From positions 1-63,939 of the IMG/VR virus record IMGVR_UViG_3300024310_000002: a stretch of 63,939 nucleotides of DNA, one strand, 5' to 3'. A program made the translations under genes and the position numbers. This stretch comes from a virus (taxonomy: Duplodnaviria; Caudoviricetes). Below the pieces are notes generated by a model that was given only the letters and a program-made list of their open reading frames with translations, had not been told where the DNA came from and made no database searches. Positions 1 to 63,939 of this stretch are shown one piece after another. Numbering within the stretch: the stretch's first letter is position 1; each line of letters opens with the position of its first letter.

Positions 1-117
1 CCCTTCGCAGCTACCACTACGAAACTGTATTCGAAGTGACGGAGCCCGCGGAAAGCTTCGTGTCGCACGCCACAGTCACGAAGATAATTCTGATCGCAGG
101 GTGAAGCATGGCTATTG
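1..117 (+). repeat. Terminal direct repeat, left copy (assembly overlap)
   Basis: CCCTTCGCAG...GCATGGCTATTG identical to 63823-63939; ORF 63654..63926 reads through it. Confidence 0.97.
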
Positions 118-332
118 GTCTTGATAGAGGGCTGGCATCGCTCTGCATTGGATTGGACAACGCATGCCCCGACTACGAGTTTTTCTACACCAGAGAAGGG
201 AACATGCCGGCCGTTGTCGTCTATAAACGTGACAGCAAGTACGAAGCTAAAAACAGACTGCTCGTCATCGAATGTCCGGACCATGACAGGGACTATGTTG
301 TCACGAAGCTCGTGCTTCAATTTGGAAGGTGA
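108..332 (+). CDS. Small hypothetical protein, C-terminal TKLxL motif family
   Basis: ORF in tightly packed operon; ends VVTKLVLQFGR. Confidence 0.7.
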   Translation: MAIGLDRGLASLCIGLDNACPDYEFFYTREGNMPAVVVYKRDSKYEAKNRLLVIECPDHDRDYVVTKLVLQFGR

Positions 333-335
333 AAC

Positions 336-596
336 ATGAGTTCGATCTGGGAAACCACCATGCCATCTCGGTACATGGGTACGTTCCTGTACGCACTATG
401 CAAGCAGTTCCCAAAGTTCGTGTTTACGTCTGGCGTAAACAAAGAAGGTCGCTACTGTGTATTCATACACCGGGCACCAGCGAACGGTGACACGCTTCCA
501 GATGTAGGCTCTGAGCTTGCCGAGATTGAAACCAATGGCGGCTCTGACAAGGACCTCGAAGTGCTTTTTACAAAGATCGCACTGCTTCACGGTTAA
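336..596 (+). CDS. Small hypothetical protein, C-terminal TKLxLLxG motif family
   Basis: GGAAGG RBS; ends LFTKIALLHG. Confidence 0.75.
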   Translation: MSSIWETTMPSRYMGTFLYALCKQFPKFVFTSGVNKEGRYCVFIHRAPANGDTLPDVGSELAEIETNGGSDKDLEVLFTKIALLHG

Positions 597-632
597 AACT
601 TCAAGTGGCACAGTCTATGCATAGGTATAAAT

Positions 633-965
633 ATGACCAAAGCAAAACGATATGAAGGGGAGCGACTACGTGCTGAGCAGTGGCACAACATGGGTCGCGA
701 CAAAGCTTGGGAAGCTCAACGCAAGGGTGAGCCCGAGCTAAGGCGCATCGTGCATGGTAAGTTCGACGTATACTGCAGGGCGATCTACGACCATAATGAT
801 TGCGGCTATTTGATCGTTACAGAGCTAACCTATATGAAGCCGCCGGTTGTGACCAATGCAGCCCGTTCGCACAAACCGGAAGACCTCGTAATGGTGCATG
901 AGGAGCCGTGCTTTGAGTTCCCATCGGACCATCTAAAGACCAAACTCTTATTGCTGGTAGGCTGA
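633..965 (+). CDS. Small hypothetical protein, C-terminal FPS..TKLxLLxG motif family
   Basis: Ends EFPSDHLKTKLLLLVG. Confidence 0.75.
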   Translation: MTKAKRYEGERLRAEQWHNMGRDKAWEAQRKGEPELRRIVHGKFDVYCRAIYDHNDCGYLIVTELTYMKPPVVTNAARSHKPEDLVMVHEEPCFEFPSDHLKTKLLLLVG

Positions 966-966
966 C

Positions 967-1296
967 ATGGCTGTTACTCCCGAAGGTAAGATCAAGAGAA
1001 TGGTGCAGAACGTACTAGGGGAGTTCTTCGACGATGCCCCCGGAGGCGGGCTCTATAAATACTGGCCTGTGCCGTCGGGGTTTGGAGCTTCTTCGCTAGA
1101 CTGCATTCTGTGCTATAGAGGCAAGTTCATCGGTATTGAGACGAAGGCGCCGGGGAAGAAGCCTACTCCGCGGCAGGAGCTGACCATCAAACAGATGCAG
1201 CATGCTGGCGGCATGGTGTTCGTGATCGACAGCGAGAAGGGCGTGCACGACCTGCGCGTCACGCTGCAGGGATTAAAAGATGCAAACGATCGTTAG
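967..1296 (+). CDS. VRR-NUC domain PD-(D/E)XK nuclease
   Basis: PEGKI...LD...FIGIETKAPGKKPTPRQ...GGMVFVIDS pattern; adjacent to SNF2 helicase. Confidence 0.88.
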   Translation: MAVTPEGKIKRMVQNVLGEFFDDAPGGGLYKYWPVPSGFGASSLDCILCYRGKFIGIETKAPGKKPTPRQELTIKQMQHAGGMVFVIDSEKGVHDLRVTLQGLKDANDR

Positions 1297-2866
1297 TGGC
1301 AAGCACAAGATCATCGGTGTTCCTCGCACTGAGCAAGTGGCGGGGTTGTTTCCGATGGGCAAGCCGCACCGCTTCATGGATCAGGATTACATCTTGATCC
1401 CGCACAGCGAGACCGAAGTGTATCTTCTTCGTAAGATCGGCTTCGATGCGCCCGCGCCGATACTCTCACAGTATGATTTCCCGCAGACAGTGGGCAAGCC
1501 CGCGTTCGAGGTGCAGAAGAAGACCTGCGCGCTTCTGACTATGGCGCAGCGGGCCTACGTCCTCAACGGCATGGGCACAGGCAAGACCAAATGCGCGATC
1601 TGGAGCTTCAGGTATCTACAGAAGATGAAGCGCGCGAAGCGTATGCTCGTGGTGGCGCCTCTCTCTACGCTGACGTTCGTGTGGCAGCGAGAGGCGTTCG
1701 AAGTGGACCCTTCTATCAGGGTTAACGTGCTCTACGGCGACGCGAAGAGGCGGCGCACGAGGCTGGCTGAGGACGCGGACATCTACGTCATCAACCACGA
1801 CGGCGTCGGCGTCATCGCCAAGGAGCTCGCGGCGTTGGTGGCGGCCGGCGAGATCGATGTTCTCGTCATTGACGAGCTGGCCGTGTACCGCAACAAGTCC
1901 GAGCGCACGAAGGCCATGGTAGCGCTCGCTGCGAAAATCCCGTGGGTGTGGGGCATGACTGGATCGCCCATGCCGCACGAGCCGACTGATGTGTTCTACC
2001 AGTGCAAGGTGGTCACCCCCACCACGGTGCCGCGCTGGTTCACGCACTTTCGGGCGGCGCTGATGTACCCCCTTGGGCACGTGCAGAAGTGGGTGCCGAA
2101 GGCCGACGCTGTGGAGCAGGCGTACGACGTCATGCAGCCGAGCGTTAGATTTACGATCGACGAGGTGCAGGAGTTGCCGCCGTGCATCGAGCGCTACGTC
2201 GATGTTGAGATGGGGCAGGTGCAGAAGAAAGTCTACAAAGAGATCGTGGCCCACTGTCAGAGCGCCTTCACCAACGGCGAGCTGATCACGGCAGCGAACG
2301 CTGGCGCCGCCATGGCGAAGCTACTCCAAATCAGCTTGGGCTGGGTCTACACGACTGATGCTCAGGGCCAGAAGCAGGTGAAGCCGCTCGACAACAAGAA
2401 GCGGATCGAGGCGCTGATCGATGCGATCGAGAGCACAGATCGAAAAGTGATCGTGTTCGTCCCCTACATCCATGCGCTGGATGGCATCGGGCAGGCGCTC
2501 GCAGCGGAGAAGATCGACTATGAGACTGTGTCGGGCGATACGCCGTCTAAAGAACGTAATCGAATTTTCAACGTCTTCCAGAATACAAGTAAGCTTAAGG
2601 TTCTACTGGCACACCCGCAGTGCGTGGCGCATGGAATTACTCTTACGGCAGCGGACACAGTCGTGTGGTTCGGACCAATTACCTCGCTCGAAACCTATGA
2701 CCAAGCCAACCACCGGATCAAGCGAGTAGGCCAGAAGCACAAGCAGCAGATCATACATCTGCGGAGCACCTCCGTCGAGAAACGTGTGTATGGCATGCTC
2801 ATTGCGAAGCAGGACGTGCAGAAGCAGTTCCTGAAGATGTTCGCTGACAGCAATGAGGTGTGGTGA
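1280..2866 (+). CDS. SNF2/DEAD-like superfamily 2 helicase
   Basis: Walker A MGTGKT, VIDE, MTGSP, HGITLT, QANHRIKRVGQ motifs. Confidence 0.92.
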   Translation: MQTIVSGKHKIIGVPRTEQVAGLFPMGKPHRFMDQDYILIPHSETEVYLLRKIGFDAPAPILSQYDFPQTVGKPAFEVQKKTCALLTMAQRAYVLNGMGTGKTKCAIWSFRYLQKMKRAKRMLVVAPLSTLTFVWQREAFEVDPSIRVNVLYGDAKRRRTRLAEDADIYVINHDGVGVIAKELAALVAAGEIDVLVIDELAVYRNKSERTKAMVALAAKIPWVWGMTGSPMPHEPTDVFYQCKVVTPTTVPRWFTHFRAALMYPLGHVQKWVPKADAVEQAYDVMQPSVRFTIDEVQELPPCIERYVDVEMGQVQKKVYKEIVAHCQSAFTNGELITAANAGAAMAKLLQISLGWVYTTDAQGQKQVKPLDNKKRIEALIDAIESTDRKVIVFVPYIHALDGIGQALAAEKIDYETVSGDTPSKERNRIFNVFQNTSKLKVLLAHPQCVAHGITLTAADTVVWFGPITSLETYDQANHRIKRVGQKHKQQIIHLRSTSVEKRVYGMLIAKQDVQKQFLKMFADSNEVW

Positions 2867-3153
2867 TGAAAAAGAAGAGCAAGCTGGAGGGATTTACGTT
2901 TGGCTTCTCGGAAGGCACCGAGCGTCGAGGAGTAGGCGACTACGACAACGTCATCTGGGATAACGGTAAAGTGTGCATTGCTCTTTTAGCCGAAGGTAGC
3001 GGGTACAGGCTGGACTATGGCGACGAGCGTTCCGATAGTCCCGCCGGTTTCACTCGCAGACAAAGCGAGATATTTAGAGAGCTCGACCCCATGCTCATTA
3101 GATGCGTAGCCCTTCAATGGGTAACCCACGGAGGTAACATCGAACATGACTGA
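2860..3153 (+). CDS. Hypothetical protein (weak LEIEC-like C-terminus)
   Basis: Fills the gap between helicase and next gene; C-terminal PMLIRCVALQW. Confidence 0.6.
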   Translation: MVMKKKSKLEGFTFGFSEGTERRGVGDYDNVIWDNGKVCIALLAEGSGYRLDYGDERSDSPAGFTRRQSEIFRELDPMLIRCVALQWVTHGGNIEHD

Positions 3154-3559
3154 CCAAACGCAAAACCTCACATCCAACGTCGACGTCGAGAAGCGCGTCG
3201 GCCAGTATATTAAACTTCGCGACCTCAAGGCAGAGATGAAGGAGAAGCACGAGAGCGAGCTCAAGCCCGTGAACGAGACGATGGCTATGATCGAGGAGGA
3301 GCTCAAGAGCGCGCTCAACTCCGTCAACGCCACCAACATGAAGACCGATGCGGGGACGGTTTCGATCTCCGTTAAAGCGTCGGCGAGTGCCGCAGACATC
3401 AACGCTTTCTGGACGTGGGTGATCACGCAGGGAGCGTTTGACATGCTCGACAAAAAGCCTAACGTCACTGCCATCACCGAATACGTGAAGCAGCACGGCG
3501 TCCCCCCGCCGGGCGTGAACTACAGCACCTATCAAGGTATCGGCGTGCGTCGCAAGTAA
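3146..3559 (+). CDS. Conserved coiled-coil phage protein of the replication module (Gam/gp157-like)
   Basis: GGAGG RBS; N-terminal coiled coil then KTDAGTVS...PPPGVN, typical of PolA/SNF2 modules. Confidence 0.6.
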   Translation: MTDQTQNLTSNVDVEKRVGQYIKLRDLKAEMKEKHESELKPVNETMAMIEEELKSALNSVNATNMKTDAGTVSISVKASASAADINAFWTWVITQGAFDMLDKKPNVTAITEYVKQHGVPPPGVNYSTYQGIGVRRK

Positions 3560-3608
3560 TAGGGAAGCGACGCTAACAACACCCACCATCTGGTAAGCAG
3601 GAGAGAAA

Positions 3609-4853
3609 ATGTCGAACGCAATCGTAGTGCCCCCAACGTTCAACGGGCAGGTCGCAGCCGTCTTCCAAGGGCAGCAGGCCGGGGATGATCTTTCGGGCGG
3701 TATCACTGGAGGCTACGGGCTTCTCAAATATCGCGGCAAGGTCTGGTCGGTCCAGCACAACGGCAACAGCGTGACGCTGATGCGTGAGGACGGCGATGGG
3801 CCGCGCGGCTCCGTCGATCTCGTGATCGTCAAGGCGAACGCCCACCTCTCGAAGACGTGGTATGAGCAGGGCTGGGACGAGAACAACAACAATCCGCCGG
3901 ACTGCGCGTCGGCGAACGGGATCGTGCCGGACGCGGGCGTCCCGAAGCAACAGAGCGCCGTATGCGCCACGTGCCCCCGCAACGCTTGGGGCTCGGCGCC
4001 GAACGGCGGCAAGGGCAAGGCGTGCGGCGACCATCGCCGGCTCGCCGTGGTCCCGCTGACGGACCTGCGCAACGAGTTCTATGGCGGCCCCCTGCTGCTG
4101 CGCTGCCCCGCTGCGTCGCTGCAGGACATGGCGGCGTTCGACAGTCGCTATAAAGGTCTCGGATATCCCTACTTCACAATGGGGATCAAGGTCGGGTTCG
4201 ACCCGGCCGAGAGCTATCCGAAGTTCACGTTCGCCGCGATCCGCCCGCTCACCGAGGACGAGGGTCGGATTGTCATGGAGCTCCGGAACTCCCCGGAGAC
4301 CGCCCGCGTGATCCACGAGGGCACCGCGCCGGCTCAGGCGGCCGTGGCTGCTCCCGCACAGGGCGCCTTCCTCGAACAGCTGCCGGCCGGAACGCCGACG
4401 GCTGCAGCGGCTCAACCGGCGCCACAGGTGCAGGTTCAGCCAGTGGCTCAACCAGCTCCCCAGCCCGTTGTCGCTCAGCCCGCTCCAGTCGCCGCCCAGC
4501 CCCAACCCGCAGCTGTCGCCCCGGCTCCGAGCGTGGCTCCAGCTCCAGCTACGGCTGGAGGATTTGGAGCTGCAAGTCCTCAGCCCGCTCCTGCACAGGC
4601 TGCAGCAGCTCAGCCTGCGGCCACGCAGCCCGCCCAGCGGGCCGCCGTCGCCATGACAGGGTTCGGGGCGGTTACCCCCGAGGTAGCGGCTCCCGTGGCT
4701 CAGCCGGCTCCACAGGCCACGCCAGCGCCGGTCGTGGCTGCTCCTGAGGTCGTTCAACCGGCTCCCGTGCAGCCGGCCCCGGTGTCCCCCGGTGTTGTGT
4801 CCGCGTTCGAGGGGTCTATCGACGAAAGGCTGAACGCTCTTCTGGCGCAGTGA
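3609..4853 (+). CDS. Putative ssDNA-binding/annealing protein with Cys cluster and long Pro/Ala/Gln tail
   Basis: PDC...CATCPRNAWGS...GKAC motif; low-complexity linker; position in replication module. Confidence 0.65.
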   Translation: MSNAIVVPPTFNGQVAAVFQGQQAGDDLSGGITGGYGLLKYRGKVWSVQHNGNSVTLMREDGDGPRGSVDLVIVKANAHLSKTWYEQGWDENNNNPPDCASANGIVPDAGVPKQQSAVCATCPRNAWGSAPNGGKGKACGDHRRLAVVPLTDLRNEFYGGPLLLRCPAASLQDMAAFDSRYKGLGYPYFTMGIKVGFDPAESYPKFTFAAIRPLTEDEGRIVMELRNSPETARVIHEGTAPAQAAVAAPAQGAFLEQLPAGTPTAAAAQPAPQVQVQPVAQPAPQPVVAQPAPVAAQPQPAAVAPAPSVAPAPATAGGFGAASPQPAPAQAAAAQPAATQPAQRAAVAMTGFGAVTPEVAAPVAQPAPQATPAPVVAAPEVVQPAPVQPAPVSPGVVSAFEGSIDERLNALLAQ

Positions 4854-4864
4854 GGCGAAGACCG

Positions 4865-4895
4865 ACCGGAGGGGTATCATCCCCTCCGGTTGTTT
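4865..4895 (+). terminator. Intrinsic terminator-like hairpin
   Basis: ACCGGAGGGG-TATCAT-CCCCTCCGGT then TGTTT, just after stop 4853. Confidence 0.65.
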
Positions 4896-4908
4896 GGCAG
4901 GGACACCC

Positions 4909-7900
4909 ATGAACTACGAACAGGCACGAGAATATCTGGCACGTGTTGTGCCATGGCCACAGCCCGGGGAACCGGGCTTTGTCAACTTGCACTGGACCTT
5001 CCCACCCACGAACCCCCGCCCCGACGGTAAGCCGGCATGGACCGGGCGCGCCGTGAAGGATGCCGCCGAGGCAGCGCGCGTGCTCGAGTTCGCGTTGAAG
5101 TCCGGCTCCAACACGCTGGACGTCTACGCCTGCATGAGCTCGCAGCTGGAGGCGAAGGCGCAGACGACCAAGGGCAAGAAGCCGTTCAGCTACAACGCCC
5201 CCATCCGGCTAGCCACCAACGCGATCTCTCTCAAGAGTTTTTTCATCGATGTAGATTTCGGCAAGCCGGACAAGGTTGATCCTGTCACCGGCGCCAAGAC
5301 GAAGATTTCATACGCCACGGCCGAAGAAGCGATTACAGAGGTGATGTTGTTCATCTCGAAGGTCGGCCTGCCCAAGCCCACGATGGTGGTGCACTCGGGT
5401 GGTGGCTTTCATTTTTACTGGTGTGTCGCGCGCGCACTCACGCCCGCTGAATGGCTCCCGATCTCCTTCGCACTGGCCGAAGCTGCGAAGGCGTATGGGC
5501 TGCTGTGCGATACTCAGTGCACTGTCGACACTGTGCGCGTGCTTCGAATTCCCGACACGCTCAATAGGAAGCAGGAGCCTGCTCGCCATGTACGCTTTGT
5601 TGGTCCACGCCTCGATTTCGATTATAATGTCGATCGGATCAGTACACCTCTTCAACCTTACGTGGGAAGAGTTCATTCGCCGGCGGCGGGAGGAGGGGTG
5701 GATCGAACGCTCTTTCCGCCACGTACATTCACCGCTGATATTTCTGAGCTTGGCATGGGGCTCGATAGTCTCTGGCCTGCTCCTGATCTGGATCACGTTG
5801 CTCTGGCATGCGGTTTTGTTCGCGATGCGATCCTCACCGGTGGCGTGCATCTATCCAACCCCCTCTGGAACATTACCACTCTGATCTCAACGTTCACCAA
5901 GGGCGGCCGTGCAGATGCACACCGCATGGGAGACAAGCATGCGGGTTACTCGAAAGAAAGCACCGACGAGTTCTTTGATCGAAAGGATCGCGAAAAATCT
6001 GAACGCGGTCTTGGCTGGCCCTCTTGCGCCACGATCTCTGCGACAGGTGCAGCAGCTTGTCGCGGATGTGCGCTATTTGTACAGGGAAAATCGCCGCTTA
6101 ACTTCGAGCAACGAGCAGCTAGCACGCCTGCGGTCGGAAGCAATCCGGGACTTGGCAGCGTGCCAGCTACAGCTGCAGTTGTTGGACAGGGAGCTCCAAT
6201 TACGGCGGGAGCCTTCGGACCCGCGCAAGCAAACGCAGCGAGTGCTCAACATAATCCAGCAGCACCTCAGCAGCTGGTAACCTCACAAGGTAACAGCGGC
6301 GATCTCCCCGCGGGCTACATCCGTAACGCCGCTGGCATAGTGTCGAAGGTGGTCCCTGATCCTGCGAACCCGCAGAACCAGATTTCTATCCCGATCAGCG
6401 ATTACCCGCTTCTGAATGCGTGGCTGCAGAACGAGCCGCGTATGCTTCACTTCGATAGCGTGGTGGATCGCAACAAGACTGCTCAGATCAGTATCGAGCT
6501 TGAGTGTCTTGCTACGACTGAGATGCGCAAGGTGCTGCAACGGCAGGGCTTCATGCTCGCGGCGAACGACAAGACCGCAGGAGATTTTTTCGTGTCATGG
6601 GTGAAGAAGCTTCAACAGGTTCGCGACAGTGTAGCAAGTGCACCCTTCGGGTGGCAGGACAAAAACGGACAGACGGAAGGTTTTATATTTGGTGGTCAGC
6701 TATGGACGCCGAATGGAAGCTCGCCGAGCGCTACCGCAAACCCGGTGTTAAACCATCAGTACAGGCCGAGAGGCTCCGACGCGTATTGGCTGGATGCAGT
6801 AAAGCTAGTCACATCGCAAGGACGGCCAGATTTGGAGGCCATAGTGGCGTCAGCTTTCGCTGCACCCCTTGTGATGTTCACTGGCCACTTGGGTATGCTC
6901 ATGAGCGCGTACAGCAAAGAGAGCGGCATCGGCAAGTCTACTGCATTAAGGATCGCGCAGGCTGTTTGGGGCGATCCCATTCGCGCAGTGCAGTCGTTGT
7001 CGGATACGCAGAATTCTGTCATGAGAAAGATCGGCGAAGTTCGTTCGCTGCCCGTGTACTGGGACGAGCTCAAGACGGACGAAGATACGAAGAAGTTCGT
7101 CAACATGACGTTCCAGATCGCACAGGGCAAGGAGAAGTCGCGGCTCAATCAACATGCTCAGATGAAAGAGCCGGGCCACTGGCAAACCCTCGTAGTGTCA
7201 GCGTCGAACGACAGCTTGATCGATCACGTGACGCAGCAGACACAGACCACGCTGGCGGGGCTCTACCGTATCTTCGAGTACACTGTGAAGCCTCCTACGG
7301 CGACGACTATTGGCTTGGTGGATGTATCCGAAGCGACCATCCGCCTCAGCAAGTTGAACACCAACTACGGGAGTGTTGGGCTGAAATATGCGCAGTGGCT
7401 TGGAGCGAACTTCAAGCAGTGCGAAGTGGACATGGCGACACTGAGTAAGCAGCTGAACCTTGAAACCTCTGCGATGCAGGAGGAGCGATTTTGGATATCT
7501 TTGATTGCTACCATCTTGCTCGGCGCACGATACGCCAACAATCTGGGCTATGCGGTGTTCAACGAGCCGTCCTTGAAGGATTTCTTGCTCAACTCGCTGA
7601 GCACTATGCGCGCGCTACGGGGACGCCAAACCGTGGACTTAACCCAGACTATCAATATCTCTTCTATAATGGCAGCCTTCCTGAAGGACATGCAGGCGCA
7701 GAACAAGGTGATCCACACGGACCGGATACACATTGCTCCGGGTCGGCCGCCAAACCCGAATAGTGCTAACGCGGTGAAGGTGCTCAAACCATCGGATACT
7801 TCACGGCTCAATGGTATCGTCGTGCAAGTCGGCCACAACGACAAGCTCATGCGTATTGCCAGTGCAGCGTTCGGTGAGTGGCTGAAAAAATCAGGCAAGT

Positions 7901-8061
7901 CGCGGCACCTCCTGATGGAGGCGTTACAGGCGAGCATGGCCACACAGCATGTGGTCGGGTTTCTTGGCGGCGGTACAGGGCTCGCTTTCGCCAAGGAGAA
8001 TATCATCCAGATCGACCTCTCGAGCTCGAACGATCTCAACTTCGTGGACGAAATCCAGTGA
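4909..8061 (+). CDS. Primase-helicase: RepB/AEP-type primase fused to DUF927/P-loop ATPase
   Basis: FIDVD, HSGGGFHFYW, RVLRIPDTLNRK primase motifs; FGW, SGIGKST, YWDE, GKEKSRL in C-terminal half. Confidence 0.85.
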   Translation: MNYEQAREYLARVVPWPQPGEPGFVNLHWTFPPTNPRPDGKPAWTGRAVKDAAEAARVLEFALKSGSNTLDVYACMSSQLEAKAQTTKGKKPFSYNAPIRLATNAISLKSFFIDVDFGKPDKVDPVTGAKTKISYATAEEAITEVMLFISKVGLPKPTMVVHSGGGFHFYWCVARALTPAEWLPISFALAEAAKAYGLLCDTQCTVDTVRVLRIPDTLNRKQEPARHVRFVGPRLDFDYNVDRISTPLQPYVGRVHSPAAGGGVDRTLFPPRTFTADISELGMGLDSLWPAPDLDHVALACGFVRDAILTGGVHLSNPLWNITTLISTFTKGGRADAHRMGDKHAGYSKESTDEFFDRKDREKSERGLGWPSCATISATGAAACRGCALFVQGKSPLNFEQRAASTPAVGSNPGLGSVPATAAVVGQGAPITAGAFGPAQANAASAQHNPAAPQQLVTSQGNSGDLPAGYIRNAAGIVSKVVPDPANPQNQISIPISDYPLLNAWLQNEPRMLHFDSVVDRNKTAQISIELECLATTEMRKVLQRQGFMLAANDKTAGDFFVSWVKKLQQVRDSVASAPFGWQDKNGQTEGFIFGGQLWTPNGSSPSATANPVLNHQYRPRGSDAYWLDAVKLVTSQGRPDLEAIVASAFAAPLVMFTGHLGMLMSAYSKESGIGKSTALRIAQAVWGDPIRAVQSLSDTQNSVMRKIGEVRSLPVYWDELKTDEDTKKFVNMTFQIAQGKEKSRLNQHAQMKEPGHWQTLVVSASNDSLIDHVTQQTQTTLAGLYRIFEYTVKPPTATTIGLVDVSEATIRLSKLNTNYGSVGLKYAQWLGANFKQCEVDMATLSKQLNLETSAMQEERFWISLIATILLGARYANNLGYAVFNEPSLKDFLLNSLSTMRALRGRQTVDLTQTINISSIMAAFLKDMQAQNKVIHTDRIHIAPGRPPNPNSANAVKVLKPSDTSRLNGIVVQVGHNDKLMRIASAAFGEWLKKSGKSRHLLMEALQASMATQHVVGFLGGGTGLAFAKENIIQIDLSSSNDLNFVDEIQ

Positions 8062-8351
8062 CGAGAAACATCGTCGACATCATTCAGGAGCAACACGTGA
8101 ACCAGCCCACCCCCACAGAGAAGGCCCAAGTGCTCGTTACCTTTGCGAGTAACGCGCAGGTCATGTTCCGGTTCAACACCGTGAAGAAGGCCGAGAAGGA
8201 GTACAAGGCGCTCCTTGCTGCGTGGAAGAATAACGATAAGTTCCACCTCGTCCACGGTGATATGTTCGATGGCGTCGTCGATCTCTACAGCGTGCTGTAC
8301 ATCTGCTTTGTCGATCACAGCGTGGTAGCGAAGTTCGTCCCAATCCCGTGA
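8058..8351 (+). CDS. Hypothetical protein
   Basis: GTG start overlapping primase stop (GTGA); phage-like codon use. Confidence 0.65.
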   Translation: MTRNIVDIIQEQHVNQPTPTEKAQVLVTFASNAQVMFRFNTVKKAEKEYKALLAAWKNNDKFHLVHGDMFDGVVDLYSVLYICFVDHSVVAKFVPIP

Positions 8352-8566
8352 GCCAGACGTCTCAGTTCGCCTGCGTGCACTGCGGTTATGCGTACACAAA
8401 GGCGACCAACACAAACAAGGCCAAGATCGCTCCGGATATTCGCCGTCAGCGATCTTGCCTTAGATGCCACCGGGGATTTGTTACCTATGAGGTAACCGCG
8501 GATGATTACGCTTCATTGCAGGCGGTCCGTAAATTGATCCGAGAGCTCCACCCACCCGCGAGGTAA
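8348..8566 (+). CDS. NrdR-like N-terminal zinc-ribbon protein (no ATP cone)
   Basis: CVHCG...IRRQRSCLRCHRGFVTYE mirrors NrdR CxxCG...IRRRRECxxCxxRFTTYE. Confidence 0.7.
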   Translation: MSQTSQFACVHCGYAYTKATNTNKAKIAPDIRRQRSCLRCHRGFVTYEVTADDYASLQAVRKLIRELHPPAR

Positions 8567-8568
8567 CA

Positions 8569-9492
8569 ATGCAGGAGATTAGAGATTTGGGAATTGGCAC
8601 GGGAGAGTTCCCGGCGTTGCCGTCGGCACCTTCCACCGAAGACATCCACCGCGCGATGCAGAAGAGGCGCTGGTTCGGTAGTGCCGCGTGCAAGGGTGCG
8701 CTCGAAGTGCTCTACGAGATGAAACACATCGAGCAGTTCAACTTCGGCCCCCTTAGTCTGGACACGATCCGCGAGGCACAGGCTGAGGCGATGGAGTTCA
8801 TAGAGTATGGATGCTTCTCGTTGCCCTACCCTGAATGCGTCATGCGGTGCTCGGTCGCGTTCGACAATCGTACCGTGGGCTTCCACTTGTTCAACGTGAA
8901 CCGTGAGCCCGGTAAGCTTGGTGGAGACGGTGAGCGCCTCGCCACCGTGACGTCGATCCACTCCGAGAACGAAGTGCTCACGTTCCGCGCCGACAACACA
9001 CTGCAACTGATGTCGACGCCCGACCGTGGCAAGGGCGTGACCATCATCGTGCCGAAGCTGGAGCTCAAATATTGGGAGCCGCAGATCGGCAAGGTGGCGA
9101 CGCGGGGCTACGTCGAAGACAGCAATGGCGCGATCATCACGGAGGGCTCCATCATAACGATGGGCCTGATCATGATCCTCAACACCAAGGGCGTGCTCAA
9201 AGAGCGCTCAGCGCCGCCGGCGAAGCCCAACAAGGTGCGTGCCGCGCGCGGCGTTCCGCTGATCCCCTACACCACGAGAGTGTATACGTCGGTCTACAAT
9301 CAGGCCGTTAAAAGTGGGCCTGCTGGAACGCACGCCAGTCCGCGCCCGCATCGGCGGCGTGCTCACGTCCGCCACTACCCGAAGACCGAGAAGCACGAGG
9401 CGTATGTGAAACCGATCGCAGCGATGCTCGTGAACTGGGACGGTCAGCCTCTTCCTGAACGAGCCGAGTACGAGGTGAGGAATGCGCGCTAG
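8569..9492 (+). CDS. Hypothetical phage protein with C-terminal HASPRPHRRRAHVR motif
   Basis: 307 aa ORF with GAGG RBS; Arg/His-rich C-terminal motif. Confidence 0.75.
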   Translation: MQEIRDLGIGTGEFPALPSAPSTEDIHRAMQKRRWFGSAACKGALEVLYEMKHIEQFNFGPLSLDTIREAQAEAMEFIEYGCFSLPYPECVMRCSVAFDNRTVGFHLFNVNREPGKLGGDGERLATVTSIHSENEVLTFRADNTLQLMSTPDRGKGVTIIVPKLELKYWEPQIGKVATRGYVEDSNGAIITEGSIITMGLIMILNTKGVLKERSAPPAKPNKVRAARGVPLIPYTTRVYTSVYNQAVKSGPAGTHASPRPHRRRAHVRHYPKTEKHEAYVKPIAAMLVNWDGQPLPERAEYEVRNAR

Positions 9493-10162
9493 ACCCAAAG
9501 CCTCTGACTTCGCCCACGTGCGGCATTACGGGATCAGACATGGGAGTGAAGAGCGGGACGAGCATGCGCTCGCGCTTCATCACGGGCTTGCGCTTCTTGG
9601 GCCCGACTTCGTGTGCGAGCTGTGCTGGAACTGCGAAGGCCGCAGTGTTCCAAACGTTAGAGGGTTCTACTGCTCGCATTGCGAGACGTGTATGGGCACG
9701 GGGCTGCTTCAGCCGGGTAGTCTCCCCGCCTTCGACAGCCAGCGCCACCAAGTGCTTGTGGCCGCGAGCTACAGTCTGCTCCTGCCCTTTGAGGTCTGCG
9801 TATGCTGAGCTGGTTCCTCCGATATGCCTATAGGCGATCACTCGGGAAAGCGATCGAGGTCTTGTACGTACTGCACCACCATCGTTACCTGAGTGCACAA
9901 TCCATTTTCCGTCAGGAGCTGCGCCCACTATTACTCCGACATGGTGCGGCCATACGACGACTACGCCGGGCGCTGGACCGCCGGCAGGGGCTCCTACTCT
10001 AGCCCAATTGCGGGCGACCCACAGTGAGCGGTCACTCATGCCGAAGTACTTCCCCATGTAGATGCCGCACCACGGCAGGCGACCTCCGTGATGCCGTCGC
10101 GCCTCGGCCGGCGATGAAAAAAGCACGCACAAAAACGACATCGCGAGAACGATGCTCCGCAT
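9308..10162 (-). CDS. Signal-peptide-bearing CHAP/NlpC-P60-like cell wall hydrolase
   Basis: Sec signal ending AEA; PWCG...ARNW...HHVG...SGND catalytic pattern. Confidence 0.7.
   Translation of the reverse strand: MRSIVLAMSFLCVLFSSPAEARRHHGGRLPWCGIYMGKYFGMSDRSLWVARNWARVGAPAGGPAPGVVVVWPHHVGVIVGAAPDGKWIVHSGNDGGAVRTRPRSLSRVIAYRHIGGTSSAYADLKGQEQTVARGHKHLVALAVEGGETTRLKQPRAHTRLAMRAVEPSNVWNTAAFAVPAQLAHEVGPKKRKPVMKRERMLVPLFTPMSDPVMPHVGEVRGFGSSAHSSPRTRLVQEEADRPSSRASLRSVSHTPRASRSSGSGGREHAADAGADWRAFQQAHF
9482..9808 (+). CDS. Possible Zn-finger protein (CxxCxG / CxxCxGxG), antisense inside 9308..10162
   Basis: GAGGA RBS, coupled to upstream stop; CWNCEG and CETCMGTG. Confidence 0.5.
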   Translation: MRARPKASDFAHVRHYGIRHGSEERDEHALALHHGLALLGPDFVCELCWNCEGRSVPNVRGFYCSHCETCMGTGLLQPGSLPAFDSQRHQVLVAASYSLLLPFEVCVC

Positions 10163-10172
10163 GGTCTTGCTC

Positions 10173-10451
10173 CTATTTTGAGTTTCGTTCCCAGCCGCGG
10201 TTCTTGTGCGGCGACTGCAGGCGAAGGTTGCTACGGGCGTTCGAGCCGCCGTCCTTCACCATGACCCTATGGTCAACGTCCTTGCCCTGAATGGCTTCGT
10301 GGCCGAGATCATGCGCCATGATCGCACGCGCTTGGTTGCGCTGCGAGCGGCCCTTGATGTGCTGGGGCTCGTGATTGTAGCCCCGGTCCATCTTGCGGAT
10401 TTGCTCGGGGGTCCTATGCGAGCTCGGGTCACGAACGCCAGACGCCATCAT
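10173..10451 (-). CDS. HNH endonuclease
   Basis: KDVDH...GGSNARSNLRLQSPHKNR. Confidence 0.85.
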   Translation of the reverse strand: MMASGVRDPSSHRTPEQIRKMDRGYNHEPQHIKGRSQRNQARAIMAHDLGHEAIQGKDVDHRVMVKDGGSNARSNLRLQSPHKNRGWERNSK

Positions 10452-10885
10452 CCCCTCACCAGCTTGAAGCCAAGCCCGCCCGACGCGGGCCGCCAGCCGA
10501 AGTAGAACTCCAGCACGCCCTTCTTGTAGTAGCTCACGAAGGGGAGACGCAACCAGCCTACACGCAGGACAGCCCAGCGCCAGCCTTCTTGCACCGGGGT
10601 GCAGTCTCTGCCTGTGGTCCGAAGCACCGGCTCCGTACCGGTAACCGTGTAGTTGCGGTCCTCGACGCCCACCACGAAGCCCACGAAATTCATCAGCGGG
10701 TTGCGGCACACAAACCAGTAAAATCTCCGCAGCCAGATGTTCTTGACATCAGGCAAATACGGCACGCCGTTGTTGATGTCGGGCACCGTCCAGCCGTCAG
10801 GCCCATGGAGCCACCAGATCGGGTTGATCTTGGTGGTCCATGGGATCAACATGCGATCCTGCATCGTGATCGTTTCAGTAGCCAC
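10448..10885 (-). CDS. Hypothetical Trp-rich protein
   Basis: 145 aa, overlapping stop/start with neighbours. Confidence 0.7.
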   Translation of the reverse strand: MATETITMQDRMLIPWTTKINPIWWLHGPDGWTVPDINNGVPYLPDVKNIWLRRFYWFVCRNPLMNFVGFVVGVEDRNYTVTGTEPVLRTTGRDCTPVQEGWRWAVLRVGWLRLPFVSYYKKGVLEFYFGWRPASGGLGFKLVRG

Positions 10886-11028
10886 TACTTGACCCGCTTG
10901 AGCTTGGGGTTCTTGCGTTTGGCCGCCGGCGAGGCGTTGCGCGACGACTTGGCGAGGATCGCCTTGGCGTTCTTCTCCGGGATGCCTTCCTTCTTCGCAA
11001 TGCCGGCCGCTACCGATTTGAAGCTCAT
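10885..11028 (-). CDS. 47-aa highly basic protein (MSFKSVAAGIAKKEG...KRKNPKLKRVK)
   Basis: Translated manually (below ORF track cut-off); GGAGAG RBS; fills gap exactly. Confidence 0.7.
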   Translation of the reverse strand: MSFKSVAAGIAKKEGIPEKNAKAILAKSSRNASPAAKRKNPKLKRVK

Positions 11029-11037
11029 GGCTCTCTC

Positions 11038-14000
11038 CTAGCGAGTGTTGTAGATGCCTTCCTCGAGGAAGCGCTTATCACGCTTGTTCGGCGTGATCCC
11101 CAGCGTCGACGTCTTGGCCGCCTTTGCATCACGGCGCGCCTTGTCCGTCAACTCCTTGGCGGTGATCTTGCTCTCGGCCGGCGCCGTCATGTTGTACTTC
11201 TGGATTGCCGCCCACGCCTTCGCTTTGTGATCGGGCGCCGCCTCGACCCACGCGTTCGTCAGCGAGCTGCGCTCCTCCTTGGCCCGGGAGCTCGCCCTGT
11301 AGAAGCTGCTGCGCTGTGCCCCTTCCTCGCTCTCCCGCGCGTTACCGAACCCCAGCACGCGCAGAGCGGCCTCAGAGGGTGCGTACGGCGCGCTCGACTG
11401 TTTGCCGCCCGCGGTCTTCTTCCCTTCGGAATACTGCCTGTAGGCACGGATGCTGTCGCTCGCTGCCTTGAGCGGGATCAGCTGCTCCGCGGCCTTCGTG
11501 AAGTTGCCGCTCGCGATGTTGCTGAGACCCTTCACGTAGTCGGCACCGAGCGAAACAACAGGCCCCGACACGCTGTCGAACAGCCACGTCTTGACGTCGC
11601 TCTCTTTGTTGCTCTTGGGCTCGCCAAAACTTAAAACACTATCAAGGCCCATGCGAGACAGATCGAGATTAAGAAGCCGAGGAAGGCCACGAGTAGCCAC
11701 TTCACCGCCTGTCTTTCCAAAGAGCGCTGCAGCTTGTCGGCGTATCTCATTCTCGACATCACTCCATCCAACCCCCGTGACGGGGCTGGCGGCCATAACC
11801 AGATATTTGAATGGCTCCGTGGGCAGGCCCAGAGCCCCAGCCATCGCCATATGCGTCGCAGCGATGCCGACCAGCGTCTTGATTGCACGAGCGCGATCCC
11901 CCGGTTCTGCGTTGCGGATAGCGTCACCGATTTGCGACCCGATCAGCTGATACATTCCTTGGCCGTACTTCTTGAACTGAAGTGCGATTTTGAGCAAAGG
12001 ATGATTGAACACCGCAGGGGAGTTCGTCGGCGAGTAGTTGAACTGCGTGCTGTTCACTGCGTCGGTGGCCGCGCGCGTAGCTGCATCGTGAGACGCGCCT
12101 TTGCTGCGCTCCAAGCGATACGTCGCGAGCGCCGTCACTGCCCGATTGATTGTTTCAATCGCGCGAGGCATCTCCCGAGATACACCTTCCATGTACGCAA
12201 GCATTGCATCCGCTTTGCCACCCACGCCTTCGTAGCTGCGGGCCAAGTGCTGAACTTCCATGCCGGCATCGGCATCGATCACTCCCTCGTCGATGTTGTG
12301 TTGGATCATCGCCCGCTCGTCCGGTGACAGCTTGCGCATGACCATGCTCATGAGGTCCTGTTTGGTCTCCTTGCCGCGCGCCGCGGTCGCCGTGCCCTTG
12401 GCTCCGGCCTTGACCACACCGCCTGCATTGATGTCGGCGTACGCCTTCCCCATCGCCGCGAATGACCTACCCACACCGTACTTGCCCACCAGATAGGGCA
12501 TCGTGACCATGCCCGGCTGCATCGCGTTGATGATGCTATAGGCCGGCGACGCCAGCTTGTCGGTGAAGCTCGCGCTCAGAAGCCGTTTCACGACCGGCGA
12601 GAACTTCCCTCCCTGATCGAACCCGTTATCGCCCTCGACGCGATCGCGCACCTCGTTGGAGATCGCCGTGCGAGCGTACTGCCCCGTCTTGCTGTGGTCG
12701 CGATCCAGCTGCTCGGCCATGGCCTTGAGCCCGGCCTCCAGATCAGGACCATGTTCAAGCCGCGCCAGATACCGCGAGCTGCTCCCTGCGTAGTCAACGG
12801 TGTTCTGCACGAGGTCTTCGCTGTAGCCCTGCACGCCCCTGCGAGGGAGCGCGCGCGAGGAGACCCTCGTTGAGCCGTGAGAAGCTAGCGACGCTTCTTC
12901 AACGGCGCGTCGGAGCGCAGCTTTCTCTGTGGGTGATGCTGACTTGTAAGCGTCAGAATGCTCAAGTTTTTTAACGAGGCGGCTAAGTGCTGTCGAGAGC
13001 TCGGCACCTTGTCGAGCGTTAATCTCCAAACTGCGAGGAACCACCTCGTGGACAGCAATGCTTCCATCCTTAGCGAGTTCAGCGGCACGCGCAATTGCGG
13101 CACGTTTACCTTGGACGAACTCGACGTGTCGGTTCTGGACGGTGACCCGATAGCGCGCAACACTGTCCAATTCATTGGCCCCAGACTTCTCGCCTGTTTT
13201 GCTGTCGACCCAGACTTTTTTAAGGGCCGCCTGCAGGGGTGATGCCTTGACATACTTCTCGGCCTCCTCTCGCGAGCCGAACTCGAACTCCACATCCCCC
13301 CCTTCGTTCTTAATAACTGTCGCGTTACCCGGTGAGGTAACCTTGTAATCGCCTTTTACGACGTGGTCACCACGCCGCATCAATGGCACATAGGGTCCTT
13401 CAATCTTCGAGAGCTCGCCGGCGTCCTCGAGGACGTCCATATTCGACCCCAGCAGAAGCTTATCAGCGTCAGTAAGATTACCCTCATGCACGCGTCGTGC
13501 CAGCGCTGCATCCTCGTGCCCCATCAGCTTGAGAATTTGGTTCTCGATGATGCCGAGCGACATCTTGTTCTGCTCGTCGCGGAAGTACTTCGTCGTTTCG
13601 TGGAACGCCGCTTTGTACTCCTCCGGCAAGGCGTTATAGCGCTTCACCAATTCCGGATGCTGGGCCTTCGCCCATACACCGCGCATGGCGTTCTTCCCAA
13701 GGTGCGCGTTCTTCGCATCGTTGAGCGACACGTCTGGATGCACGTTGGCCACGGTGGCGTCGTGCATGAGCGAGCTCAGCTCTTCATATGCTGCACGGTT
13801 CTTCGCCCGCAGTGCTACAAGGTTGCGCACGATCGGCTCGGACGCTTGGAACATCCTGTCGCCAGTGACGCGCATGCGTTCGATGGCGCTGTGGATTTTC
13901 CGGACGGGGTTACCCTCACCGAAGTAGTGATCCGCGATCCGCGCGATGTTGTCGAACGTGCGAAGCTTCAGAGCTTTGGGCGCGCTGACGTTGGCCTCGC

Positions 14001-17000
14001 GGCTCTCAAGTAGCCTACGCACGCCCTCTGCCGCACGCGTCGTGAACGCTTCGGCTTCGCCAGCTGCAATGTTGTGGCCCTGCGCCTCGCCACGCAGACG
14101 GGGCGCGATGTAGTTGTCTTGATGCGCGAGCTCCAGCCCCTCACCCACCTTCATGATGGCATCGAGTACGCTGTCGCCCTGCGGCAGCTGGCCCGTGATC
14201 TTCTCCACGGCCTTCTTCACGAAGCCGCGGAACACGTCCCACATGGACATCGAGCGCTTACTCAGGCCGAGATACGCCGACATCACCGGATCGTTGACCG
14301 GGATTTGCGTGAGCAGTTCTTGGAAGCCCTTGTTCGAGAACGCCTCTGCGATGAACTCCTTGGAGTTCGTGAACCCGTAGCGCGTGACGTCGCCGCCCGG
14401 AGCCATCTGCCCGTAGAGCGCTTCGACATGTGGCGCGTTGTCGGGATGCTCCATCCAGTCAGCTGCTATATGCATAAGCCGTCGGATGGTGCTCTCGGCA
14501 GCGGCGCTGTTCTCGATCTCCCGCACAGTGAAGGCGTGCGCTGTCTCGTGCAGGAGCACATGCGCGAGACTTCCGTGTTCGATGCCGTTGTCACGCAGAG
14601 AAGTTGAGATGAACAGCTGGCTATGGCCGTGGATGTTGCGCGTATGCATGCCCAATGCATCGGGCGTATCCGGGAAGAGCTTCGCCATCTGCTCAGGCGT
14701 CACGTAATGCACGACATGCTCGCTGTCCTTGGCCAGCTTCTTGAAGCGGCTCAGGAAGAACTTCGCGAGCGTCCCGCCAACACCGCCACGGCTGTCGAGA
14801 TTGAGACGATCGAGCTCGTTCTCCAGATAGTCACTGCGGACAGACTTAACGGTACCATGCTCGTTCGTGATGCTGTCCATCACGGTCTGCTCACCCGGCT
14901 GCAGCTGCGTCATCGTCGGGTCTTCGCCGAAGAAGTGCATGGTGGCGGGGCGCGTCGTGTCGCCGTCCTCCAGCCAAGCCTTGAGCTCGGGGACAGTCAC
15001 TTCGTGGATGTTGCCGGCGCGATCCGCACCGGAGCCATCGCTGAAAGCACGGTGGTAGGCTTCGAGTGCAGCGTCCTCGCTGTCGAAGCGCATCATCACT
15101 TTGTGTTCGTCAAACTCCCCAGTGCGAGGGTCCAGCTGGTCAATAATAAAGTAGCGTTTTCCAGACCGACCGTCATAAGCGTCGACGTGATCACCGTCTG
15201 CGCCTGTAGTGCGGCGCAAGTAACCGTAGTCAGCCGGCATGGTGACGGACCACTCGCCTTCCGGCCCCCGACCACGACGCACAGCGCCCTTCGGGTTTTC
15301 AATCGTGAAGTCCAGTCCTTCGACACTGCGGTGCCCCTTCTTGTAATTGCCGGCCCTGATCTGGCCTTCGGTGGGATTGCGCTCGACACGAAGGGCTTCG
15401 CCGCCGCCATCGAGCTTGCGCTTAGTCGCCGCGAGCTCAGCGCTGTAATCCCCTGCATCGAGGAACACAGCCTTGTTCTCTGCAAGCGAGCGCTTCCACG
15501 CTGCGAGGAGCCTACCCGGCTCCATAGTGTCCTGCAGCGACTTCGGGAAGTGGTACACACCAAGCTTCTCAAGCCTGTCGTAGTCAGCGTTCGAGAGGTT
15601 GGTTACCCACCGACGTAACGTGTTGAGGTCCGTCGCGTACGGCACCATGCCCGCGAGCTCAGCCTTGGTGTAGAGGTGCGGCTGGTAGCGCGGCTTCTTC
15701 TCAAGCGAAACCAGCGGCGGACGCTTGACGTCCTCCTCTGCCCTCGCGATCACCTGCTCGATCTTGTCGTTCTTGATCTTGGCTTTTGCGAGCGCAGCCT
15801 TACGCGCTTCGCGCGGCGTCATGCCGCTCTTCATCTTCTCCTGCTTGACTTCGATATGCTTGACGCTACGGCCCTGCTCTATCTCGGTGTCAGAGCTAGG
15901 TACAACATCACTGTCAGCGTCTGCAGTATGATCGTCAGGAGCAGCAACTGTATCGGCAACGTGCTCGTCGATGCCGCCATCTTCCGTAGGCTTAGCGAGA
16001 ACTTCATCATCGGTTCTCTCCTCGGGGGAGGGAGGGGTCTCTTCATCGAGCCCCTTCGTCGTCTCGTCAGCTGCTTTGTCGGCGACCTGTTCGATCTGGT
16101 TCTCTTCGCCGCCGACCTGACGTTTAGCACGATCTCCCTCTTCAAGGCGACGGGCAATTACTTCTTCGGCTGCTCCTGCATGGATGAGCGCTTCGTCACT
16201 CTTGAAAGTTGTGACGGCGTCCGTGATCGCCTTTCCCGTCGGGTGTTTGTCCGCAACCTTGACCACGTCCTTCGCGATCCGGAGGAGAAGCACGTTCGGG
16301 TCATCACTAAGGGCGTCTCCCTTGGCACTGCGCTTGATCTGGCTCTGTATCGGCTTACCGATGCGCTTCTCCGCATCAGCGACCATCGCACGAAGGCGGT
16401 TCACCACAACATCGCGGCGCGCCGGCAAACGATGATACCCGTCCTCCGCATCGTTGTTCGGCGGGTAGGCCGCAACAACGTCCTTGGAATGCGCGAGCGC
16501 CGCATCGCGCTGCTGGCCAGCCTTGCCGCGGTAGTTCTTGCCGGGACCGGCCGGCTTCTCTTCCACGACCACAGGCGCTTCGGGCGGCTTGGGGGCCACC
16601 ATCTCGCGCTCAGCCTTGGGCTGGCGCAAATCAGGAAGCACCCTACCGCCGGCGCCATTGGTGCGCGCCGCGATCACCTGTTCGGGCGTCTCTACAGCGA
16701 TGGCATTCCCGGGCGTCTTCGTGGCCTCAAGGGCAGCTCGCTGCTCCGGAAGAGTAGCAGTTGTACCTGCAGCGGCCTTGACTTCTGTACCGTCAGGCGT
16801 GCGTTCAGTAATCGCCACAGGCGTCGCGCCAGCAGCCGCATCAGCGACGGCTTGGGGCTTAGAAACCGGACCGAGACCGAGGAGTTCGTTCTCACGTCCA
16901 GCTGCTGATAGCTTCGTAATTGTCGACCGGTCCACAAGCTTCGGGTCAAAGATGAACCTCCCTCTTGGCGTGTTCATGCTCTTGAGGCCGGTCTTGCCTC

Positions 17001-18438
17001 CGAGGAGGTTGGCCGGCACGACGGTCCCGCGCGGCAGCATGACCGCCTTGCGGTCGCCGGTGCCGATCTGCGCGATCTGTTCTCCGATGCTCGCCGGCTT
17101 CTCGGGCACGTTCATGCCCGTGTCCAGCTGAGGAGCAGGCGTTACCTCCTGAGGTACCGGCGGGGGCTTGCCCTCCTGATCCAGCTTGTCGAGCGTCTCG
17201 TTGGGCGAACGCTCGGGCATGGCAGCGACTTCGGTAGCGCTTGCTTGCGGCGCGCCCTCGTTCGACTGCACAGCGGCGACAACCGCCGGGTCAATGGTGA
17301 CCGTCTGGTCGACAGGCTTCTTGGGGGCGGCCGTCTTCTTGTCGGTCTTCCCCATGTCGCGCTCGGTCGTGGTCGGAGCGTTTTGAGGGTTCGCCTCCAC
17401 TTCGGACGGCTTGGCAGCGACACCCGTCGAGCCCTCCTTCACCTGCGGCGGGGCAACGTCCGCGGTCGCATGGGTCTCAGGGAGCTTCGGGGGCTTGGCT
17501 TCTGGGAGAGCGGGGGGCTTGGGCGCGTTGTGGCCGCCGGCCACGAGCCCGGCAGCGCCGCCGAACAATCCACCCAACACGCCGCCCTCGAGTGCAGCGT
17601 TCGCCGCCCGCGCGCGGTCGAACTCCTTCTGCATCCCGGCTTCAATCTCAGCCTGCTGCTGGACAACGTCCGCAACGCCCTCTTGGAGCGCGTTAGTGCC
17701 GACGCCTTCAGCCGCACCGATGGCGCCACTGGCCAGAGCACCGCGCTCACCTGCACCGAGGACGGCGTTCTTCGCGCCTCCTGCGAGGCCGCGCGCGGCG
17801 GTACCGGCCGGGCCCACGACGCCCGTGACCGCACCGAGGACGGCGTTGATCGCCGGGCCCCAGCCCTGAGCCTCACGGTTGAAGCGCTTGCGCGCGTCCT
17901 CCTCGTCCATGAGCTCGCGCATCGCCTTGTACTTTGGCGACTGTGCTTGGAGCTCCTTGTCCGACATGGCGTCGAGCTGGCGGTAGAACTCGTCGAGCCC
18001 TTCACCCGCTTGGAGCACGCCGCCCGCGCCGGCCGCGATGATCGTGGCGCCGACAGCATCCGCCATGAGCCCGCCGGGGATCGCCGCGGCGGCAACAGAT
18101 GGCAGCATGTTCGTGGTTTTGAGCGCAGTCGCGAGTACTGGGTGCTCCCAGAACTCGCTGGACGTCAGCGTGCTCGCAGCGAGCTTGCGCGTGGCGGGGT
18201 TGATCGTGTCGGAGATACCCTCGCTCGTACCAGCGAAAATCTCCTGAAGGCCCTTCGCGATCTGCGCGCCGCCTTCACTCCCTCCAAGCTCCCAGCCGTA
18301 GCGAAGCGCGCCGGCGAGGTTCGAGCCTACCGATGCAGTGCTTGCACCGAGACCCTTGGCGAAATCGCCTGCTGTACCTAGAGCTTGATCTTCCGGGTTA
18401 GCGGCCGGACCGAGGAGATAGTTGTCAGCGTCTGCCAT
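11038..18438 (-). CDS. Giant polyvalent virion/ejection protein (InPase-like, zincin peptidase, PLxRFG-like domains)
   Basis: NPTEGQIRAGNYKKGH...YGY...GADGDHVD...DEHKVM; HETAH...EFIAE; PYVPLMRRG; Gly/Ala-rich N-terminus. Confidence 0.85.
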   Translation of the reverse strand: MADADNYLLGPAANPEDQALGTAGDFAKGLGASTASVGSNLAGALRYGWELGGSEGGAQIAKGLQEIFAGTSEGISDTINPATRKLAASTLTSSEFWEHPVLATALKTTNMLPSVAAAAIPGGLMADAVGATIIAAGAGGVLQAGEGLDEFYRQLDAMSDKELQAQSPKYKAMRELMDEEDARKRFNREAQGWGPAINAVLGAVTGVVGPAGTAARGLAGGAKNAVLGAGERGALASGAIGAAEGVGTNALQEGVADVVQQQAEIEAGMQKEFDRARAANAALEGGVLGGLFGGAAGLVAGGHNAPKPPALPEAKPPKLPETHATADVAPPQVKEGSTGVAAKPSEVEANPQNAPTTTERDMGKTDKKTAAPKKPVDQTVTIDPAVVAAVQSNEGAPQASATEVAAMPERSPNETLDKLDQEGKPPPVPQEVTPAPQLDTGMNVPEKPASIGEQIAQIGTGDRKAVMLPRGTVVPANLLGGKTGLKSMNTPRGRFIFDPKLVDRSTITKLSAAGRENELLGLGPVSKPQAVADAAAGATPVAITERTPDGTEVKAAAGTTATLPEQRAALEATKTPGNAIAVETPEQVIAARTNGAGGRVLPDLRQPKAEREMVAPKPPEAPVVVEEKPAGPGKNYRGKAGQQRDAALAHSKDVVAAYPPNNDAEDGYHRLPARRDVVVNRLRAMVADAEKRIGKPIQSQIKRSAKGDALSDDPNVLLLRIAKDVVKVADKHPTGKAITDAVTTFKSDEALIHAGAAEEVIARRLEEGDRAKRQVGGEENQIEQVADKAADETTKGLDEETPPSPEERTDDEVLAKPTEDGGIDEHVADTVAAPDDHTADADSDVVPSSDTEIEQGRSVKHIEVKQEKMKSGMTPREARKAALAKAKIKNDKIEQVIARAEEDVKRPPLVSLEKKPRYQPHLYTKAELAGMVPYATDLNTLRRWVTNLSNADYDRLEKLGVYHFPKSLQDTMEPGRLLAAWKRSLAENKAVFLDAGDYSAELAATKRKLDGGGEALRVERNPTEGQIRAGNYKKGHRSVEGLDFTIENPKGAVRRGRGPEGEWSVTMPADYGYLRRTTGADGDHVDAYDGRSGKRYFIIDQLDPRTGEFDEHKVMMRFDSEDAALEAYHRAFSDGSGADRAGNIHEVTVPELKAWLEDGDTTRPATMHFFGEDPTMTQLQPGEQTVMDSITNEHGTVKSVRSDYLENELDRLNLDSRGGVGGTLAKFFLSRFKKLAKDSEHVVHYVTPEQMAKLFPDTPDALGMHTRNIHGHSQLFISTSLRDNGIEHGSLAHVLLHETAHAFTVREIENSAAAESTIRRLMHIAADWMEHPDNAPHVEALYGQMAPGGDVTRYGFTNSKEFIAEAFSNKGFQELLTQIPVNDPVMSAYLGLSKRSMSMWDVFRGFVKKAVEKITGQLPQGDSVLDAIMKVGEGLELAHQDNYIAPRLRGEAQGHNIAAGEAEAFTTRAAEGVRRLLESREANVSAPKALKLRTFDNIARIADHYFGEGNPVRKIHSAIERMRVTGDRMFQASEPIVRNLVALRAKNRAAYEELSSLMHDATVANVHPDVSLNDAKNAHLGKNAMRGVWAKAQHPELVKRYNALPEEYKAAFHETTKYFRDEQNKMSLGIIENQILKLMGHEDAALARRVHEGNLTDADKLLLGSNMDVLEDAGELSKIEGPYVPLMRRGDHVVKGDYKVTSPGNATVIKNEGGDVEFEFGSREEAEKYVKASPLQAALKKVWVDSKTGEKSGANELDSVARYRVTVQNRHVEFVQGKRAAIARAAELAKDGSIAVHEVVPRSLEINARQGAELSTALSRLVKKLEHSDAYKSASPTEKAALRRAVEEASLASHGSTRVSSRALPRRGVQGYSEDLVQNTVDYAGSSSRYLARLEHGPDLEAGLKAMAEQLDRDHSKTGQYARTAISNEVRDRVEGDNGFDQGGKFSPVVKRLLSASFTDKLASPAYSIINAMQPGMVTMPYLVGKYGVGRSFAAMGKAYADINAGGVVKAGAKGTATAARGKETKQDLMSMVMRKLSPDERAMIQHNIDEGVIDADAGMEVQHLARSYEGVGGKADAMLAYMEGVSREMPRAIETINRAVTALATYRLERSKGASHDAATRAATDAVNSTQFNYSPTNSPAVFNHPLLKIALQFKKYGQGMYQLIGSQIGDAIRNAEPGDRARAIKTLVGIAATHMAMAGALGLPTEPFKYLVMAASPVTGVGWSDVENEIRRQAAALFGKTGGEVATRGLPRLLNLDLSRMGLDSVLSFGEPKSNKESDVKTWLFDSVSGPVVSLGADYVKGLSNIASGNFTKAAEQLIPLKAASDSIRAYRQYSEGKKTAGGKQSSAPYAPSEAALRVLGFGNARESEEGAQRSSFYRASSRAKEERSSLTNAWVEAAPDHKAKAWAAIQKYNMTAPAESKITAKELTDKARRDAKAAKTSTLGITPNKRDKRFLEEGIYNTR

Positions 18439-18447
18439 GCCCCACCC

Positions 18448-20412
18448 TTACAGCGGACGGTCACCCTCGTCCACGGGGATCGCACCCTTATTCGTGACTG
18501 CATCCCGGATATTGCGCGCGGAGGAGCCGTACCGGGCCTTGCCTTCGTCCACTGTGCTCTGCACCGCATCTATGACGCTCTGCGGGATATGCTCGCCGTA
18601 GATCGACTTCAGCGCGTTGTAAGCCGTGCTCCCGATCTTCGCGGCAGCATTGCCGATAGCACCGACGGGGCCGCCCTCTTCCACGAACTTGGCTGCACCG
18701 CGGCCGACGTCGAGCGCGCCCTGCGCCACCTTGTCGATGGTGGACGGCTTGTCGCTCGCCTCCATGTCAGCGTTGATCTTGTCGGTGGCCGCCTTCACCT
18801 TCTGCGCGCGCGAGTTCAGGATGCTGTTCAGCTGATCGTCGTCGAGCTGTACCTTGAGCTTGCCGCCGAAGTCCACGACGTTGGGCTTGCCATCCTCACC
18901 GGGCTTGACCTTGAACGCGGGCTTCTCCGGATCGTCGCCCATGCTCAGCATTGCGTGCGCCGCGCGCGCCACCTCGTTGGCGGTGGCCTTCGGGTTCTGC
19001 TGGTAGATGTGCTGCGCGACGTTGCTAACTTCGCTCCACTGCTCCTCGTCGGCCGGCTTGCCTTCGTTCTTCTTGGCCCAGTCAGCCTTCAGCTTCTCGA
19101 TCTCGCCGCCGACAGTCTCAGCCTCCTTGGCGCGATCGCCAGCGCTCTGCGTCTTCCCGCCGCCGGTCTTGACTGCTCCCTGCTCAGCGGGCTGCGCGCC
19201 GGCCGCTGCCATCAACGCCTTGTCGAAACCACCCGTCGCGAGGCCCATGGCGCTGGCAGCGAGCTGCTGCGGCGTGGCGATGCCCTTCGCGATCACGTCA
19301 CCCTTCTCGTCGGTGTACGTGTACATGAGGCCGCCGTCCGGGTTCGGGGCGATCTCCAAGTCCTTGCCGTCGGGCACGTTCTGGTACGCCTTGAGCGCGG
19401 CCTTGGTGGCGAGGTCCATGTTGCCGCCCTCAGCCGCCTTCGCTGCAATGGCAGCGTAGCGCTGCGACGCGCCGCGGTAGTACTGCATCATCTGGAACGC
19501 GACACGACGCGCCTTGTCCGGCTCGCCCTTGTTCGCCCAGAACTGGTACACGCTGCCGAGCGCTGCCATGTTGCGCTGGCTCTCGGTCAACTTCCCTTCG
19601 GGGTCGACAGCCTGCTTGGCGGCCGCCATCTCCGGCTCAGTCAGCCCGCCTGCACCCTGCGCGATCAGCTGCGCCTTGCGAATTTGAGAGGGCGTCTTGA
19701 CCGCGCCGCCCTGATGCAGCCCGGCCTTCTCGATGCCCCACGTCAGGCCCTCGCGCGCGGCGTCGCTAACCAGTTGCGGCGAGATGATCCCTTCGAGACC
19801 ACGCGGCACGCCAGTGGTGCGGGACCGCGCACTCACATCCGTCGGGGCACCAGCCGGCGCAGCCTCAGTCGGCAGCACGCCCTGCGTCGGAGCCGCTGCG
19901 GCCGGAAGCGCGTCGTCAGCGTCGGCGTCGCCTTCGAGCTCAGCCGGATCGCTCTCCTCCACGAGGCCCCCGTCCGCATACGCGTCCTCGCCAGTGTCGA
20001 GCGTAGACGGCCCAACTGGAAGCGCGCCTTGCACCGGAGCTACTCCGGGCGACGGCGCCACGGGGGCCCCGGGATTGATCGCGCCCGGCACTAAGAGCCC
20101 GGAGCCGCCGGATCGCGCCGCGCGAATGTCGTTGATGCGCTCCTGCAGGAGTTCGCGGGACAGCGCCGCATTCTTGGAGGCATCGCCGCGCGCGGAAGCA
20201 CTAAGCCCCATACGCTGGTTGGTCGCAGCAAGCGTGGCCTGTGCCTGCTTCTTGGCGAGCTCCAATGTCTCGGGGTCGTTGTCCCGCTCCATCTTCGCCT
20301 TAGCAGCCTGACCTTGGATGTCCTTGTAGTCCTGATCCGTCCGGGACGCGTTGATGCTCTGCCCGGTCTTGTAGGCGTTCAAGAAGTCCTTCATTTCGGC
20401 AGAAAAGCTCAT
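18448..20412 (-). CDS. Internal virion/DNA ejection protein
   Basis: 654 aa Ala-rich helical protein between nozzle/GNAT and giant protein; YADGGLV motif. Confidence 0.6.
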   Translation of the reverse strand: MSFSAEMKDFLNAYKTGQSINASRTDQDYKDIQGQAAKAKMERDNDPETLELAKKQAQATLAATNQRMGLSASARGDASKNAALSRELLQERINDIRAARSGGSGLLVPGAINPGAPVAPSPGVAPVQGALPVGPSTLDTGEDAYADGGLVEESDPAELEGDADADDALPAAAAPTQGVLPTEAAPAGAPTDVSARSRTTGVPRGLEGIISPQLVSDAAREGLTWGIEKAGLHQGGAVKTPSQIRKAQLIAQGAGGLTEPEMAAAKQAVDPEGKLTESQRNMAALGSVYQFWANKGEPDKARRVAFQMMQYYRGASQRYAAIAAKAAEGGNMDLATKAALKAYQNVPDGKDLEIAPNPDGGLMYTYTDEKGDVIAKGIATPQQLAASAMGLATGGFDKALMAAAGAQPAEQGAVKTGGGKTQSAGDRAKEAETVGGEIEKLKADWAKKNEGKPADEEQWSEVSNVAQHIYQQNPKATANEVARAAHAMLSMGDDPEKPAFKVKPGEDGKPNVVDFGGKLKVQLDDDQLNSILNSRAQKVKAATDKINADMEASDKPSTIDKVAQGALDVGRGAAKFVEEGGPVGAIGNAAAKIGSTAYNALKSIYGEHIPQSVIDAVQSTVDEGKARYGSSARNIRDAVTNKGAIPVDEGDRPL

Positions 20413-20422
20413 GGTGCCTCAC

Positions 20423-21595
20423 TTAGACAGGGAGTGCACCCTGTTGTGCTTGGGGCCGGGGCTGGAACGCAGGATCGGACGGCGCCGGGCCGGCGACCGG
20501 CTTCTGCTGCGGCTTGGCCCCAGCCTCCTGCTTCGCCTTGCGGGCCTTCATAATCAAGTCCTGCATGAACTTCTCGCCGTACCACGACGTGACGTCCTTC
20601 GGCACGACGAACTCGCCAGCGTTCAGCTTGGCCGGGCCACCGGGGGCTACAGCGTCCACGTCGTCAATCGCGGCGCCGCCAGTGGGTGACATCTCGGCCG
20701 GGACCGCACCGCCGCCGATATCGTCGACCGCGCCACCGTCCTCGAGGAACGCCAGAGCGCCGGAAAGTGCGCCGCCAGATGCGAACGCGCCGCCCTTGCC
20801 CAGCATGCTCGCGCCGAGCCCCAGCAGCGAGCCCAAGCCGGACGAGGAGCTGTTCGCGATCTCGGCGCTCTTCGCCTGATTGCTGAAGTCCGTGTTCTGG
20901 GTGTTGACCGCGCCAGTGAGCGCGTTCGTGCCCTGACCGGTCCACTGCAGGCCGGTGCCGAGGAGCTGGCCGCCCGTGGCCGCCGTCGTGTTCGCGCCGC
21001 CGACAGCGCCCGTACCGGCACCTGCGGCCGTAGAGGCGTTCTGGTTCGCCTGCCCGGCGAGCTGGTTACCTTCGGTCAAAATCTGCTGGTTGGTCTGGTC
21101 AGCCAGTGCGTCGTCGGTCCGGCTGGCGATGTTGCCAGCGCCCACGCGCGAAGCGGCATCCTGCAAGCGCGCAGAAGCGTCGAGGCCAGCATACCGCACA
21201 GCGCCCGGGTTGAGGCCGTAGCTCTCCAACTCGGCCATGGTGGAGTGGCGCGCCGCCTCGTTCGCCTGAGCAGCACCGGCCTCCGCAGCGCCGATGTCGG
21301 CCGCCTTGCGGTTGGGATCAGTGTACTTGGCGTACTGGTCCTTGAGGTTCTGTAGCCCCGACGAGATGGTATCGTTCGCCTGCCCCGCGCGCGTGGTGGC
21401 CAGCTGGTTAAACTGGTCCTGCGTATTGAGGAGGCCCTTGTTGACCTGATCGAGGAGGTTCTTGTTGTTCGCAACCTGATCCTGCGCCCACTTCAGGCTC
21501 TCGTCCGCGTGGGTCTTCGACGCGTTGGCGATGTCCTGAAACGCAGTGAGATAAGGGGAGTAGTTGGGCGCTGCCGGGGTCTGCTGATCGCTCAT
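20423..21595 (-). CDS. Internal virion/DNA ejection (pilot-like) protein
   Basis: Gln/Asn/Ala-rich, Gly-rich hydrophobic segment, DGG...DDV...LNAGEFVVP motif. Confidence 0.6.
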   Translation of the reverse strand: MSDQQTPAAPNYSPYLTAFQDIANASKTHADESLKWAQDQVANNKNLLDQVNKGLLNTQDQFNQLATTRAGQANDTISSGLQNLKDQYAKYTDPNRKAADIGAAEAGAAQANEAARHSTMAELESYGLNPGAVRYAGLDASARLQDAASRVGAGNIASRTDDALADQTNQQILTEGNQLAGQANQNASTAAGAGTGAVGGANTTAATGGQLLGTGLQWTGQGTNALTGAVNTQNTDFSNQAKSAEIANSSSSGLGSLLGLGASMLGKGGAFASGGALSGALAFLEDGGAVDDIGGGAVPAEMSPTGGAAIDDVDAVAPGGPAKLNAGEFVVPKDVTSWYGEKFMQDLIMKARKAKQEAGAKPQQKPVAGPAPSDPAFQPRPQAQQGALPV

Positions 21596-22038
21596 GCCGC
21601 GTCATCCTTGTCGAGCTGGTAGACCTTGGGCTTGATCTTGAGCCACCTGCAATCGGCGCGCTCCATCGTCAATACCAGCATGTCGCCGTCAGGGTACGCA
21701 TCTTTGATCCGCGCTTCCTCTTTAAACCCGAGCCGCCGATTAAAATCAAGCAGTTCCTGATTGCTCGAGTTGATCGTCCCGGCGACCTTGCGCACGCCCA
21801 GCTGGTTGAAGGGGTAGTCGAACACGATCCACATCATGTTGCCGACCAGCCAATTGCGGCTGAAGCTGGCCTGATGCATGAAGATGCAACCGCCTGTGAA
21901 GCCATCGTAAATGACGCCGCCCTGCAGATTACCTTCCGGGGTAACCTTGCTGATCACGACGTCGAACGCCGGGTTGTAGTGACGCGGGATCGCCGCAGCG
22001 ATCTGGAAGCCGTGCGCTACGTTTCCGAACTCGATCAC
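21592..22038 (-). CDS. GNAT-family acetyltransferase-like protein of the tail module
   Basis: FDYPFNQLG...N...FNRRLGFKEEARIKDAYPDGD. Confidence 0.8.
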   Translation of the reverse strand: MIEFGNVAHGFQIAAAIPRHYNPAFDVVISKVTPEGNLQGGVIYDGFTGGCIFMHQASFSRNWLVGNMMWIVFDYPFNQLGVRKVAGTINSSNQELLDFNRRLGFKEEARIKDAYPDGDMLVLTMERADCRWLKIKPKVYQLDKDDAA

Positions 22039-22229
22039 TTAGGCACCTGCGTCGGCAGGGCGAGGCCGAGGTCGATCAGGTCCTGCCACGTGATCACGCT
22101 GTTGAGACGGTTGCCGCGGACGCCGGTCATGATCTCAAGCGTCTCCTTCAACGCAAGGTCACTGCGTCGAAGTGCTTCCGGCTCCAGAGAAGGCTCCGGG
22201 ATCGAAGGGTAGCGTTGGACTGCCATCAC
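22035..22229 (-). CDS. Small virion-associated protein
   Basis: Coupled between nozzle and GNAT; LKETLEIMTGVRG. Confidence 0.65.
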   Translation of the reverse strand: MMAVQRYPSIPEPSLEPEALRRSDLALKETLEIMTGVRGNRLNSVITWQDLIDLGLALPTQVPK

Positions 22230-24031
22230 ACACCTGCGAGTTCTTTGGCGCTCGTTGCGACCTGTATCACGTCGATCTGCACGCGCGCTTCGACTTCGAA
22301 TTGCCAGAAATCCGCCTTGAAGCCCGACGGCAATCTAAACTGCTCGCCCGACACGCGTATCTCGCGGGTCATCACAAGGTCGCCGTCAGCGTACGCCCGG
22401 AACAGCCCCCACTGTGTCGCCTGCAATGTCTGCGGCGATCCGAATACTTCGACGGGGTTCAAGTCCACGGTGCCCGGCGGTACCGTGAAGAAGACTTTGG
22501 CGACGTTGAAGTTGTCCTTCTTCGGCGTCTGGAAAATCTTCGAGCGCCACACGAACGGCGCCTTGGTCTGGTTGACGTCGCTGATATCCAGCCACTGTAC
22601 CTGCGCGTTCTGGATCACGAACACTTCGCCCGACCACACATCGACCATGACGTTCGTAATCGGGTCATCAGTGGACAGATTGTTGAATGCCACCGTCTGC
22701 GATGTCGGGTCGATCAGCATACCGTTGCGCGCGCCGCCGAAATCTGAAAGCTGTACGTAGTCGTTCTGAAACGTGTCCGTCTGGAACACGCCAAGGATCG
22801 CCTGCCCAAAGGCGTAATACGCGGCGCCAAGCTGTGCTGCCCGGAGCGTGTTTATCTGCACGAGGGCGTTCCACTTGTCCTTGCGGATAAGCTCCTTCGT
22901 GGCAATCACGACGCCGCCGGACGAGACAAGTGCAAGGCCCGAGGGCGTGGAGAAGTACACGCCGTCCGTCGTCGACAAGATGCTGCCGCGAGACGTGCAC
23001 GGCATCAGGCCGGCGATCTTCTGCAGCGACATGGACGATGGATGTGCACCGTTGATGGTATACGCGAAGCCGTCGGTACACACGACCAGCGCGTTGTTCT
23101 GCACGCCGAGACCAACGATCGGGTACTCCACCGCGAGCGTGTATATCGCCGGCCATGCATGCATGCGGTACGGTTCGCAGAACCAAATCTCGTTGTTGCG
23201 GAAGCCGGCGACAATGCCGTTCGTCATCGACACCCAGCCCTGCAGATCGCTCGGCGGCCCTGACCAGTTCGTGCTCTCGATCTCAGCGTTGAGGCCGATA
23301 ACTGCATCAGTGTTCACCGCGGCGTTGTCCGCGTAACTCACGGTGCCAACGGCGACTTCAGTCACAAAGAAGTACGTAGTCGTGCCGTTGGTTGCAGTGA
23401 TGGTGCGGTAGAGCCGCATCTTCGTGATGTTGCGGTTGGTGCCTGTGTCCAGCGGGTCGGGCTGCGCGAAGGTGATCGTGTACGTCGCATCAATCTTCTG
23501 CGCAGTGTAAATCTTCGGAGCGCTCGGCGGCCCCTCTTCGCCGTACGCCGATACGAACGTCTGCACATAGGCGACGCTCTTCAGCGTGGCGCTGGCACCG
23601 CCGCTGACAATGCCGGTGATCGCGCCGGGCGCTGGAATGCCAAGAAGATATGCGCCGGCGAGCGCGGGGGCCGCAGCTTGCAGCTGCGTATACGTCATGT
23701 ATCGCGGCGCATCGAGCGGCGAGGCCCAGTAGAACCTGTCATATGTGTCACCAACAACCTGCGTGCGGAGCACGTCAGTGTCAGGATGCGCAAACTCCAG
23801 CCACAAGCTGTCGCTGAGATGGAGCGCGTCGGTGTAATTATTGGGGACGCGGTACACCTTGGTCGCGTTGACGTTCGTCAGCGAGCGAAGGACTTTCCGT
23901 ACCGGGAGGCCGACGACTGATCCTGAATAAGTCCAAGTGTCTTCGGCGAACGCAGCATTGATTGGTGCCAGCAGACTGTCATCGACTGCTGGCACCATTC
24001 CGCCGAACGGAGAAATCCGCGCGGCGACCAT
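22226..24031 (-). CDS. Tail nozzle/tubular protein B-like (packaged-DNA stabilisation)
   Basis: 601 aa beta-rich; FGGMVP start, YVQTFVSAYGEEGPPS, FCEPY..HAWP, FVWRSK. Confidence 0.75.
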   Translation of the reverse strand: MVAARISPFGGMVPAVDDSLLAPINAAFAEDTWTYSGSVVGLPVRKVLRSLTNVNATKVYRVPNNYTDALHLSDSLWLEFAHPDTDVLRTQVVGDTYDRFYWASPLDAPRYMTYTQLQAAAPALAGAYLLGIPAPGAITGIVSGGASATLKSVAYVQTFVSAYGEEGPPSAPKIYTAQKIDATYTITFAQPDPLDTGTNRNITKMRLYRTITATNGTTTYFFVTEVAVGTVSYADNAAVNTDAVIGLNAEIESTNWSGPPSDLQGWVSMTNGIVAGFRNNEIWFCEPYRMHAWPAIYTLAVEYPIVGLGVQNNALVVCTDGFAYTINGAHPSSMSLQKIAGLMPCTSRGSILSTTDGVYFSTPSGLALVSSGGVVIATKELIRKDKWNALVQINTLRAAQLGAAYYAFGQAILGVFQTDTFQNDYVQLSDFGGARNGMLIDPTSQTVAFNNLSTDDPITNVMVDVWSGEVFVIQNAQVQWLDISDVNQTKAPFVWRSKIFQTPKKDNFNVAKVFFTVPPGTVDLNPVEVFGSPQTLQATQWGLFRAYADGDLVMTREIRVSGEQFRLPSGFKADFWQFEVEARVQIDVIQVATSAKELAGV

Positions 24032-24034
24032 CGA

Positions 24035-24352
24035 TTACGCCTTGCTCGGGGCTTCGGCGTCCTTGGCACGGGCCGCTTCGAGCGCCGACGCGACCGGCTT
24101 GTTGCGTTCGAGAGCTTTCCGACCGGCTTCCATCTCGTCGATCGTCGACTGCGGCACGGAGGGGGTCGCCTCCTTAACCGGGGCGTCTTCGTCGACGGGC
24201 GGCGCCGGATTGGTGATCAGGCTCGCGCCAGCGCGCGGCTGCACCTTGGTGCTTTCGGGGGCTTTGTTGACCGGAGCCGGAGCGGCGGCCGGAGCGGGAG
24301 CGGGAGAAGCTACCGGGGTAGCCGCCGGGGCCGGCTTGGTTTCGTCAGTCAT
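24035..24352 (-). CDS. Pro/Ala-rich hypothetical protein
   Basis: In-operon ORF. Confidence 0.6.
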   Translation of the reverse strand: MTDETKPAPAATPVASPAPAPAAAPAPVNKAPESTKVQPRAGASLITNPAPPVDEDAPVKEATPSVPQSTIDEMEAGRKALERNKPVASALEAARAKDAEAPSKA

Positions 24353-24353
24353 G

Positions 24354-24536
24354 CTAAGAGCCTTTCGGTTGTTTGACCTGTGAGTTCACTGCAGCAACTC
24401 GAGCCCCAGCGTCCTTGCGGCTCGACCCACCTTGAGTAACCCCGATATAGGGTTTCTTCAAGCTGTCTTTCATGGCGCGGTACATCGTGTCGAGCTTCAA
24501 CCCCGGCATGACGACTTTGTTCGGGTTCTTCGCCAT
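24354..24536 (-). CDS. Small basic hypothetical protein
   Basis: AAGGA RBS; coupled to upstream stop. Confidence 0.55.
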   Translation of the reverse strand: MAKNPNKVVMPGLKLDTMYRAMKDSLKKPYIGVTQGGSSRKDAGARVAAVNSQVKQPKGS

Positions 24537-24808
24537 CACGGAATTCCTTTGGTAGCCCATGGTTTCGTCAGCCACCCCCAATTGGACGCGAGGTAGCCGA
24601 CGATGACGCCCACCACCGGGAGCGCCCAGAAAATCCCTGTCCCCATGACGTAAGCTTTTTCGAGCTTGGCCAGACGGCCTTCCAGCCCCTCTTTCTCTTT
24701 CGTCAGGACCGCGACGCGATAGGCGAGCAACTGTATCCTGACGTTCGGGTCGGACGTGTCACTGAGGGCGAGCTTCAGGAGCTCGTCGTCGGATGGCATC
24801 CCGTCCAT
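24536..24808 (-). CDS. Single-TM membrane protein, possible holin/antiholin
   Basis: Coiled coil then hydrophobic GIFWALPVVGVIVGYLA; follows spanins. Confidence 0.5.
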   Translation of the reverse strand: MDGMPSDDELLKLALSDTSDPNVRIQLLAYRVAVLTKEKEGLEGRLAKLEKAYVMGTGIFWALPVVGVIVGYLASNWGWLTKPWATKGIP

Positions 24809-24837
24809 ACTGCGGAGCTCCAGAGCAGCCCGGACTA

Positions 24838-25113
24838 TCAACGCCCGAGGAAGCTTTTGCTGTAAGTGGTCTTCATCTTCGTCCACGCGTTCTTCGCGCC
24901 GACGATGATACTGTTCTGGCGGACGATCACCTGCTTGCGCTGCTCCGCAACGACGTACGGCGAGGTGCCCTCGCGCGCGGGCGGCACAGCCGCCGGCTGT
25001 AGATAGGTGGGCGGTCCGGGAATGTTGCGCGTGACCGGTTCGCGCAGCGTAGAGTTACTTGCGCAGCCTGCTCCCGCGAGGCTCAGGGTCAGCAGTAGAC
25101 TTGTCGTACACAC
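24838..25113 (-). CDS. o-spanin (Rz1-like lipoprotein)
   Basis: GTG start, LLLTLSLAGAG-C lipobox, Pro-rich; overlaps 3' end of i-spanin. Confidence 0.75.
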   Translation of the reverse strand: MCTTSLLLTLSLAGAGCASNSTLREPVTRNIPGPPTYLQPAAVPPAREGTSPYVVAEQRKQVIVRQNSIIVGAKNAWTKMKTTYSKSFLGR

Positions 25114-25432
25114 ACTTCGAACCGGGCTGCGAAGATAGCTGTTTCTGGAGCTTTGCGATCGTTTCATCGTCCACCTTTTTCTGCTGGGTGAGGGCGTTAG
25201 TGATTTCGAGGTCCTGAGCACGGCCTTCTTTCTCGGCCTGCAGGTCCTGCGCATCGGCTGCTCGCTGCGCTCGTCTAGCCTGCTCCTCGCATTTGGCATG
25301 CTCAACCCGCCTACCACGAATATCCCCTGCGATGAACACTGCACCAAGTACGACAATAGTGGCAATGAACTTCTTCAGCCAATCCGGGATCGCGCTGTAG
25401 AACGCCATGATCGGCAGAAGGAAGGCCGGCAT
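25055..25432 (-). CDS. i-spanin (Rz-like)
   Basis: N-terminal TM then coiled coil, directly after endolysin. Confidence 0.78.
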   Translation of the reverse strand: MPAFLLPIMAFYSAIPDWLKKFIATIVVLGAVFIAGDIRGRRVEHAKCEEQARRAQRAADAQDLQAEKEGRAQDLEITNALTQQKKVDDETIAKLQKQLSSQPGSKCVYDKSTADPEPRGSRLRK

Positions 25433-26715
25433 CAGTTGATCTTTCCTTCGTTGTAGTCCTTCACCGTGGCGTCCTGCGCGGTCTTCGCAGCGAGGAAGAT
25501 GCCGGCGGCCAATGCTGCAACGCCGAGAAGCCAGAACTCAGTGGGAACTGCGGATAGCGTATCTTTGATCTTGCCGATGTAGCTGGTGGGATCGTCACCA
25601 AACAGCGTCTTCATTCCGGCCCCTATGGCGGCGGGTGCACCCATGATCCACGCCAGCAACTTCGTATACCAAGTCGCGTTCACGGATGCAACCTTCGGTG
25701 CAATATCCTTAGCCGTTGCATTCGCGCGCGTGGTAGCGATAGGCCGCGACCACGGGCTACCGTCGGGAAGTTTGTCAGCCTTCGCGGCTGCGAGCTCGGC
25801 CTTCAGGTCCGGGGTAATACGGCCCCTGTTCGGGTCCTTCCCACGGTCGGTCATGAATGCTGCGACGCCGGCTACGAACTTGCCGCCCATGAGCCCGTCG
25901 GGCTCTCCCACCTCGAAATACTTGAAGTCGATCAGCTGACGCTGGATCAACTCCACTTCGAGCGAGTACTTTCCTCCGTGCGGCTGAATATTGGCGTGCT
26001 GCTCCGGCGCAGGCTCGTTACCCGTCGGGGTAACGTCAACCTCTTCCGGATCATCCCTGTCGTCGCCGGTGTCTACACGCGACGTCGTGTCGACCTTCGC
26101 TGCATGGAGGCTGGCGCGCCACAGATCAGCTTCTTCGTCGCGACGGCGCAGCAGGCCCGGCACGCGGGGGTTCTGCCACAGCCGTTTCATGGCGCGGATT
26201 TCAGCTTCGACCCTCTCCCAATCACCAGACGTGACCAGCGTGCGGATATTGCGCATCTCCGCGTAGCGGTCGCCTTGCTTCGTGTAGCTAGCACCGCGAT
26301 TGTAGGTGAGGCTCGCGAGCACGCCGAAGCAGCCGGCCGGGAGCTTGTCAGCCGCCGGGATCGCGCGTAGCGTAGACGCTTCAAACTTCGGCAGGCTCGT
26401 CTTCATGAACACCTGCATCGCGGCGTCCCACGACACATTTATGTCGCGTCTCGCTTCTGCGAGCGCAGCACGCGCACGCGTACCAGTCTCGCCGGCGTAG
26501 CGCTGCATCGCGCGGATCACATCCGGCGTGAGGTAGTTCTTCCAATCCTCGAGAATGTCGTCGCGCGTGTTGTAGCCGAGGTCGTAGCCGATGCCGACCG
26601 TGATGCCTGATGCACCGCCGGGCCACTCAGGGCGCTGGTACTTCTTCTCGTAGACTTCCTTGCTCGTCACTTCGTGGGCGACGATCAAGTCTACTGCTGC
26701 GCGAGATGACCTCAT
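25432..26715 (-). CDS. Endolysin: lysozyme-fold domain, peptidoglycan-binding domain and C-terminal TM segments
   Basis: HEV...WPGGASGITVGIGYDLG...YNRG...GLLRRRDEEA; IQRQL...GEPDGLMG. Confidence 0.85.
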   Translation of the reverse strand: MRSSRAAVDLIVAHEVTSKEVYEKKYQRPEWPGGASGITVGIGYDLGYNTRDDILEDWKNYLTPDVIRAMQRYAGETGTRARAALAEARRDINVSWDAAMQVFMKTSLPKFEASTLRAIPAADKLPAGCFGVLASLTYNRGASYTKQGDRYAEMRNIRTLVTSGDWERVEAEIRAMKRLWQNPRVPGLLRRRDEEADLWRASLHAAKVDTTSRVDTGDDRDDPEEVDVTPTGNEPAPEQHANIQPHGGKYSLEVELIQRQLIDFKYFEVGEPDGLMGGKFVAGVAAFMTDRGKDPNRGRITPDLKAELAAAKADKLPDGSPWSRPIATTRANATAKDIAPKVASVNATWYTKLLAWIMGAPAAIGAGMKTLFGDDPTSYIGKIKDTLSAVPTEFWLLGVAALAAGIFLAAKTAQDATVKDYNEGKIN

Positions 26716-27581
26716 AGCTTCACCATGACGTTGAGGGCGACCACAGGATGGATGGTGTTGTGCGCGGTGCCGCTACCAGAGCTGGCCGTCGTGTTGTTTC
26801 CGTTGGCGCTGTCGACACGGACGCCAGTCGAGCTGATGCTCGTATTGATGTTCGTGGAGCTCACGCACGCAGCGAAGGAGCCGCCGCCAGTCTGACCGCC
26901 CGAGATGACAGGGGCTGCGTAGCTGTGCGAATGGCCCGGGTCGAATATCACAGCCGCGTGGAAGTGCGGCCCGTTCTCTGCCGAAGTCAGCGCGTGTCCT
27001 TCCTCGCCGTACAACGTACCGAGAACACGTGCACTGGTCCCGTCGAACGTGGCCGTACCTGCACCCATGGGAGACCGCCCGATAAGGTTCGGCACGCGGA
27101 TCGTTTTGTTCGCGTTGAAGTCGTTGGTGGCGTTGCCAGTGCGGCCGCCGGACACCGGAGCGATGGTGTCGTTGCAGGCGTTGTAGATCAGCGTGAACAG
27201 CGCCAAGCAGTCTGCGTTCGCGCGCGACACGCCGCCGGAAGCCGCGTTGCCGATGGTGTTGCCATAGTTGCCCGCACCGCCAAGGATCAGCACCCACCCT
27301 GCCGACGCCGTAGTCTTGAACGTGTACTTGACGTCACCCGTCTCGAACAGCCCCAGCACCGAAGCCAGAGCAGCTGCATCGGCCGAAGAGAGTAGGCTCG
27401 CCATGTAGGCGCTGATTGGAATTTCCTCGAACACGCCCGTGCCCGCGGTCAGGCGCCCGAGAAGGTTTCCAGTAGCCATCGACGTCGTATGCGCAGCGTT
27501 CCAGTTGGAAGGCCGCACCAGCGTAGCGTCGCCACCGTCGCCCTTAGCAGAGACAAACGAGTGCTTGATTTGAATGGTCAT
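26712..27581 (-). CDS. Tail fibre protein with collar-like domain
   Basis: ETGDVK...GWV...LFTLI...VPNLIGR...GEEGHALT..ENGPH...HNTIHP. Confidence 0.8.
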   Translation of the reverse strand: MTIQIKHSFVSAKGDGGDATLVRPSNWNAAHTTSMATGNLLGRLTAGTGVFEEIPISAYMASLLSSADAAALASVLGLFETGDVKYTFKTTASAGWVLILGGAGNYGNTIGNAASGGVSRANADCLALFTLIYNACNDTIAPVSGGRTGNATNDFNANKTIRVPNLIGRSPMGAGTATFDGTSARVLGTLYGEEGHALTSAENGPHFHAAVIFDPGHSHSYAAPVISGGQTGGGSFAACVSSTNINTSISSTGVRVDSANGNNTTASSGSGTAHNTIHPVVALNVMVKL

Positions 27582-27883
27582 GGCGGGTCCTTCACCGATA
27601 CAATGATGCCGTCTTGTCTGACCTGCGTCTGCGACGTTGTCATCGTAGCCACGACTTCGTACGTGCTACCGTCGGTGCCGCCGGAGATGTAGTACTGCAC
27701 GCCGAAGCCAGTCGGGAGTATCGCGCTATTGCCGACGACGAGCGGGACAGTCGTCTGTCCTAGAACGGTGAACACCACACTGATCGCTGTCTCTCCGGGA
27801 TCGAGCCAGTCAGTGTAATCGATGGTGTACCGCTTATTCTCGACCGACGTTTTCTGGTATCTTGCGATGCGACCCATCAGCAT
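27578..27883 (-). CDS. Fibre-associated adaptor protein
   Basis: YTIDYTDWL...ISGGTDGSTY beta-rich pattern. Confidence 0.6.
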   Translation of the reverse strand: MLMGRIARYQKTSVENKRYTIDYTDWLDPGETAISVVFTVLGQTTVPLVVGNSAILPTGFGVQYYISGGTDGSTYEVVATMTTSQTQVRQDGIIVSVKDPP

Positions 27884-29643
27884 TCCCTCTTGCGGTTTTC
27901 CGTGCCCGGATCGCGCTCCTCGTCGCCTACCTCATACGCTCTAACTGCCGCGGGGACAACTGCGTCCCGCACCTCCTCGTCGACCAGCAGCGCGCGGAGC
28001 TCTTCGTGGACACAGGCGATCTCACCGTCATTGACGAACGTATACCCAACGGCGCTGAAGAACCCGTTCCCCGAGAAGGAGGCAACGCCTTGCGACAGCG
28101 AGTTGTTGACCGCCAGCAACGTTCCTAGCCCGGCCGTGGCGAACGTTGCCGGTATGATGGCGCTGCCTTTAATGGTGGCGGTACCAACGCCGGACATTGA
28201 CGCCACAGCTTGGAAAGTAGACCGGCCCACGGCTGTAAGCGCCCCTACACCCGACACGGTCAGGGTAGCTTGGAAGGTCCACCGGCCTATTGCCGCAAAC
28301 GTACCGACACCTGTAGCGGCGAGAACAGCTTGGAATGTCGACCGGCCCACGCCCGTCAATGCAGCGAGCCCGGCCGAAGACAACACTCCGGTAACGAAGT
28401 TCATGGCTTGGCCGACGAAGTTGCCGGCGCCTACACCAGACGAGGAGAACGTCGAACCTACGATGGTACTGCCCGAGCCGTTCAGCGCGCCCGCGCCGGA
28501 AGACGAGACTGATCCAGACGTCCACGTCGGAGTGTAGGAGATGTATACGACCCCGGAGCCGGCCGCGCCGCCGTCGCCGCCGGTACCGTTATTGCCGCCA
28601 CCGCCACCGCCGCTACCACGGTTCGCAGTGCCGGGCTGACCCACCCAGCTGTTGGCAGACTTGCCACCATCACCGCCGCCACCCGTGCCGCCCGTGCCCG
28701 CTATGTTCGTGGTGTTCGTGCCGCCACCGCCACCGGCCGCATATGAAACGGATGATCCGGAAATGCTGCTCGCTGTACCGTTGCCGCCATTGCCGGCCGT
28801 CGTGGTGACCGCGTTCGCACCGACTGCAGCAGAGCCACCACCGCCACCACCCGCCGAGTTACCGCTACCGCTGCCGCCGTTGTTGCCGAGACCGTTGGGG
28901 TGCGAAGCCGTACCGCCCGCGAACGGGCCACCAGACGCTGCCGAGCCGCCACCGCCTCCGGAAGCACCGTTGAGACCTGTAGGAGAGCTACGCGCACCAG
29001 CGCCGCCACCGCCACCGTTTGCAGCGGCTATGCCAGCTATCGAGGAGCCGTTTCCGTTCGTGCCATTCGAACCGGGCCCAGTACCCCCGGGGCCTGTAGT
29101 AGTCGGGCCGCCTGCACCGACAGTCACCGAGTACGAGCTCGCGCTCGTCACCAACGAGTTGCCAGCCGTGTACTCACCTGCGCCACCGCCGCCCGCGCCA
29201 CCGAAGCCACCTGAGCCCGCACCGCCAGAGCCACCGCCGCCGACGACTAGGTAATCCACCTGACCGACACCCGCCGGCCTGTTCCACGTAGTCGTGCCTA
29301 CCGCGGTGAACGCGTCCACGGTAACGAAGTGATACACCACCTGCGGATCAAGAAGCCCGGGATGCCACGCAGGCGTAGGCATGTCCCACTGTCTCGGCAC
29401 AGGGCCAATGCCGTCGTGCAGCGCCTCCCAGAAACGCAGCGACTGCGTGAAGTCGTGGAACACTCCCTGCCAAACTACAAGCCCCTGCGGGAAGCCTTGC
29501 AGGGGTACAGTCGCGACGATCTTGAATATCTTCTCGTCGCTCTGCTGCTCCCACCACATCGGCCGGCGTTCCCGGAAAAACCAATCACGGGAGAGCATGA
29601 CCCTCCCGTTTCGGTACTCCGTGCCAGTGTGGTCGAGCAGCAT
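27877..29643 (-). CDS. Glycine-rich fibre/virion protein
   Basis: YLVVGGGGSGG...GSGVVYISY Gly-rich domain followed by ~20-aa repeats. Confidence 0.75.
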   Translation of the reverse strand: MLLDHTGTEYRNGRVMLSRDWFFRERRPMWWEQQSDEKIFKIVATVPLQGFPQGLVVWQGVFHDFTQSLRFWEALHDGIGPVPRQWDMPTPAWHPGLLDPQVVYHFVTVDAFTAVGTTTWNRPAGVGQVDYLVVGGGGSGGAGSGGFGGAGGGGAGEYTAGNSLVTSASSYSVTVGAGGPTTTGPGGTGPGSNGTNGNGSSIAGIAAANGGGGGAGARSSPTGLNGASGGGGGSAASGGPFAGGTASHPNGLGNNGGSGSGNSAGGGGGGSAAVGANAVTTTAGNGGNGTASSISGSSVSYAAGGGGGTNTTNIAGTGGTGGGGDGGKSANSWVGQPGTANRGSGGGGGGNNGTGGDGGAAGSGVVYISYTPTWTSGSVSSSGAGALNGSGSTIVGSTFSSSGVGAGNFVGQAMNFVTGVLSSAGLAALTGVGRSTFQAVLAATGVGTFAAIGRWTFQATLTVSGVGALTAVGRSTFQAVASMSGVGTATIKGSAIIPATFATAGLGTLLAVNNSLSQGVASFSGNGFFSAVGYTFVNDGEIACVHEELRALLVDEEVRDAVVPAAVRAYEVGDEERDPGTENRKREC

Positions 29644-29649
29644 TACAGG

Positions 29650-29904
29650 TTACCCCCCGAGGTTACCCTCTCGGAGAGCCCTCTCAACAGCCGCTGCATA
29701 GTCGCGCTTCGCCTTGGCCCTCGCTTCGAGGATAAGCTTGCGCTGCTCTTCGGGATCGAAGATGCCGGCCTCGACGGCGTCCTCCACAGCCTTACTCATG
29801 GCTGCTTCGATCATCTTAGCCAACGGAGACTTCTCGCCGCCCATGCTGCCAGTGTTTGCGGACGTGAAAACAGCCTCCACGATCTTGGGTTCGAACTCAG
29901 ACAT
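29650..29904 (-). CDS. Hypothetical protein
   Basis: GGAGG RBS; in operon. Confidence 0.65.
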   Translation of the reverse strand: MSEFEPKIVEAVFTSANTGSMGGEKSPLAKMIEAAMSKAVEDAVEAGIFDPEEQRKLILEARAKAKRDYAAAVERALREGNLGG

Positions 29905-30336
29905 TTAGTCCTCCGTGATCGTCGACGCCGTCGTGAGGCGCGGCGTCACACCTGCGACGACGCTGATGTTCGGCGTGACGGTGCCGCTATAGAGGATGTT
30001 CGTCGCGCCCGACGTGGCCACGCCAACCGAAGCGTGAGTGATCGTGTTCGTGCCTGCGGTGCAGAGGCCGAAGTCGATGTTCGCCACTGGCGACGTGCTG
30101 CCGGCGGACGCCGCCGTCATGCCGCCGGTCGTACGTGCAACGCTGACGCGCGCGTAGCCGGTGTAGGTGGCCTCGCTCGTGGTCTGGTTGCCGGCATCTC
30201 CCGGGTCAGCTGTGTGCAGCGCCCAGAACAGGTTCGTCAGCGGCGAGGACGCCGCGTTGTCCGCGATGTTCGCGATCGCCGTGGCGTTGAAGATCAGCTT
30301 GAGTAATGCGTTCTCGAGGAAGTCGCTCTTGGACAT
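29905..30336 (-). CDS. Virion structural (fibre-base) protein
   Basis: MSKSDFLEN...ALHTADPG...YTGYARV pattern common in phage fibre modules. Confidence 0.7.
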   Translation of the reverse strand: MSKSDFLENALLKLIFNATAIANIADNAASSPLTNLFWALHTADPGDAGNQTTSEATYTGYARVSVARTTGGMTAASAGSTSPVANIDFGLCTAGTNTITHASVGVATSGATNILYSGTVTPNISVVAGVTPRLTTASTITED

Positions 30337-30345
30337 GTGTGCTCC

Positions 30346-31005
30346 TTATGCCGGGCCGCCCCAACCGCTGCGCCCGCCGCGTTGTGAACCTCCGGAGAAG
30401 CCTCCGGGAAATGCCCAAGCCTGCGCCCGGTATGTGTTGTTTCGCGCCCACTCCACGCGCGCCGAAGCAGCTGCCTGCACGAACTTGCGCATGTGGAAGA
30501 CCGCCATCTGCGAGTTCGTGTATGGCTTGCTCGGCTGCGTCATCATACGCCCAAGCAAGCCGTCGAGGATCGCTTCGCGGTACTTCGCCAGCACCCACGC
30601 CGGGAACGTCACGTAGCCGTTCTTAAGCGTTGGGTCCTGCACGGTGAGCGCCACAGTAACTGTGTAGATCACATCGCTCGACGGCTGCGTCTGAAGAGTG
30701 AGCTGGCCCGGGATTGACATGGCAGCGTTGACACCGGGGCCACGGCCTATCGATGTATCAGCTGGCTTCTGAAACACCCACAGGAGTTTGTCGATCAGCG
30801 CGGAGCCTGACGGCACGAGCTCGTAGATGGTACCGGCCGGGTCGAGCCCGGGCACGGCGACATCGATGTCCTCGTTCCACACGTTCGACTTCTTGAAGAA
30901 CTCGTCCATCACAGCAAACAGTTCCTGCTGCAGGACAGCATCGGTAGCACCCGTGAGCCGGAGCCGGGCGTTGTTCATGAGGCGCGTAATGTCTGCAGCT
31001 GCCAT
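30346..31005 (-). CDS. Tail adaptor/tubular protein A-like
   Basis: Position after capsid; EAILDGLLGRMMTQPSKPYTN. Confidence 0.65.
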   Translation of the reverse strand: MAAADITRLMNNARLRLTGATDAVLQQELFAVMDEFFKKSNVWNEDIDVAVPGLDPAGTIYELVPSGSALIDKLLWVFQKPADTSIGRGPGVNAAMSIPGQLTLQTQPSSDVIYTVTVALTVQDPTLKNGYVTFPAWVLAKYREAILDGLLGRMMTQPSKPYTNSQMAVFHMRKFVQAAASARVEWARNNTYRAQAWAFPGGFSGGSQRGGRSGWGGPA

Positions 31006-31349
31006 CAGGACACCGTTGTTAGCTTGGCTTGGAACATACCGAGGAACGCGGCCGCGCGCTGATCCTGCACTTCCTCGTCGTCACGGAGCTGGGCGATACC
31101 GCACATGTAGTAGGCCAGCGATGTGCGGTACATCTCGTCCATCGGGACGGAGGCGGTCATGGCCGCTGTCGAGAACGTCGGGATGGTGACGTTGAGGAAA
31201 AGGTCCGGACGAAGCTTCTTGGCTTCCGGGAGGGAGAGCGAGAGCGCCCGCACGAGGCTCGTGTCAGAATAGCGATACGGCGAGTTCTTCGTATCCTGAA
31301 GGAGCTCGCGCGCGTAGTCGACGTAATCCTGAACAGTATCAAGCGCCAT
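31005..31349 (-). CDS. Head-tail adaptor protein
   Basis: ARELLQD...RYSD...LRPD motif, directly after capsid gene. Confidence 0.65.
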   Translation of the reverse strand: MALDTVQDYVDYARELLQDTKNSPYRYSDTSLVRALSLSLPEAKKLRPDLFLNVTIPTFSTAAMTASVPMDEMYRTSLAYYMCGIAQLRDDEEVQDQRAAAFLGMFQAKLTTVS

Positions 31350-31400
31350 GGAGCCCTCACATAATTGGAGGAGGGGCCGGTGTTACCCGGCCCCATCCAC

Positions 31401-32393
31401 TTAGTGAGTGCCCTTGGTGATGATCGCCTGCGCGAGCGCAGTGCCGTCCAGCACCTTGTACCCGTAGACCTGAAGGCCGCGCATGACCTGACCGAAGGTC
31501 AGCTCCGAGCGCAGGGTCTCCATCTGGGTCATCTGCGAGGCGAACGTCAGAGCGTGGCTCTGGCCGGCGTACACGATGAACTCGCCCGCAACCAGACCGC
31601 CGGCAGTGCCGAACGGCATCAGGTTGGAGGTGTACAGCGTGAAGCGGTCCACCATGCCGAGCCGGCCGTTGCGCAGCATCGAGACGCTGTCACCGGACAG
31701 GTAAGCCTGACGAAGTTCCGAACGCTTGACCATGACCGCGGTCCACGTCGGCATGACGATCCAGCGCCCCGTCTCCGGGATGTTCTGCTCGTCGAGCACC
31801 TGACCGAGGCGCATCATCATGTCGAGGACGTCGACTTCACCGCCGGTCGGCGAACCGGTGACGATGTTGAGCGGCGTACCCGACACACCGAGGTTGATCG
31901 CACCGGTGATCGCACCGGCAGCGATACCGCGGTTGGCGGCAGCGGCCTGATCCTTGATACCGAGGAGCACAGCGCGATCGATCACGATCTTCATCTGCTC
32001 GCCGGCGTCTTCGGCCCACATCGACATCAGGTTGATGTCGCTCTGAACCTTCATCACGTCGTCGAGGATCGTGTTGAAGTACTGGCCCTGATCGATGTTC
32101 AGGATCACTTGGTTGCCCTGCGGACGCTCGAGTTCGAGAGCTGCGTCGGCAAGGTAGGTGCGGATCGTGATGGTCGGCTTGGTGCGGATATGCACCTTGT
32201 CGCCATGCGCCTTGATCTCGCCCTCGTAGTCGGTGTTCGAGATGGCGGCGAGAACGGTGGAGGCGTAGAACTTCTCGATGAGCTTGCCGCTCCAGATTTC
32301 CGGGATGTAGCCGGTACCGGAGAGGCCGTTACCCGCCGTACCGGCGGGGTAGATCGGAGGGGTGGTGACACCCGATGCGACAGGAAACGCCAT
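31401..32393 (-). CDS. Major capsid protein
   Basis: IPEIWSGKL...NTDYEGEIK..GDKVHI...RGLQVYGYKV; 330 aa; follows scaffold. Confidence 0.9.
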   Translation of the reverse strand: MAFPVASGVTTPPIYPAGTAGNGLSGTGYIPEIWSGKLIEKFYASTVLAAISNTDYEGEIKAHGDKVHIRTKPTITIRTYLADAALELERPQGNQVILNIDQGQYFNTILDDVMKVQSDINLMSMWAEDAGEQMKIVIDRAVLLGIKDQAAAANRGIAAGAITGAINLGVSGTPLNIVTGSPTGGEVDVLDMMMRLGQVLDEQNIPETGRWIVMPTWTAVMVKRSELRQAYLSGDSVSMLRNGRLGMVDRFTLYTSNLMPFGTAGGLVAGEFIVYAGQSHALTFASQMTQMETLRSELTFGQVMRGLQVYGYKVLDGTALAQAIITKGTH

Positions 32394-32426
32394 AGCGTTG
32401 TGCCCTTATGCTGAGGAGATGCGAGC

Positions 32427-33545
32427 CTATACGGCCCTAACGCGACCCTCGCGCTGCGCTGCGAACAGTTCCTGTTCAAGGGCGTTCTTCTCGGCCTCGC
32501 GACCGTTGTAATACCCCTTGCGGACTGCGTCGTAGAACGCATTCACGTCGGCCGTGGTGATGATCTGCTTCTCAGCCGGGGCATTGGGTTGCGCCGACGT
32601 TCTGGCTTTGCCGGGTGCCGCTAGGCTTTCCAGTCCGGGCTTCGGCGGCGCTGCGGGCGCGGCCGGAGTTGGAGCGGGCAACTGTGCGGGGTCCTCGGCA
32701 ACCAATTCAGACACGAAGCCTTTGAAGAAGTTCAGGACACGAGCAGTGTCGTTCTGTTCGTATGCCTGAGTAAGTGCATTGAGACGACTACCACTGGCGT
32801 ACGGGTTTGGCAAGGCCAGCCATGCTTTGAATTCCGGCTGCACGTTGATGCCGCGCCACTCCGGGAGTGCATCGTCGAGCTTGGTGAGCATGGCCTGCCG
32901 GGCCTGCTGTGCAGTCTGCTGCACGGTGCCAGTGACCTTCTGCTCGATCGACTGCATCATGCTGCGCAGCTCAGCGAGCTCTGGAGACACGATCTCACGC
33001 GCGCGGCGGCCCATAACGTCGAGCATCTCGGTACCGAACTCGTTGCGCTCCTGCTCCGTAATGAGCTGGGCCGGTGCAGGCGGGGCGGGTGGCGGCTCGG
33101 CGGGGCGCGCGTTGCGCAGCTCGTGCACCATGGTCTCCAGCGAGGCGAGGCGATCGTTCGCCGCTAGAAGCGCCTGCTCCAGCTTCGCACGCTTGCGGCC
33201 TTCCTCCGAACGAATGCGATGAACCTCCAGCTCTGCTTCGGGAGTGAGCTGAGGTGCGGAAGGAGTAGCGGGTGTCGGCGGCTGGGGAGCAGGGGGCTCG
33301 TTACCCGTCGGGGTAACAGGCGCCGGGGAAGTTTGCGGGGGAGTAGCCGGCGGTGCAGCGGGCTCCGCGATGACGATGGTGTCACCTGCAGGAGCGGGCG
33401 GCGGGGCGGGGGGATTTTGATCGGGGTATGCAGCGCGCTGGGCTGCTTCAGCGGCAGCTGCTGCTCTTAGCACTGCCTGCGGGACTACAACGTCTTTGTC
33501 GATCGGGCGAGTGTTCGGGCGTAGATCGGCGGCGCGAGTAACCAT
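32427..33545 (-). CDS. Capsid scaffolding protein
   Basis: Pro-rich and coiled coil, immediately upstream of capsid; ends AQREGRV. Confidence 0.75.
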   Translation of the reverse strand: MVTRAADLRPNTRPIDKDVVVPQAVLRAAAAAEAAQRAAYPDQNPPAPPPAPAGDTIVIAEPAAPPATPPQTSPAPVTPTGNEPPAPQPPTPATPSAPQLTPEAELEVHRIRSEEGRKRAKLEQALLAANDRLASLETMVHELRNARPAEPPPAPPAPAQLITEQERNEFGTEMLDVMGRRAREIVSPELAELRSMMQSIEQKVTGTVQQTAQQARQAMLTKLDDALPEWRGINVQPEFKAWLALPNPYASGSRLNALTQAYEQNDTARVLNFFKGFVSELVAEDPAQLPAPTPAAPAAPPKPGLESLAAPGKARTSAQPNAPAEKQIITTADVNAFYDAVRKGYYNGREAEKNALEQELFAAQREGRVRAV

Positions 33546-33612
33546 TTTCGTCTCCTTGTCGGCACCGGCAGAGGGCGCGGACGGCTGGGCGGGGGATGTA
33601 TCTGCCGCCGGT

Positions 33613-33640
33613 AGAAAAGCCCCGGGCCGTAGCCCGGGGG
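33613..33640 (-). terminator. Intrinsic terminator
   Basis: CCCCGGGC-TACG-GCCCGGGG then CTTTT on minus strand after 33659 stop. Confidence 0.65.
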
Positions 33641-33658
33641 AAGTCTAGGGAGTAGCAA

Positions 33659-34102
33659 TCAGTTCAGGGCCACCATCGAGGCGGTGGTTGCGGTCAGGAT
33701 TTTGATCAGGTACCGCTTCGCAGCGGCGATCGCAATCGTGGTTGCCGTAGGACCGGACAGCGTAACACCCGTGCCGCCGGCGACCGTGATGGCGCCAGAG
33801 GAGGTGTTGTCGTTAACCAGCGTGAGCTGGATGGTCGAGCCCACACCGGCGTTCGGATCGACAACCTGCATCGCTGCAAGGATCGCCGCCGCGGTCGCCG
33901 TGTTAACGGTCACGGCCGTGGTGCTGCCGCTGAACTCGACCACGCCGCCGACCATTTGAGTGCCGGTGAGCGTGAACGGGCCAGCGCCGCTCAGCTGAGT
34001 GTAGGTGTTGTTCTTGACCGCGCTCAGGACAGTTGCGAGGTACTGGATCGCCTCTTCGTCGCTGCGAACGGTGTCGGGAAGGTACGGGTTGTTGGTACCC
34101 AT
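33659..34102 (-). CDS. Putative capsid decoration/minor structural protein
   Basis: Thr/Gly/Ala-rich beta protein in head module. Confidence 0.55.
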   Translation of the reverse strand: MGTNNPYLPDTVRSDEEAIQYLATVLSAVKNNTYTQLSGAGPFTLTGTQMVGGVVEFSGSTTAVTVNTATAAAILAAMQVVDPNAGVGSTIQLTLVNDNTSSGAITVAGGTGVTLSGPTATTIAIAAAKRYLIKILTATTASMVALN

Positions 34103-34113
34103 CGTGTCGGCTC

Positions 34114-34347
34114 CTATTTCTGTTTGGCTGCGTCTTTGAACAGGGTCAGCAGCTCACGACATTCCCGAGCCCTTCCCTGCATGATCAATACTCCGTCCGC
34201 CGGAGCTCGTATACAGGCGAGTTCTATCCCGCGTGTGTACTCCTCCATAGCAGACAAAACATCAACCCACGAATTCGGCGCGGCCTTCGACAAGCGGGCG
34301 GCGGCGGTCGCGAGTACGTCCTTGGGTTTCGGAGGCGTGACTGTCAC
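34114..34347 (-). CDS. Small head-module protein
   Basis: GGAGG RBS; QGRARE motif; between portal and scaffold. Confidence 0.6.
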   Translation of the reverse strand: MTVTPPKPKDVLATAAARLSKAAPNSWVDVLSAMEEYTRGIELACIRAPADGVLIMQGRARECRELLTLFKDAAKQK

Positions 34348-34514
34348 GCGTCCTCCCCCACAATGCTAGGACCGTTCTGCACGACATTCGGACCGGCCTT
34401 CGCATACTGGTTTACCGAGGTGCGGGGGTCATGCACGAGCTTGTTGACCGCGCCCTTACTCGGAAGAATTGGTTGCGAGCCTTTGCCCGCGTGGTGGGTG
34501 ATCTCAACTTTCAC
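34344..34514 (-). CDS. 56-aa hypothetical protein (MKVEITHHAGKGSQ...)
   Basis: Translated manually; GTG start, fills gap, coupled to next gene. Confidence 0.5.
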   Translation of the reverse strand: MKVEITHHAGKGSQPILPSKGAVNKLVHDPRTSVNQYAKAGPNVVQNGPSIVGEDA

Positions 34515-34701
34515 CTGTCAGCCCCGTGTCTCCAAATCCCGGGATCGCAAACGCCTGCTCCGGGAGCTTGGACTTGCTGTAGCTCTTCTTCTGCCCCGGC
34601 ATCAAGGGGGACTTCTTCTTCGAAGCCGAAGAGCCAAACCCCTTCATGAGGGGGGACTTTCCGTTGTTCGTCAGGAGCTTCGGCTTCGAAGATTTCGCCA
34701 T
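34504..34701 (-). CDS. Small Lys/Ser-rich basic protein
   Basis: GGGGAAG RBS; KSPLM repeated twice. Confidence 0.55.
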   Translation of the reverse strand: MAKSSKPKLLTNNGKSPLMKGFGSSASKKKSPLMPGQKKSYSKSKLPEQAFAIPGFGDTGLTGES

Positions 34702-34857
34702 GTCACTTCCCCTTTTTGGGAGCGAGCGCCTTGCGCTGCTTGGGACTGTCGCCCGAAACGCCCGGCTTCTTCGCCGGGTATTTCTGGGCCGCCTTGCCCT
34801 TGCCAAAACTGGTTCGCTGAGCGTTGGGCTTCTGCTTCGCGAACCCTACGGGCCCCG

Positions 34858-35088
34858 TCACTTGCCCGTCTTGCCCGAAGCGCGCGGGTTGGCGCTCTGA
34901 CGCCCGAACATGTGGCCGGAGCCGCCCTTGGCGAACTTGCCGCCCGAGCCCGACTGGGCCTTGCCAGTGATGCCCGGCGACTTCGGGCCAGCTGACTGCT
35001 TGCCGAACATCTTGCCGGAACCGCCCTTGCCGAACGCCGGAGCGCTCTTGCTGACCACTTTCGACGAACCTTTACCACCGCCTGCCAT
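34858..35088 (-). CDS. Small Gly/Lys-rich basic protein with internal duplication
   Basis: AGGAG RBS; FxKGGSGxMFGxQSA twice. Confidence 0.7.
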   Translation of the reverse strand: MAGGGKGSSKVVSKSAPAFGKGGSGKMFGKQSAGPKSPGITGKAQSGSGGKFAKGGSGHMFGRQSANPRASGKTGK

Positions 35089-35115
35089 TTCGTTCTCCTG
35101 TTAATCCGCCCGACG

Positions 35116-35394
35116 TTATGTCAGGTCGGCCGCTACCTGTAGCTGAATAATAAACCGGGGGATACTGTGGTCCACCACCGCCTTCGGAATTTGCGCCGGG
35201 TCCCACTTCTTCCCGGAGGGCTGGCCGGCCGCGTTCTGCGTGCTGAGGTACGTCATGAGACCGATCAGCACCGGGCCCATGGCCTGAGGATCGATCGAAG
35301 CACACACGGGCTGGCTCAAATACGCCTGAAGAGCTCGCACTGCACTGACCATGTTGTCGAAGCTGTTGAGGTTCAAGTTCACTGTTGATGGCAT
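35116..35394 (-). CDS. Hypothetical virion protein, paralogue of 42713..43066
   Basis: AAGGA RBS; RALQAYLSQPV..SID...QPSG.K.DPA...DH shared. Confidence 0.75.
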   Translation of the reverse strand: MPSTVNLNLNSFDNMVSAVRALQAYLSQPVCASIDPQAMGPVLIGLMTYLSTQNAAGQPSGKKWDPAQIPKAVVDHSIPRFIIQLQVAADLT

Positions 35395-35406
35395 GGTCTG
35401 TCCTTC

Positions 35407-37464
35407 CTATTGCGGGCCGCCAGTGATGTTAACGCGGGGGCCCGGGTCTCCTGTAACGTTTCCGCCTTTCGGTGCCTGATTGCCTTGGGCCTGAGCTGCA
35501 GCCTGCTGAGCTGCCGCGGCCGCCTGTTGACGCTCCTTGAGCACGTCGTCGGGCGGGACAATCTCCGCACCCGGCATGCCGATGCCCTCCGAAACAGTCC
35601 GCAGAACCTGCGCGCGCCCTTCGGCGCCCATGATCCCGACGTCGATCGGGTTCGCAGTAATCTGCAGAAATTCCAGCTGCCGGGAGCGTTGGGTCTCGCG
35701 CTGGATTGCTACGGTCACGCCCATCACGCGGACCGTCTCCTCACCCGTAAGGAGCCCGGAATTGTCTGTCATCATGATGATATCGTAGAGCCCCGTCAGA
35801 AGAGGCTCAAAAATGTCCCTGTCGATGTTCGCCGCAACCGTCTGCAAAATCTTCGACGCGTTCGCCATCAACATGGCAAGGCCAGAGCTCGTGCGCCCCG
35901 CGCCGCCGGCCGAGTTACCCTGCAGGTAACGCGGGATCGCGGACAGGTCATCGGCCATGGCGTTGATCTTGTCGTACACCATCAGCAGCTCTTGAGCGAT
36001 GCTGTTCGGCTGGAAGAAGCTGATCGGAACCTGCGAGGCGCCAGTAACCGGGTCGTCCTCGATGTGCCAGCGCTTCCACGGGTACATCTGCTCGCCGTCC
36101 TCGCCGGGCGCCAGACGGCTGTCGTTGATCACCACCTGCGGGCCGGACGCCATCGACATGTTGTTCAGGAGCGAGCGCAGCGTGCTGTTCCCGGCCTCCT
36201 GCATGTCGGCGATGATGTCGGTCAAGCCGTTACCCACGGGGGTACCCGGCATCTTCTCGAAGCTCGTGATGAAATAGCTGTGACGCTTGCGCGGGCTCGG
36301 GGACAGCTGGACCTTGATGATATGGGTTCCAATGAGCCAGCACTGCACCATGTAGTCGCGCAGCCCGTCCGGGATCAGCTTGGCGTCCATGCCCTGTTCA
36401 AGGAGCAATCTACCCTGAACGTTGCCGTTGAACTCCAAGCAGCTGATCATGCCGCTGTTGTTGAGCACCGGGTTCTCCCGGCTCTCCTGCACGGCACGCT
36501 CGCTGTCGGCGTAGTCCCAGTTGTCGTTGAGGCCGCCGCGGCCGTACTCGTCGAGCACCGCCCGGATTTCGTCCGCGTCGTAGCCCGGGATATCCAGCAG
36601 GTCGTTCAGGTCGGCACGTGAAAGACGCGACTTTTCGATGATCGAGGCATTCTCGATGTCGCTTGCTCCGGGGGTCCACCACACGTCAAAAGGACTGACG
36701 CGTTCCCAGAATAGACGCGGCTTGGGCGTGCTGATGGCCGTGCCGTTCTCCCAGCTAAGAGAAGGAACAATTCGGACGACTGGACCCTTGATGCAAGCGA
36801 ACGGGAAAATGGGTAGATCGGCAATGAACTCAGCGAGCGCTTTATAGAAGCCACCCTCGAAGAGATATTCATCGATCTTGTCCTCGGCGATCTTTGCCTG
36901 CGCGGCGGCCTTCTTCTTGGACGCTTGGCGCGCCGCGGTTAGCAGCGTGTTGAGCCTGTCCCGTATCGCGGCCGGGTCCGGCATCTGCCCCGCCTGCTGG
37001 GCGCCGGCGGCCTCCGAGCGGATCAGTTGCTCGATGGAGTTCATGATGTTCGGGGGGATCGCGGGGTCCGGGTTCGGGTCGAGGCCCCATGGGCGGTCGG
37101 CCTGCAGGTATACGTCCCGGAGGAGACTGCTGGCGCCGCGGCACTTCGCGGCGGTGATACGGGCGTAAGCTTCCGAGCCGCCGAATTTCTTGATCTCGTT
37201 GAGCTTGTCCGCGGAATACTGGCCGTTGAACGTACGAAGCGCCTCGATCAGGCGCTCGGTCCACCCCGATGCGGAGTTGCGATGGTTGCGCATCATCTCG
37301 AACTGCGAGCGCACATACCCCGCCAGATTGGACATCGTGACGTCGGATAGCTTCGCAGCATCCTGCGCTGCCGCCGCTTCCTTCGCCTTGTTTGCCTCGA
37401 TGCGATCGAGCGCCCCGGGAGGGATTACTCGAAGCACGCCTTGCTGGGGTAGGGTGTCGACCAT
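35407..37464 (-). CDS. Portal protein
   Basis: ~685 aa; ERVSPFD, G.G..D, NMSMASGP, AGRTSSGLAMLM; upstream of head genes. Confidence 0.85.
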   Translation of the reverse strand: MVDTLPQQGVLRVIPPGALDRIEANKAKEAAAAQDAAKLSDVTMSNLAGYVRSQFEMMRNHRNSASGWTERLIEALRTFNGQYSADKLNEIKKFGGSEAYARITAAKCRGASSLLRDVYLQADRPWGLDPNPDPAIPPNIMNSIEQLIRSEAAGAQQAGQMPDPAAIRDRLNTLLTAARQASKKKAAAQAKIAEDKIDEYLFEGGFYKALAEFIADLPIFPFACIKGPVVRIVPSLSWENGTAISTPKPRLFWERVSPFDVWWTPGASDIENASIIEKSRLSRADLNDLLDIPGYDADEIRAVLDEYGRGGLNDNWDYADSERAVQESRENPVLNNSGMISCLEFNGNVQGRLLLEQGMDAKLIPDGLRDYMVQCWLIGTHIIKVQLSPSPRKRHSYFITSFEKMPGTPVGNGLTDIIADMQEAGNSTLRSLLNNMSMASGPQVVINDSRLAPGEDGEQMYPWKRWHIEDDPVTGASQVPISFFQPNSIAQELLMVYDKINAMADDLSAIPRYLQGNSAGGAGRTSSGLAMLMANASKILQTVAANIDRDIFEPLLTGLYDIIMMTDNSGLLTGEETVRVMGVTVAIQRETQRSRQLEFLQITANPIDVGIMGAEGRAQVLRTVSEGIGMPGAEIVPPDDVLKERQQAAAAAQQAAAQAQGNQAPKGGNVTGDPGPRVNITGGPQ

Positions 37465-37516
37465 TCCTCGCCTATATGCTATTCGGAACAAAGTTTCAAC
37501 TGAAAGGCCCCACCCT

Positions 37517-38068
37517 ATGGGCGACATGAGCCTACCAGCCGACTATCCGACAATCCCCGTCGGCGTGTACGACGAGGCTAAGCTTGTAAAGCTTGCCCGC
37601 CAAATTGCAATGGGCATCAAGGACCTCCCGGACATCCTGTTCGACAACGACCTGACCCAGCGCGAGTTCACCGAGATACAGTCGATCCCACTCTTCGCGA
37701 AGACGCTGGAGAGCGAGGTGAAGGCTTGGGCGGGCGCGGACAACACGCACGCGCGTCTCAAACTGAAGTCCGCAGCGATGCTCGAGGAGTACCTCCCCGA
37801 GCTTTATGCGCGACTGAACGACCGGCAGGAACCGCTCATGGCCAAGATGAAAGCGGTTGAGCTCGTGTCCAAAATCGCAGGCTTCGGTGATCGCGACGTT
37901 GTACCGGCCGGCAATCCGGGCGACAAGGTGCAGGTGATCATCAATCTCGGCGCCGACACTCGCGTGGAATACGTCAAGCAGTTACCCCACAAGGTAATCG
38001 AGCACGCGCCGGTGGCCCCACAACAAACCTTCGAAGAGAGCTTAGATGCTAGCGCCAATCCGGTATGA
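37517..38068 (+). CDS. Putative terminase small subunit
   Basis: Directly upstream of and overlapping terL; ends VQVIINLG. Confidence 0.6.
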   Translation: MGDMSLPADYPTIPVGVYDEAKLVKLARQIAMGIKDLPDILFDNDLTQREFTEIQSIPLFAKTLESEVKAWAGADNTHARLKLKSAAMLEEYLPELYARLNDRQEPLMAKMKAVELVSKIAGFGDRDVVPAGNPGDKVQVIINLGADTRVEYVKQLPHKVIEHAPVAPQQTFEESLDASANPV

Positions 38069-39494
38069 CGCCCCGCCGACCGTCGCGGCCTTCATGAAGT
38101 CTGCGGCGTTCGGGAGGCTCATTGCAGGCCCCGTCGGCTCCGGTAAGACTACAGGCTGCATCTTCGAAATCTTCCGCAAGTGCCTCGAACAAGCACCCGC
38201 AGCAGACGGATATCGTTACACGCGCTTCGCCATCGTCCGGCAGACGCTGCGCCAGCTGATCGATACGGTGTTGAAAGACATCATGAGCTGGCTGAGCGGC
38301 GTGGCACGCTTCAAGGTGCAGGACAAGATCGTCATCATCGAGTTCGCCGATGTGCGGTCCGAGTGGCTGCTTCTCCCGCTCGAAGATCAGGAAGACCAGC
38401 GCCGCCTGTTGTCGATGCAGCTGACCGGTGCGTGGATGTCCGAGTGCATCGAGATGGACATCAATCTCGTCGCCAGCATCGCCGGCCGCTGCGGCCGTTA
38501 TCCGTCGGGCGCGCGCGGAGCTCCGACGTGGTTCGGTATCGTCGCCGACACCAACATGCCCACTGAGGGCAGCGACTGGCACAAGTTCATGGACATCGAT
38601 CAGCCGCCGGATTGGGACATCTTCGTGCAGCCCGGTGGTCTCGAAGAGTACGCTGAAAACCTTGCATGGCTGACGCAGACCGCGGAGACCATGAAGCTCG
38701 ACATCGACGACCCTGTTCGTCTCGCGCAGGGCCGGCTCTACTACGAACGCCTGTCGCGCAACAATAACCCCGATTATGTGAGACGATACGTCCATGCCCA
38801 ATTCGGAAACGACCCATCAGGTACCGCCGTCTTCCGCGAAAGCTTCCGCTCAGCCTTCCACGTGGCTGACGGACTACTCGTCAACCGTTTCGCGCCTCTC
38901 ATTATCGGACAGGATTTCGGACGCGACCCATGCAGCGCTATTACGCAGATGGACGCACGCGGCCGACTGCTCGTGCTGGAAGAGGTCATCGCCACCGACA
39001 TTGGTTTGCAGGGACATTTGGAGCAGAACCTCCGACCGGTACTGATGAAGCCCGAGTATATGGGACTTCCTGTACTAATCGTCGGCGACCCCAGCGGGGT
39101 GCACAAGAGCACACTCTACGAAGAAAGCGAGTTCGATCTGCTTCGGCGCATGGGCTTCAAGGCCATGCCTGCCCCGACCAACGAGCTCGACCCTAGGCTT
39201 CGTTCGGTGGAAGCGTGGCTGCTCAAGCAGTACGACGGCAAGGGGATGATCCTGTTCGATCGCCTGAAGTGCCCGACGATCATCCGCGGCCTAGCCGGCG
39301 GATACCGCTACGCGAAAACGCGCAATGGGACTAGGAAGCCGCTTCCGGACAAGAACGATTACTCGCATCCTGTGGACGCTCTGCAATACGCCTGTCTCGT
39401 TGCACACGGGCAGATGAACGCAGCAATTGGTCGGGTGCTTGGTCACCGTCGACAAGTCGAGCGCCAGCGGGTGTCGTCGGCCGGGTGGACTTAA
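38046..39494 (+). CDS. terL: Terminase large subunit
   Basis: GPVGSGKT Walker A, WMSE, DTN, GQDFG, GDPSG, HPVDALQY nuclease motifs. Confidence 0.93.
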   Translation: MLAPIRYDAPPTVAAFMKSAAFGRLIAGPVGSGKTTGCIFEIFRKCLEQAPAADGYRYTRFAIVRQTLRQLIDTVLKDIMSWLSGVARFKVQDKIVIIEFADVRSEWLLLPLEDQEDQRRLLSMQLTGAWMSECIEMDINLVASIAGRCGRYPSGARGAPTWFGIVADTNMPTEGSDWHKFMDIDQPPDWDIFVQPGGLEEYAENLAWLTQTAETMKLDIDDPVRLAQGRLYYERLSRNNNPDYVRRYVHAQFGNDPSGTAVFRESFRSAFHVADGLLVNRFAPLIIGQDFGRDPCSAITQMDARGRLLVLEEVIATDIGLQGHLEQNLRPVLMKPEYMGLPVLIVGDPSGVHKSTLYEESEFDLLRRMGFKAMPAPTNELDPRLRSVEAWLLKQYDGKGMILFDRLKCPTIIRGLAGGYRYAKTRNGTRKPLPDKNDYSHPVDALQYACLVAHGQMNAAIGRVLGHRRQVERQRVSSAGWT

Positions 39495-39702
39495 TCAATC
39501 CAGCTTCACGATGCGGCTTCGGCACCGCCATGGCAGACCGATGCGGGGGGCGCAGCTTCACCCCGTGTAGTTTTAGTGTGCTGCGAATAGTCTGCTTCTC
39601 GACGCCGTACAGCATGCACAGGTCGGACATGCGGGCGCCCCATCGATAGAGATCGATCAGCTCGCGAAGATCACTACCGACGAACGCCCGCTTGCCGCGC
39701 AT
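39331..39702 (-). CDS. Helix-turn-helix DNA-binding protein
   Basis: LIDLYRWGARMSDLCMLYGVEKQTIRSTLKLHGV. Confidence 0.65.
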   Translation of the reverse strand: MRGKRAFVGSDLRELIDLYRWGARMSDLCMLYGVEKQTIRSTLKLHGVKLRPPHRSAMAVPKPHREAGLIKSTRPTTPAGARLVDGDQAPDQLLRSSARVQRDRRIAERPQDASNRSCPEAAS

Positions 39703-39974
39703 CAGGGCCGCACGATCCGGGGGCCGCCCAGCTTGTTTGCCGCCTCTTCGAGGGCCTTCACGCTTTCCTCTTCGATGTTGCCGAGGATGTACTGCTCGAT
39801 CATTTGCGCCTGTGCAACCAGTGTGATCGCATCGATGTCATTACCTGCCTTTTGTGTAAAATGCTGGTGGTGCATCAGCTTCAACGACGTCTCCAGCGAG
39901 ACTATCCGCGCGTTGATCTTCATCTGCTGAAGCTTGGCGAGATTTTCGAGCTCAGCTTTCGGGTTAATGCTCAA
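39702..39974 (-). CDS. Hypothetical protein
   Basis: AGGAG RBS, TTG start, coupled. Confidence 0.6.
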   Translation of the reverse strand: MSINPKAELENLAKLQQMKINARIVSLETSLKLMHHQHFTQKAGNDIDAITLVAQAQMIEQYILGNIEEESVKALEEAANKLGGPRIVRP

Positions 39975-40186
39975 TTGAGTTTGCTCCTGTTCGTGGGTGA
40001 CAACGGCTTGAGGACTTGCTCGCAGAAGCGGAAGTGGTCGCCACTATGCACGCAGCCGTAATACGGTGCATCGTGTTCAGTGCAGTGCCCCGGTAGCAGG
40101 GCTACCACTTCTACTACCGGGGGATAGTTCTCGCCTTGGACTTCGACGCGTTGCTCGCGCGCGAACTTGTGCTTCCGCTCGCTCAT
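39971..40186 (-). CDS. Hypothetical protein
   Basis: Coupled ORF. Confidence 0.55.
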   Translation of the reverse strand: MSERKHKFAREQRVEVQGENYPPVVEVVALLPGHCTEHDAPYYGCVHSGDHFRFCEQVLKPLSPTNRSKLN

Positions 40187-40653
40187 GCAGGCTCCGGCGT
40201 ATCGGGTTGGTCGCGCGTGACCAAGCCTTCGACGTTCCAGCGGTCCTTCACCGCGGTGAGTAGCTTCATCTTCGCGAGCTCCATGCGGTAGATCGCGTTG
40301 CCGATGCTAGGATCGGTCGAGAGGAAGTAAATCTCCTCCTCGTCGTGCCACCCAATCACCATGACTTCCTGAAGCCCCCAGTCCAGCGCGCTCTGGAGCA
40401 CTCGCTGCACCTGCAGCCTGTGGGCGGTGCTTACGTCGAGGAGTTCGACGTTTTCGGGAAGTGGATCGAGGAGACGGATTTTCGGGTGTGGTACACCCAC
40501 GCCCGTACCGTCACCGTGCTCTTCCTGCTGGGGCCGAGCACTTTTATCCACGAACGTTTCCGGATGGAGGTTCTCTTCATCGAGCTCACGGTGAATGTCC
40601 ATCATCATGAAGTCGATGGCGTTGAGGTGGCGGGGCTTATTTTCCGTGGTCAT
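40183..40653 (-). CDS. Hypothetical protein
   Basis: GGAG RBS; coupled ORF. Confidence 0.65.
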   Translation of the reverse strand: MTTENKPRHLNAIDFMMMDIHRELDEENLHPETFVDKSARPQQEEHGDGTGVGVPHPKIRLLDPLPENVELLDVSTAHRLQVQRVLQSALDWGLQEVMVIGWHDEEEIYFLSTDPSIGNAIYRMELAKMKLLTAVKDRWNVEGLVTRDQPDTPEPA

Positions 40654-40981
40654 AATTGCCGATCTCCGGGATGCTCGCGTCGACTTCGGAAGTCGCTCGC
40701 TGTTCCGCGATCGTGCTCTCCAGCTCGGCACAGATCAAGGCCGCCGGCTCAAAGTGTTTGGGGTCCATGTTCTGGGCGCGATCCATGATCTGCTCGCACA
40801 TGGCGATCTGCTTGACGCACTCGGCGCGCATCTCGCCGCTGCAGTCGACGCCGTCCTTGAGGAAGATGAACCCGCCGTCGATCTTGGCGATGTTCTCCTC
40901 GTGCAGCTCCTTGATCATCTTCGCCGCGCGGTACGCGGGATGCTCTGGCGCTGGCTCGATCTTCTCGAAGGTCATGTGCAT
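40637..40981 (-). CDS. Hypothetical protein
   Basis: AGGAG RBS. Confidence 0.65.
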   Translation of the reverse strand: MHMTFEKIEPAPEHPAYRAAKMIKELHEENIAKIDGGFIFLKDGVDCSGEMRAECVKQIAMCEQIMDRAQNMDPKHFEPAALICAELESTIAEQRATSEVDASIPEIGNYDHGK

Positions 40982-41064
40982 GGGGTCTCCTGTGTGGGGC
41001 CCCAGACATAGAAACACCCTTCCCGCGCGTCAACGGGAAGGGTGCTATTATCACAAAGAAGTGA

Positions 41065-41427
41065 TCAGACGGGGGCGTTCGGGTCCACGGGCGCGGGCGC
41101 GGGCGCCGGGGTCGGCTCCGGGGAAGCCGTCTTGGAGCCCTGCAGGACGGCGATAGCGTCGTCGATCCGATGGGCCAGTGCTTCGACCTCCGGATCGTCC
41201 GGGGGCAGCTGGGCGGCCTGCTGACTGTCGGCAGCGTTCTTGTAGTTGGTGGCGAGGCTGATCAGGGTGTCGACCTTGCCGGAGAGTTCTGAGACTTTCA
41301 TACGGAGCTCCTCGAGTTGTCTGCGTTGGTGCCGATGCTGTTCGGCGTCGACCAGTATCATGCCCTCAACATTCGGGGCAGGGGATTGTTCTGGCGGCAT
41401 AGAGAACACTGGTCGACGGTTGCGCAT
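41065..41427 (-). CDS. Coiled-coil hypothetical protein
   Basis: In operon after SGNH gene. Confidence 0.6.
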   Translation of the reverse strand: MRNRRPVFSMPPEQSPAPNVEGMILVDAEQHRHQRRQLEELRMKVSELSGKVDTLISLATNYKNAADSQQAAQLPPDDPEVEALAHRIDDAIAVLQGSKTASPEPTPAPAPAPVDPNAPV

Positions 41428-41430
41428 TGG

Positions 41431-42711
41431 TTACGCCGTGGCGAGCTCAGCCAGACCCTTGCGAACAAGGATAGTGGCCGATCCGGCAGCGCTAAATTTC
41501 ACACGCACCGCGAGATTGGTGAACGGACTACCTACGAAATTACCAAACACGAGCGGCGGGGGCTCGAGGACGAAGTTGGTGTAACCGCCCGGATCGGTAC
41601 CGAGCGTGCTGTCGATCATGTCGTAGGTAGCAGTGGGTCCTCCGGAAGTCGGGAAGCTCTCCAGATTAGCCGACACGTTCTGAAGGCCGGTGGCGGCGCT
41701 CACGTCGACCTCGATGCTGCCCCGCACGATGCTGCCGGGGACGATGTTGTTCTTGAACAGTGCAAAGATCAGCGAGACCGTACCAGCGCCGGTAGCGGTA
41801 GCCACGATCTTCGTTTCGTTGCCCCACGTGTTGCCATCAGCATCGGCCGACGTCGCCTGCGTCGAGTATACAGCAGTGGCCAATCCGGTCTGGGCTGCAC
41901 CTGCGTTCGTCGGTACGGTGCCCGTGTTTCCAGTGCCAGCGGCCGCAACTGCCCCCGTCATCCCGGGGCTGTTCCAGATATTCCGGGTGCCGTAGGTGGC
42001 ACTCTGCAGCGCGCAGCGCATGCGGTGCCCGGGGATTTCACGAAGTAGCGGGGCGATCCTTGGCACCGCGTAGAGACCGAATTTCTGAGCCGCCACGATG
42101 TTGTTGTGCGTACCGTCTTGCGTGTTCAGCAGGTCGATCGATGCGGTCGCCGCCGTGTTGAGCAGCACCGGCGTACCATCCAAGAACACCATGTTCGGCG
42201 GACCGCGGCCGTCACCGTCGCCGTACTGCATGAAGTCGGCCATCAGTCGCAGGAAGTCGATAGTGTTGCCGATCATCGTCGCGCTGAAGTTCTCCGCGCC
42301 GCATTCCCACACGTAGAGGCACACGGCGCCAGCGTCGTTGATCTGTTTGATCTGCGCCTTCTGATTGGCAAAGGCCGTAGCGACAACTGTGCCCGCTGCC
42401 GGGTATTGCTGCGCAAAATCGTTAGTTGGGTCGCCCAACCCGATGATTGACGCTCCGGTGGCGATCGCCGCCGCCACATTGAACTGGTCCGTCCGTGTCC
42501 CGGATACACCGAAGTTGCCAAGCGTAATGAGCGACTTCCCCTGCGCGCGCAACCAGCCAGCCGTCCAATTCATCCAGCCGGCGTTGCCTTTGTTGTTCTG
42601 CGGCGGATCGAGATACTGTGCAGCCTGCTTCGACGTGCCCGCCCAAGCAATGCTGTTGGGGAAACGAATTGCCTTCAATGCCAAGGCTTGCGTTGCAGCG
42701 CGTGCGGCCAT
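41431..42711 (-). CDS. SGNH/GDSL-like esterase with C-terminal beta-sandwich (candidate spike/receptor-binding deacetylase)
   Basis: Blocks AGTS, GVSG, PTND, DGTH. Confidence 0.72.
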   Translation of the reverse strand: MAARAATQALALKAIRFPNSIAWAGTSKQAAQYLDPPQNNKGNAGWMNWTAGWLRAQGKSLITLGNFGVSGTRTDQFNVAAAIATGASIIGLGDPTNDFAQQYPAAGTVVATAFANQKAQIKQINDAGAVCLYVWECGAENFSATMIGNTIDFLRLMADFMQYGDGDGRGPPNMVFLDGTPVLLNTAATASIDLLNTQDGTHNNIVAAQKFGLYAVPRIAPLLREIPGHRMRCALQSATYGTRNIWNSPGMTGAVAAAGTGNTGTVPTNAGAAQTGLATAVYSTQATSADADGNTWGNETKIVATATGAGTVSLIFALFKNNIVPGSIVRGSIEVDVSAATGLQNVSANLESFPTSGGPTATYDMIDSTLGTDPGGYTNFVLEPPPLVFGNFVGSPFTNLAVRVKFSAAGSATILVRKGLAELATA

Positions 42712-42712
42712 T

Positions 42713-43066
42713 TTAAGATGTCCTATCCAAGAGTATCGCGCCGTCGGTATCCGTCAGGATGGCGCCGTCAGTGTCGATCAGAAAATTGAACAGGCTGACC
42801 CCGATGCTCTGCAGGTTGATGATCGCGGCCGGGAAAGTGTGGTCCGCAATATTGCTCCGCACGAGTGCGGGATCGAATTTGAAACCTGACGGCTGGGTCG
42901 CATCCGGTACAGTGGCGAGGTACTTCTGTAGAACGATGATGGCCTGCCCGATGCCTTGGTCGTCGATCGACGAGCTCACGGGCTGGGCGAAATAGTCCTG
43001 AAGCGCCCGCAGCGCACCGATCATGTCGGTGCGGCTGTTCAGGGTGGTGTTTATCGATATCGCCAT
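42713..43066 (-). CDS. Virion protein paralogue of 35116..35394 with DTDGAIL repeat tail
   Basis: Shared motifs; C-terminal LIDTDGAILTDTDGAILL. Confidence 0.72.
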   Translation of the reverse strand: MAISINTTLNSRTDMIGALRALQDYFAQPVSSSIDDQGIGQAIIVLQKYLATVPDATQPSGFKFDPALVRSNIADHTFPAAIINLQSIGVSLFNFLIDTDGAILTDTDGAILLDRTS

Positions 43067-43103
43067 GAAGGCCCCAAGCTAGGAAGTCAGCTTGGGCTTT
43101 GTA

Positions 43104-43325
43104 TCAGCTCTGCTCAGCGGGCGCAAAGGTAGCGAACACCTCGATCACCCGCCTATCCTTCTCGTCCAAGAACTCCGCGGTGCGCGTGCCCTTCAGCACT
43201 AGCGCGTATCCGCACATGAGCTCCTGCTCCTGACGCACTGCTTCGATCTGGCGTTGCATCTGCTCCGCGTCGACAATCAAAAACTGTGACTTCACGTCTC
43301 CAACCAGAGGCTGCGTCTCGCTCAT
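43104..43325 (-). CDS. Hypothetical protein
   Basis: AAGGAG RBS. Confidence 0.65.
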   Translation of the reverse strand: MSETQPLVGDVKSQFLIVDAEQMQRQIEAVRQEQELMCGYALVLKGTRTAEFLDEKDRRVIEVFATFAPAEQS

Positions 43326-43355
43326 GTTCTACTTCTCCTTGAGGTGTTCTGAAAA

Positions 43356-43706
43356 TCAGAACTTCTGTTCGCGCGATCCGAGAGGCAGTATGCCGTCGGT
43401 CGGCTCCGGCCACCCGTCTTGGCGAGGCGGTGAGTTGTTGAGATTGTGCGGATCGAGCGGCTCACTGGAAGCTGTCTTCGGCGCAAACCCCATGTACAAC
43501 GTGTAGTGCGGCTCCCCGGCCCCATCTACGGTCGTCTCCAGCCTAGCCCCATGCTGCACGAAACCGGGATGCTCCGCGAGGCCCTTGGCACGAAGCTGGT
43601 CGACGGCCACGCGCAGGTCGTCAGCCGTCTTGATCCCGACCCACCCAACCTGCAGCTCAACGTAGCCGATAGGATGCGCTGGGCCTGTGTACGTGGGTTT
43701 AACCAT
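43356..43706 (-). CDS. Hypothetical protein
   Basis: GAGG RBS. Confidence 0.6.
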   Translation of the reverse strand: MVKPTYTGPAHPIGYVELQVGWVGIKTADDLRVAVDQLRAKGLAEHPGFVQHGARLETTVDGAGEPHYTLYMGFAPKTASSEPLDPHNLNNSPPRQDGWPEPTDGILPLGSREQKF

Positions 43707-43715
43707 CGGATGGCC

Positions 43716-44003
43716 TCAACGTTTGCCGTCTTCGGGGGAGGGTACCCCAGCTTGAAGCTTACCGAGGAACGTAGCTATGCGCGAAATTTTGGGCGGATTA
43801 TTTTTTTGGGGTTCACTCGACACGGGGTCGGCCCCGAATTTTTTGGGGTCGTCCTCGAGGGTGCGGCACTTCCAGTGCACCGTGCGGCGCGTCGTGTCGT
43901 CGGAGAAGAACACCGCTCCGTCGGTCATTGGTTGCTTGCACTCGGCACAGAGCGCGCCGCGGACCATCATCTGGATTTGGCTGAAGAGTGTGTTGCTGAT
44001 CAT
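43716..44003 (-). CDS. Small Zn-binding hypothetical protein
   Basis: CAEC...HWKC. Confidence 0.5.
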   Translation of the reverse strand: MISNTLFSQIQMMVRGALCAECKQPMTDGAVFFSDDTTRRTVHWKCRTLEDDPKKFGADPVSSEPQKNNPPKISRIATFLGKLQAGVPSPEDGKR

Positions 44004-44132
44004 GGGGTTTCCCGGTGGGTGACGGGTAAGGGGTGGGGACGGCAGCGCCGGCACGTTGTCGCTGCATCAATTAGGGTCTCGGAGTTCAAGTCCGGGCCTA
44101 TCGCTCTCCGTTTGAGCTACGTCCCTGATGGG

Positions 44133-44160
44133 AGGATATGCGGAAAGGGTGGGAAGTCAA
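44133..44160 (-). promoter_or_regulatory. Possible sigma70-type leftward promoter
   Basis: TTGACT-16 nt-TATCCT at head of leftward arm. Confidence 0.4.
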
Positions 44161-44369
44161 GTGTTGTAAAAATGTCACAGAGGGGGGTGGGATGGTTTTA
44201 TGGTCCGGTATATTACCGTGGGACCCAATAAAAGCCCGGGCCCCGGGGGTGGGGGGGCCTGTCCACTTACCCCCGGGGGTAACGTCCCCACACCTTGAGT
44301 GTAGGAACGCCCCGCCACTGTGGCACGGAGGATCACCTGCACCACCTGAGCAACGGCCAAAACAAGCAT

Positions 44370-44760
44370 GCTCTTAGGCGGCGAGAGCTTTACTACCTCT
44401 CGTCTAGTGGTTCCCCCTTAACCGCCGTCGGGCTGTTACCTCCCAAGGTAACAAGATGACAACGGGCTAGGTATACCGGGTAGATGCGCCACGAAGCAGG
44501 CGCGCGGGACCGGGAAGCCCTAGCAGAGTTGCTAGGCAGCGGGACAACATCGAACCATCTGAGCGTCGGAAAGACAACTACTCAACTATGAGATGGTTCG
44601 GTCTAAGTTGTCCCCAGCATCCTTTGCCAATGCCAAGGTTGGATGCTGTGAGCACTAGAGGTAGCGTTTGGAAGCGCATCGCAAAGTCTGGAACGTGACG
44701 ACAGGATGGCAGCGCAAGCTGTGCGTTTGAAAGTCTAAGTCCTACGCCTCTAGTGCTCTC
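44370..44760 (+). ncRNA. Large structured non-coding RNA candidate
   Basis: ORF-poor; helices GGGACAAC/GTTGTCCC, CGAACCATCT/AGATGGTTCG, CAGCATCC/GGATGCTG, GAGCACTAGAGG/CCTCTAGTGCTC; strand inferred. Confidence 0.5.
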
Positions 44761-44784
44761 ACCATCTAACCTTGGAGTGTTGCA

Positions 44785-45066
44785 ATGTTCAAGCAATACA
44801 GATCAGACCCGTTGACCGAACGCGAGAAGGCTGAGCGTCGTCGACGCCTTGGCTTGAAGTCTCGCTTCTCGATTGATCAGCCGACTTCGGATAAGCCGAA
44901 GACGGAAAGGGATTACCTTTGTCCCACGAATATCACTGAAACCATCTCGCGTCGCAAACGTCGCGGGTTCAATGGTTGCAAGATGTCGCACGCGAACAAG
45001 CTCCTCGTGTTGGAGCGAGCCGACGCGCGCCTCGACTTCTTGAGGTCGTGCGGCGTCAAGGTGTAG
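44785..45066 (+). CDS. Basic hypothetical protein
   Basis: GGAG RBS; Arg-rich. Confidence 0.6.
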   Translation: MFKQYRSDPLTEREKAERRRRLGLKSRFSIDQPTSDKPKTERDYLCPTNITETISRRKRRGFNGCKMSHANKLLVLERADARLDFLRSCGVKV

Positions 45067-45309
45067 TCCTCGGCAGCGAAGAGAGGGGAGAGTTCCATCC
45101 CCCCTCCTACCTTCTAACTCTATAATCTATTAACAATAAATAATATACCGCTATATAAAGTGGGAGGGGGTTCGCTCGACGGTTTCGCGCTCCATCGGAC
45201 CATCTAACGCTTTATAGCTATATACCCACTTTCTTGTTATAGAATTATAGAATTAGCAAGTGGTTGTATTTGTTAGTCAATTAAAGTCTCTAATTGTTTG
45301 TCCTTAGTC

Positions 45310-45338
45310 TTGACTTACAGAGTTTAGTATGGTAATAC
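45310..45338 (+). promoter_or_regulatory. sigma70-type early promoter
   Basis: TTGACT-17 nt-TAATAC with TG extended -10, in an AT-rich island. Confidence 0.7.
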
Positions 45339-45454
45339 CATCGAACGATTAAGGCAGCTCGCCACATTGTTGTGCTCGACTTGGGCAAATAAGGCAGCAA
45401 CGCCACATTCGTGGAACCTTAATCACCCACCATTGGGTAACCTTCGGAGGTAAC

Positions 45455-45730
45455 ATGCCAGCCAAACGCAAGCATAAGCTCTTCATTCCCTTCAGGCCGG
45501 GCGATCGTGTTGGCCCACTGTACTCCAGCTCGGCGGACAAGTTCGGCACGTTCGTGTCGTACGTAAAGAACGTGCCGCGCTACTGTGTCGTGCACTTCGA
45601 CGGTGAGGTGCATCCACGCAAGGTTGCGTCTCGTTCCCTTCGTCTCGTGCCTGTTGAAATCCCGGCCGATGCGCATGTCGATGCGCCTTGGTACAGTGTG
45701 AGAAAGGAAGCGAATGATCCCGATGCTTAA
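45455..45730 (+). CDS. Small hypothetical protein (SH3/Tudor-like)
   Basis: GGAGG RBS; FRPGDRV...VVHFDG. Confidence 0.65.
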   Translation: MPAKRKHKLFIPFRPGDRVGPLYSSSADKFGTFVSYVKNVPRYCVVHFDGEVHPRKVASRSLRLVPVEIPADAHVDAPWYSVRKEANDPDA

Positions 45731-45959
45731 CGTGTCCTACCGCAAGGTGGGTGGCCTGCGCTTCGTGCGTATCGGCAAGCTGGGCTTCAGTTGGTACATC
45801 ACCAACAAGCCGGCGCGCACTCATGACGCGTCGCGCACATATCCGAATGGCGACGTCATGCTGCCACCGCTCAAGCGTGGCGGCCCCATCCTCGACGACG
45901 TGAAGTATTACCGCGAGTACGAAGGCGGCAGCACCGTGGTGGTGTATCGTGACCGCTAA
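45714..45959 (+). CDS. Hypothetical protein
   Basis: AAGGA RBS; RKVGGLRFVRIGKLGFSW. Confidence 0.6.
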   Translation: MIPMLNVSYRKVGGLRFVRIGKLGFSWYITNKPARTHDASRTYPNGDVMLPPLKRGGPILDDVKYYREYEGGSTVVVYRDR

Positions 45960-46066
45960 TGCGTTCGCGCTGTACTGGTTCGTTATGTTCCCTGCCGCAT
46001 TGTTGTGTCTTCAGTATGGCTGGGACATGTTGTTGGATGATCTCGTGCCAATCAAGGAGGTGGGCG

Positions 46067-46297
46067 ATGCAGATTAACTGCTGCACCGGTGAGGTGTACG
46101 CCATGAGCAAAGCGATCGCCGACGGCGAGGAGCTTGAGCTCACGACGCTGGCTCCGATGTCGTATTCCGTGCTCTGCTGGAATACGAAGGAGGACGAGTG
46201 CCGATGGGTTAAGGACTTCGGCAGCGACCTCGCCGCTGCGGTCGCAGAGTACAACCGTTGGGCGCTCAACAAAGAGCGCGTGCCGAAGTTCAACTAA
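46067..46297 (+). CDS. Hypothetical protein
   Basis: AAGGAGG RBS. Confidence 0.6.
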   Translation: MQINCCTGEVYAMSKAIADGEELELTTLAPMSYSVLCWNTKEDECRWVKDFGSDLAAAVAEYNRWALNKERVPKFN

Positions 46298-46321
46298 CCA
46301 TCGAACCTGAGGGAGGATCAA

Positions 46322-46486
46322 ACGGCTACCCACAAGCGTGTTACCTTGCGGGTAATGCTCACTGTGCCGGTCGCAGATGACCGCGCCACGGTGGGCCGCA
46401 AGGTCAAAGAGGCACTCACCGATAAGTTCGAGGTGTGCTACCCCTACGTCACCGTCATTCAGGAGGACAATGTCGAGCAGGCATAA
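46322..46486 (+). pseudogene. 54-codon ORF with ACG in place of ATG
   Basis: GGGAGG RBS, 5 nt, ACG GCT ACC... open to TAA. Confidence 0.45.
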
Positions 46487-46894
46487 AGCCTCTCGCTGGC
46501 AGGAGGAAGCCGAGGGTCGGCCGGCTTCTGCGCCCCAACAACTGGGTTAAGAACGAGGCGTCGATCCCACGCCTACAATGCCAGCAAACCATCGCACCAT
46601 CAAAGCGCCGCACAATGCGGCCAAGCTCAAACGCGAGGCTAGGGCGTCAAGCCACTCCAAACGTAGAAGCGCACTCACGACGCCCCGACGGGCCATCTGT
46701 CCACGATGTCAACTTGGATGCCGGCAACTGCAAAGTGTTGCACGGACCACGGTCACCGCTTGGCCGTCCATATCTGCTGGATAGCAGTCCCGGCCTGCGG
46801 CGGGTTATTCCGCAGGAGCTATTCCGTGCACGACACGGTGATGGGCCTGCGATCCCTCTTGGGACAAAGCAGCCAACTAAGGAGTGCCTACAAT

Positions 46895-48016
46895 ATGACC
46901 GACCACAACGATCCCTCTTTCACGGGGGTCGTTGACCCCTCCATCCTCAACGTCGATGCAGACACTGGCATCCCGACGTTCCTGCGGCGTCACGAAGAGC
47001 ACCACGCGCAGCATGCGCCGGTGTTTACCACGCAAGTGGACGAGCAAGGGCAGACGGAACTCACGGTCGAAGAGCAGCAGTACGCTGCCGAAGACCCGGA
47101 GGCTGACATGCCTGTGCACGAAGGCGAGCAGGTGCTGGCTGCACTGCCGGATCAGCCGGACGTTCAGACTGCGGTGAGCCAGGAAGCGATCGAAGAGGTC
47201 GTTACCTCTGCGGGTAACGAAGCTCTCGTGAGCAACGCGCCGAGCGAAATGGAGAAGGCCAACGAGGAGGAACTTCCTCCGACCAACCACAACCAACCCG
47301 CCGATCCCGCGGAGATGCGCCGGGATTTCTTCAAGGATATCAACAAGTTCGGCAAGGCGTCTGGCGAAGGTGCCAGCGCGCTGGGTCGTCTGGGGCTTCG
47401 CGCACTCAGGGCGGCCGCGGACGGTGTGATCTCGACGGCCAAGCCGCAAGGTGGCGGCAAGGACGACGCGACGCTGATCTACGAAGCGTACACTGCCATG
47501 GATAGCAAGCACGCCGAGCACACTGCGGGTGGTGCCAAGGCCAACGCGAGCAAGCTGCGGCAGATCATCGGCATGGGCTGTATGACCACGCTGAGCGATC
47601 CTGTGGCCGTCGGCGATCGGGTCGTGCGTATCCATGACCAGATGTCGGAGGCCGATCTCAAGCCGAAGGCGATCTTCGCTGCACTGGTGGACGTGGCACG
47701 CGAGCAGCAGGCCAGCGACAGCGAGCTGACCGACGACGCGATCCGCGCATGCCTGACCAAGACCAAGGCCGACAAGACCTTGGAGAAGGAGTGGGAGGCG
47801 ATCGCGAAGAAGGTCGAGGGACTTGTCACCGGCGAGAACTCGCATGGTCTCAAGGACCAGAGCGAAGCGGCGATCAAAATTCAGGAGCTGGTCACCGAGC
47901 ACATCAAGAACTACAAGCTCGACGGCACGCGACAGGATCGCATCGACAGCATGATCGACCTCGGATACTCTCGTGCTCAGGCTGAGGCGATCGTGGACAA
48001 GAAGATCGCGGTCTAA
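46895..48016 (+). CDS. Hypothetical protein, acidic N-terminus and helical C-terminus
   Basis: TAAGGAG RBS; strong phage-like codon bias. Confidence 0.8.
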   Translation: MTDHNDPSFTGVVDPSILNVDADTGIPTFLRRHEEHHAQHAPVFTTQVDEQGQTELTVEEQQYAAEDPEADMPVHEGEQVLAALPDQPDVQTAVSQEAIEEVVTSAGNEALVSNAPSEMEKANEEELPPTNHNQPADPAEMRRDFFKDINKFGKASGEGASALGRLGLRALRAAADGVISTAKPQGGGKDDATLIYEAYTAMDSKHAEHTAGGAKANASKLRQIIGMGCMTTLSDPVAVGDRVVRIHDQMSEADLKPKAIFAALVDVAREQQASDSELTDDAIRACLTKTKADKTLEKEWEAIAKKVEGLVTGENSHGLKDQSEAAIKIQELVTEHIKNYKLDGTRQDRIDSMIDLGYSRAQAEAIVDKKIAV

Positions 48017-48024
48017 CGATCTAA

Positions 48025-48099
48025 CGCAGGGTAGCTCAGTGGTAGAGCTCGGGCCTCATAAGCTCGCGGTCGGCGGTTCGATCCCGCCCCCTGCAACCA
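48025..48099 (+). tRNA. tRNA-Met(CAT), C1:A72 mismatch (initiator-like)
   Basis: CGCAGGG/CCCTGCA, D-arm GCTC/GAGC, loop CTCATAA, GTTCGATCC, encoded CCA. Confidence 0.92.
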
Positions 48100-48248
48100 A
48101 GCTACCTCGTGCAGGGCCCCCCATGCCCTCCAAACTGCACGAGGCAAGAGCGGGAGTGGCGGTGCGTTCAACCCAATCAGGCCCCCATCTGGAAGGGTTG
48201 CATCTGTCCTTGGATGTTGCATCGCCACTCCCGTACTGTTCACCATCG

Positions 48249-48377
48249 GACCACGTAGTGTATTAATGCACGCGCGCTGACGCCCTTTGACGTCATGTTA
48301 GGTCGTTCCTGCTAGTCTCGACCGACAGCACGAGAGCAGGTGCGCCGAAGTACAAGGCAAACCCTGCCGTGGTCTCA
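48249..48377 (+). ncRNA. tRNA-framed RNA 1
   Basis: GACCACG/CGTGGTC, TA, GTGT/GCAC, enlarged anticodon arm, GCAGG/CCTGC with enlarged T-loop. Confidence 0.65.
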
Positions 48378-48519
48378 TAGTGCACAGTTACCGCGGGGTG
48401 GCGGGTATCCACTCAAGCGCCGGACCGACGGCGTTAAGGTGATAGAGGCGGGGTTGGGTTAATGCCCAGCTTGTGCTCCACCATCGGTGAGATTTAAACG
48501 CGCACTCACGCGCGCCCAA

Positions 48520-48708
48520 TACATCGTAGCTCAAAAGAAGAGCGGCCGCATAGGGCAGAGTGGTTCTCAAGGCCCTTGAGCACAGGCCATCACTACCCGC
48601 ATGCAGCTCTAGAGGTACGGCATGTGGACAGGTGGCGGCACTAAATCTCACGGAAGATGTTCGGGGACATGGCAACATGTTTCAAAACCCACCCGGACCG
48701 ATGTACAA
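48520..48708 (+). ncRNA. tRNA-framed RNA 2
   Basis: TACATCG/CGATGTA, TAGCTCAA..GAGC, ~110-nt central insert, GAT, GTTCGG/CCGGAC. Confidence 0.65.
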
Positions 48709-48710
48709 GT

Positions 48711-48805
48711 TTCACCGTAGCTCAACGTAGCTTGAAGAGCACCGACGGACTGGTTCAAATCCCTCCGTGGTTATGTATGGTGAAGCGCCCATGCCGGTGA
48801 AAACA
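48711..48805 (+). ncRNA. tRNA-framed RNA 3
   Basis: TTCACCG/CGGTGAA, TAGCTCAA..GAGC, central arm capped by GGTTCAAATCC, GTATGG/CCATGC. Confidence 0.65.
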
Positions 48806-48843
48806 GATGCACTTGAGTTGGCTACGCCACCTCAGTGCAAAGA

Positions 48844-48999
48844 ATGCACGTAGTTCAATTGGCCTACCGAACCCATGGGGTCGTAGAACAACTGATTGCT
48901 GCGATCGCGTATGCGTGACCAGACCAAGGCTGTCGGTAAGTAATGGCGGCATATCAATCAGGGTAGATGCAGAGCCTAGCCAACTCTGCCGTGCATACC
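48844..48999 (+). ncRNA. tRNA-framed RNA 4
   Basis: ATGCACG/CGTGCAT-ACC, TAGTTCAA..GAAC with D-loop insert, CTGATTG/CAATCAG, GAT, GCAGAG/CTCTGC. Confidence 0.7.
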
Positions 49000-49013
49000 T
49001 TTGGAGGTAACAA

Positions 49014-49220
49014 ATGCCGTGGCCACATGACATCGATAGCATCATCGAAACGTTTCCTCACCTGATCGGTAAAACCATCGCAAAGGTGACCGCCGATTGT
49101 GGTAGCGTCGACAACGATGGAACGTACTACTCTGTATTGTTCGAGTTCATCGACGGCACCAAGCTGGCTGTCACTGAGGGTGGACAGGCAGGGTACATCG
49201 AGATGGAAGAGCGGCGATGA
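49014..49220 (+). CDS. Hypothetical protein
   Basis: GGAGG RBS inside palindrome. Confidence 0.7.
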   Translation: MPWPHDIDSIIETFPHLIGKTIAKVTADCGSVDNDGTYYSVLFEFIDGTKLAVTEGGQAGYIEMEERR

Positions 49221-49510
49221 AATGCCCCGACGGCTGGGAAGTTCACGACTATCGCTGGCTGGTGAAGCAGGAGATGGTCACTGAGGACAGGTGGCTGTTG
49301 ATGTTCTTCAACGTGCTAGATGCCAGCGACAGAAACTATCCAGCTGGCTGGATCAATATCATGTTCGACAAATGGTCGAACGACGGCGCAGGCAAGAAAG
49401 CCTATCGTGAATTCGCCATGCAGGATGGTGGTATACTCGAGATAGAGTGCATCGCGATGGAGTGGCGCAAGGAAATCTTGGAAGGGCGCACTCACGAGGC
49501 CGCGCCATGA
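49217..49510 (+). CDS. Small protein, LEIEC C-terminal family
   Basis: DGGILEIECIAMEWR. Confidence 0.7.
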   Translation: MKCPDGWEVHDYRWLVKQEMVTEDRWLLMFFNVLDASDRNYPAGWINIMFDKWSNDGAGKKAYREFAMQDGGILEIECIAMEWRKEILEGRTHEAAP

Positions 49511-49764
49511 CTGTGTGGGTGCACACAGCGTTCATGCATGGTTCATGGGAGACGCGCAAGGAGCAGCTCGGGCAGTACTTGCTATATTGCTGCCGCCGTC
49601 CGCCGGGGCACGTACGAATTTCGGGTTTTCCGTATGGCCATGTCTATGTCATACTCGGCGAGAACACTAGCGGCAAGATAGTCGAGCACTACCGCATCGA
49701 GGACGATGGCCCACTGGAGATAGAGTGCATCGCGCACGAGATGCGTACAAAGTATTCCCCGTAG
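49507..49764 (+). CDS. Small protein, LEIEC C-terminal family
   Basis: DDGPLEIECIAHEMRTKY; ATGA coupling. Confidence 0.7.
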   Translation: MTVWVHTAFMHGSWETRKEQLGQYLLYCCRRPPGHVRISGFPYGHVYVILGENTSGKIVEHYRIEDDGPLEIECIAHEMRTKYSP

Positions 49765-49908
49765 CTCAAATACCGGACTGGCATCCGGCACGTCAAGAGC
49801 AGAGCCGACGACACGCGAAAGGAAAGGCACGATGCGGGTGCATCCTGTTCCGAGTACGACGACGGAGCGAAAGGCTCGATGCAGCATGGTAACCTGCCGG
49901 GGTAACCA
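49755..49908 (+). ncRNA. tRNA-framed RNA 5
   Basis: CCCCG/CGGGG, TAGCTCAA..GAGC with D-loop hairpin, GAGCC/GGCTC with ~65-nt insert, GAT, GCAG/CTGC, ends ACCA. Confidence 0.7.
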
Positions 49909-49918
49909 ACACTAAGTG

Positions 49919-50029
49919 GCACCGTAGCATAATAGCGATAATGCGACCGCTGGATTAAGCAGCTTTAGCCCTGCACAATAGTGTCGGGCGAGTGGAGCCC
50001 CAGCGCGGAGAAGTAGGAACTGCCGGTGC
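49919..50029 (+). ncRNA. tRNA-framed RNA 6
   Basis: GCACCG/CGGTGC, TA, GCAT/ATGC, CGCTGG/CCAGCG with insert, minimal T arm GTAG/CTGC. Confidence 0.6.
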
Positions 50030-50103
50030 GGGTGAGGACGTCGAGATAAGCTCGTCGGTCTAGAAGGCCACCGGGCCTCACCACTAAATCATAGGACCAT
50101 AAA

Positions 50104-50373
50104 ATGCCGCAATGGGAGTATTACTCCGAGGACTGGGAAGTCTGGAATGAGACGCTCCCTTCAGGCAAGCACATGTCTGCGTATAGACACCCGGACGGAT
50201 ATGTGTGGCCAGCAAACATTACAGCCATGCCCGGGGGTTGGATCAACGTCAAGCCGTACGCGGACTGTCGGTTCGGCGACGAGCTCGAAAAGAACATGCT
50301 GCCGCCAGAGTGCAGCTGGCTTGAGATCGAATGCGTCATGCACGAGATGCGTGCCAAGTATGGAGGAGCGTGA
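50104..50373 (+). CDS. Small protein, LEIEC C-terminal family
   Basis: SWLEIECVMHEMRAKY. Confidence 0.7.
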   Translation: MPQWEYYSEDWEVWNETLPSGKHMSAYRHPDGYVWPANITAMPGGWINVKPYADCRFGDELEKNMLPPECSWLEIECVMHEMRAKYGGA

Positions 50374-50600
50374 TGCGTGTCTACACTAGAGACCTTCCGG
50401 ATGCTCAGACGTGGATCACCAAGGCCCTATTGCTGGGCGCCCACATCGAGCAGTACGCAGAGGAGATCAACTCTCGTCAGTGGAAATACGGTGTAGGTAC
50501 GGGTGGCTCATTTCCAGAAATCACAGACGACTGGCTAGGCCGTGCGTGCAAGAAATTCGTTGAGCTATTGCAGGAGGAGCAGGAGAATGTCGTCAAGTGA
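50373..50600 (+). CDS. Small protein, N-terminal TKALLLG family
   Basis: GGAGG RBS; WITKALLLGA. Confidence 0.7.
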   Translation: MRVYTRDLPDAQTWITKALLLGAHIEQYAEEINSRQWKYGVGTGGSFPEITDDWLGRACKKFVELLQEEQENVVK

Positions 50601-50681
50601 AGCACTCGAGTATGCAGTGTTGTCGGCTTGCGCACTCATGCTCGCCGGCGCCGCGGGGTTCTGGCTGTTGATGGTGGCGTG

Positions 50682-50933
50682 ATGGATGCTAAAGCGAAGC
50701 TTCCGTTCGCCGAACAGCAAGAACTATACGTCACGCGGTGCATGATGCTTGGCGCCATGTTCAAATACGACGACTACGGCCATCCCGAGAGAGCGTCGGC
50801 GCGAAAATACTGGCAATGTATTGTGTCTGGGCCGCTTCGTGACGGCATGTCGTACTCTCGAATAGGCTTCGGCTACGATCAAGCAGACGCAGCGTACGAT
50901 TACCTGCGGAGGTACCATCTGGAATTGCTTTGA
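50682..50933 (+). CDS. Small protein, N-terminal TKALLLG family (divergent)
   Basis: YVTRCMMLGA...GYDQADAA. Confidence 0.6.
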   Translation: MDAKAKLPFAEQQELYVTRCMMLGAMFKYDDYGHPERASARKYWQCIVSGPLRDGMSYSRIGFGYDQADAAYDYLRRYHLELL

Positions 50934-50937
50934 GAGA

Positions 50938-51141
50938 TCGCGCGTAGCTCAATGACTGCTGGGGGCATGTGCTCCTAGAGCGAGAGCGGGCAGGTGTCAG
51001 CCTTCGCCATGCGCTGCAGCGCCTCTGACAAGGAAGTCACGCCAAAGAGCGGCCTACAGAACGTTAGTAAGGACCACAAGTCCCGAAACCAATCGAGGCA
51101 AATGACGATGTAGGAGGTGGTCGCCCCTGCCGCGCGAACAA
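50938..51141 (+). ncRNA. tRNA-framed RNA 7
   Basis: TCGCGCG/CGCGCGA-ACAA, TAGCTCAA..GAGC with D-loop insert, ~120-nt central insert, GAT, GTAGG/CCTGC. Confidence 0.7.
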
Positions 51142-51157
51142 TACCCACGGAGGTAAC

Positions 51158-51376
51158 ATGGCTTACTTGAGATTTCGTAACATGATCATGACCCCAACTA
51201 TCTGGGCACTCGTGACTGAGCTTACTGCGAGGGTGCTCGGCGTGCAGACTTCGTGGAGGATATGGGTGCTGATTGTGGTGTCTTGTTTGGTGCAGGACTT
51301 CATCGATGCAGTGGTCGAAGATCGTCCTGTGGCCGGTCCGTATCGCTGGAAGAAGCGCCCCTCCTCGAAGGAGTAG
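51158..51376 (+). CDS. Small membrane protein
   Basis: GGAGG RBS; hydrophobic segments. Confidence 0.6.
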   Translation: MAYLRFRNMIMTPTIWALVTELTARVLGVQTSWRIWVLIVVSCLVQDFIDAVVEDRPVAGPYRWKKRPSSKE

Positions 51377-51379
51377 CAC

Positions 51380-51670
51380 ATGACCGAAGCACCATCGGAC
51401 GATGAAGTGCTCGTCACGAAGTGGCTTATGGTAGGGGCTGTACTGTGGGAGAGCCCGAACGGTACATGGTTCGCGATCATGCCGGGGAATAATGAACACT
51501 CGTTCGCGTTTAACACGTCGGGTGAAACACCGGCTCAAGCCGTTAGTAGGTTCGTCAAGGAATACGGTAAGCATATAGGAGATATGCCGTGGCTCGTACC
51601 GTTACTCGAACACGTGAAGTCTTCGACGAGTTCAGACCTTGGCCCTACTCCACCCCATACGGCACAGTGA
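51380..51670 (+). CDS. Small protein, N-terminal TKALLLG family
   Basis: AAGGAG RBS; LVTKWLMVGA...GETPAQAV. Confidence 0.7.
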   Translation: MTEAPSDDEVLVTKWLMVGAVLWESPNGTWFAIMPGNNEHSFAFNTSGETPAQAVSRFVKEYGKHIGDMPWLVPLLEHVKSSTSSDLGPTPPHTAQ

Positions 51671-51734
51671 CGATCACTGAGGTCGTTGTCCCCACGCCTA
51701 GAGCGAAAGCAAAGGCGCCACGCAAGGAGAAGAA

Positions 51735-52106
51735 ATGCAAGTTTGTATATCCACCCGAGATTGCCGCGCTGCTGTCGGGGCGGCCATCGCAGCCCTTATC
51801 CAGAAAGTCGCCAGCGACAAGGAGGCAGTCACCAAGACAAGCCTCGACAATCTCCTCACCGGCGCCATCCACAACGGCCTCGACGTGAACGAGGCGCGTC
51901 GCAAGGAGATGACCGAGATGGTCGATCGCGATGTCGAGCACATGATGAAGTCGCACCCGGGCAACGAACTGCTTCAGGTGCTCAACAACTACGTCGACAT
52001 GCTCGCCTACCACAAGGGTGAGTTCATCACGATCGATGATCAGGACTTCTCGCTGATCAAGGCGCACCTGCCGGCCGGCGAGAAGAGCGAAGAGATCGCG
52101 GCGTAA
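51735..52106 (+). CDS. Hypothetical protein
   Basis: AAGGAG RBS. Confidence 0.7.
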   Translation: MQVCISTRDCRAAVGAAIAALIQKVASDKEAVTKTSLDNLLTGAIHNGLDVNEARRKEMTEMVDRDVEHMMKSHPGNELLQVLNNYVDMLAYHKGEFITIDDQDFSLIKAHLPAGEKSEEIAA

Positions 52107-52121
52107 CCTTTGGAGGTAACA

Positions 52122-52391
52122 ATGGGCGAGAAGAAGCGTAAGGAACGGCAAGTGCTGATCACCAAAGCGCTTCTTCTCGGCTACACGATCGAGCGCAACA
52201 CGTGGTACAGCGTCCGAGGTTGCGAAGAGATTAACGGGTTCAAGCTTGTGCTGCCGAATGGCATGCCGCTCATGAACTTTGGCGGTGCGGCACCGGGCCA
52301 CTACTACGAGGTATTCGCAGCCCCATGGCTTGCTGCAAAGAAAGCCCTCGAACTCGCAGGAGTTCTCTCCGATGCGAAGAACACACGCTGA
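52122..52391 (+). CDS. Small protein, N-terminal TKALLLG family
   Basis: GGAGG RBS; LITKALLLGY. Confidence 0.72.
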   Translation: MGEKKRKERQVLITKALLLGYTIERNTWYSVRGCEEINGFKLVLPNGMPLMNFGGAAPGHYYEVFAAPWLAAKKALELAGVLSDAKNTR

Positions 52392-52587
52392 AACGAAAGA
52401 GCTGATCGAAGCTCGCGTGCAGGATTTCATTAACGGCGATGCATCCGAGGATGTATTGAAAGCTTCGCTGAAGTGCTTGTATCTCGACAGGGACGAGATC
52501 GCGCTGGAGGTTTGGAAGGCCAAGGTGGCCAAGCACGAACAGGAGAAGGCGCGCACTCATGCCGCAAAAGTTCGACGAAACACCTGA
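52372..52587 (+). CDS. Hypothetical protein
   Basis: AGGAG RBS. Confidence 0.55.
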   Translation: MRRTHAETKELIEARVQDFINGDASEDVLKASLKCLYLDRDEIALEVWKAKVAKHEQEKARTHAAKVRRNT

Positions 52588-52768
52588 CGCCGGCGAAGAG
52601 TGGACAGCCAAAGCGTTATTGCTGGGTGCTGAGCTGGAAGTCGATAGCAGTGTATGGGGCACACTATGGCGGGCCAGAGTTCCCGGCGTGAACGGGGCGG
52701 TGTGTTTCGGCGTCACTCAAGCTCGCGCGTGCCGCAAGCTGGTTAGATACATCACAGGAGTGGAATGA
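52559..52768 (+). CDS. Small protein, N-terminal TKALLLG family, HicB-N-like
   Basis: WTAKALLLGA...RARVPGVNGAVCFGVTQARA. Confidence 0.68.
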   Translation: MPQKFDETPDAGEEWTAKALLLGAELEVDSSVWGTLWRARVPGVNGAVCFGVTQARACRKLVRYITGVE

Positions 52769-53010
52769 TGTCAGAGGACGATTGGTTGGTGCTCTGTGCT
52801 CTTGTGATCGAGCACGAGCACGGATATCGACACGCGCTGCACTTCATGAAGCGCACGATCGGCGAGAAGCCAGACTATATAAACGGTGGGCCATCTATCA
52901 CTTGGTGGATCACCACACGCATTAATCAATTCCATCACGAGCTGATGGAAGACGGGTGGCTGTCCTACGACACCAAGAGGCGCTGGTACGTAATGCGCGC
53001 AGGGAGCTAG
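52765..53010 (+). CDS. Hypothetical protein
   Basis: AGGAG RBS, coupled. Confidence 0.6.
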   Translation: MMSEDDWLVLCALVIEHEHGYRHALHFMKRTIGEKPDYINGGPSITWWITTRINQFHHELMEDGWLSYDTKRRWYVMRAGS

Positions 53011-53013
53011 AAG

Positions 53014-53388
53014 ATGAACCATATCAGATGGGCGGCGTGGGGCGTGATCGACATCGAGAAAATCCCGAGCGATCATACCTCCGGAGGTAACGGTCAGGCG
53101 CGCCGCGAGTACCTCAAGAAGGTGCGTCAAGAGCTGTCGGAGCTCAACATGATCCTCCATGTAGGTGGATCGAAGCCGGCCCCGTGGTATGCTGTGGCGC
53201 GTCGTGGGGAAGAGAAGAACTCTATGGTGTCAGCTGGCCATGACGCGTTCAAAAAGCTCTGTGCGTGGGTGCTCGAGCACGTGGGAGATGTGAATGTCAG
53301 CGGTGAGGATGGTGGCGTACGGAGTGCTGGAGATGAAGCACAAGGAGAGCCCGGCGTCGCTGTGGCTAAGCGAGCAGTCTCCCACTGA
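53014..53388 (+). CDS. Hypothetical protein
   Basis: GGGAG RBS; resembles next gene (AWGVID/AYGVLE, VRQELS/VKDELS, FKKLC/FKECC). Confidence 0.6.
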   Translation: MNHIRWAAWGVIDIEKIPSDHTSGGNGQARREYLKKVRQELSELNMILHVGGSKPAPWYAVARRGEEKNSMVSAGHDAFKKLCAWVLEHVGDVNVSGEDGGVRSAGDEAQGEPGVAVAKRAVSH

Positions 53389-53686
53389 GCAAGAGCGCCT
53401 GCGTCAAGAGGACTTCGAGCGCGATCAGCTGCGCAAGCTGGTGAAGGACGAGCTGTCCCGATACGGACTTAATATAGTTCGCAGCGTCGTACCTACTGGC
53501 AACAAGTTTCGCACGCGCGCCAATATGCACACGCTCTACGGTCAGGTGCAGGGGAGCGCGCTGTTCAAGTCGCGACCCGTGCTCAAAGAGGGTACGTTCA
53601 AAGAGTGCTGCGAGGTCGCAGCGAAGTTGCTTGACGAGCTCGATGCAGCTCAAGTACCGGATGTGAAGACGTCCCCACCCCTATAG
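53294..53686 (+). CDS. Hypothetical protein, probable paralogue of 53014..53388
   Basis: GGAG RBS; shared motifs. Confidence 0.6.
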   Translation: MSAVRMVAYGVLEMKHKESPASLWLSEQSPTEQERLRQEDFERDQLRKLVKDELSRYGLNIVRSVVPTGNKFRTRANMHTLYGQVQGSALFKSRPVLKEGTFKECCEVAAKLLDELDAAQVPDVKTSPPL

Positions 53687-53740
53687 GGGAGTACCCGGAC
53701 GCCGCTGCCGGGAGTATCAGCGGATACCCACAGAGGTAAC

Positions 53741-54028
53741 ATGGCAAAGAAGAAGCGTACGAAGGCAGAGCGCAGTGCAGCTGCCAAGGCATTCTGGGCA
53801 CGGAGGAAAGCAGCAGCTCTCCCCAGTCCGGTGTCGGCAGAGGTGCGTGTCGCGCTCGACGAAGCGGTCAAGACGGTGTTCGTTACACCGCCGAAGATCG
53901 GCTACGCCGTCAAGGAAGGCGTCGACATCTTCATCTGCTTCGGAGAGGACGGCTCGCTGCGTCGCGAGCGTGTCAGCTTGGAGCTGGCGAAGAAGGTCTA
54001 CATGGACCTCGCCAAGATCGTGGTCTGA
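53741..54028 (+). CDS. Hypothetical protein with basic N-terminus
   Basis: GAGG RBS; RSAAAKAFWARRK. Confidence 0.7.
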   Translation: MAKKKRTKAERSAAAKAFWARRKAAALPSPVSAEVRVALDEAVKTVFVTPPKIGYAVKEGVDIFICFGEDGSLRRERVSLELAKKVYMDLAKIVV

Positions 54029-54060
54029 TAACCATCGAAGCGTCACAGGAGAGGACGAGA

Positions 54061-54303
54061 ATGAGCTTTGCACTTTGCCCCGATGAAGGGCCGCCTCGCT
54101 TGTGGCGCTTCGTTGACGAGAGCCTTGGCTGGGGGCGCGACGGTCTGCCGGTCGCCGCCATCCTCAACTCCAAGGAGAACATCCTGAAGATTGACCGCGT
54201 CTGTTACGAACAGCTGGGAGAGCTGGAGCAGCACATGCTTCTGCGCACTCACCGGCGCTTCGTGTACGCCAGCGGTCGCATCGGCATCCATCTCAACGAC
54301 TGA
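54061..54303 (+). CDS. Hypothetical protein
   Basis: GAGGA RBS. Confidence 0.55.
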   Translation: MSFALCPDEGPPRLWRFVDESLGWGRDGLPVAAILNSKENILKIDRVCYEQLGELEQHMLLRTHRRFVYASGRIGIHLND

Positions 54304-54337
54304 CTACCAACCACCTACCCAACAGGAGAAACTACCA

Positions 54338-55474
54338 ATGCGTCTCATGGATTTGCGTCAGGCTGTCGTGGACAACATCGACGCGCGAATTGCCACCCAT
54401 CTGCAGAGCCCTCCCGGCATCGGCAAGTCGGACTTCGTCGAAGGGCTCGTGGCATGGCTCAACAAGAAAGACGGCAAGCAGCCGGACGGCAGCGATACGT
54501 GGGGGCTCGCGACGTGCTTCCTCGCGACGTTCACGCCGACTGATCTTCTGGGGTACATGGTACCCACGAAGGTAAACAACCCTGACGGCAGCGTGAGCCT
54601 CGCGTCGGTCTTCACCACGCCGTCGTGGATGATGACCAAGCCGACCAAGGAGTATCCGCACGGCCGGCACATCAACACGTTCAAGCGCGGGATTGTTTTC
54701 CTCGACGAGTGGTCGCAGGCTGACGGCGACACGAAGAAGGCCGCGGCGCAGCTCAAGCTCAAGGGCGAGGTCGGGCCTCACAAGCTTCACGATGGCATCG
54801 CCGTGATCAGCGCAGGCAATCGCAAGGACGACCGGTCTGGTGTCACGAAGGAGTTCGACTTCGTCATCAACCGTGAGCAGCGCATCGACATCCACCCGGA
54901 CTTCGCCTCGTGGGAGCACTGGGCGGTGAACAACAACGTCATGCCTCTCACCATCGCCTTCGCGCAGCAGAACCCGCAGATCGTGTTCGAGGACAAGGTG
55001 CCCGCCGAGCAGGGACCGTGGACCACGCCGCGCTCACTGGTGGCTGTCGATCGTCTTCTGCAGGTGAAGATGAAGCGCAACGGCGGCGAAATCCCGGAGA
55101 GCCCCGAGGTGGCCGAGCAGCTGATGGGGATCATGGGCGCGGGCTCCGCGCAGTACATGAGCTTCATCAAAATCCAGCGCGAGATGCCGAAGTACGCGGA
55201 CATCGTGAAGGACCCGGCCGGCGTCAAGGTGCCGGGCAAGCCAGATGCGCAGATGCTGGTGTGCTATCAGCTGGCACACGAGATCAAGAACAAGGACGCT
55301 GCGCAGATCATCGAGTACATCGAGCGCCTGCCCAAGGAGTTCGCTGTCACCTTCGCGACCACGGCATGTAAGAAGAACATGTCGCTGGTATCGGAGAAGG
55401 CGTTCGACACGTGGGCTCGCCAGAACTCTTCGCTGATGGCGGCGATCGCGCTGAGCTCGAAGCAGCAGTCGTAA
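54338..55474 (+). CDS. MoxR/AAA_5-like AAA+ ATPase
   Basis: SPPGIGKS, DLLG, FLDE, AGNR..D, TPRS. Confidence 0.88.
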   Translation: MRLMDLRQAVVDNIDARIATHLQSPPGIGKSDFVEGLVAWLNKKDGKQPDGSDTWGLATCFLATFTPTDLLGYMVPTKVNNPDGSVSLASVFTTPSWMMTKPTKEYPHGRHINTFKRGIVFLDEWSQADGDTKKAAAQLKLKGEVGPHKLHDGIAVISAGNRKDDRSGVTKEFDFVINREQRIDIHPDFASWEHWAVNNNVMPLTIAFAQQNPQIVFEDKVPAEQGPWTTPRSLVAVDRLLQVKMKRNGGEIPESPEVAEQLMGIMGAGSAQYMSFIKIQREMPKYADIVKDPAGVKVPGKPDAQMLVCYQLAHEIKNKDAAQIIEYIERLPKEFAVTFATTACKKNMSLVSEKAFDTWARQNSSLMAAIALSSKQQS

Positions 55475-55480
55475 GAGTAA

Positions 55481-55648
55481 GGGGCGTAGATCAAGTAGAT
55501 CATAGGCCGGGCCTTCATAGGGCACCGCGCGCTTAGATGCAGGTACAGTCGCTCTCGGATAGGTGATGTCCTCACAGGATTAGACGTTGGCTTAACAGCT
55601 CTAAACGTCCCACTGAGTTCCGAGTACCGTAGCCCTGCCGCCCCACTT
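55481..55648 (+). ncRNA. tRNA-framed RNA 8 (insert in T-loop)
   Basis: GGGGCG/CGCCCC, TA, GATC/GATC, TAGGC/GCTTA, GAT, GCAGG-[~90 nt]-CCTGC. Confidence 0.7.
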
Positions 55649-55680
55649 CTACCCACGACAAGTAACCCACGGAGGTAACG

Positions 55681-55902
55681 ATGCGCTTCGGCACATACAT
55701 GATCATCGGCAGCTTGCTCGCCGGGTTTTGTTACGGAAGTCTTATCCGTGACGTTCATGCTCGCTGTCCCAAGCAGAGGATAGAGTTCGACTGGACCATG
55801 GTGCAGCTGACACTTGTGTGGCCCGGTCTCTTCGTCGCTGCGGTCATGATGCCTGACAACCTGAAGGCCCAGCCAAAGCCAGCGTGCAAGGAGGACTTCT
55901 GA
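55681..55902 (+). CDS. Small two-TM membrane protein
   Basis: GGAGG RBS; two hydrophobic segments. Confidence 0.65.
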   Translation: MRFGTYMIIGSLLAGFCYGSLIRDVHARCPKQRIEFDWTMVQLTLVWPGLFVAAVMMPDNLKAQPKPACKEDF

Positions 55903-55903
55903 G

Positions 55904-56128
55904 ATGGCATACACGATCACAATCGAGCTGCGTGTCGACTTCGATACGGCCAACGTCAAGATCAAGAACCCGATGATGCTGAAGCTGGCACGGCAGTCGG
56001 CGCGCGAACTCCTCACCCGCGCGATGATGATCCAAGACCAGCGTGCCCCCAGCATCATGATCACCGACGGTGATTTCTTCTCGGAGAGCAAGGATGTCGC
56101 AGTCTTCGGAGACGACGAAGAGGGCTGA
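55904..56128 (+). CDS. Hypothetical protein
   Basis: GGAGG RBS. Confidence 0.68.
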   Translation: MAYTITIELRVDFDTANVKIKNPMMLKLARQSARELLTRAMMIQDQRAPSIMITDGDFFSESKDVAVFGDDEEG

Positions 56129-56450
56129 GCTCCTCGCGCTGGGCTACCCCGAACAGATGTTCCATAACGACTACTACACTGCACAGGTGACTGAGACGCA
56201 TGGAGTGTGCGTGGCCGCCATGCTCAACACGATCTTCGTGCAGTTCTTCCCATGGGGTAGCCGGTGGCTATCGTCTGATGACGGCCACGGGCGCTACGCC
56301 AGCTTCATCTGCGGGCAAGCGACATCGCTCGAAGACAAGTACAAAGACCTGCCCTACTTCAAGACGGGGCCGGACACCGACATCCTAACCATCAAATGCC
56401 TTATCGAAGAAGGGATTGAACAATGCAGACTATCAAGCAAGTCGCTCTGA
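56094..56450 (+). CDS. Hypothetical protein with weak versions of both small-protein motifs
   Basis: TKRAELLALGY at N-terminus, ILTIKCLIEEG at C-terminus. Confidence 0.6.
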   Translation: MSQSSETTKRAELLALGYPEQMFHNDYYTAQVTETHGVCVAAMLNTIFVQFFPWGSRWLSSDDGHGRYASFICGQATSLEDKYKDLPYFKTGPDTDILTIKCLIEEGIEQCRLSSKSL

Positions 56451-57730
56451 CGCCGCAGCAGGAGAAGCTGTGGAGCGATACGCGCGCCGCCCTGATCTGG
56501 CACTGCCCGGCGTTCTCGCACATCTTCTACAGCATGCTGCAGAACACTGGCAACAAGCAGAACGCCGTGTTCACGGATGATCCCGCGATCCCGATCGCTG
56601 CAACCGATGGCAACAACCTGATCTTCAACGTCGGGCCGAAGGGGTTTTTCAGGTTCAACCTGAACCAGCGCGTGTTCATCGCGAGCCACGAAATTCTCCA
56701 CTGCATCTTCAATCACTGCGGCATTACGTTCATGCTCAAGATGCGCGGCAAGGTGGCGTACGCCGACGGCAAGACGCTGCCGTTCGACGCCGAGCAGATG
56801 AACATGGCCGAGGACTATGTCATCAACGCCATCCTAAGCGAGAGCAAGGTGGGGCAGTTTCCGACCGACGAGAACAATCAGCCGTTGGGCCTGCTGGATG
56901 CAGCCATCGCAACGTCGAAGGACAACTCGCTGGACATCTACCGGAAGATTTTCAAGCAGTCGAACAGCGGCAAGGGAGGCGGTAAGGGGAGCCAGCCGGG
57001 CCAAGGCAAGGGACGCTTCGACGTGCATCTCGATCCCGGCACCTCGATGGGTCAGGACCCGGTGTCGGCGAACAACAACAGAAATCCGGCGCAGTGGGAC
57101 ACGGAAGTGGCTGCGGGTATTGCAGCGGCCAAGGCAATGGGTAAACTGCCGGCCGAGTTGCAGCGCGCACTCACGGACATCCTCACACCGAAGGTCGATT
57201 GGCGTGAACACATCAAATCGCTCTTTGCTCGCAAAGTTGGTTCTGGGGCTTTTGACTGGGCTCGCCCTGATCGTCGGCTTATCACTCGTGATATCTACGC
57301 GCCCGGACGATCTGGTTTTGGTGCTGGCACTGTGGTGGTTGGTATTGATACCTCCGGCTCAGTTGGTAGCAAAGAGCTGGACATGTTTATGGCTGAGGTC
57401 TCAGGTATCCTCGAAGAGATCAAGCCCAAGCGCCTCGTGATGATCTGGTGCGATGCGGCTGTGAACCGCATCGACGAGTGTGAAGACATCAGCGACCTGA
57501 ACACGATCCGGCGCAAGGGCGCTCCGGGTGGTGGCGGCACGAGCTTCATCCCGGTGTTCGAGGCAGTCGCGAAAGAGGGGCTGGAGCCGGAAGCTCTCGT
57601 ATACCTCACCGATGGCATGGGTAGCTTCCCGCGTGCGGCGCCGGCGTACCCGGTGATCTGGGGCAACATCTACAAGGGCTCGAAGTATCCTTGGGGTGAC
57701 GTCGTCGACATCCCGAAGCAGGTGGAGTAA
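56423..57730 (+). CDS. DUF2201-type metallopeptidase-VWA protein
   Basis: IAATDG, HEILH, NMAEDYVIN; MIDAS IDTSGSV, GGGGTSF, LTDG. Confidence 0.88.
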   Translation: MQTIKQVALTPQQEKLWSDTRAALIWHCPAFSHIFYSMLQNTGNKQNAVFTDDPAIPIAATDGNNLIFNVGPKGFFRFNLNQRVFIASHEILHCIFNHCGITFMLKMRGKVAYADGKTLPFDAEQMNMAEDYVINAILSESKVGQFPTDENNQPLGLLDAAIATSKDNSLDIYRKIFKQSNSGKGGGKGSQPGQGKGRFDVHLDPGTSMGQDPVSANNNRNPAQWDTEVAAGIAAAKAMGKLPAELQRALTDILTPKVDWREHIKSLFARKVGSGAFDWARPDRRLITRDIYAPGRSGFGAGTVVVGIDTSGSVGSKELDMFMAEVSGILEEIKPKRLVMIWCDAAVNRIDECEDISDLNTIRRKGAPGGGGTSFIPVFEAVAKEGLEPEALVYLTDGMGSFPRAAPAYPVIWGNIYKGSKYPWGDVVDIPKQVE

Positions 57731-57764
57731 CCCCGCTAAGTAACCACCCAACAGGAGAACGTGT

Positions 57765-58160
57765 ATGAAGAAGATAAGCAGAGAGCAGCTGAAGTACGCC
57801 CAGAACCGGCTGTACGACATCAAGAGCAAAGAATGGCAGGAGCTGGAGAAGACTTGCTGGGTGGCGGCGACCGCTGATCCGCTCACCTTCAAGGAGGCGA
57901 TCGAGGCAATCAAGAAAGGAAAGGTCAAGCCGCGCACCAAGACGCTCGGCGGCCTCCCTATGAACCAGCTAACGCTGTCGAAGAGCACGCGCGTTATCGA
58001 GCTGTTTGAGCTCGAGATCAGCGAGCGCAAGTTCGACCACAAGAAGTCGGAAGCGAACCTGAAGGTTCACGAGGCAAAGTGGGACAGGATTTTCGATCGG
58101 CTCTTCCTTGGCGATGCCGAAGAGATCATGAAGCTGATCGCGGACAGCGATAAGAGCTAA
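57765..58160 (+). CDS. Hypothetical protein
   Basis: AGGAG RBS. Confidence 0.7.
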   Translation: MKKISREQLKYAQNRLYDIKSKEWQELEKTCWVAATADPLTFKEAIEAIKKGKVKPRTKTLGGLPMNQLTLSKSTRVIELFELEISERKFDHKKSEANLKVHEAKWDRIFDRLFLGDAEEIMKLIADSDKS

Positions 58161-58293
58161 GGGGGCAGTAGTCAAAGAACCCCTCAGCCGCGGTGGCAAC
58201 GGGAGGGCCGTGCACATCTCACGGTGAACAAGGCAGAGCTCGGGGCCCCCACGCGAAAGCGCAACTTCCCGCTAAGCTCTGCAAGCCACCACA
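58161..58293 (+). ncRNA. Compact multi-pseudoknot RNA candidate
   Basis: GGTGGC/GCCACC, CGGGAG/TTCCCG, GCAGAGCT/AGCTCTGC, GGGGGC/GCCCCC, CCGTG/CACGG with crossing pairings. Confidence 0.5.
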
Positions 58294-58318
58294 ATTCCCT
58301 ATACCCACGGAGGTAACT

Positions 58319-58774
58319 ATGGGCTGCGACATCCATCTCGTGTTGGAACAAAAGCACAACGGCAAGTGGATCGGCTTGCGCGAAATGTCACACACGTTCG
58401 AGTTCAGGAAAGACCCTGAGGACGGTAAGTGGCAGCAGCATTACGTCTGGTGCAACGCGCGCCGCAGGAACTATGATCTGTTCGCTCGGCTCGCCGGTGT
58501 CCGAGGGGATGGGCCTGACGCGAAAGGCATCCCCGAGGACGCATCGGAGCTGCCCCAAATGCTATTTGAACACTGGGGTAGCGACGGGCACTCGCATTCC
58601 TACTGTACTCTGGACGAGTACATGGTGGCGCTGGCCGGTACAGAGGACAATCCCGCCGAGGTGTTTCTTGGACCGGACCATCCAGCCGTCAAACATCCAC
58701 ACCAATACTACTTCGGTATGTACGAGCCCGAGGACGGCGAAGAGTACCGTGTGGTGTTCTGTTTCGACAACTGA
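58319..58774 (+). CDS. Conserved phage protein (MGCDIH...RNYxLF..LAGVRG...HSHS...FDN)
   Basis: Recognisable motif set; GGAGG RBS. Confidence 0.8.
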   Translation: MGCDIHLVLEQKHNGKWIGLREMSHTFEFRKDPEDGKWQQHYVWCNARRRNYDLFARLAGVRGDGPDAKGIPEDASELPQMLFEHWGSDGHSHSYCTLDEYMVALAGTEDNPAEVFLGPDHPAVKHPHQYYFGMYEPEDGEEYRVVFCFDN

Positions 58775-58783
58775 GGAAACCCC

Positions 58784-59503
58784 ATGCCAGCAATGCACGA
58801 CAACGTTTATTCCGAGATGATCAAGCAGCTCGAGCGCAAGCGGGACATCTATCTCCGCACGCTGCCGTTCGAGATGACGCACGAAGAGTGCATCCGGTTG
58901 ATCGCTCCGCGCGAGCACATCAGCATCCTCACTGAAGCCGCGAAGTTCGCAGACATCAACGCGTCGGAGGGTTGGGTCACGGTGCAGGTGCCCGGCGAGA
59001 TCGATGGCGTAGTAGCGCCCAAGGTCATGCTCTACATGCGCACTCACGACCAGAAGGCCCCGCCACTGCGGCCGCGCAATGCATGGTGGCAGTGGCCCGA
59101 AGACGTCGCCGGCAAGAAAGTGATCGACTGGATGCAGAAGCGCTACGAAATCGGGAGGCGCTTTGGCACCGTGCAGCACGTGCTCCATATGCTGAACAGA
59201 GGGTGCGAGAGTGGGCATCAGCTACGGTACATGTTCCCCGCTGCAATGCATCTCTGCAAGGCGGGTCGCGATCCACGCATGGACAAGTGGATGGAGAAGT
59301 TCGCAGCATACAAAGCCTGCAAGCACACACCTGCTGTGTCCCCAGAGCTTAAGAGGGCGATCCAAGACAGTAGCGCGCTGTTGACGTCGGCCGCTCTACT
59401 GGGTGAGGATGTCCCCATTCCGTTGGAGGCGTACGTGGCGATTTCGCCAGCCAACTACATGGAATGCTTCAAGATAGACGGCCACACCGTCGCACGTATG
59501 TAA
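58784..59503 (+). CDS. Hypothetical protein
   Basis: GAGGA RBS; 239 aa. Confidence 0.75.
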   Translation: MPAMHDNVYSEMIKQLERKRDIYLRTLPFEMTHEECIRLIAPREHISILTEAAKFADINASEGWVTVQVPGEIDGVVAPKVMLYMRTHDQKAPPLRPRNAWWQWPEDVAGKKVIDWMQKRYEIGRRFGTVQHVLHMLNRGCESGHQLRYMFPAAMHLCKAGRDPRMDKWMEKFAAYKACKHTPAVSPELKRAIQDSSALLTSAALLGEDVPIPLEAYVAISPANYMECFKIDGHTVARM

Positions 59504-59609
59504 CGAAAACGGCGGGCTCCCAAGGAAGAACCCGCCGTCCGTCTCCCACCCACAGGAGGCGCTTCTCGCGAAGCCCTCCTAACGTAAGTTACCCGAGGAG
59601 GTAAGTCAA

Positions 59610-59969
59610 ATGGGCGACAACAAGGATACGCAGTCATCTGCCGCGACCGTGGATGATATCGCGGCGATCATCGACCCGAAGGCTTTCATAATCCCGAACT
59701 CCAAGCGCTTCGAGATAGTGGACAGGCAGCGTGACGCGCGCACCAAAGCGGCGGCTATTCTCGCCCTAGTTGGTGAACCGCAGACAGCGCCACAGCTCGA
59801 CCCGGAGCGCGTCGCTCGGATCATTTGTCGGCAAGACGTTCCGTACAATTGGCAAGGCAAAAACCGAGATGCTTGGGTCGAGATACAGTGGAAGGGATAT
59901 CTCCCAAGAGCCAACGCCTTAATCGCGGATTTGACCGCTTCAGCACATTCGCGCCCAGAGGGAAAGTGA
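59610..59969 (+). CDS. Hypothetical protein
   Basis: GGAGG RBS. Confidence 0.65.
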   Translation: MGDNKDTQSSAATVDDIAAIIDPKAFIIPNSKRFEIVDRQRDARTKAAAILALVGEPQTAPQLDPERVARIICRQDVPYNWQGKNRDAWVEIQWKGYLPRANALIADLTASAHSRPEGK

Positions 59970-59972
59970 TCT

Positions 59973-61907
59973 ATGGCTGAGCGCTTCACGATCGACTTCG
60001 AGACCTATTACGACAAGGACTATTCTCTCCGGAAGATGACGCCGGTGGAGTACGTCCTCGACCCGCGTTTCGAAGTGATCATGCTGTCCGTGAAGCGGCC
60101 GGGTAAGCCCGTGATCAACCTTCACCCTGACAAGATAGGAGCGTTCTTTGCGCTACTGGACCCCGATGACACAATTGTGGTCACTTATAATTCTCTGTTC
60201 GATATGTGCATATGTGCTTGGCGCTATAATTTTGTTCCAAGGCTCATGGTGGATGCGATGGGTATGGTGCGTGCTTGGCACGGGCACGAGCTTCGCAGCG
60301 TTGCTCTGGCTGTTGCTGCCCCGCACATCATAGGGCGGCACAAGGGTAACGCCGTCCACAAGATGCAGGGGCTTCACTACCAAGACATCGTCAACGCCGG
60401 CTGGATGCAGGAGTACGAGCAGTATTGCGGAGACGATAGCGAGCTCGCCGAGGGCATCTTCGACAAGATCATGTCGGAGGGGTTTCCAGTGAACGAGCTC
60501 CTCGTCATGGACCACGTCCTGCGCATGGCCGTCGTGCCGCAGTTCGCCGTCAACGGCGCCGAGCTGCAGATACACTTGCAAGACATTCTAAACGACAAGG
60601 CCAACCTGATGGCAGCGTGCGGGCTCACGTACGACGCCAACGGGAAATGCCCCGAGCTCATGAGCAACCCGAAGTTTGCGGAGCTGCTTACCTCGCTGGG
60701 TATCGAGCCGCCCATGAAGATTTCGCCAACCACTGGCAAAGAGACGTTCGCATTTTCGAAGGCGGACAAGGAGTTCACCGATCTCGAGGATCACCCCGAC
60801 ACGAACGTGCAGGCGCTTGTCGCAGCGAGGCTGGGGCACAAGAGCACGATCGAAGAGACCCGCACGCAGCGCTTCATCGCGATCTCGCAGTTGGAGTGGC
60901 CAGTCAGCTACCTCGCCTACAGGGGGCTCCCTGCGGGTGCCAAGCTGATCCCCATGCCCATCAGATACGGGGCCGCCCACACGCACAGGCTGGGAGGCGA
61001 CTGGAAGCTGAACGTCCAGAACCTGCCGAGCCGCGGCGTGGTGAACCATCTAAAGCGCGCACTCATGTCGTGGCTGGGCTGGTATGTCGTCAACACTGAC
61101 AGCTCGCAGATCGAAGCGCGAATTGTTGCTTGGCTCGCCGGCGAGTGGGAGTTGCTGCGACAGTTCGAGTTGGGGCTCGATCCCTACAAGATTTTCGCAG
61201 CGAAGGTTTTCCAGCTACCCGATACCTCGCAGGTAACCGCCGAGCAGAGATTTCTAGGCAAGACTTCGATCTTGGGTCTGGGCTTCGGACTGGGCTGGAT
61301 CAAGTTCAAGCATCAGGTGCGCGTCAAGTCGCTCGAAGCTGTGAAGATCACAGGCAAGGGCCGCGAGCTCATCCTCACCGACGACGAAAGCCTCAAGATC
61401 GTCAACACGTACAGGAGCACGTATCCCGGTGTGCAGTCTATTTGGAAGGCTCTCAATTCTGCCATCCCTATACTCGCTGGCGCTCCCGGGAGCTTTAGCA
61501 TTGGCCCTTGTGTGTTCTATAAGGGAAAAATCTCGCTCCCCAACGGTCTATATCTGTACTACGACAACCTTCGACAGACGCCCGATGGATGGACGTACAC
61601 TCACTCAGGGGAAACCCGACGCCTATACGGTGGAGCACTCCTCGAAAATATTGTGCAGGCGCTCGCGCGCTGCATCGTGATGGATGCAGAGGTCAGGATC
61701 GCCGCAAGGCTCAAAGCGGCTGGCATGGGTTTCATCCAGTTGGCGCTTCAGGTGCATGACGCGTTGGCTTACACAGTGCCCAGTGCGATGGTTACCTCCG
61801 TGCGTAACATCATGCAGGAGGAGATGAACAGGAGACCTGCATGGGCACCGGACTTGCCACTCGCCTGCGAGACAAAATACGGACCCAATTACGGAGATGC
61901 AAAGTAA
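59973..61907 (+). CDS. DNA polymerase family A with 3'-5' exonuclease
   Basis: IDFETY, YNSLFD, YCGDD; NVQNLP, DSSQIEAR, RFLGKTSILGLGFG, QVHD. Confidence 0.95.
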   Translation: MAERFTIDFETYYDKDYSLRKMTPVEYVLDPRFEVIMLSVKRPGKPVINLHPDKIGAFFALLDPDDTIVVTYNSLFDMCICAWRYNFVPRLMVDAMGMVRAWHGHELRSVALAVAAPHIIGRHKGNAVHKMQGLHYQDIVNAGWMQEYEQYCGDDSELAEGIFDKIMSEGFPVNELLVMDHVLRMAVVPQFAVNGAELQIHLQDILNDKANLMAACGLTYDANGKCPELMSNPKFAELLTSLGIEPPMKISPTTGKETFAFSKADKEFTDLEDHPDTNVQALVAARLGHKSTIEETRTQRFIAISQLEWPVSYLAYRGLPAGAKLIPMPIRYGAAHTHRLGGDWKLNVQNLPSRGVVNHLKRALMSWLGWYVVNTDSSQIEARIVAWLAGEWELLRQFELGLDPYKIFAAKVFQLPDTSQVTAEQRFLGKTSILGLGFGLGWIKFKHQVRVKSLEAVKITGKGRELILTDDESLKIVNTYRSTYPGVQSIWKALNSAIPILAGAPGSFSIGPCVFYKGKISLPNGLYLYYDNLRQTPDGWTYTHSGETRRLYGGALLENIVQALARCIVMDAEVRIAARLKAAGMGFIQLALQVHDALAYTVPSAMVTSVRNIMQEEMNRRPAWAPDLPLACETKYGPNYGDAK

Positions 61908-62461
61908 TGTGGCAATCAGCACCGCCCTCGCCGCCTTTCCCCTCTATATCTGTTGGAGGCTTAACTAAGACCCAAACTCGGCTCAACGCAGAGGCGTTGG
62001 AGCAGCATGCGCTTACAAACGTTTATTATGGCCCTCCAGTGCAGGGCGATATGTTCTCAGGGTGGCCCATGGAAGAACTCGTTAAAGCCGTACTTGCGGG
62101 CAAGATGCCAATCGAGCAGGCGCAAGCGGTTATGGAGCTGAAGATGAAGCACGGACTTTTGGGCGCTAGTTATGGTGGCGGTGGGGGCAGCGGCATGGCT
62201 GGAGCCACCACTCAAAGCCCTGCGCCCGTGCGCCCCTACACGCACGAAGAGCGCCTTGCCATGCGGATGGGATGGGGCCGCGTCGAGAGCAGCATGTGGG
62301 CGCCTGATTTCGAGCACGTCGACATTCACCGCGCCGCGGGATCGAGCGTAGTGCATGTCTGGGTAATCTCCAAATCAGGACAATCAGTCGTGCTCGAAGA
62401 CGATGCGGCGTTGTTCCCGAGCGATGCACTTGTTACCAAACTCACCATGCTGAAAGGATAG
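61907..62461 (+). CDS. Hypothetical protein, C-terminal FPS..TKLxMLxG family
   Basis: TAATG coupling to PolA; ends LFPSDALVTKLTMLKG. Confidence 0.7.
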   Translation: MWQSAPPSPPFPSISVGGLTKTQTRLNAEALEQHALTNVYYGPPVQGDMFSGWPMEELVKAVLAGKMPIEQAQAVMELKMKHGLLGASYGGGGGSGMAGATTQSPAPVRPYTHEERLAMRMGWGRVESSMWAPDFEHVDIHRAAGSSVVHVWVISKSGQSVVLEDDAALFPSDALVTKLTMLKG

Positions 62462-62464
62462 TAC

Positions 62465-62914
62465 ATGGCCAAGACCCCACCCAAGGACTACTTCGCCTCC
62501 GTGATGTTCCCCGGCACGAAAAAACTATCGATCGTGTCGAAGCGTGTCGGCACCAAGGAGCGACTTCATCAGATCGCAGTCGTCACCAACGAGAGCGTTG
62601 CTGATCGGATCGTCGAAGCATTGAACCATCATCAGGGCGCGCTTGAGAAGCTGGATGTGCCGACGCAGAGACTGCTAGACAATACGAAAGAAGAGCTCGC
62701 CAAGCAGCGCAAGCTGCATTCGCAGTACCATAGCGAAGCAAATTCGCTGCGTAGCGAAGCGATGTCGCTTCGGCGCGAAAATCGTGAGCTCAAGGACGAC
62801 ATCGATAGGTTGAAACGTGGAACCGATGCATTGAAATCACAGCTCCAAAATGCTATCTGTGAGCGCGACGCAGCGCATGACCTTATGCGCAAGCATGCGT
62901 TGACCCCCACCTAG
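62465..62914 (+). CDS. Coiled-coil hypothetical protein
   Basis: AAGGA RBS; heptads. Confidence 0.7.
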   Translation: MAKTPPKDYFASVMFPGTKKLSIVSKRVGTKERLHQIAVVTNESVADRIVEALNHHQGALEKLDVPTQRLLDNTKEELAKQRKLHSQYHSEANSLRSEAMSLRRENRELKDDIDRLKRGTDALKSQLQNAICERDAAHDLMRKHALTPT

Positions 62915-62922
62915 GAACTCAC

Positions 62923-63636
62923 ATGGCCATTGTTACTTCCACCCGTACCGGTGCTCCACGCGTCAAGCCATTCGCGTGGAGCTTCTCCCGCCTCAAGAAC
63001 TTCGAGGTATGCCCCAAGCGACATTGGGAGATCGACCTCGCGAAGAACTATAAGGAGCCGGGAGGACAGCAGCTGGACTGGGGCAACCATGTCCATGATA
63101 TGTTAGCTGTGCGTTGTGGCTCTGACCGCACGCCTCTCCCGCCTGATCTGCAGATGTACGAGCCGTGGGCCGTGAAGGTGCTAGGTACTACGCCGGCAGA
63201 GAACATCTTCGTCGAGCAGAGCTTGGCGATCACCAAGAACTTTACCCCGACGGGTAACTTCGACAGCGATGCTTGGCTGCGCGTGAAGTGCGACTTCTAT
63301 AAGGTGGTCGGTGATGTCGCGCTGGCTGTTGACTGGAAGACGGGGAAGATTATCGAGGACAGCGTGCAGCTGGCGCTCACTGCTGCTTGTATCTTTGCCA
63401 AGCATCCCGAGGTGAAGGCCGTGCGAAGCACGTACGTCTGGCTCAAGGAGGATGCCGAGAGCAGCGAGACGTTCTTCCGCGAGGACATGCCCACAGTCTG
63501 GAGAAATATATGGCATCGGATCGAAGCGATGGAGACGGCGTTCCTGCACACGAACTATCCGCCAACGCCAAGCGGGATTTGCGCGAAGTACTGCGCGGTG
63601 AAGAGTTGCCCGCACAATGGCAAAAGTACCCGCTAA
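62923..63636 (+). CDS. Cas4/RecB-like PD-(D/E)XK exonuclease
   Basis: WSFSRL...CP, GNHVH, E..L, D, VDWKTGK, QL, C...C....CPH. Confidence 0.88.
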   Translation: MAIVTSTRTGAPRVKPFAWSFSRLKNFEVCPKRHWEIDLAKNYKEPGGQQLDWGNHVHDMLAVRCGSDRTPLPPDLQMYEPWAVKVLGTTPAENIFVEQSLAITKNFTPTGNFDSDAWLRVKCDFYKVVGDVALAVDWKTGKIIEDSVQLALTAACIFAKHPEVKAVRSTYVWLKEDAESSETFFREDMPTVWRNIWHRIEAMETAFLHTNYPPTPSGICAKYCAVKSCPHNGKSTR

Positions 63637-63653
63637 CGACACAGCGAGAGCTC

Positions 63654-63926
63654 ATGCGCGGCCGCGACAGCCTCAAGGACGAAGCCCTATGGCGATGGGC
63701 TGACGAAGGCGAGAAGTGGCTGCGTGAAAAATTTCCGGGCGATATTGTGTTCCACACTGCAGCGAACGTCGAGGAGCGTACGATTACACTCAAAGTGAGC
63801 AAGCGGGTGCAGGCGCAAGCGCCCCTTCGCAGCTACCACTACGAAACTGTATTCGAAGTGACGGAGCCCGCGGAAAGCTTCGTGTCGCACGCCACAGTCA
63901 CGAAGATAATTCTGATCGCAGGGTGA
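63654..63926 (+). CDS. Small protein, C-terminal F.S..TKIxLIxG family
   Basis: Ends ESFVSHATVTKIILIAG. Confidence 0.68.
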   Translation: MRGRDSLKDEALWRWADEGEKWLREKFPGDIVFHTAANVEERTITLKVSKRVQAQAPLRSYHYETVFEVTEPAESFVSHATVTKIILIAG

Positions 63927-63939
63927 AGCATGGCTATTG
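63823..63939 (+). repeat. Terminal direct repeat, right copy
   Basis: Identical to 1-117. Confidence 0.97.

Follow-up and report, generated by a model that had tools for sequence, protein, structure and literature searches.

Tens of short sites dispersed over a mobile genome are known as targets of global regulators, as in the stoperators of Cluster A mycobacteriophages, RK2 KorB, and the P1 C1 operators. The closest known analogue of the repeat described here is a 17-bp dyad-symmetric repeat, 5'-TGTTCGGNNNCCGAACA, of Cluster O mycobacteriophages (Corndog), for which the authors predict a dimeric DNA-binding protein with a role other than promoter control (PMC4351075). Microbacterium Cluster EG phages carry an 18-bp inverted repeat, GATCAACCNNGGTTGATC (PMC7302621), and Cluster K mycobacteriophages carry the start-associated sequences SAS and ESAS (PMC3203893). 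The primase-helicase PriRep5 has a highly flexible winged-helix C-terminal domain that binds inverted 6–7-bp iterons (TGCAACC) (10.64898/2026.10.17.759575).

The window analysed here is the full genome of a soil podophage (63,939 nucleotides; 63.9 kb). It contained GTTACC-N6-GGTAAC in 23 copies at ≤1 mismatch, five of them perfect. A first-pass annotation had reported this palindrome, and its five perfect copies (13324, 26017, 33300, 44435, and 47201), all 25 listed copies with 1–2 mismatches, and the N5 variants at 8480, 35914, 46340, and 61221 were found in place. A fifth N5 variant was detected at 4671, and two additional copies at ≤2 mismatches at 54559 and 60687. None of 100 dinucleotide shuffles of the window had any perfect copy; at ≤2 mismatches, 32 copies were observed against a shuffle mean of 1.01 (maximum 4). 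When spacings of 0–20 were scanned, counts at 0/1/2 mismatches were 5/18/9 for N6 and 2/3/3 for N5; the other spacings were not enriched, with no perfect and at most one one-mismatch copy each, and no perfect copy of the everted form GGTAAC-Nk-GTTACC occurred in the window. Loss of the enrichment in codon-preserving shuffles had been named as grounds for dismissing the motif. In 300 shuffles that kept protein sequences and codon usage and scrambled intergenic DNA, mean counts were 0.07/0.85/5.05 and maxima 2/3/12, and the enrichment is thus confirmed. The 0–1-mismatch class is real, since it lies far above these shuffles; the 2-mismatch class is partly background, about half of it being expected by chance. 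The copies at 17141 (5 of 12 arm bases), 36229 (9 of 12), and 54559 were not retained in the 75%-identical relative G001, and their membership is doubtful. When spaced inverted repeats were sought without reference to the motif, TTACC-N6-GGTAA was the top signal of the window (10 copies vs. 0.04 expected).

Individual copies and the gene of a candidate binder are as follows (identities of arms, spacers, and flanks refer to G001):
973..990, motif, 2 mismatches; codons 3–8 (VTPEGK) of VRR-NUC gene 967-1296; arms 11/12
3121..3138, motif GTAACC...GGTAAC; 7 nt before ATG 3146; GGAGG in spacer/right arm
4671..4687, N5 variant, 1 mismatch; within ORF 3609-4853
4894..8061, plus strand, primase-helicase gene, 1055 aa; DUF927 helicase, C-terminal winged-helix-like domain; candidate binder
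6277..6294, motif in frame (VTSQGN); end of hypervariable linker, primase-helicase gene
8136..8153, motif, 1 mismatch; 75 nt past primase-helicase stop codon
8480..8496, N5 variant, perfect; within ORF 8348-8566
13324..13341, perfect, in frame (VTSPGN); gene of 2466-aa virion protein; arms 11/12
15602..15619, 1 mismatch; 2466-aa gene, other permitted codon phase; no G001 alignment
21928..21945, 1 mismatch, in frame (VTPEGN); acyltransferase gene 21592-22038; arms 11/12
26017..26034, perfect, in frame (VTPTGN); gene 25432-26715; arms 12/12, flanks 26/60
29649..29666, junction copy, minus-strand genes; right-arm TAA ends 29650-29904; 5 nt on, ATG of 27877-29643
33300..33317, perfect, in frame (VTPTGN); gene 32427-33545
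35914..35930, N5 variant, perfect; within portal gene
37981..37998, 1 mismatch; ORF preceding large terminase gene (38046-39494); arms 12/12, spacer 6/6
44266..44283, motif copy; gene-free region between leftward and rightward gene blocks
44435..44452, perfect copy; same gene-free region
45437..45454, junction copy; abuts ATG 45455 (GGAGGTAAC-ATG)
46340..46356, N5 variant, 1 mismatch
47201..47218, perfect, in frame (VTSAGN); gene 46706-48016
48994..49011, degenerate junction copy, 2 mismatches in 5' arm; 2 nt before ATG 49014
49889..49906, motif copy; left-arm TAA is stop of ORF 49725-49892
51140..51157, degenerate junction copy; abuts ATG 51158
52103..52120, junction copy; left-arm TAA ends 51735-52106, then ATG 52122; arms 12/12
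53723..53740, junction copy; abuts ATG 53741
55662..55679, junction copy; 1 nt before ATG 55681
57727..57744, degenerate copy; left-arm TAA is end of gene 56423-57730
58300..58317, degenerate junction copy; 1 nt before ATG 58319
59588..59605, junction copy; 4 nt before ATG 59610
61221..61237, N5 variant, 1 mismatch; DNA polymerase gene
61791..61808, 1 mismatch, in frame; near 3' end of DNA polymerase gene; arms 12/12, spacer 6/6
63241..63258, 1 mismatch, in frame; PD-(D/E)XK exonuclease gene; arms 12/12

The word is under selection, symmetric, clade-specific, and subject to placement rules. At 11 sites orthologous in G001, 125 of 132 arm bases (95%) were identical, compared with 51 of 66 in the spacers and 440 of 660 (67%) in the flanks; two non-conserved sites are omitted from these figures, and with both included the arms score 139/156. 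The site in the primase-helicase linker (6277) was kept in 10 of 10 genomes, and its upstream flank was unalignable. Selection acts on nucleotides, not on the peptide. Intragenic copies, about half of all, shared a single codon phase with few exceptions (VT-x-x-GN). The proteome contained seven VTxxGN peptides vs. 0.25 expected, and all seven were encoded with GTT/GTA, ACC, and GGT, though within the respective codon families these account for 24%, 31%, and 23%.

At gene junctions a second rule was observed. Among 138 core copies from six genomes, 54 (~39%) preceded a start codon at a distance of −3 to +12 nt, mostly 1–5 nt; overall, about 40% of copies stood 0–8 nt ahead of a start codon. GGA, AGA, AAA, or GAA stood 5' of the right arm of junction copies, from which we conclude that the right half is the ribosome-binding site; such copies double as the Shine-Dalgarno sequence and often also as the stop codon of the upstream gene. 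Neither this rule nor the codon phase of intragenic copies features in the first-pass annotation.

The scan of related phages proposed in the first-pass annotation showed that the word recurs in relatives down to ~40% protein identity. Copies at ≤1 mismatch numbered 37 in Rhizobium phage RHph_TM29 (hereafter TM29), 22 in G001, and nine in the partial G002; core copies numbered 56 in G004 and six in G005. Motif-bearing IMG/VR contigs among these relatives account for the 22 copies and the 56 core copies. The primase-helicase of motif-bearing genomes was 39–81% identical to that of the window. Only 0–1 copies each were present in phiM6, RHph_N3_19, CRP-13, HMO-2011, and Rollin. A 5.6-Mb MAG carried 16 of its 18 copies on its single 61.6-kb phage contig, and the plasmids of Rhizobium etli CFN42 (1.52 Mb, the part of the genome scanned) were not enriched (1 copy vs. 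8 for the control pattern). The motif is specific to the phage clade, not to the host, and a host factor as binder is weakened. The G+C content of motif-bearing genomes, 51–62%, suggests varied hosts. Two Rhizobium phages other than TM29 lack the motif, as does a Sinorhizobium phage. It is therefore improbable that the word is bound by a host protein (a global regulator or nucleoid protein, for instance), or that a nuclease, nickase, or recombinase of host or phage acts on it, be it at nick sites, at linkers for recombinational module exchange, or at a Chi-like self mark. Such a role would suit the copies at gene junctions, where G001 homology also breaks (coordinates set side by side, with no null), but this placement is confounded with gene boundaries. 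It would also suit a more-even-than-random spread of copies (CV 0.62–0.66 vs. 0.93–0.96, P = 0.001–0.03), seen in three genomes out of four but not in G004. The phage material consists of assembled contigs, in which nicks and ends do not show.

Like the Cluster O repeat, the window motif has short inverted arms and a free centre, more than 30 copies across a 60–70 kb genome, a higher density in the non-structural part, and many copies in short intergenic gaps, with about one third of the Cluster O copies within coding regions (PMC4351075). Neither group shows an integrase or stable lysogeny (PMC4351075). The Cluster O repeat differs in sequence, in its 7+3+7 arms, and in host phylum, and it is described from one closely related cluster, whereas the window word persists to ~40% protein identity (PMC4351075). 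Its copies are, according to the authors, not closely linked to translation starts, whereas ~40% are here and supply Shine-Dalgarno and stop codons; a codon-phase rule is seen here and none is reported in the parts of the Cluster O description concerned (PMC4351075). The Cluster EG repeat is also 18 bp long, located in short intergenic regions 5' of start codons, and kept across diverged genomes, but is described with 8–10 copies at the right genome end only, 14–22 bp from start codons; intragenic copies are a feature of the window motif, not of that repeat as reported (PMC7302621). SAS is, as here, a conserved word with the ribosome-binding site just 5' of some start codons, and ESAS is an inverted repeat, though imperfect. 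As far as the description goes, SAS differs in being 13 bp long and asymmetric; it keeps to a single orientation and occurs outside genes in the non-structural half only. ESAS differs in its 17-bp arms and variable 4–13-bp spacer (PMC3203893).

To characterize the half-site, sites were ascertained on the core T.ACC-N6-GGT.A alone, which gave 66 sites in three genomes (reversed control, 1 per genome). Among the 132 half-sites, position 3 was T in 116 and A in 16, never C or G; position 1 was G in 103, and position 7 was a pyrimidine in 126. The flanks of the 66 core sites had no base bias. Symmetric arms, a free centre, and W only at position 3, together with the absence of G·U bias and the weak start-codon hairpins reported below, favour recognition of duplex DNA, and the dyad site is best read as the putative target of a protein with two equivalent reading heads. 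Hence the first-pass annotation is supported in part: its genome-wide dyad site stands, while its alternative of a 6-bp RNA hairpin is not supported. The roles that it offered for the bound protein, such as coating, silencing, or organising the genome, parS-like loading, or packaging, are conjectural.

In that alternative, a 6–7-bp mRNA hairpin holding the Shine-Dalgarno sequence would act as a translational operator, processing site, or stabiliser and would be the target of an RNA-binding protein or nuclease from phage or host. The start-codon copies with their ribosome-binding right half agree with it, and for perfect intragenic copies folding energies of −8 to −12 kcal/mol are possible. However, it is the stem whose sequence is fixed while the loop varies freely, opposite to known hairpin–protein recognition, and position 3 tolerates an A·A mismatch but no C or G. 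Among 66 one-mismatch intragenic sites read along the mRNA, changes keeping a G·U pair (16) were no commoner than the mirror A·C changes (13; p = 0.71), and departures fell in the 5' arm 29 times and in the 3' arm 37 times (p = 0.39). The nine 2-mismatch copies of the window included no structure-preserving double change. Perfect complementarity was rarer at ribosome-binding-site copies (7/54 vs. 33/84, p = 0.001), and predicted hairpins at start codons were weak (mean −3.7 kcal/mol, n = 10, vs. −6.9, n = 11). None of seven terminator-like sites in 43,500–50,500 coincided with a motif copy, and about half of all copies are intragenic, where an operator or cleavage site would have no evident use. 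We consider an RNA-level role very doubtful.

In another reading, the copies would be operators for a transcription regulator of the phage's own, either a global repressor or a stoperator- or KorB-type roadblock that shuts off or times expression. The dyad symmetry agrees with this, as does the intergenic enrichment (18 of 37 TM29 copies in the 10% of the genome that is non-coding). Copy density was about twofold higher in the early/replication block of the window (our own count), and the divergent control region between gene blocks held two to four copies in each of three genomes (window 44266 and 44435; G001 61350, 62524, 62696, and 62826; TM29 17675 and 17912). Like the motif, stoperators and the KorB and P1 C1 operators occur in tens of copies, dispersed and in many cases intergenic. 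Stoperators and P1 operators differ in being asymmetric, transcription-oriented, and part of temperate immunity systems (PMC4351075 for stoperators, in the part concerned). No repressor, integrase, ParB/KorB gene, or immunity module was recognised in the window, and among 66 ORFs searched with Pfam the one hit of this kind was an NrdR-type zinc ribbon (8348-8566), with HTH, RHH, and repressor families all missing. The regulator would have to come from a small, unrecognised gene. In addition, most copies lie away from promoter-like sequences (scan of 43.5–50.5 kb only), and N5 and N6 are both tolerated. Tolerance of two spacings is unusual for a rigid dimeric repressor. An operator set is thus unlikely, though less so than an RNA element or a host-protein or nuclease site.

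On balance, we lean towards the 18-bp word being a putative duplex-DNA binding site of a phage-encoded, clade-specific protein. Such a protein would read two inverted half-sites, GTWACC(Y), with centres about one helical turn apart, and leave the central 4–6 bp unread. The phage would keep roughly one site per 1.5–3 kb genome-wide and, because the genome is 93% coding, place sites where they cost least. In short intergenic gaps the purine-rich right half would be reused as Shine-Dalgarno sequence and the in-arm TAA as upstream stop codon. Intragenic sites would fall in tolerant loops, in the single codon phase without a stop codon or the rare TTA codon, hence Val-Thr-x-x-Gly-Asn.

Three binders had been suggested earlier. 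No tblastn match to 8348-8566 was found in G001, TM29, or G004; the HTH-like 39331-39702 matched in G001 only, with none in TM29 or G004, and 46706-48016 matched in G001 and TM29 but not in G004. All three are poor fits, because they are patchy across the clade while the motif is invariant, although a fast-evolving small regulator could slip through such a screen.

The primase-helicase gene was conserved in every motif-bearing genome compared. Its product is a DUF927 helicase akin to SCCmec Cch and SaPIbov1 Rep, and the flexible winged-helix C-terminal domain of this self-loading enzyme (about residues 917–1055) is, tentatively, the leading candidate binder; the small terminase, an unrecognised regulator, or some other conserved protein is about equally possible. 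Along its entire length the C-terminal model (pLDDT 80) matched the Cch and Rep chains (Z 7.4 and 7.3), and residues 128–266 of the model matched 5vfx, a winged-helix protein that binds oriT (Z 7.1, 92 aligned, rmsd 3.8), middling values (Z about 7) that can reflect a common arrangement. Use of both N5 and N6 would be more in keeping with a pair of reading heads on flexible tethers than with a rigid dimer. SaPI Rep/PriRep5 iterons are, as here, inverted 5–7 bp half-sites, and their reading by a flexible winged-helix C-terminal domain offers a putative parallel, judging from the sections of the report concerned (10.64898/2026.10.17.759575). Should the primase-helicase bind, the sites may be dispersed iteron pairs for helicase loading or re-loading, or for initiator titration or regulation.

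The winged-helix-like region was 37% (TM29) and 43% (G004) identical to that of the window, against 52% and 45% for the helicase domain; its conservation does not exceed that of the remaining protein, yet the motif is invariant in both phages.

In G003, an unrelated phage contig, four tandem copies of a palindrome identical to that of the window lie in the Phage_rep_O gene, right after the N-terminal domain. Lambda-type origins are likewise sited inside the initiator (O-protein) gene, so the word can serve as an initiator iteron; no Phage_rep_O domain was found in the window, and the parallel is therefore one of analogy only. Initiator iterons are normally clustered at one origin adjoining an AT-rich stretch that serves as unwinding element. 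Window copies are single and dispersed (25–60 sites genome-wide) with no adjoining AT-rich element, which counts against an initiator-iteron reading. At the primase-helicase gene, the putative initiator gene of the window, one site lies in the linker (6277) and two lie ≤420 bp downstream (8136 and 8480).

The window is a single contig of 63,939 bases with a G+C content of 60% that holds a whole phage genome. Its first 117 bases (1–117) are exactly repeated at positions 63823–63939, giving a unique length of 63,822 bp. This repeat is either a terminal direct repeat or an assembly overlap, and the record is a complete genome. The genes are arranged as follows:

~44.8 kb to the end and on from the start to 11 kb, plus strand: small early genes and replication genes
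11–44 kb, minus strand: virion genes (2466-aa DarB-like protein, internal virion proteins, major capsid, portal)
inside the 11–44 kb virion block, plus strand: terminase genes, forming a strand island

The plus-strand block encodes a MoxR-type ATPase, a VWA/metallopeptidase protein, DNA polymerase, PD-(D/E)XK exonuclease, VRR-NUC nuclease, SNF2 helicase, and a 1055-aa primase-helicase (4894–8061, plus strand). The 2466-aa ORF (11038–18438) matched PHROGs of DarB-like antirestriction, endolysin, and minor head proteins and contains three copies of the palindrome GTTACC-N6-GGTAAC. Four Rhizobium phages of the RHph_TM29 type are the closest relatives in culture; they are syntenic with the window, and their primase-helicase and portal are 42% and 58% identical to those of the window. 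By portal match, marine podophages of the HMO-2011 type are remoter relatives. Megablast of 20 kb of the window against the phage collection gave no match. Window DNA was found as contigs in 20 public sequencing runs, all of them soil or rhizosphere metagenomes, and no RNA run was among those listed.

The coordinates that the first-pass annotation gave for copies of the palindrome were all correct. The window contains 32 copies at up to two mismatches (5 perfect, 18 with one mismatch, and 9 with two), 23 of them at up to one, while dinucleotide shuffles yielded a mean of 1.0 copies in total. The enrichment also held, as had been proposed for checking, against 300 shuffles preserving proteins and codon usage, with means of 0.07, 0.85, and 5.05 at 0, 1, and 2 mismatches vs. 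the observed 5, 18, and 9. Copies with 0–1 mismatch are secure, and about half of the two-mismatch class is expected background; the copies at 17141, 36229, and 54559 are not retained in a relative and are doubtful members. When spacings of 0–20 were scanned in the window, enrichment was restricted to N6 and, more rarely, N5, and the everted arrangement of the arms was not enriched. A search for inverted repeats with a spacer, made without reference to the motif, returned the palindrome as the strongest signal in the window, in the cultured phage RHph_TM29 (MN988463), and in G001, a 75%-identical IMG/VR relative of 63 kb.

Related phages, which the first-pass annotation had named as the place to repeat the scan, proved to be enriched in the same palindrome (RHph_TM29, G001, and the IMG/VR contigs G002, G004, and G005). 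At up to one mismatch, 37 copies (15 perfect) were found in RHph_TM29, 22 in G001, and 9 in the partial contig G002, with none for the control (the reversed pattern) in each. A 14-base version of the motif was used to scan IMG/VR; among the matches listed, nearly all loci were single-site, and three multi-copy contigs were selected. The scan yielded G004 (65.5 kb, 51% G+C), which has a primase-helicase 39% identical to that of the window and 56 copies of the core form T.ACC-N6-GGT.A vs. 1 for the control, and the partial contig G005 (6 vs. 0). In a 5.6-Mb metagenome-assembled genome labelled Candidatus Solibacter, 16 of the 18 copies lie on one contig, a 61.6-kb relative of the window phage. 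Since the motif is limited to that contig, a binning artefact is more likely than evidence of the host.

Binding by a host regulator is a reading weakened by these 16 copies on a phage contig and by the scarcity of the palindrome elsewhere. Sinorhizobium phage phiM6, Rhizobium phage RHph_N3_19, Roseobacter phage CRP-13, HMO-2011, and Pseudomonas phage Rollin had 0–1 copies each, and the Rhizobium etli CFN42 plasmids (1.52 Mb) had 1 copy vs. 8 for the control. Because it is enriched in the relatives and absent from the other phages and the R. etli plasmids, the palindrome tracks the phage lineage and not the host genus, the Rhizobium replicons scanned being plasmids. De novo repeat search in the comparison phages lacking the palindrome did not recover it either. 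Two of these phages, which are more distant relatives, have small repeat families of their own: AAGGTAGTAA in seven copies and GGTAG-N7-CTACC in five in Rollin (OR577172), and AGTCC-N6-GGACT in five copies in HMO-2011 (NC_021864).

For the anatomy of the site, 66 sites from three genomes were picked on the eight core bases alone, which left the other positions unselected (control, 1 per genome). The half-site consensus was G(78%)-T-W-A-C-C-Y and the full word GTWACCY-N4-RGGTWAC. Among the 132 half-sites, position 3 was T in 116 and A in 16 and never C or G. A pyrimidine occupied position 7 in 126 of the 132, with the complementary R at position 12, and the rest of the centre was free. Bases outside the 18-bp word were unbiased and not T-rich.

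In the annotated genome of RHph_TM29, 18 of the 37 copies lie in the non-coding 10% of the genome, mostly ending 1–5 nt before a start codon or starting 0–2 nt after a stop codon, and the other 19 are intragenic. A uniform heuristic applied to 138 core copies of six genomes placed 54 of them start-proximal, 72 in open frames ≥100 codons long, and 12 elsewhere; structural genes also carry copies. At gene junctions, the purine-rich end of the spacer and the right arm (GGA-GGTAAC) form a Shine-Dalgarno sequence. The TAA of the arm often also terminates the gene upstream (e.g., 52103, 49889, 57727, and 29649), which accounts for 5' arms that recur as GTAACC. Within coding sequence, codon phase 0 was used by 52 of the 72 in-frame copies and translates as Val-Thr-x-x-Gly-Asn; of the two other frames, one makes a TAA stop and the other needs TTA (1.5% of Leu codons).

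Seven VTxxGN peptides occur in the window proteome (0.25 expected from composition), all of them motif copies and encoded with the minority codons GTT/GTA, ACC, and GGT. The peptide was rejected as the selected entity, given that about half of the copies are non-coding, that there are N5 variants and copies in another codon phase, and that the codon choice goes against usage. At 11 orthologous sites of the window and G001, identity was 125/132 in the arms, 51/66 in the spacers, and 440/660 in the flanks; this comparison omits two non-conserved sites, with which the arms score 139/156. The copy in the primase-helicase gene lies at the end of a hypervariable, indel-rich linker and was retained in 10 of 10 genomes compared, RHph_TM29 included. 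These observations show that selection is on the DNA and not on the peptide.

Several independent features of the sequence point to duplex DNA as the form recognised. The first-pass annotation had offered, as an alternative, a 6-bp RNA hairpin bound by a protein. We rate this as improbable, because the arms are fixed in sequence while the centre is free, position 3 tolerates a T-to-A change that breaks a pair and never accepts C or G, G·U pairs are not in excess, and hairpins at start codons are weak. Along the mRNA, the 66 one-mismatch intragenic copies had 16 changes that keep a G·U pair vs. 13 of the mirror A·C type, and departures were similar in both arms (29 and 37). Perfect six-pair complementarity was depleted where copies overlap ribosome-binding sites (7/54 vs. 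33/84, Fisher p = 0.001), and the predicted mean energy was −3.7 kcal/mol at ribosome-binding sites (10 window copies) vs. −6.9 kcal/mol for 11 intragenic copies. None of the seven terminator-like sites in the 7 kb scanned (43.5–50.5 kb) overlapped a copy, and the palindrome has the character of neither an intrinsic terminator nor a structured RNA family. At the Rfam gathering score, a tRNA was the sole match in the window. A tRNA-Met gene (48025–48099, anticodon CAT) belongs to the early block and directly follows the gene at 46706–48016.

Spacing of the copies was more regular than expected by chance in the window, G001, and RHph_TM29 (CV 0.62–0.66 vs. 0.93–0.96, P = 0.001–0.03), and no such even spread was found in G004. 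The even spread speaks mildly for sites that have to cover the entire genome and less for sites that control a few promoters. Where the gene blocks diverge, two to four copies are present in each of three genomes. The stretches concerned in the window are:

44055–44784, between the leftward and rightward blocks: ~730 nt without a called gene, with two copies of the motif
45090–45330, after one small ORF and ahead of the first motif-preceded early gene: strongly AT-rich

These stretches are likely a promoter or origin region. They may also contain a non-coding RNA; Rfam gave no match in the gene-free stretch between the blocks.

Taken as a whole, the sequence evidence indicates that the palindrome is a real, strongly selected, clade-wide site, with a protein as its most likely ligand. 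As the motif is invariant across the window, RHph_TM29, and G004, the binder is expected among the genes common to them. They are few: the VRR-NUC nuclease, SNF2 helicase, a 137-aa protein, an SSB-like protein, the primase-helicase, MoxR, a 74-aa protein, the VWA protein, DNA polymerase, the exonuclease, terminase subunits, and virion proteins. The three candidates put forward in the first-pass annotation (8348–8566, 39331–39702, and 46895–48016) are missing from this list, and their conservation does not follow that of the motif. Neither PHROGs (84 ORFs) nor Pfam (66 ORFs) detected a repressor or integrase family, and no ParB family appeared among the ORFs so scanned, with partial coverage of the small ORFs across the libraries. 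In the 414-aa protein at 3609–4853, the N-terminal domain contains Cys and is followed by a P/A/Q-rich, low-complexity stretch of ~180 residues and then by a short tail that is conserved. This layout is like that of phage single-strand-binding proteins; the family matches of the protein were PHROGs of unknown function, with none beyond these.

The primase-helicase is the leading, though tentative, candidate for the binder. It contains a DUF927 helicase (2e-23), matches 5dgk (4e-10) and 8tch (3e-6) by sequence, and is related in its helicase to SCCmec Cch and SaPIbov1 Rep. The model built for its C-terminal 266 residues (pLDDT 80) matched the Cch and SaPIbov1 Rep chains end to end (Z 7.4 and 7.3), and model residues 128–266, the last ~140, matched 5vfx, a winged-helix oriT-binding protein (Z 7.1). 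The protein thus appears to combine a Cch/SaPI Rep-type helicase with a C-terminal winged-helix domain, at middling fold scores; Foldseek of the C-terminal model found nothing at E ≤ 0.001, with 5dgk and 8tch ranking first at 2e-3 to 1e-2. According to a 2026 preprint on the SaPI5 primase-helicase PriRep5, a highly flexible winged-helix C-terminal domain binds 6–7-bp iterons (TGCAACC), some of them inverted (10.64898/2026.10.17.759575). By analogy, two flexible winged-helix tails of the window protein would dock on the inverted GTWACC half-sites, and such flexible reading heads would explain the use of both N5 and N6 spacings.

An unrelated phage contig of IMG/VR (G003; 33.8 kb, 37% G+C) carries four tandem copies of GTTACCT-N4-AGGTAAC in its Phage_rep_O gene (8784–9533), directly after the N-terminal domain, and these encode repeated VT(Y/S)LGN. 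The array looks like a lambda-type origin made of the same palindrome, and by this analogy the word can act as a putative replication-initiator iteron. Against the primase-helicase as binder stand the lack of a Phage_rep_O domain in the window and the arrangement of its copies, which are single and dispersed and not clustered at an AT-rich origin: one lies in the primase-helicase linker, two lie within 420 bp downstream, the others are dispersed, and their flanks are unbiased. Also against it, the winged-helix region is conserved no better than the rest of the protein, so that its conservation lends the candidate no support. An unrecognised regulator or the small terminase is a candidate of similar combined weight. 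The small-terminase-like ORF and ORF 3146–3559 gave nothing meaningful in a sequence search against solved structures. A lambda O-type binder in the window was rejected (no PF04492 match at E ≤ 10).

Roles considered as possible are helicase loading or re-loading, initiator titration, transcriptional roadblocks, and genome organisation. Somewhat more speculatively than the binding itself, the palindrome might be a dispersed (re-)loading site for a self-loading primase-helicase, which would provide 25–60 potential replisome entry points and not one origin, or its occupancy might act as a genome-wide brake on transcription. As loading sites, the copies would be valuable enough to be kept in frame through essential genes. 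If the primase-helicase does bind, this would be a new way to organise phage replication or to couple it to gene expression. RHph_TM29 grows on Rhizobium phaseoli, and therefore binder and function are directly testable.

For more than a decade, dispersed dyad repeats have been reported from several clusters of actinobacteriophages, with no function assigned. Stoperators and other operators of immunity repressors are asymmetric sites oriented with transcription, in phages with a repressor and an integrase. The window site, in contrast, is symmetric, has no arm bias along the transcript, and is accompanied by neither family in the ORFs scanned. The closest described parallel is a 17-bp dyad repeat found in Cluster O mycobacteriophages. 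It has >30 copies, roughly a third of them inside genes, in phages that have no lysogeny functions; its binder is predicted to be dimeric, and a role is not known (PMC4351075). Like it, the window palindrome has conserved inverted arms, a variable centre, and tens of genome-wide copies that are both intergenic and intragenic; however, it is a different word in unrelated phages, so that the likeness is one of kind and not of homology. Related cases come from Microbacterium Cluster EG, with an 18-bp inverted repeat (PMC7302621), and from Cluster K, with the SAS/ESAS (PMC3203893); just the start-proximal subset of the window motif resembles SAS. SAS is asymmetric, has one orientation, lies a few bp before starts, and belongs to the non-structural half (PMC3203893), whereas the window word is palindromic, about half intragenic, and present in structural genes too. 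A description of this palindrome was not found in literature searches directed at the motif, at genome-wide phage palindromes, and at the TM phages, and the last two gave nothing on this clade, most subscription journals being outside the search.

The window extends dispersed dyad repeats to podophages of soil proteobacteria and adds far deeper conservation and explicit rules of compatibility with coding. The evolutionary evidence is unusually clean: the word is invariant as proteins diverge to ~40% identity, and synonymous positions are conserved inside genes. The placement rules, i.e., codon phase and reuse as stop codon and ribosome-binding site, are likewise explicit. A recurrent peptide such as VTxxGN can be the by-product of a DNA signal. 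For annotation, the palindrome helps to locate start codons in the clade. In the RHph_TM29 record, the orthologue of the primase-helicase (42227–45310) is labelled 'putative integrase protein', and attL/attR features are placed inside genes; both are probably annotation errors, since an integrase family was absent from what was seen in the clade.

Follow-up and report, generated by a model that had tools for sequence, protein, structure and literature searches.

The window (the whole stretch of DNA that was analysed, 63,939 nt, a complete 64-kb podovirus-like soil phage) carries dispersed copies of an 18-bp dyad, GTTACC-N6-GGTAAC, which looks more like a DNA site at which a paired protein would dock than like an RNA hairpin. 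Our leading explanation, plausible although tentatively held, is that the motif is a dyad-symmetric DNA site for a putative, probably phage-encoded dimer, and that at gene junctions this site is overlaid on stop and Shine-Dalgarno signals.

Occurrence and anatomy of the dyad

With up to two arm mismatches the window contains 32 sites, against about 1.4 expected from Markov resamples, while ACCCACGGAGGTAAC with up to three mismatches is matched 25 times (shuffle mean 1.41, maximum 6 in 100 shuffles), the 20-mer dyad 29 times (1.18 expected) and reversed-pattern controls not at all. A chance origin of the copies is excluded. The family spans the whole genome, including both replichore-like arms, and the interval 45437-59610 picked out in the original prediction contains just part of it. 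Relatives of the phage include Rhizobium phage RHph_TM27A and prophages in Bradyrhizobium and Xanthobacteraceae assemblies, and the motif is present throughout this alphaproteobacterial phage lineage at 20-50 sites per genome, densest in early operons. Across 12 related sequences there are 238 sites against about 7.6 expected, a count that pools related genomes and so includes orthologous sites more than once; with genes and site classes taken from a crude caller made for this analysis, 63 of the 238 end 0-12 nt before a start codon (10 of 32 in the window, at 0-7 nt) and 112 (47%) are intragenic, in unrelated genes. Divergent regulatory gaps hold two copies in the window and three each in the related genome G001 and in TM27A.

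Host chromosomes are almost free of perfect copies of the motif. Perfect copies in five host-genome assemblies (3.3-8.7 Mb) fall at 12 places, 11 of them on contigs with phage genes, and since they are nearly confined to phage contigs it is unlikely that the motif is part of a host regulon. Some relatives are, to judge by sequence, temperate; on one Bradyrhizobium contig the primase gene is followed by a large serine recombinase and then by genes of host (non-phage) kind.

The half-site is RGGTAAC, with invariant cores TACC and GGTA spaced 10 bp apart, centre to centre. Among the 112 intragenic copies the left arm reads G81 T94 T110 A112 C110 C103 and the right arm, mirrored, C76 A103 A103 T110 G108 G103, with C41/T60 at position 7 and G43/A59 at position 12. 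The two arms are conserved independently and mirror-symmetrically around a free spacer. Intragenic copies are read as V-T-x-x-G-N in 81 cases, L-P-x-x-V-T in 28 and otherwise in 3. Of 15 window sites that can be aligned with G001, 12 are kept, identity being 160/180 in the arms, 72/90 in the spacers and 1740/2264 in the flanks. As had been predicted, the perfect copies (five in the window, four intragenic and one intergenic) are never those at ribosome-binding sites.

Table 1. Copies of the dyad in the window, with their surroundings and their fate in related genomes
Class and sequence	Position	Strand	Context
Start-fused GTAACC-CACGGA-GGTAAC	3121..3138	+	7 nt to ATG 3146; 137-aa conserved early gene
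Start-fused GTAACC-TTCGGA-GGTAAC	45437..45454	+	0 nt to ATG 45455
Start-fused CATACC-TTTGGA-GGTAAC	48994..49011	+	2 nt to ATG 49014; 68-aa gene
Start-fused AATACC-CACGGA-GGTAAC	51140..51157	+	0 nt to ATG 51158; 72-aa gene
Start-fused GTAACC-TTTGGA-GGTAAC	52103..52120	+	1 nt to ATG 52122; orthologous site in G001; the 123-aa gene before it ends on the left-arm TAA (52104-52106)
Start-fused GATACC-CACAGA-GGTAAC (GAGG)	53723..53740	+	0 nt to ATG 53741; orthologous site in G001
Start-fused GTAACC-CACGGA-GGTAAC	55662..55679	+	1 nt to ATG 55681; 73-aa gene, no G001 match
Start-fused TATACC-CACGGA-GGTAAC	58300..58317	+	1 nt to ATG 58319; 151-aa gene
Start-fused GTTACC-CGAGGA-GGTAAG	59588..59605	+	4 nt to ATG 59610; site, upstream flank and ATGGGCG common to G001, different gene behind there
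Start-fused GTAACC-TCGGGG-GGTAAC	29649..29666	-	5 nt to ATG 29643, opening a 588-codon frame; G-run spacer gives GGGGGG before TAAC in place of GGAGG
5-nt-spacer variant GTTACC-TTGCG-GGTAAT	46340..46356	+	right arm overlaps ATG 46355, 43-codon ORF
Divergent-regulatory-gap CTTACC-CCCGGG-GGTAAC	44266..44283		flanks conserved in five genomes: GTCCA before, C-rich stretch after (CCCCAC in three of the five)
Perfect intergenic	44435..44452		same divergent regulatory gap as 44266
Intergenic GTAACC-TGCCGG-GGTAAC	49889..49906		X5 contig skip begins at right edge
Intergenic ATTACC-TGCGGA-GGTACC	50899..50916		within 257-nt skip, contig of run X3
Junction GTAACC-CCGCTA-AGTAAC	57727..57744		20 nt before ATG 57765; nucleotide homology with G001 stops nearby, at 57722
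Perfect intragenic	13324..13341		2466-aa virion protein gene; kept at G001 orthologous place, flanks diverge
Perfect intragenic	26017..26034		412-aa late gene; 18 bases identical to 33300
Perfect intragenic	33300..33317		372-aa late gene; orthologous site in G001
Perfect intragenic	47201..47218		conserved 373-aa early gene; G001 homologue with perfect copy
Imperfect intragenic	973..990		just past nuclease gene start; kept in G001
Imperfect intragenic	6277..6294		primase/helicase gene
Imperfect intragenic	8136..8153		
Imperfect intragenic	15602..15619		2466-aa gene
Weak intragenic	17141..17158		not kept in G001
Imperfect intragenic	21928..21945		G001 orthologous site perfect
Weak intragenic	36229..36246		portal gene; not kept in G001
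Imperfect intragenic	37981..37998		18/18 bases identical in G001, flanks 68% identical
CATACC-TCCGGA-GGTAAC, 14-bp perfect palindrome	53074..53091		between two called genes or 5' end of alternative ORF
Weak intragenic	54559..54576		ATPase gene; not kept in G001
Imperfect intragenic	60687..60704		DNA polymerase gene; identical in G001
Imperfect intragenic	61791..61808		DNA polymerase gene; identical in G001 and L142
Imperfect intragenic	63241..63258		exonuclease gene; kept in G001

Start-fused copies and RNA-level readings

The original prediction described about ten copies ending 0-7 nt from an ATG, and every one of these sites and start codons, the minus-strand copy at 29649 included, is borne out by the sequence, as are the GGAGG (GAGG at 53723) that overlaps the right arm and the fourfold spacer CACGGA (3121, 51140, 55662 and 58300). 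Most window start-fused copies have a perfect GGAGG. The weakened left arm that was also described holds for the GTAACC and xATACC copies but not for 59588, which retains GTTACC; arm mismatches per start-fused site average 0.24 on the right and 1.25 on the left. Nine genes have GGTAAC within 20 nt upstream of their start, and all except the gene at 8569 also have the left-arm core TACC or AACC at the right spacing. The motif is laid over the stop signal as well as the Shine-Dalgarno: in 19 of 59 xTAACC sites the left-arm TAA terminates an ORF of at least 100 codons, whereas the right-arm TAA does so in 2 of 59. The gap ahead of motif-led genes is very short in six genomes, often equal to the modal stop-to-start distance of 15 nt, and these sites therefore do not adjoin promoters; in several genomes the motif is the entire intercistronic junction, from left-arm TAA through ATG.

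A translational operator in the RNA, that is a hairpin or protein-bound stem containing the Shine-Dalgarno through which a phage factor or the upstream ribosome would set some ten early genes, is suggested by this coupling to starts, by the placing of the Shine-Dalgarno within a right arm whose partner (ACCT/ACCC) resembles an anti-Shine-Dalgarno, by the junction geometry, which would suit translational coupling, and by a hairpin strength that varies with site class. Such an operator is nevertheless unlikely. Paired cells amount to 82.3% against 82.6% in shuffles and the covariation score to 0.105 against 0.107, so that independent conservation of the arms fully explains the pairing potential; the commonest variable pair has no compensated doubles (A-A 37, T-T 12, A-T 0). 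G-U pairs are not preferred on the sense strand (53 versus 60) and at start-fused sites the trend is reversed (13 G-U versus 26 A-C). The start-fused copies moreover fold more weakly than the others (mean -3.1 versus -4.4 kcal/mol, Mann-Whitney p = 9e-6), the window's ten reaching just -1.6 to -3.8 kcal/mol, the loop is unconserved, an Rfam search returned no family match, and the operator leaves aside the mirror-symmetric intragenic copies, many of them in late genes of the other strand. A functional RNA hairpin is thus not supported, and with it falls the tuned hairpin proposed originally; the weakened left arm is better explained by selection to keep the Shine-Dalgarno accessible, and in part by its TAA serving as the upstream stop.

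Very unlikely, too, is a linker acting only in cis, in which TAA-CC-N6-GGAGGTAAC-ATG would combine a stop with a strong ribosome site and spread by gene conversion with no trans-acting factor, the remaining copies being decayed or accidental derivatives. The use of the left-arm TAA, the 15-nt gap and the perfect GGAGG all fit such a linker, but the best copies are not the ribosome-site ones, orthologous intragenic copies persist between flanks that have diverged, and the left arm is kept although a Shine-Dalgarno needs none.

The closest described counterpart of the start-fused copies is the Start-Associated Sequence (SAS) of Cluster K mycobacteriophages, together with its extended form (ESAS). 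SAS is a short conserved word with 11-19 copies in each genome, placed a few bases ahead of non-structural gene starts; it includes the Shine-Dalgarno core and sometimes the upstream stop and is missing from the host genome (PMC3203893). For the ESAS inverted repeats the authors of that paper found no support for pairing and favoured DNA-binding proteins (PMC3203893). The window motif shares with SAS, as described there, the repeated start-upstream word with a Shine-Dalgarno core, the occasional stop codon and the absence from the host. SAS is, however, a 13-bp asymmetric word (GGGATAGGAGCCC) in one orientation, on the right genome arm only and nearly always at starts, whereas the motif here is an 18-bp dyad of other sequence, so often intragenic and on both genome arms; the hosts are Actinobacteria for SAS and Alphaproteobacteria here.

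A proposed double-stranded site for a dimer

The protein-binding site that the original prediction offered as one possibility has become the best-supported idea, although as a double-stranded DNA site spread genome-wide, 47% of it within genes, and not as an operator confined to some ten ribosome-binding sites. A dimer of a phage protein would recognise the double-stranded 18-bp dyad through the half-site RGGTAAC. Why should such a site be overlaid on expression signals? In packed genes the cistron junction would be the only place with room for it: the left half-site would then often provide the upstream TAA, the right half-site would contribute its GG, which with an added GGA or GA would become the Shine-Dalgarno, and the hairpin that a palindrome unavoidably forms in RNA would be a cost at junctions, weakened by left-arm changes.

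Stoperators are repressor sites scattered in large number over short intergenic stretches close to start or stop codons, and they act on the transcription of many units; each is an asymmetric 13-bp sequence whose effect depends on its orientation, and the repressor that binds them is known. The window motif resembles them in the number, dispersal and placing of its sites and differs from them in its symmetry, and neither a repressor nor an integrase was found in the window phage. By this analogy the action of the putative dimer is most likely transcriptional control of many units at once, as operator or roadblock, and a side effect may be that the repeated sites mark, and perhaps promote, gene-cassette exchange. 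Stoperators of mycobacteriophage L5/Cluster A are mentioned in PMC3203893.

Several observations count against the double-stranded reading. Coupling to start codons as exact as 0-7 nt would be expected of a signal acting in the RNA, covariation would likewise be suppressed if a protein recognised the stem of an RNA hairpin by its sequence, and the short-gap sites lie away from promoters. Eleven early genes of the window, 10 of which belong to the conserved core set, have homologues in relative L010, which has just 1 site in 20 kb; since it keeps core early genes nearly without the motif, no conserved core protein co-varies with it. Searches revealed no DNA-binding domain: Pfam returned nothing for 57 window proteins (E <=0.01) and nothing relevant for 6 more (0.001), and PHROGs nothing for 89 proteins.

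Possible replication sites and cassette joints

Lambda-type origin iterons are bound by the O protein and are 18-bp dyads whose centre is free, such as a winged-helix dimer reads. The window motif has the same build, and in the unrelated low-GC phage contig G007 a gene from the lambda O family of replication proteins (Phage_rep_O, Pfam PF04492 match) contains an array of at least four copies of the identical dyad, so that, by analogy with lambda, the dyad is also found where sites for a DNA-binding protein are expected. It is very improbable, for all that, that the replication machinery of the phage binds or loads at the window copies across the genome, for instance through its 1050-aa DUF927-type primase-helicase, in which about 500 N-terminal and 300 C-terminal residues beyond the matched domain have no Pfam match. 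Occurrence on both replichore-like arms would suit this role, but the window has no array (the nearest pair lies 169 bp apart), domain searches of its proteins found no O-type initiator, the copies lie scattered and are frequently joined to a ribosome-binding site, start-codon coupling would have no role, and L010 is nearly without the motif despite helicase and polymerase homologues, on a contig that stops before the primase-helicase gene.

The original prediction had also suggested a microhomology for cassette shuffling, with breakpoints between related phages at the motif. In soil-metagenome contigs of related strains, among the 19 of 46 joints listed, 4 begin no more than 2 nt from a motif edge, and in three cases exactly one motif-led gene is removed, from motif edge to next ATG: 49014 is precisely missing in one X2 contig (49012>49217), 51158 in one X2 contig (51138>51379), which has a further motif copy directly against the next gene, and 58319 in contigs of X3 and X5 (58318>58785). 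The fourth is an X5 contig that skips 49907-50092. When the window is compared with G001, 5 of the 11 blocks present only in the window start with a motif-led gene, whereas 4 of the 33 other genes are motif-led (p 0.03), a comparison that is not independent of the metagenome joints in that the X3 and X5 contigs may be G001-like strains. Motif-led genes 49014, 51158, 53741, 55681 and 59610 have no G001 match, nor has the gene at 57765, and genes 58319 and 58784 have exchanged places in G001, the joint lying at the motif plus ATGGGC.

The suggestion is thus partly supported, by these joints and by the comparison with G001; in nine of the ten genome comparisons, all the other ordered pairs, there is no enrichment (13/63 block heads versus 57/326 other genes). 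That the motif is mainly a short shared homology heading early-gene cassettes, through which promoter-less genes would be inserted, deleted and reordered, is accordingly improbable: an indel that is gene-precise has to end at a gene start, with or without the motif as its cause; among the joints listed, the left end of 58776>59982, one of four gene-sized deletions, lacks the motif, as do the right ends of the skips; and conserved intragenic copies and mirror symmetry are left unexplained.

PeSLs of T4-type phages are comparable: repeated regulatory motifs with a stem-loop that flank small non-essential early genes in hyperplastic regions and coincide with insertions, deletions and replacements between close relatives, each being a strong sigma-70 promoter with a terminator hairpin, and their recombination has been shown physically via mini-circles (PMC2839356). 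The window motif likewise recurs at small early genes and coincides with indels, but its unit is 18 bp with no T-run and its link to indels is partial; the window copies have no excess of promoter consensus (3 promoter-like sites versus 6.2 expected). In keeping with a part in recombination, the phage encodes a PD-(D/E)XK exonuclease, an SNF2 helicase and an endonuclease-family protein (PHROG phrog_93), the TM27A counterpart of which is annotated VRR-NUC.

The phage lineage and the distribution of the motif

The window, a complete virus record with direct terminal repeats (63,939 bases, about 60% G+C), was mapped with our own simple gene caller and PHROGs, and its features are collected in the table. 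The early and replication set encodes a MoxR-like ATPase, a VWA/metallopeptidase protein, a DNA polymerase A, a PD-(D/E)XK exonuclease, a SNF2 helicase and a DUF927 primase-helicase (PHROGs, Pfam). The 2466-aa virion protein (11038-18438) carries an InPase-family domain, an LPD39 domain and a DarB-like C-terminal part, and by these scans is classed with the polyvalent ejected proteins and not with the RNA polymerases.

Features of the window and joints in soil contigs (joint a>b, window positions skipped in a contig)
Feature	Position	Strand	Remark
Perfect motif copy	13324		inside late gene
Perfect motif copy	26017		inside late gene
Perfect motif copy	33300		inside late gene
Perfect motif copy	44435		in divergent regulatory gap
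Perfect motif copy	47201		inside early gene
Early and replication genes	~44.8 kb, across record end, to 9.8 kb	plus	gene caller, PHROGs, Pfam
Late block	10.2 to 37.5 kb	minus	2466-aa virion protein, major capsid protein, portal
Terminase genes		plus	
Small-gene set	up to 44.0 kb	minus	
tRNA-Met	48025-48099		single, in early region
Joint	49012>49217		loss of precisely the 68-aa gene that follows site 48994
Joint	49906>50093		begins at right edge of site 49889
Joint	51138>51379		site 51140 and 72-aa gene replaced by another motif copy abutting the next ATG
Joint	58318>58785		in two runs; loss of precisely the 151-aa gene that follows site 58300
Joint	58776>59982		fifth gene-sized skip; start not at motif

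Nucleotide searches of the phage collection matched only the tRNA and returned no relative of the window. With protein searches, four near-identical Rhizobium phages, RHph_TM27A (MN988461.1) and its kin, are recovered as relatives, which have the same gene order as the window, a portal that is 57.7% identical and an ATPase that is 39.9% identical. The MN988461.1 record labels its 1027-aa primase-helicase homologue 'putative integrase' and marks 14-bp attL/attR features; the label seems doubtful, since the window homologue matches DUF927 and primase/helicase PHROGs. Further relatives were collected via the ATPase, polymerase and capsid proteins and by the motif pattern, and the capsid relatives in bacterial assemblies include one phage-sized Bradyrhizobium contig as well as integrated elements in Bradyrhizobium, Pseudolabrys and Xanthobacteraceae contigs. 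In a Bradyrhizobium contig (L183:3486-5162, G012 C166) a 559-aa large serine recombinase lies directly after the primase gene and is followed downstream by genes of a host (non-phage) kind, as judged by Pfam families, so that the lineage has some members that are temperate. For the window phage itself, PHROGs and Pfam scans turned up no integrase, and the position equivalent to that of the recombinase holds two genes without assigned function (8569-9492 and 9482-9808) and no recombinase. A 465-kb contig of a Pseudolabrys MAG (G009 C4) has the capsid and polymerase genes each twice, 61.9 kb apart, which points either to two prophages in tandem or to a circular phage genome that the assembly joined end to end.

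The motif, GTTACC-N6-GGTAAC, occurs 32 times in the window when up to two mismatches are allowed in the twelve arm positions, against 1.4 expected, and the 15-mer of the original prediction occurs 25 times with up to three mismatches, against a mean of 1.41. All the sites and start codons named in that prediction are present in the sequence, including the palindrome fused to the Shine-Dalgarno (SD) sequences of about ten genes, for which we count ten copies ending 0-7 nt before an ATG. Of these start-fused copies, nine are plus-strand and span 3121 to 59588; the tenth, at 29649, is minus-strand. In 9/10 of them GGAGG or GAGG overlaps the right arm because the last spacer bases are GGA or GA, a G-run standing in its place at 29649. 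The perfect copies are, as had also been proposed, intragenic or intergenic, four being inside genes and one in the regulatory gap. Taken over the whole window, 17/32 copies are intragenic and 9/32 fall at 10-44 kb, in the late region, the early region being about three times denser in sites than the late region.

The motif is a lineage trait and is not peculiar to the window genome, with 238 sites in 12 related sequences where about 7.6 are expected. For instance, G001, a 63-kb contig about 75% identical to the window in DNA, has 30 sites; RHph_TM27A has 44, many of them perfect, with the consensus GTTACCT-N4-AGGTAAC; and two near-complete contigs have 20 (G004) and 53 (G005). Several fragments among the relatives also carry sites, and prophage-type or phage-sized contigs in bacterial assemblies have 17-31 each, chiefly in the early region and often start-fused. 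The motif-poor relative L010 has one site in 20 kb together with two degenerate remnants, and retains homologues of 11 window early genes in conserved order, 10/11 of them from the conserved core set; a search of motif-poor relatives for an alternative palindrome found none. An exact-pattern scan of viral contigs gave, among the matches listed, mostly single, chance-level occurrences. Perfect copies occur at 12 places in five host-genome assemblies (3.3-8.7 Mb), with none in the 8.7-Mb Bradyrhizobium assembly, and since 11/12 of these places are on phage-gene contigs the motif is unlikely to be the site of a host transcription-factor regulon, for which copies upstream of host genes would be expected.

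Conservation of the arms and of the apparent stem

The 238 sites divide into 63 that are start-fused, 63 at other intergenic or gene-end positions and 112 that are intragenic. Gene boundaries are strongly favoured, because coding DNA makes up about 76-97% of the 12 sequences, and nearly half of the copies nonetheless lie inside genes. There the motif is translated as V-T-x-x-G-N (81), L-P-x-x-V-T (28) or otherwise (3), in unrelated proteins, and looks like a nucleotide word imposed on tolerant protein loops. Between the window and G001, 15/32 window sites can be aligned across the site and 12/15 are kept, with identities of 160/180 in the arms, 72/90 in the spacers and 1740/2264 in the flanks.

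What does the symmetry of the motif reflect, a stem in the RNA or a site in the DNA? The original prediction had offered a tuned hairpin or a protein-binding site for translational control. When sites are oriented by the transcribed strand, single transitions that leave a G-U in the RNA number 53, against 60 for the mirror-image A-C in the RNA (an antisense G-U). At the commonest variable pair (3/16) there are 37 A-A and 12 T-T combinations and no compensated A-T, and a seventh 'pair' (left Y, right R) shows the frequencies expected from independence. In a formal covariation count over 150 of the 157 sites of six sequences, 82.3% of cells are paired versus 82.6% in shuffles, and the covariation score is 0.105 versus 0.107, with 298/500 shuffles as high. 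The apparent stem is thus two independently conserved half-sites, as pairing and covariation match the shuffles. A hairpin sequestering the SD, or translational operator, is not supported either: pairing is not maintained by compensatory or wobble changes, and no stable stem covers the SD, the start-fused copies of the window giving only -1.6 to -3.8 kcal/mol, weaker than the intragenic ones. An Rfam scan of the window returned the tRNA only. With pairing at shuffle level, no G-U bias and weaker stems at start-fused copies, the tuned hairpin is not supported.

The copies at ribosome-binding sites have an anatomy of their own. Mismatches per start-fused site average 0.24 in the right arm versus 1.25 in the left, which bears out the weakened left arm proposed originally, and those of intragenic sites are balanced at 0.62 and 0.55. 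The left arms of the window's start-fused copies read GTAACC or xATACC, 59588 excepted, and the mean hairpin of start-fused sites is weaker, -3.1 versus -4.4 kcal/mol (p 9e-6). A change of T to A at left-arm position 3, which breaks the stem in its middle and creates a TAA, is present in 35/126 boundary sites versus 2/112 intragenic ones. Of the 59 xTAACC sites, 19 have a left-arm TAA that ends an ORF of at least 100 codons, and 2 a right-arm TAA that does so. In several relatives the motif forms the whole gene junction, from left-arm stop to ATG, with a modal gap of 15 nt. Such compact junctions could invite the reading of the motif as a linker acting only in cis, which we regard as highly improbable. 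In the window, G001 and G006, another related sequence, the gaps before motif-led genes are long (medians 182, 123 and 101 nt). Since gap lengths differ between genomes, the site is not consistently next to promoter-sized gaps.

Conservation therefore acts on the sequence of each arm and not on their pairing, and the hairpin is kept to a minimum where it would cover the SD, a separation between sequence-conserved arms and a pair-conserved stem that the original prediction could not make. In intragenic copies the two halves are conserved as mirror images, down to position 7/12 (C41/T60 versus G43/A59), and one turn of the helix separates the invariant cores TACC and GGTA, with the centre free. 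This anatomy is, on sequence grounds, the one predicted where a homodimer reads double-stranded DNA. The protein-binding half of the original prediction thus stands in altered form, as a predicted DNA site and not as an RNA hairpin: the explanation we favour, tentatively and with rather less than even confidence, is a dyad at which DNA is recognised and which overlies the signals of the gene junctions. Such a site would be placed between genes where possible, its right half-site would be compatible with the SD, and its RNA stem would be selected against at ribosome-site copies. Control at the RNA level, suggested by the fusion to the SD, is an unlikely alternative. A protein reading the stem sequence in RNA is conceivable, but it would need to accept mismatches and wobble pairs alike, and the presence of copies within late genes would call for an explanation of its own.

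Possible gene exchange behind motif copies

Contigs of four soil-metagenome runs with related strains were aligned to positions 44000-63900, and 4 among the 19 joints listed have an edge at a motif. The tRNA-Met appears to be a dispensable cassette too, as one contig of soil run X2 skips 48018-48099, which is nearly exactly that gene. In the comparison with G001, the genes without a match at 49014, 51158, 53741, 55681, 57765 and 59610 all stand behind a motif, and 5/11 window-only blocks have a motif-led head versus 4/33 other genes (p 0.03). Nine other ordered genome pairs gave a null result for block-head enrichment (13/63 versus 57/326). The expectation that breakpoints would map to the motif is thus partly supported, by four of the listed soil joints and by the window-G001 pair, and fails in the remaining nine pairs. 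The soil joints and the G001 comparison are not independent of each other, because the soil contigs may include G001-like strains. That the motif serves primarily as a recombination boundary would fit the motif-edge joints and the G001 result; it is quite unlikely in view of the nine null pairs, and gene-precise indels end at gene starts in any case. Motif-led genes are unusually variable among close relatives, an observation that does not imply a causal role of the motif.

A broader and distinctly improbable model extends the DNA-site reading to these genes. In it a candidate phage-encoded dimer would read about 20-50 dyad sites per genome, which would act both as genome-wide transcription operators and as 'landing pads' set exactly behind a ready-made ribosome-binding site and ahead of the start codon that follows, where promoter-less cassettes could be gained, lost and reordered. 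This would amount to an integron-like expression and exchange platform lacking the integron integrase, which lytic as well as temperate phages of a soil alphaproteobacterial lineage would share. A site of the integron attC/attI type was itself rejected, as PHROGs and Pfam scans found no tyrosine recombinase in the window; the large serine recombinase of a relative stands at the prophage end.

Known systems, candidate binders and neighbouring words

Start-fused conserved words are already known in actinobacteriophages, as SAS and stoperators. Stoperators, of Cluster A mycobacteriophages, are asymmetric, oriented with transcription and bound by the phage immunity repressor; the likeness is in the many sites at gene junctions, and the difference is that the present motif is a dyad whose intragenic copies are mirror-symmetric. 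The closest known system is the SAS of Cluster K, which has a 13-bp asymmetric consensus, GGGATAGGAGCCC, and which, like the motif, lies a few bases upstream of starts with the SD core inside (PMC3203893). That source describes SAS/ESAS as SD-fused, absent from the host and mechanistically unsolved, its authors having found no support for pairing and favouring DNA-binding proteins. Measured against SAS as defined there, the motif departs in sequence, symmetry and distribution: SAS is an asymmetric word in one orientation, confined to the non-structural arm and virtually always at gene starts, whereas the motif is mirror-symmetric, with 17/32 copies intragenic and nine in the late region. The PeSL cassettes of T4-type phages are promoter and terminator units tied to modular shuffling (PMC2839356); the link with shuffling is shared, and the strong sigma-70-like promoter and terminator stem-loop that characterise them are absent from the motif. 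Promoter-like sites of the E. coli-type consensus number 3 in 43900-60000 versus 6.2 expected, none at a motif, no T-run follows the motif, and the promoter and terminator scan gave no excess and nothing tied to it. No published description of the motif was found in a search that left subscription journals and supplements outside.

The motif adds a symmetric example, independent of these, from phages of Rhizobium/Bradyrhizobium-type hosts. The existence of a cultured member, RHph_TM27A on Rhizobium phaseoli, opens the question to bench work with a harmless system. A binder, should one emerge, would make the 20-50 sites of each genome a regulon, and might also account for the swapping of small, uncharacterised early genes from one soil phage to another. 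The motif is also of practical use to annotators, as a marker for true start codons across this lineage.

Pfam and PHROGs scans of the window found no DNA-binding domain and no repressor-like protein, and beside the regulatory gap of three relatives the only DNA-binding domain is one excisionase-type HTH. The product of the first rightward gene is a weakly conserved basic protein whose family shows no clear fold signal, and none of the conserved core early genes tracks the presence of the motif. Recognition of CACGGAGG in the manner of CsrA/RsmE was discarded, since relatives have spacers that lack GGA; the Rhizobiales are not known to have CsrA. The 3' region of 16S rRNA holds a GGTAACC stretch, a resemblance to the arm that is set aside as coincidence since the spacing differs. 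In an unrelated low-GC phage contig (G007, L190:3520-3650) at least four adjacent GTTACC-N6-GGTAAC copies, encoding a repeated V-T-x-L-G-N, lie inside a Phage_rep_O gene (E 8e-31). An array inside an O-type initiator gene is the lambda origin arrangement, and this one is probably that phage's replication origin; by analogy it shows no more than that places expected to hold sites for a DNA-binding dimer can contain this word too. That the motif copies are themselves replication sites is very unlikely: lambda-type origin iterons were rejected for the window, which has no array, its closest pair (44266 and 44435) being 169 bp apart, and no Phage_rep_O match.

The divergent regulatory gap has two or three copies in the window, G001 and RHph_TM27A, and the flanks of copy 44266 are conserved in five genomes, with GTCCA before and a C-rich stretch after. 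This copy lies in the sole block of the gap that can be aligned with G001 (44181-44333, 80% identity), and is adjoined on its left by a leftward-oriented, G+C-rich hairpin and T-run (44235-44247); the block could act on the leftward genes as a leader, small RNA or attenuator. At about 59540-59560, ahead of the polymerase region, is a second conserved word, C-C-C-A-C-C-C-A-C-A-G-G-A-G, which occupies that place in G001, in the close relative L142 and in motif-poor L010 too, and C/A-rich, G-poor tracts (CCACC-like) are common before the motif and before other ribosome-binding sites. Finally, at the end of the 151-aa gene a Bradyrhizobium relative (G011 contig C42, about 45300-45340) has a full motif that supplies the stop codon with its TAA, and the same gene end in the window (58770-58786) has only TGA and then GGAAAC, which looks like the collapsed remnant of a motif site.
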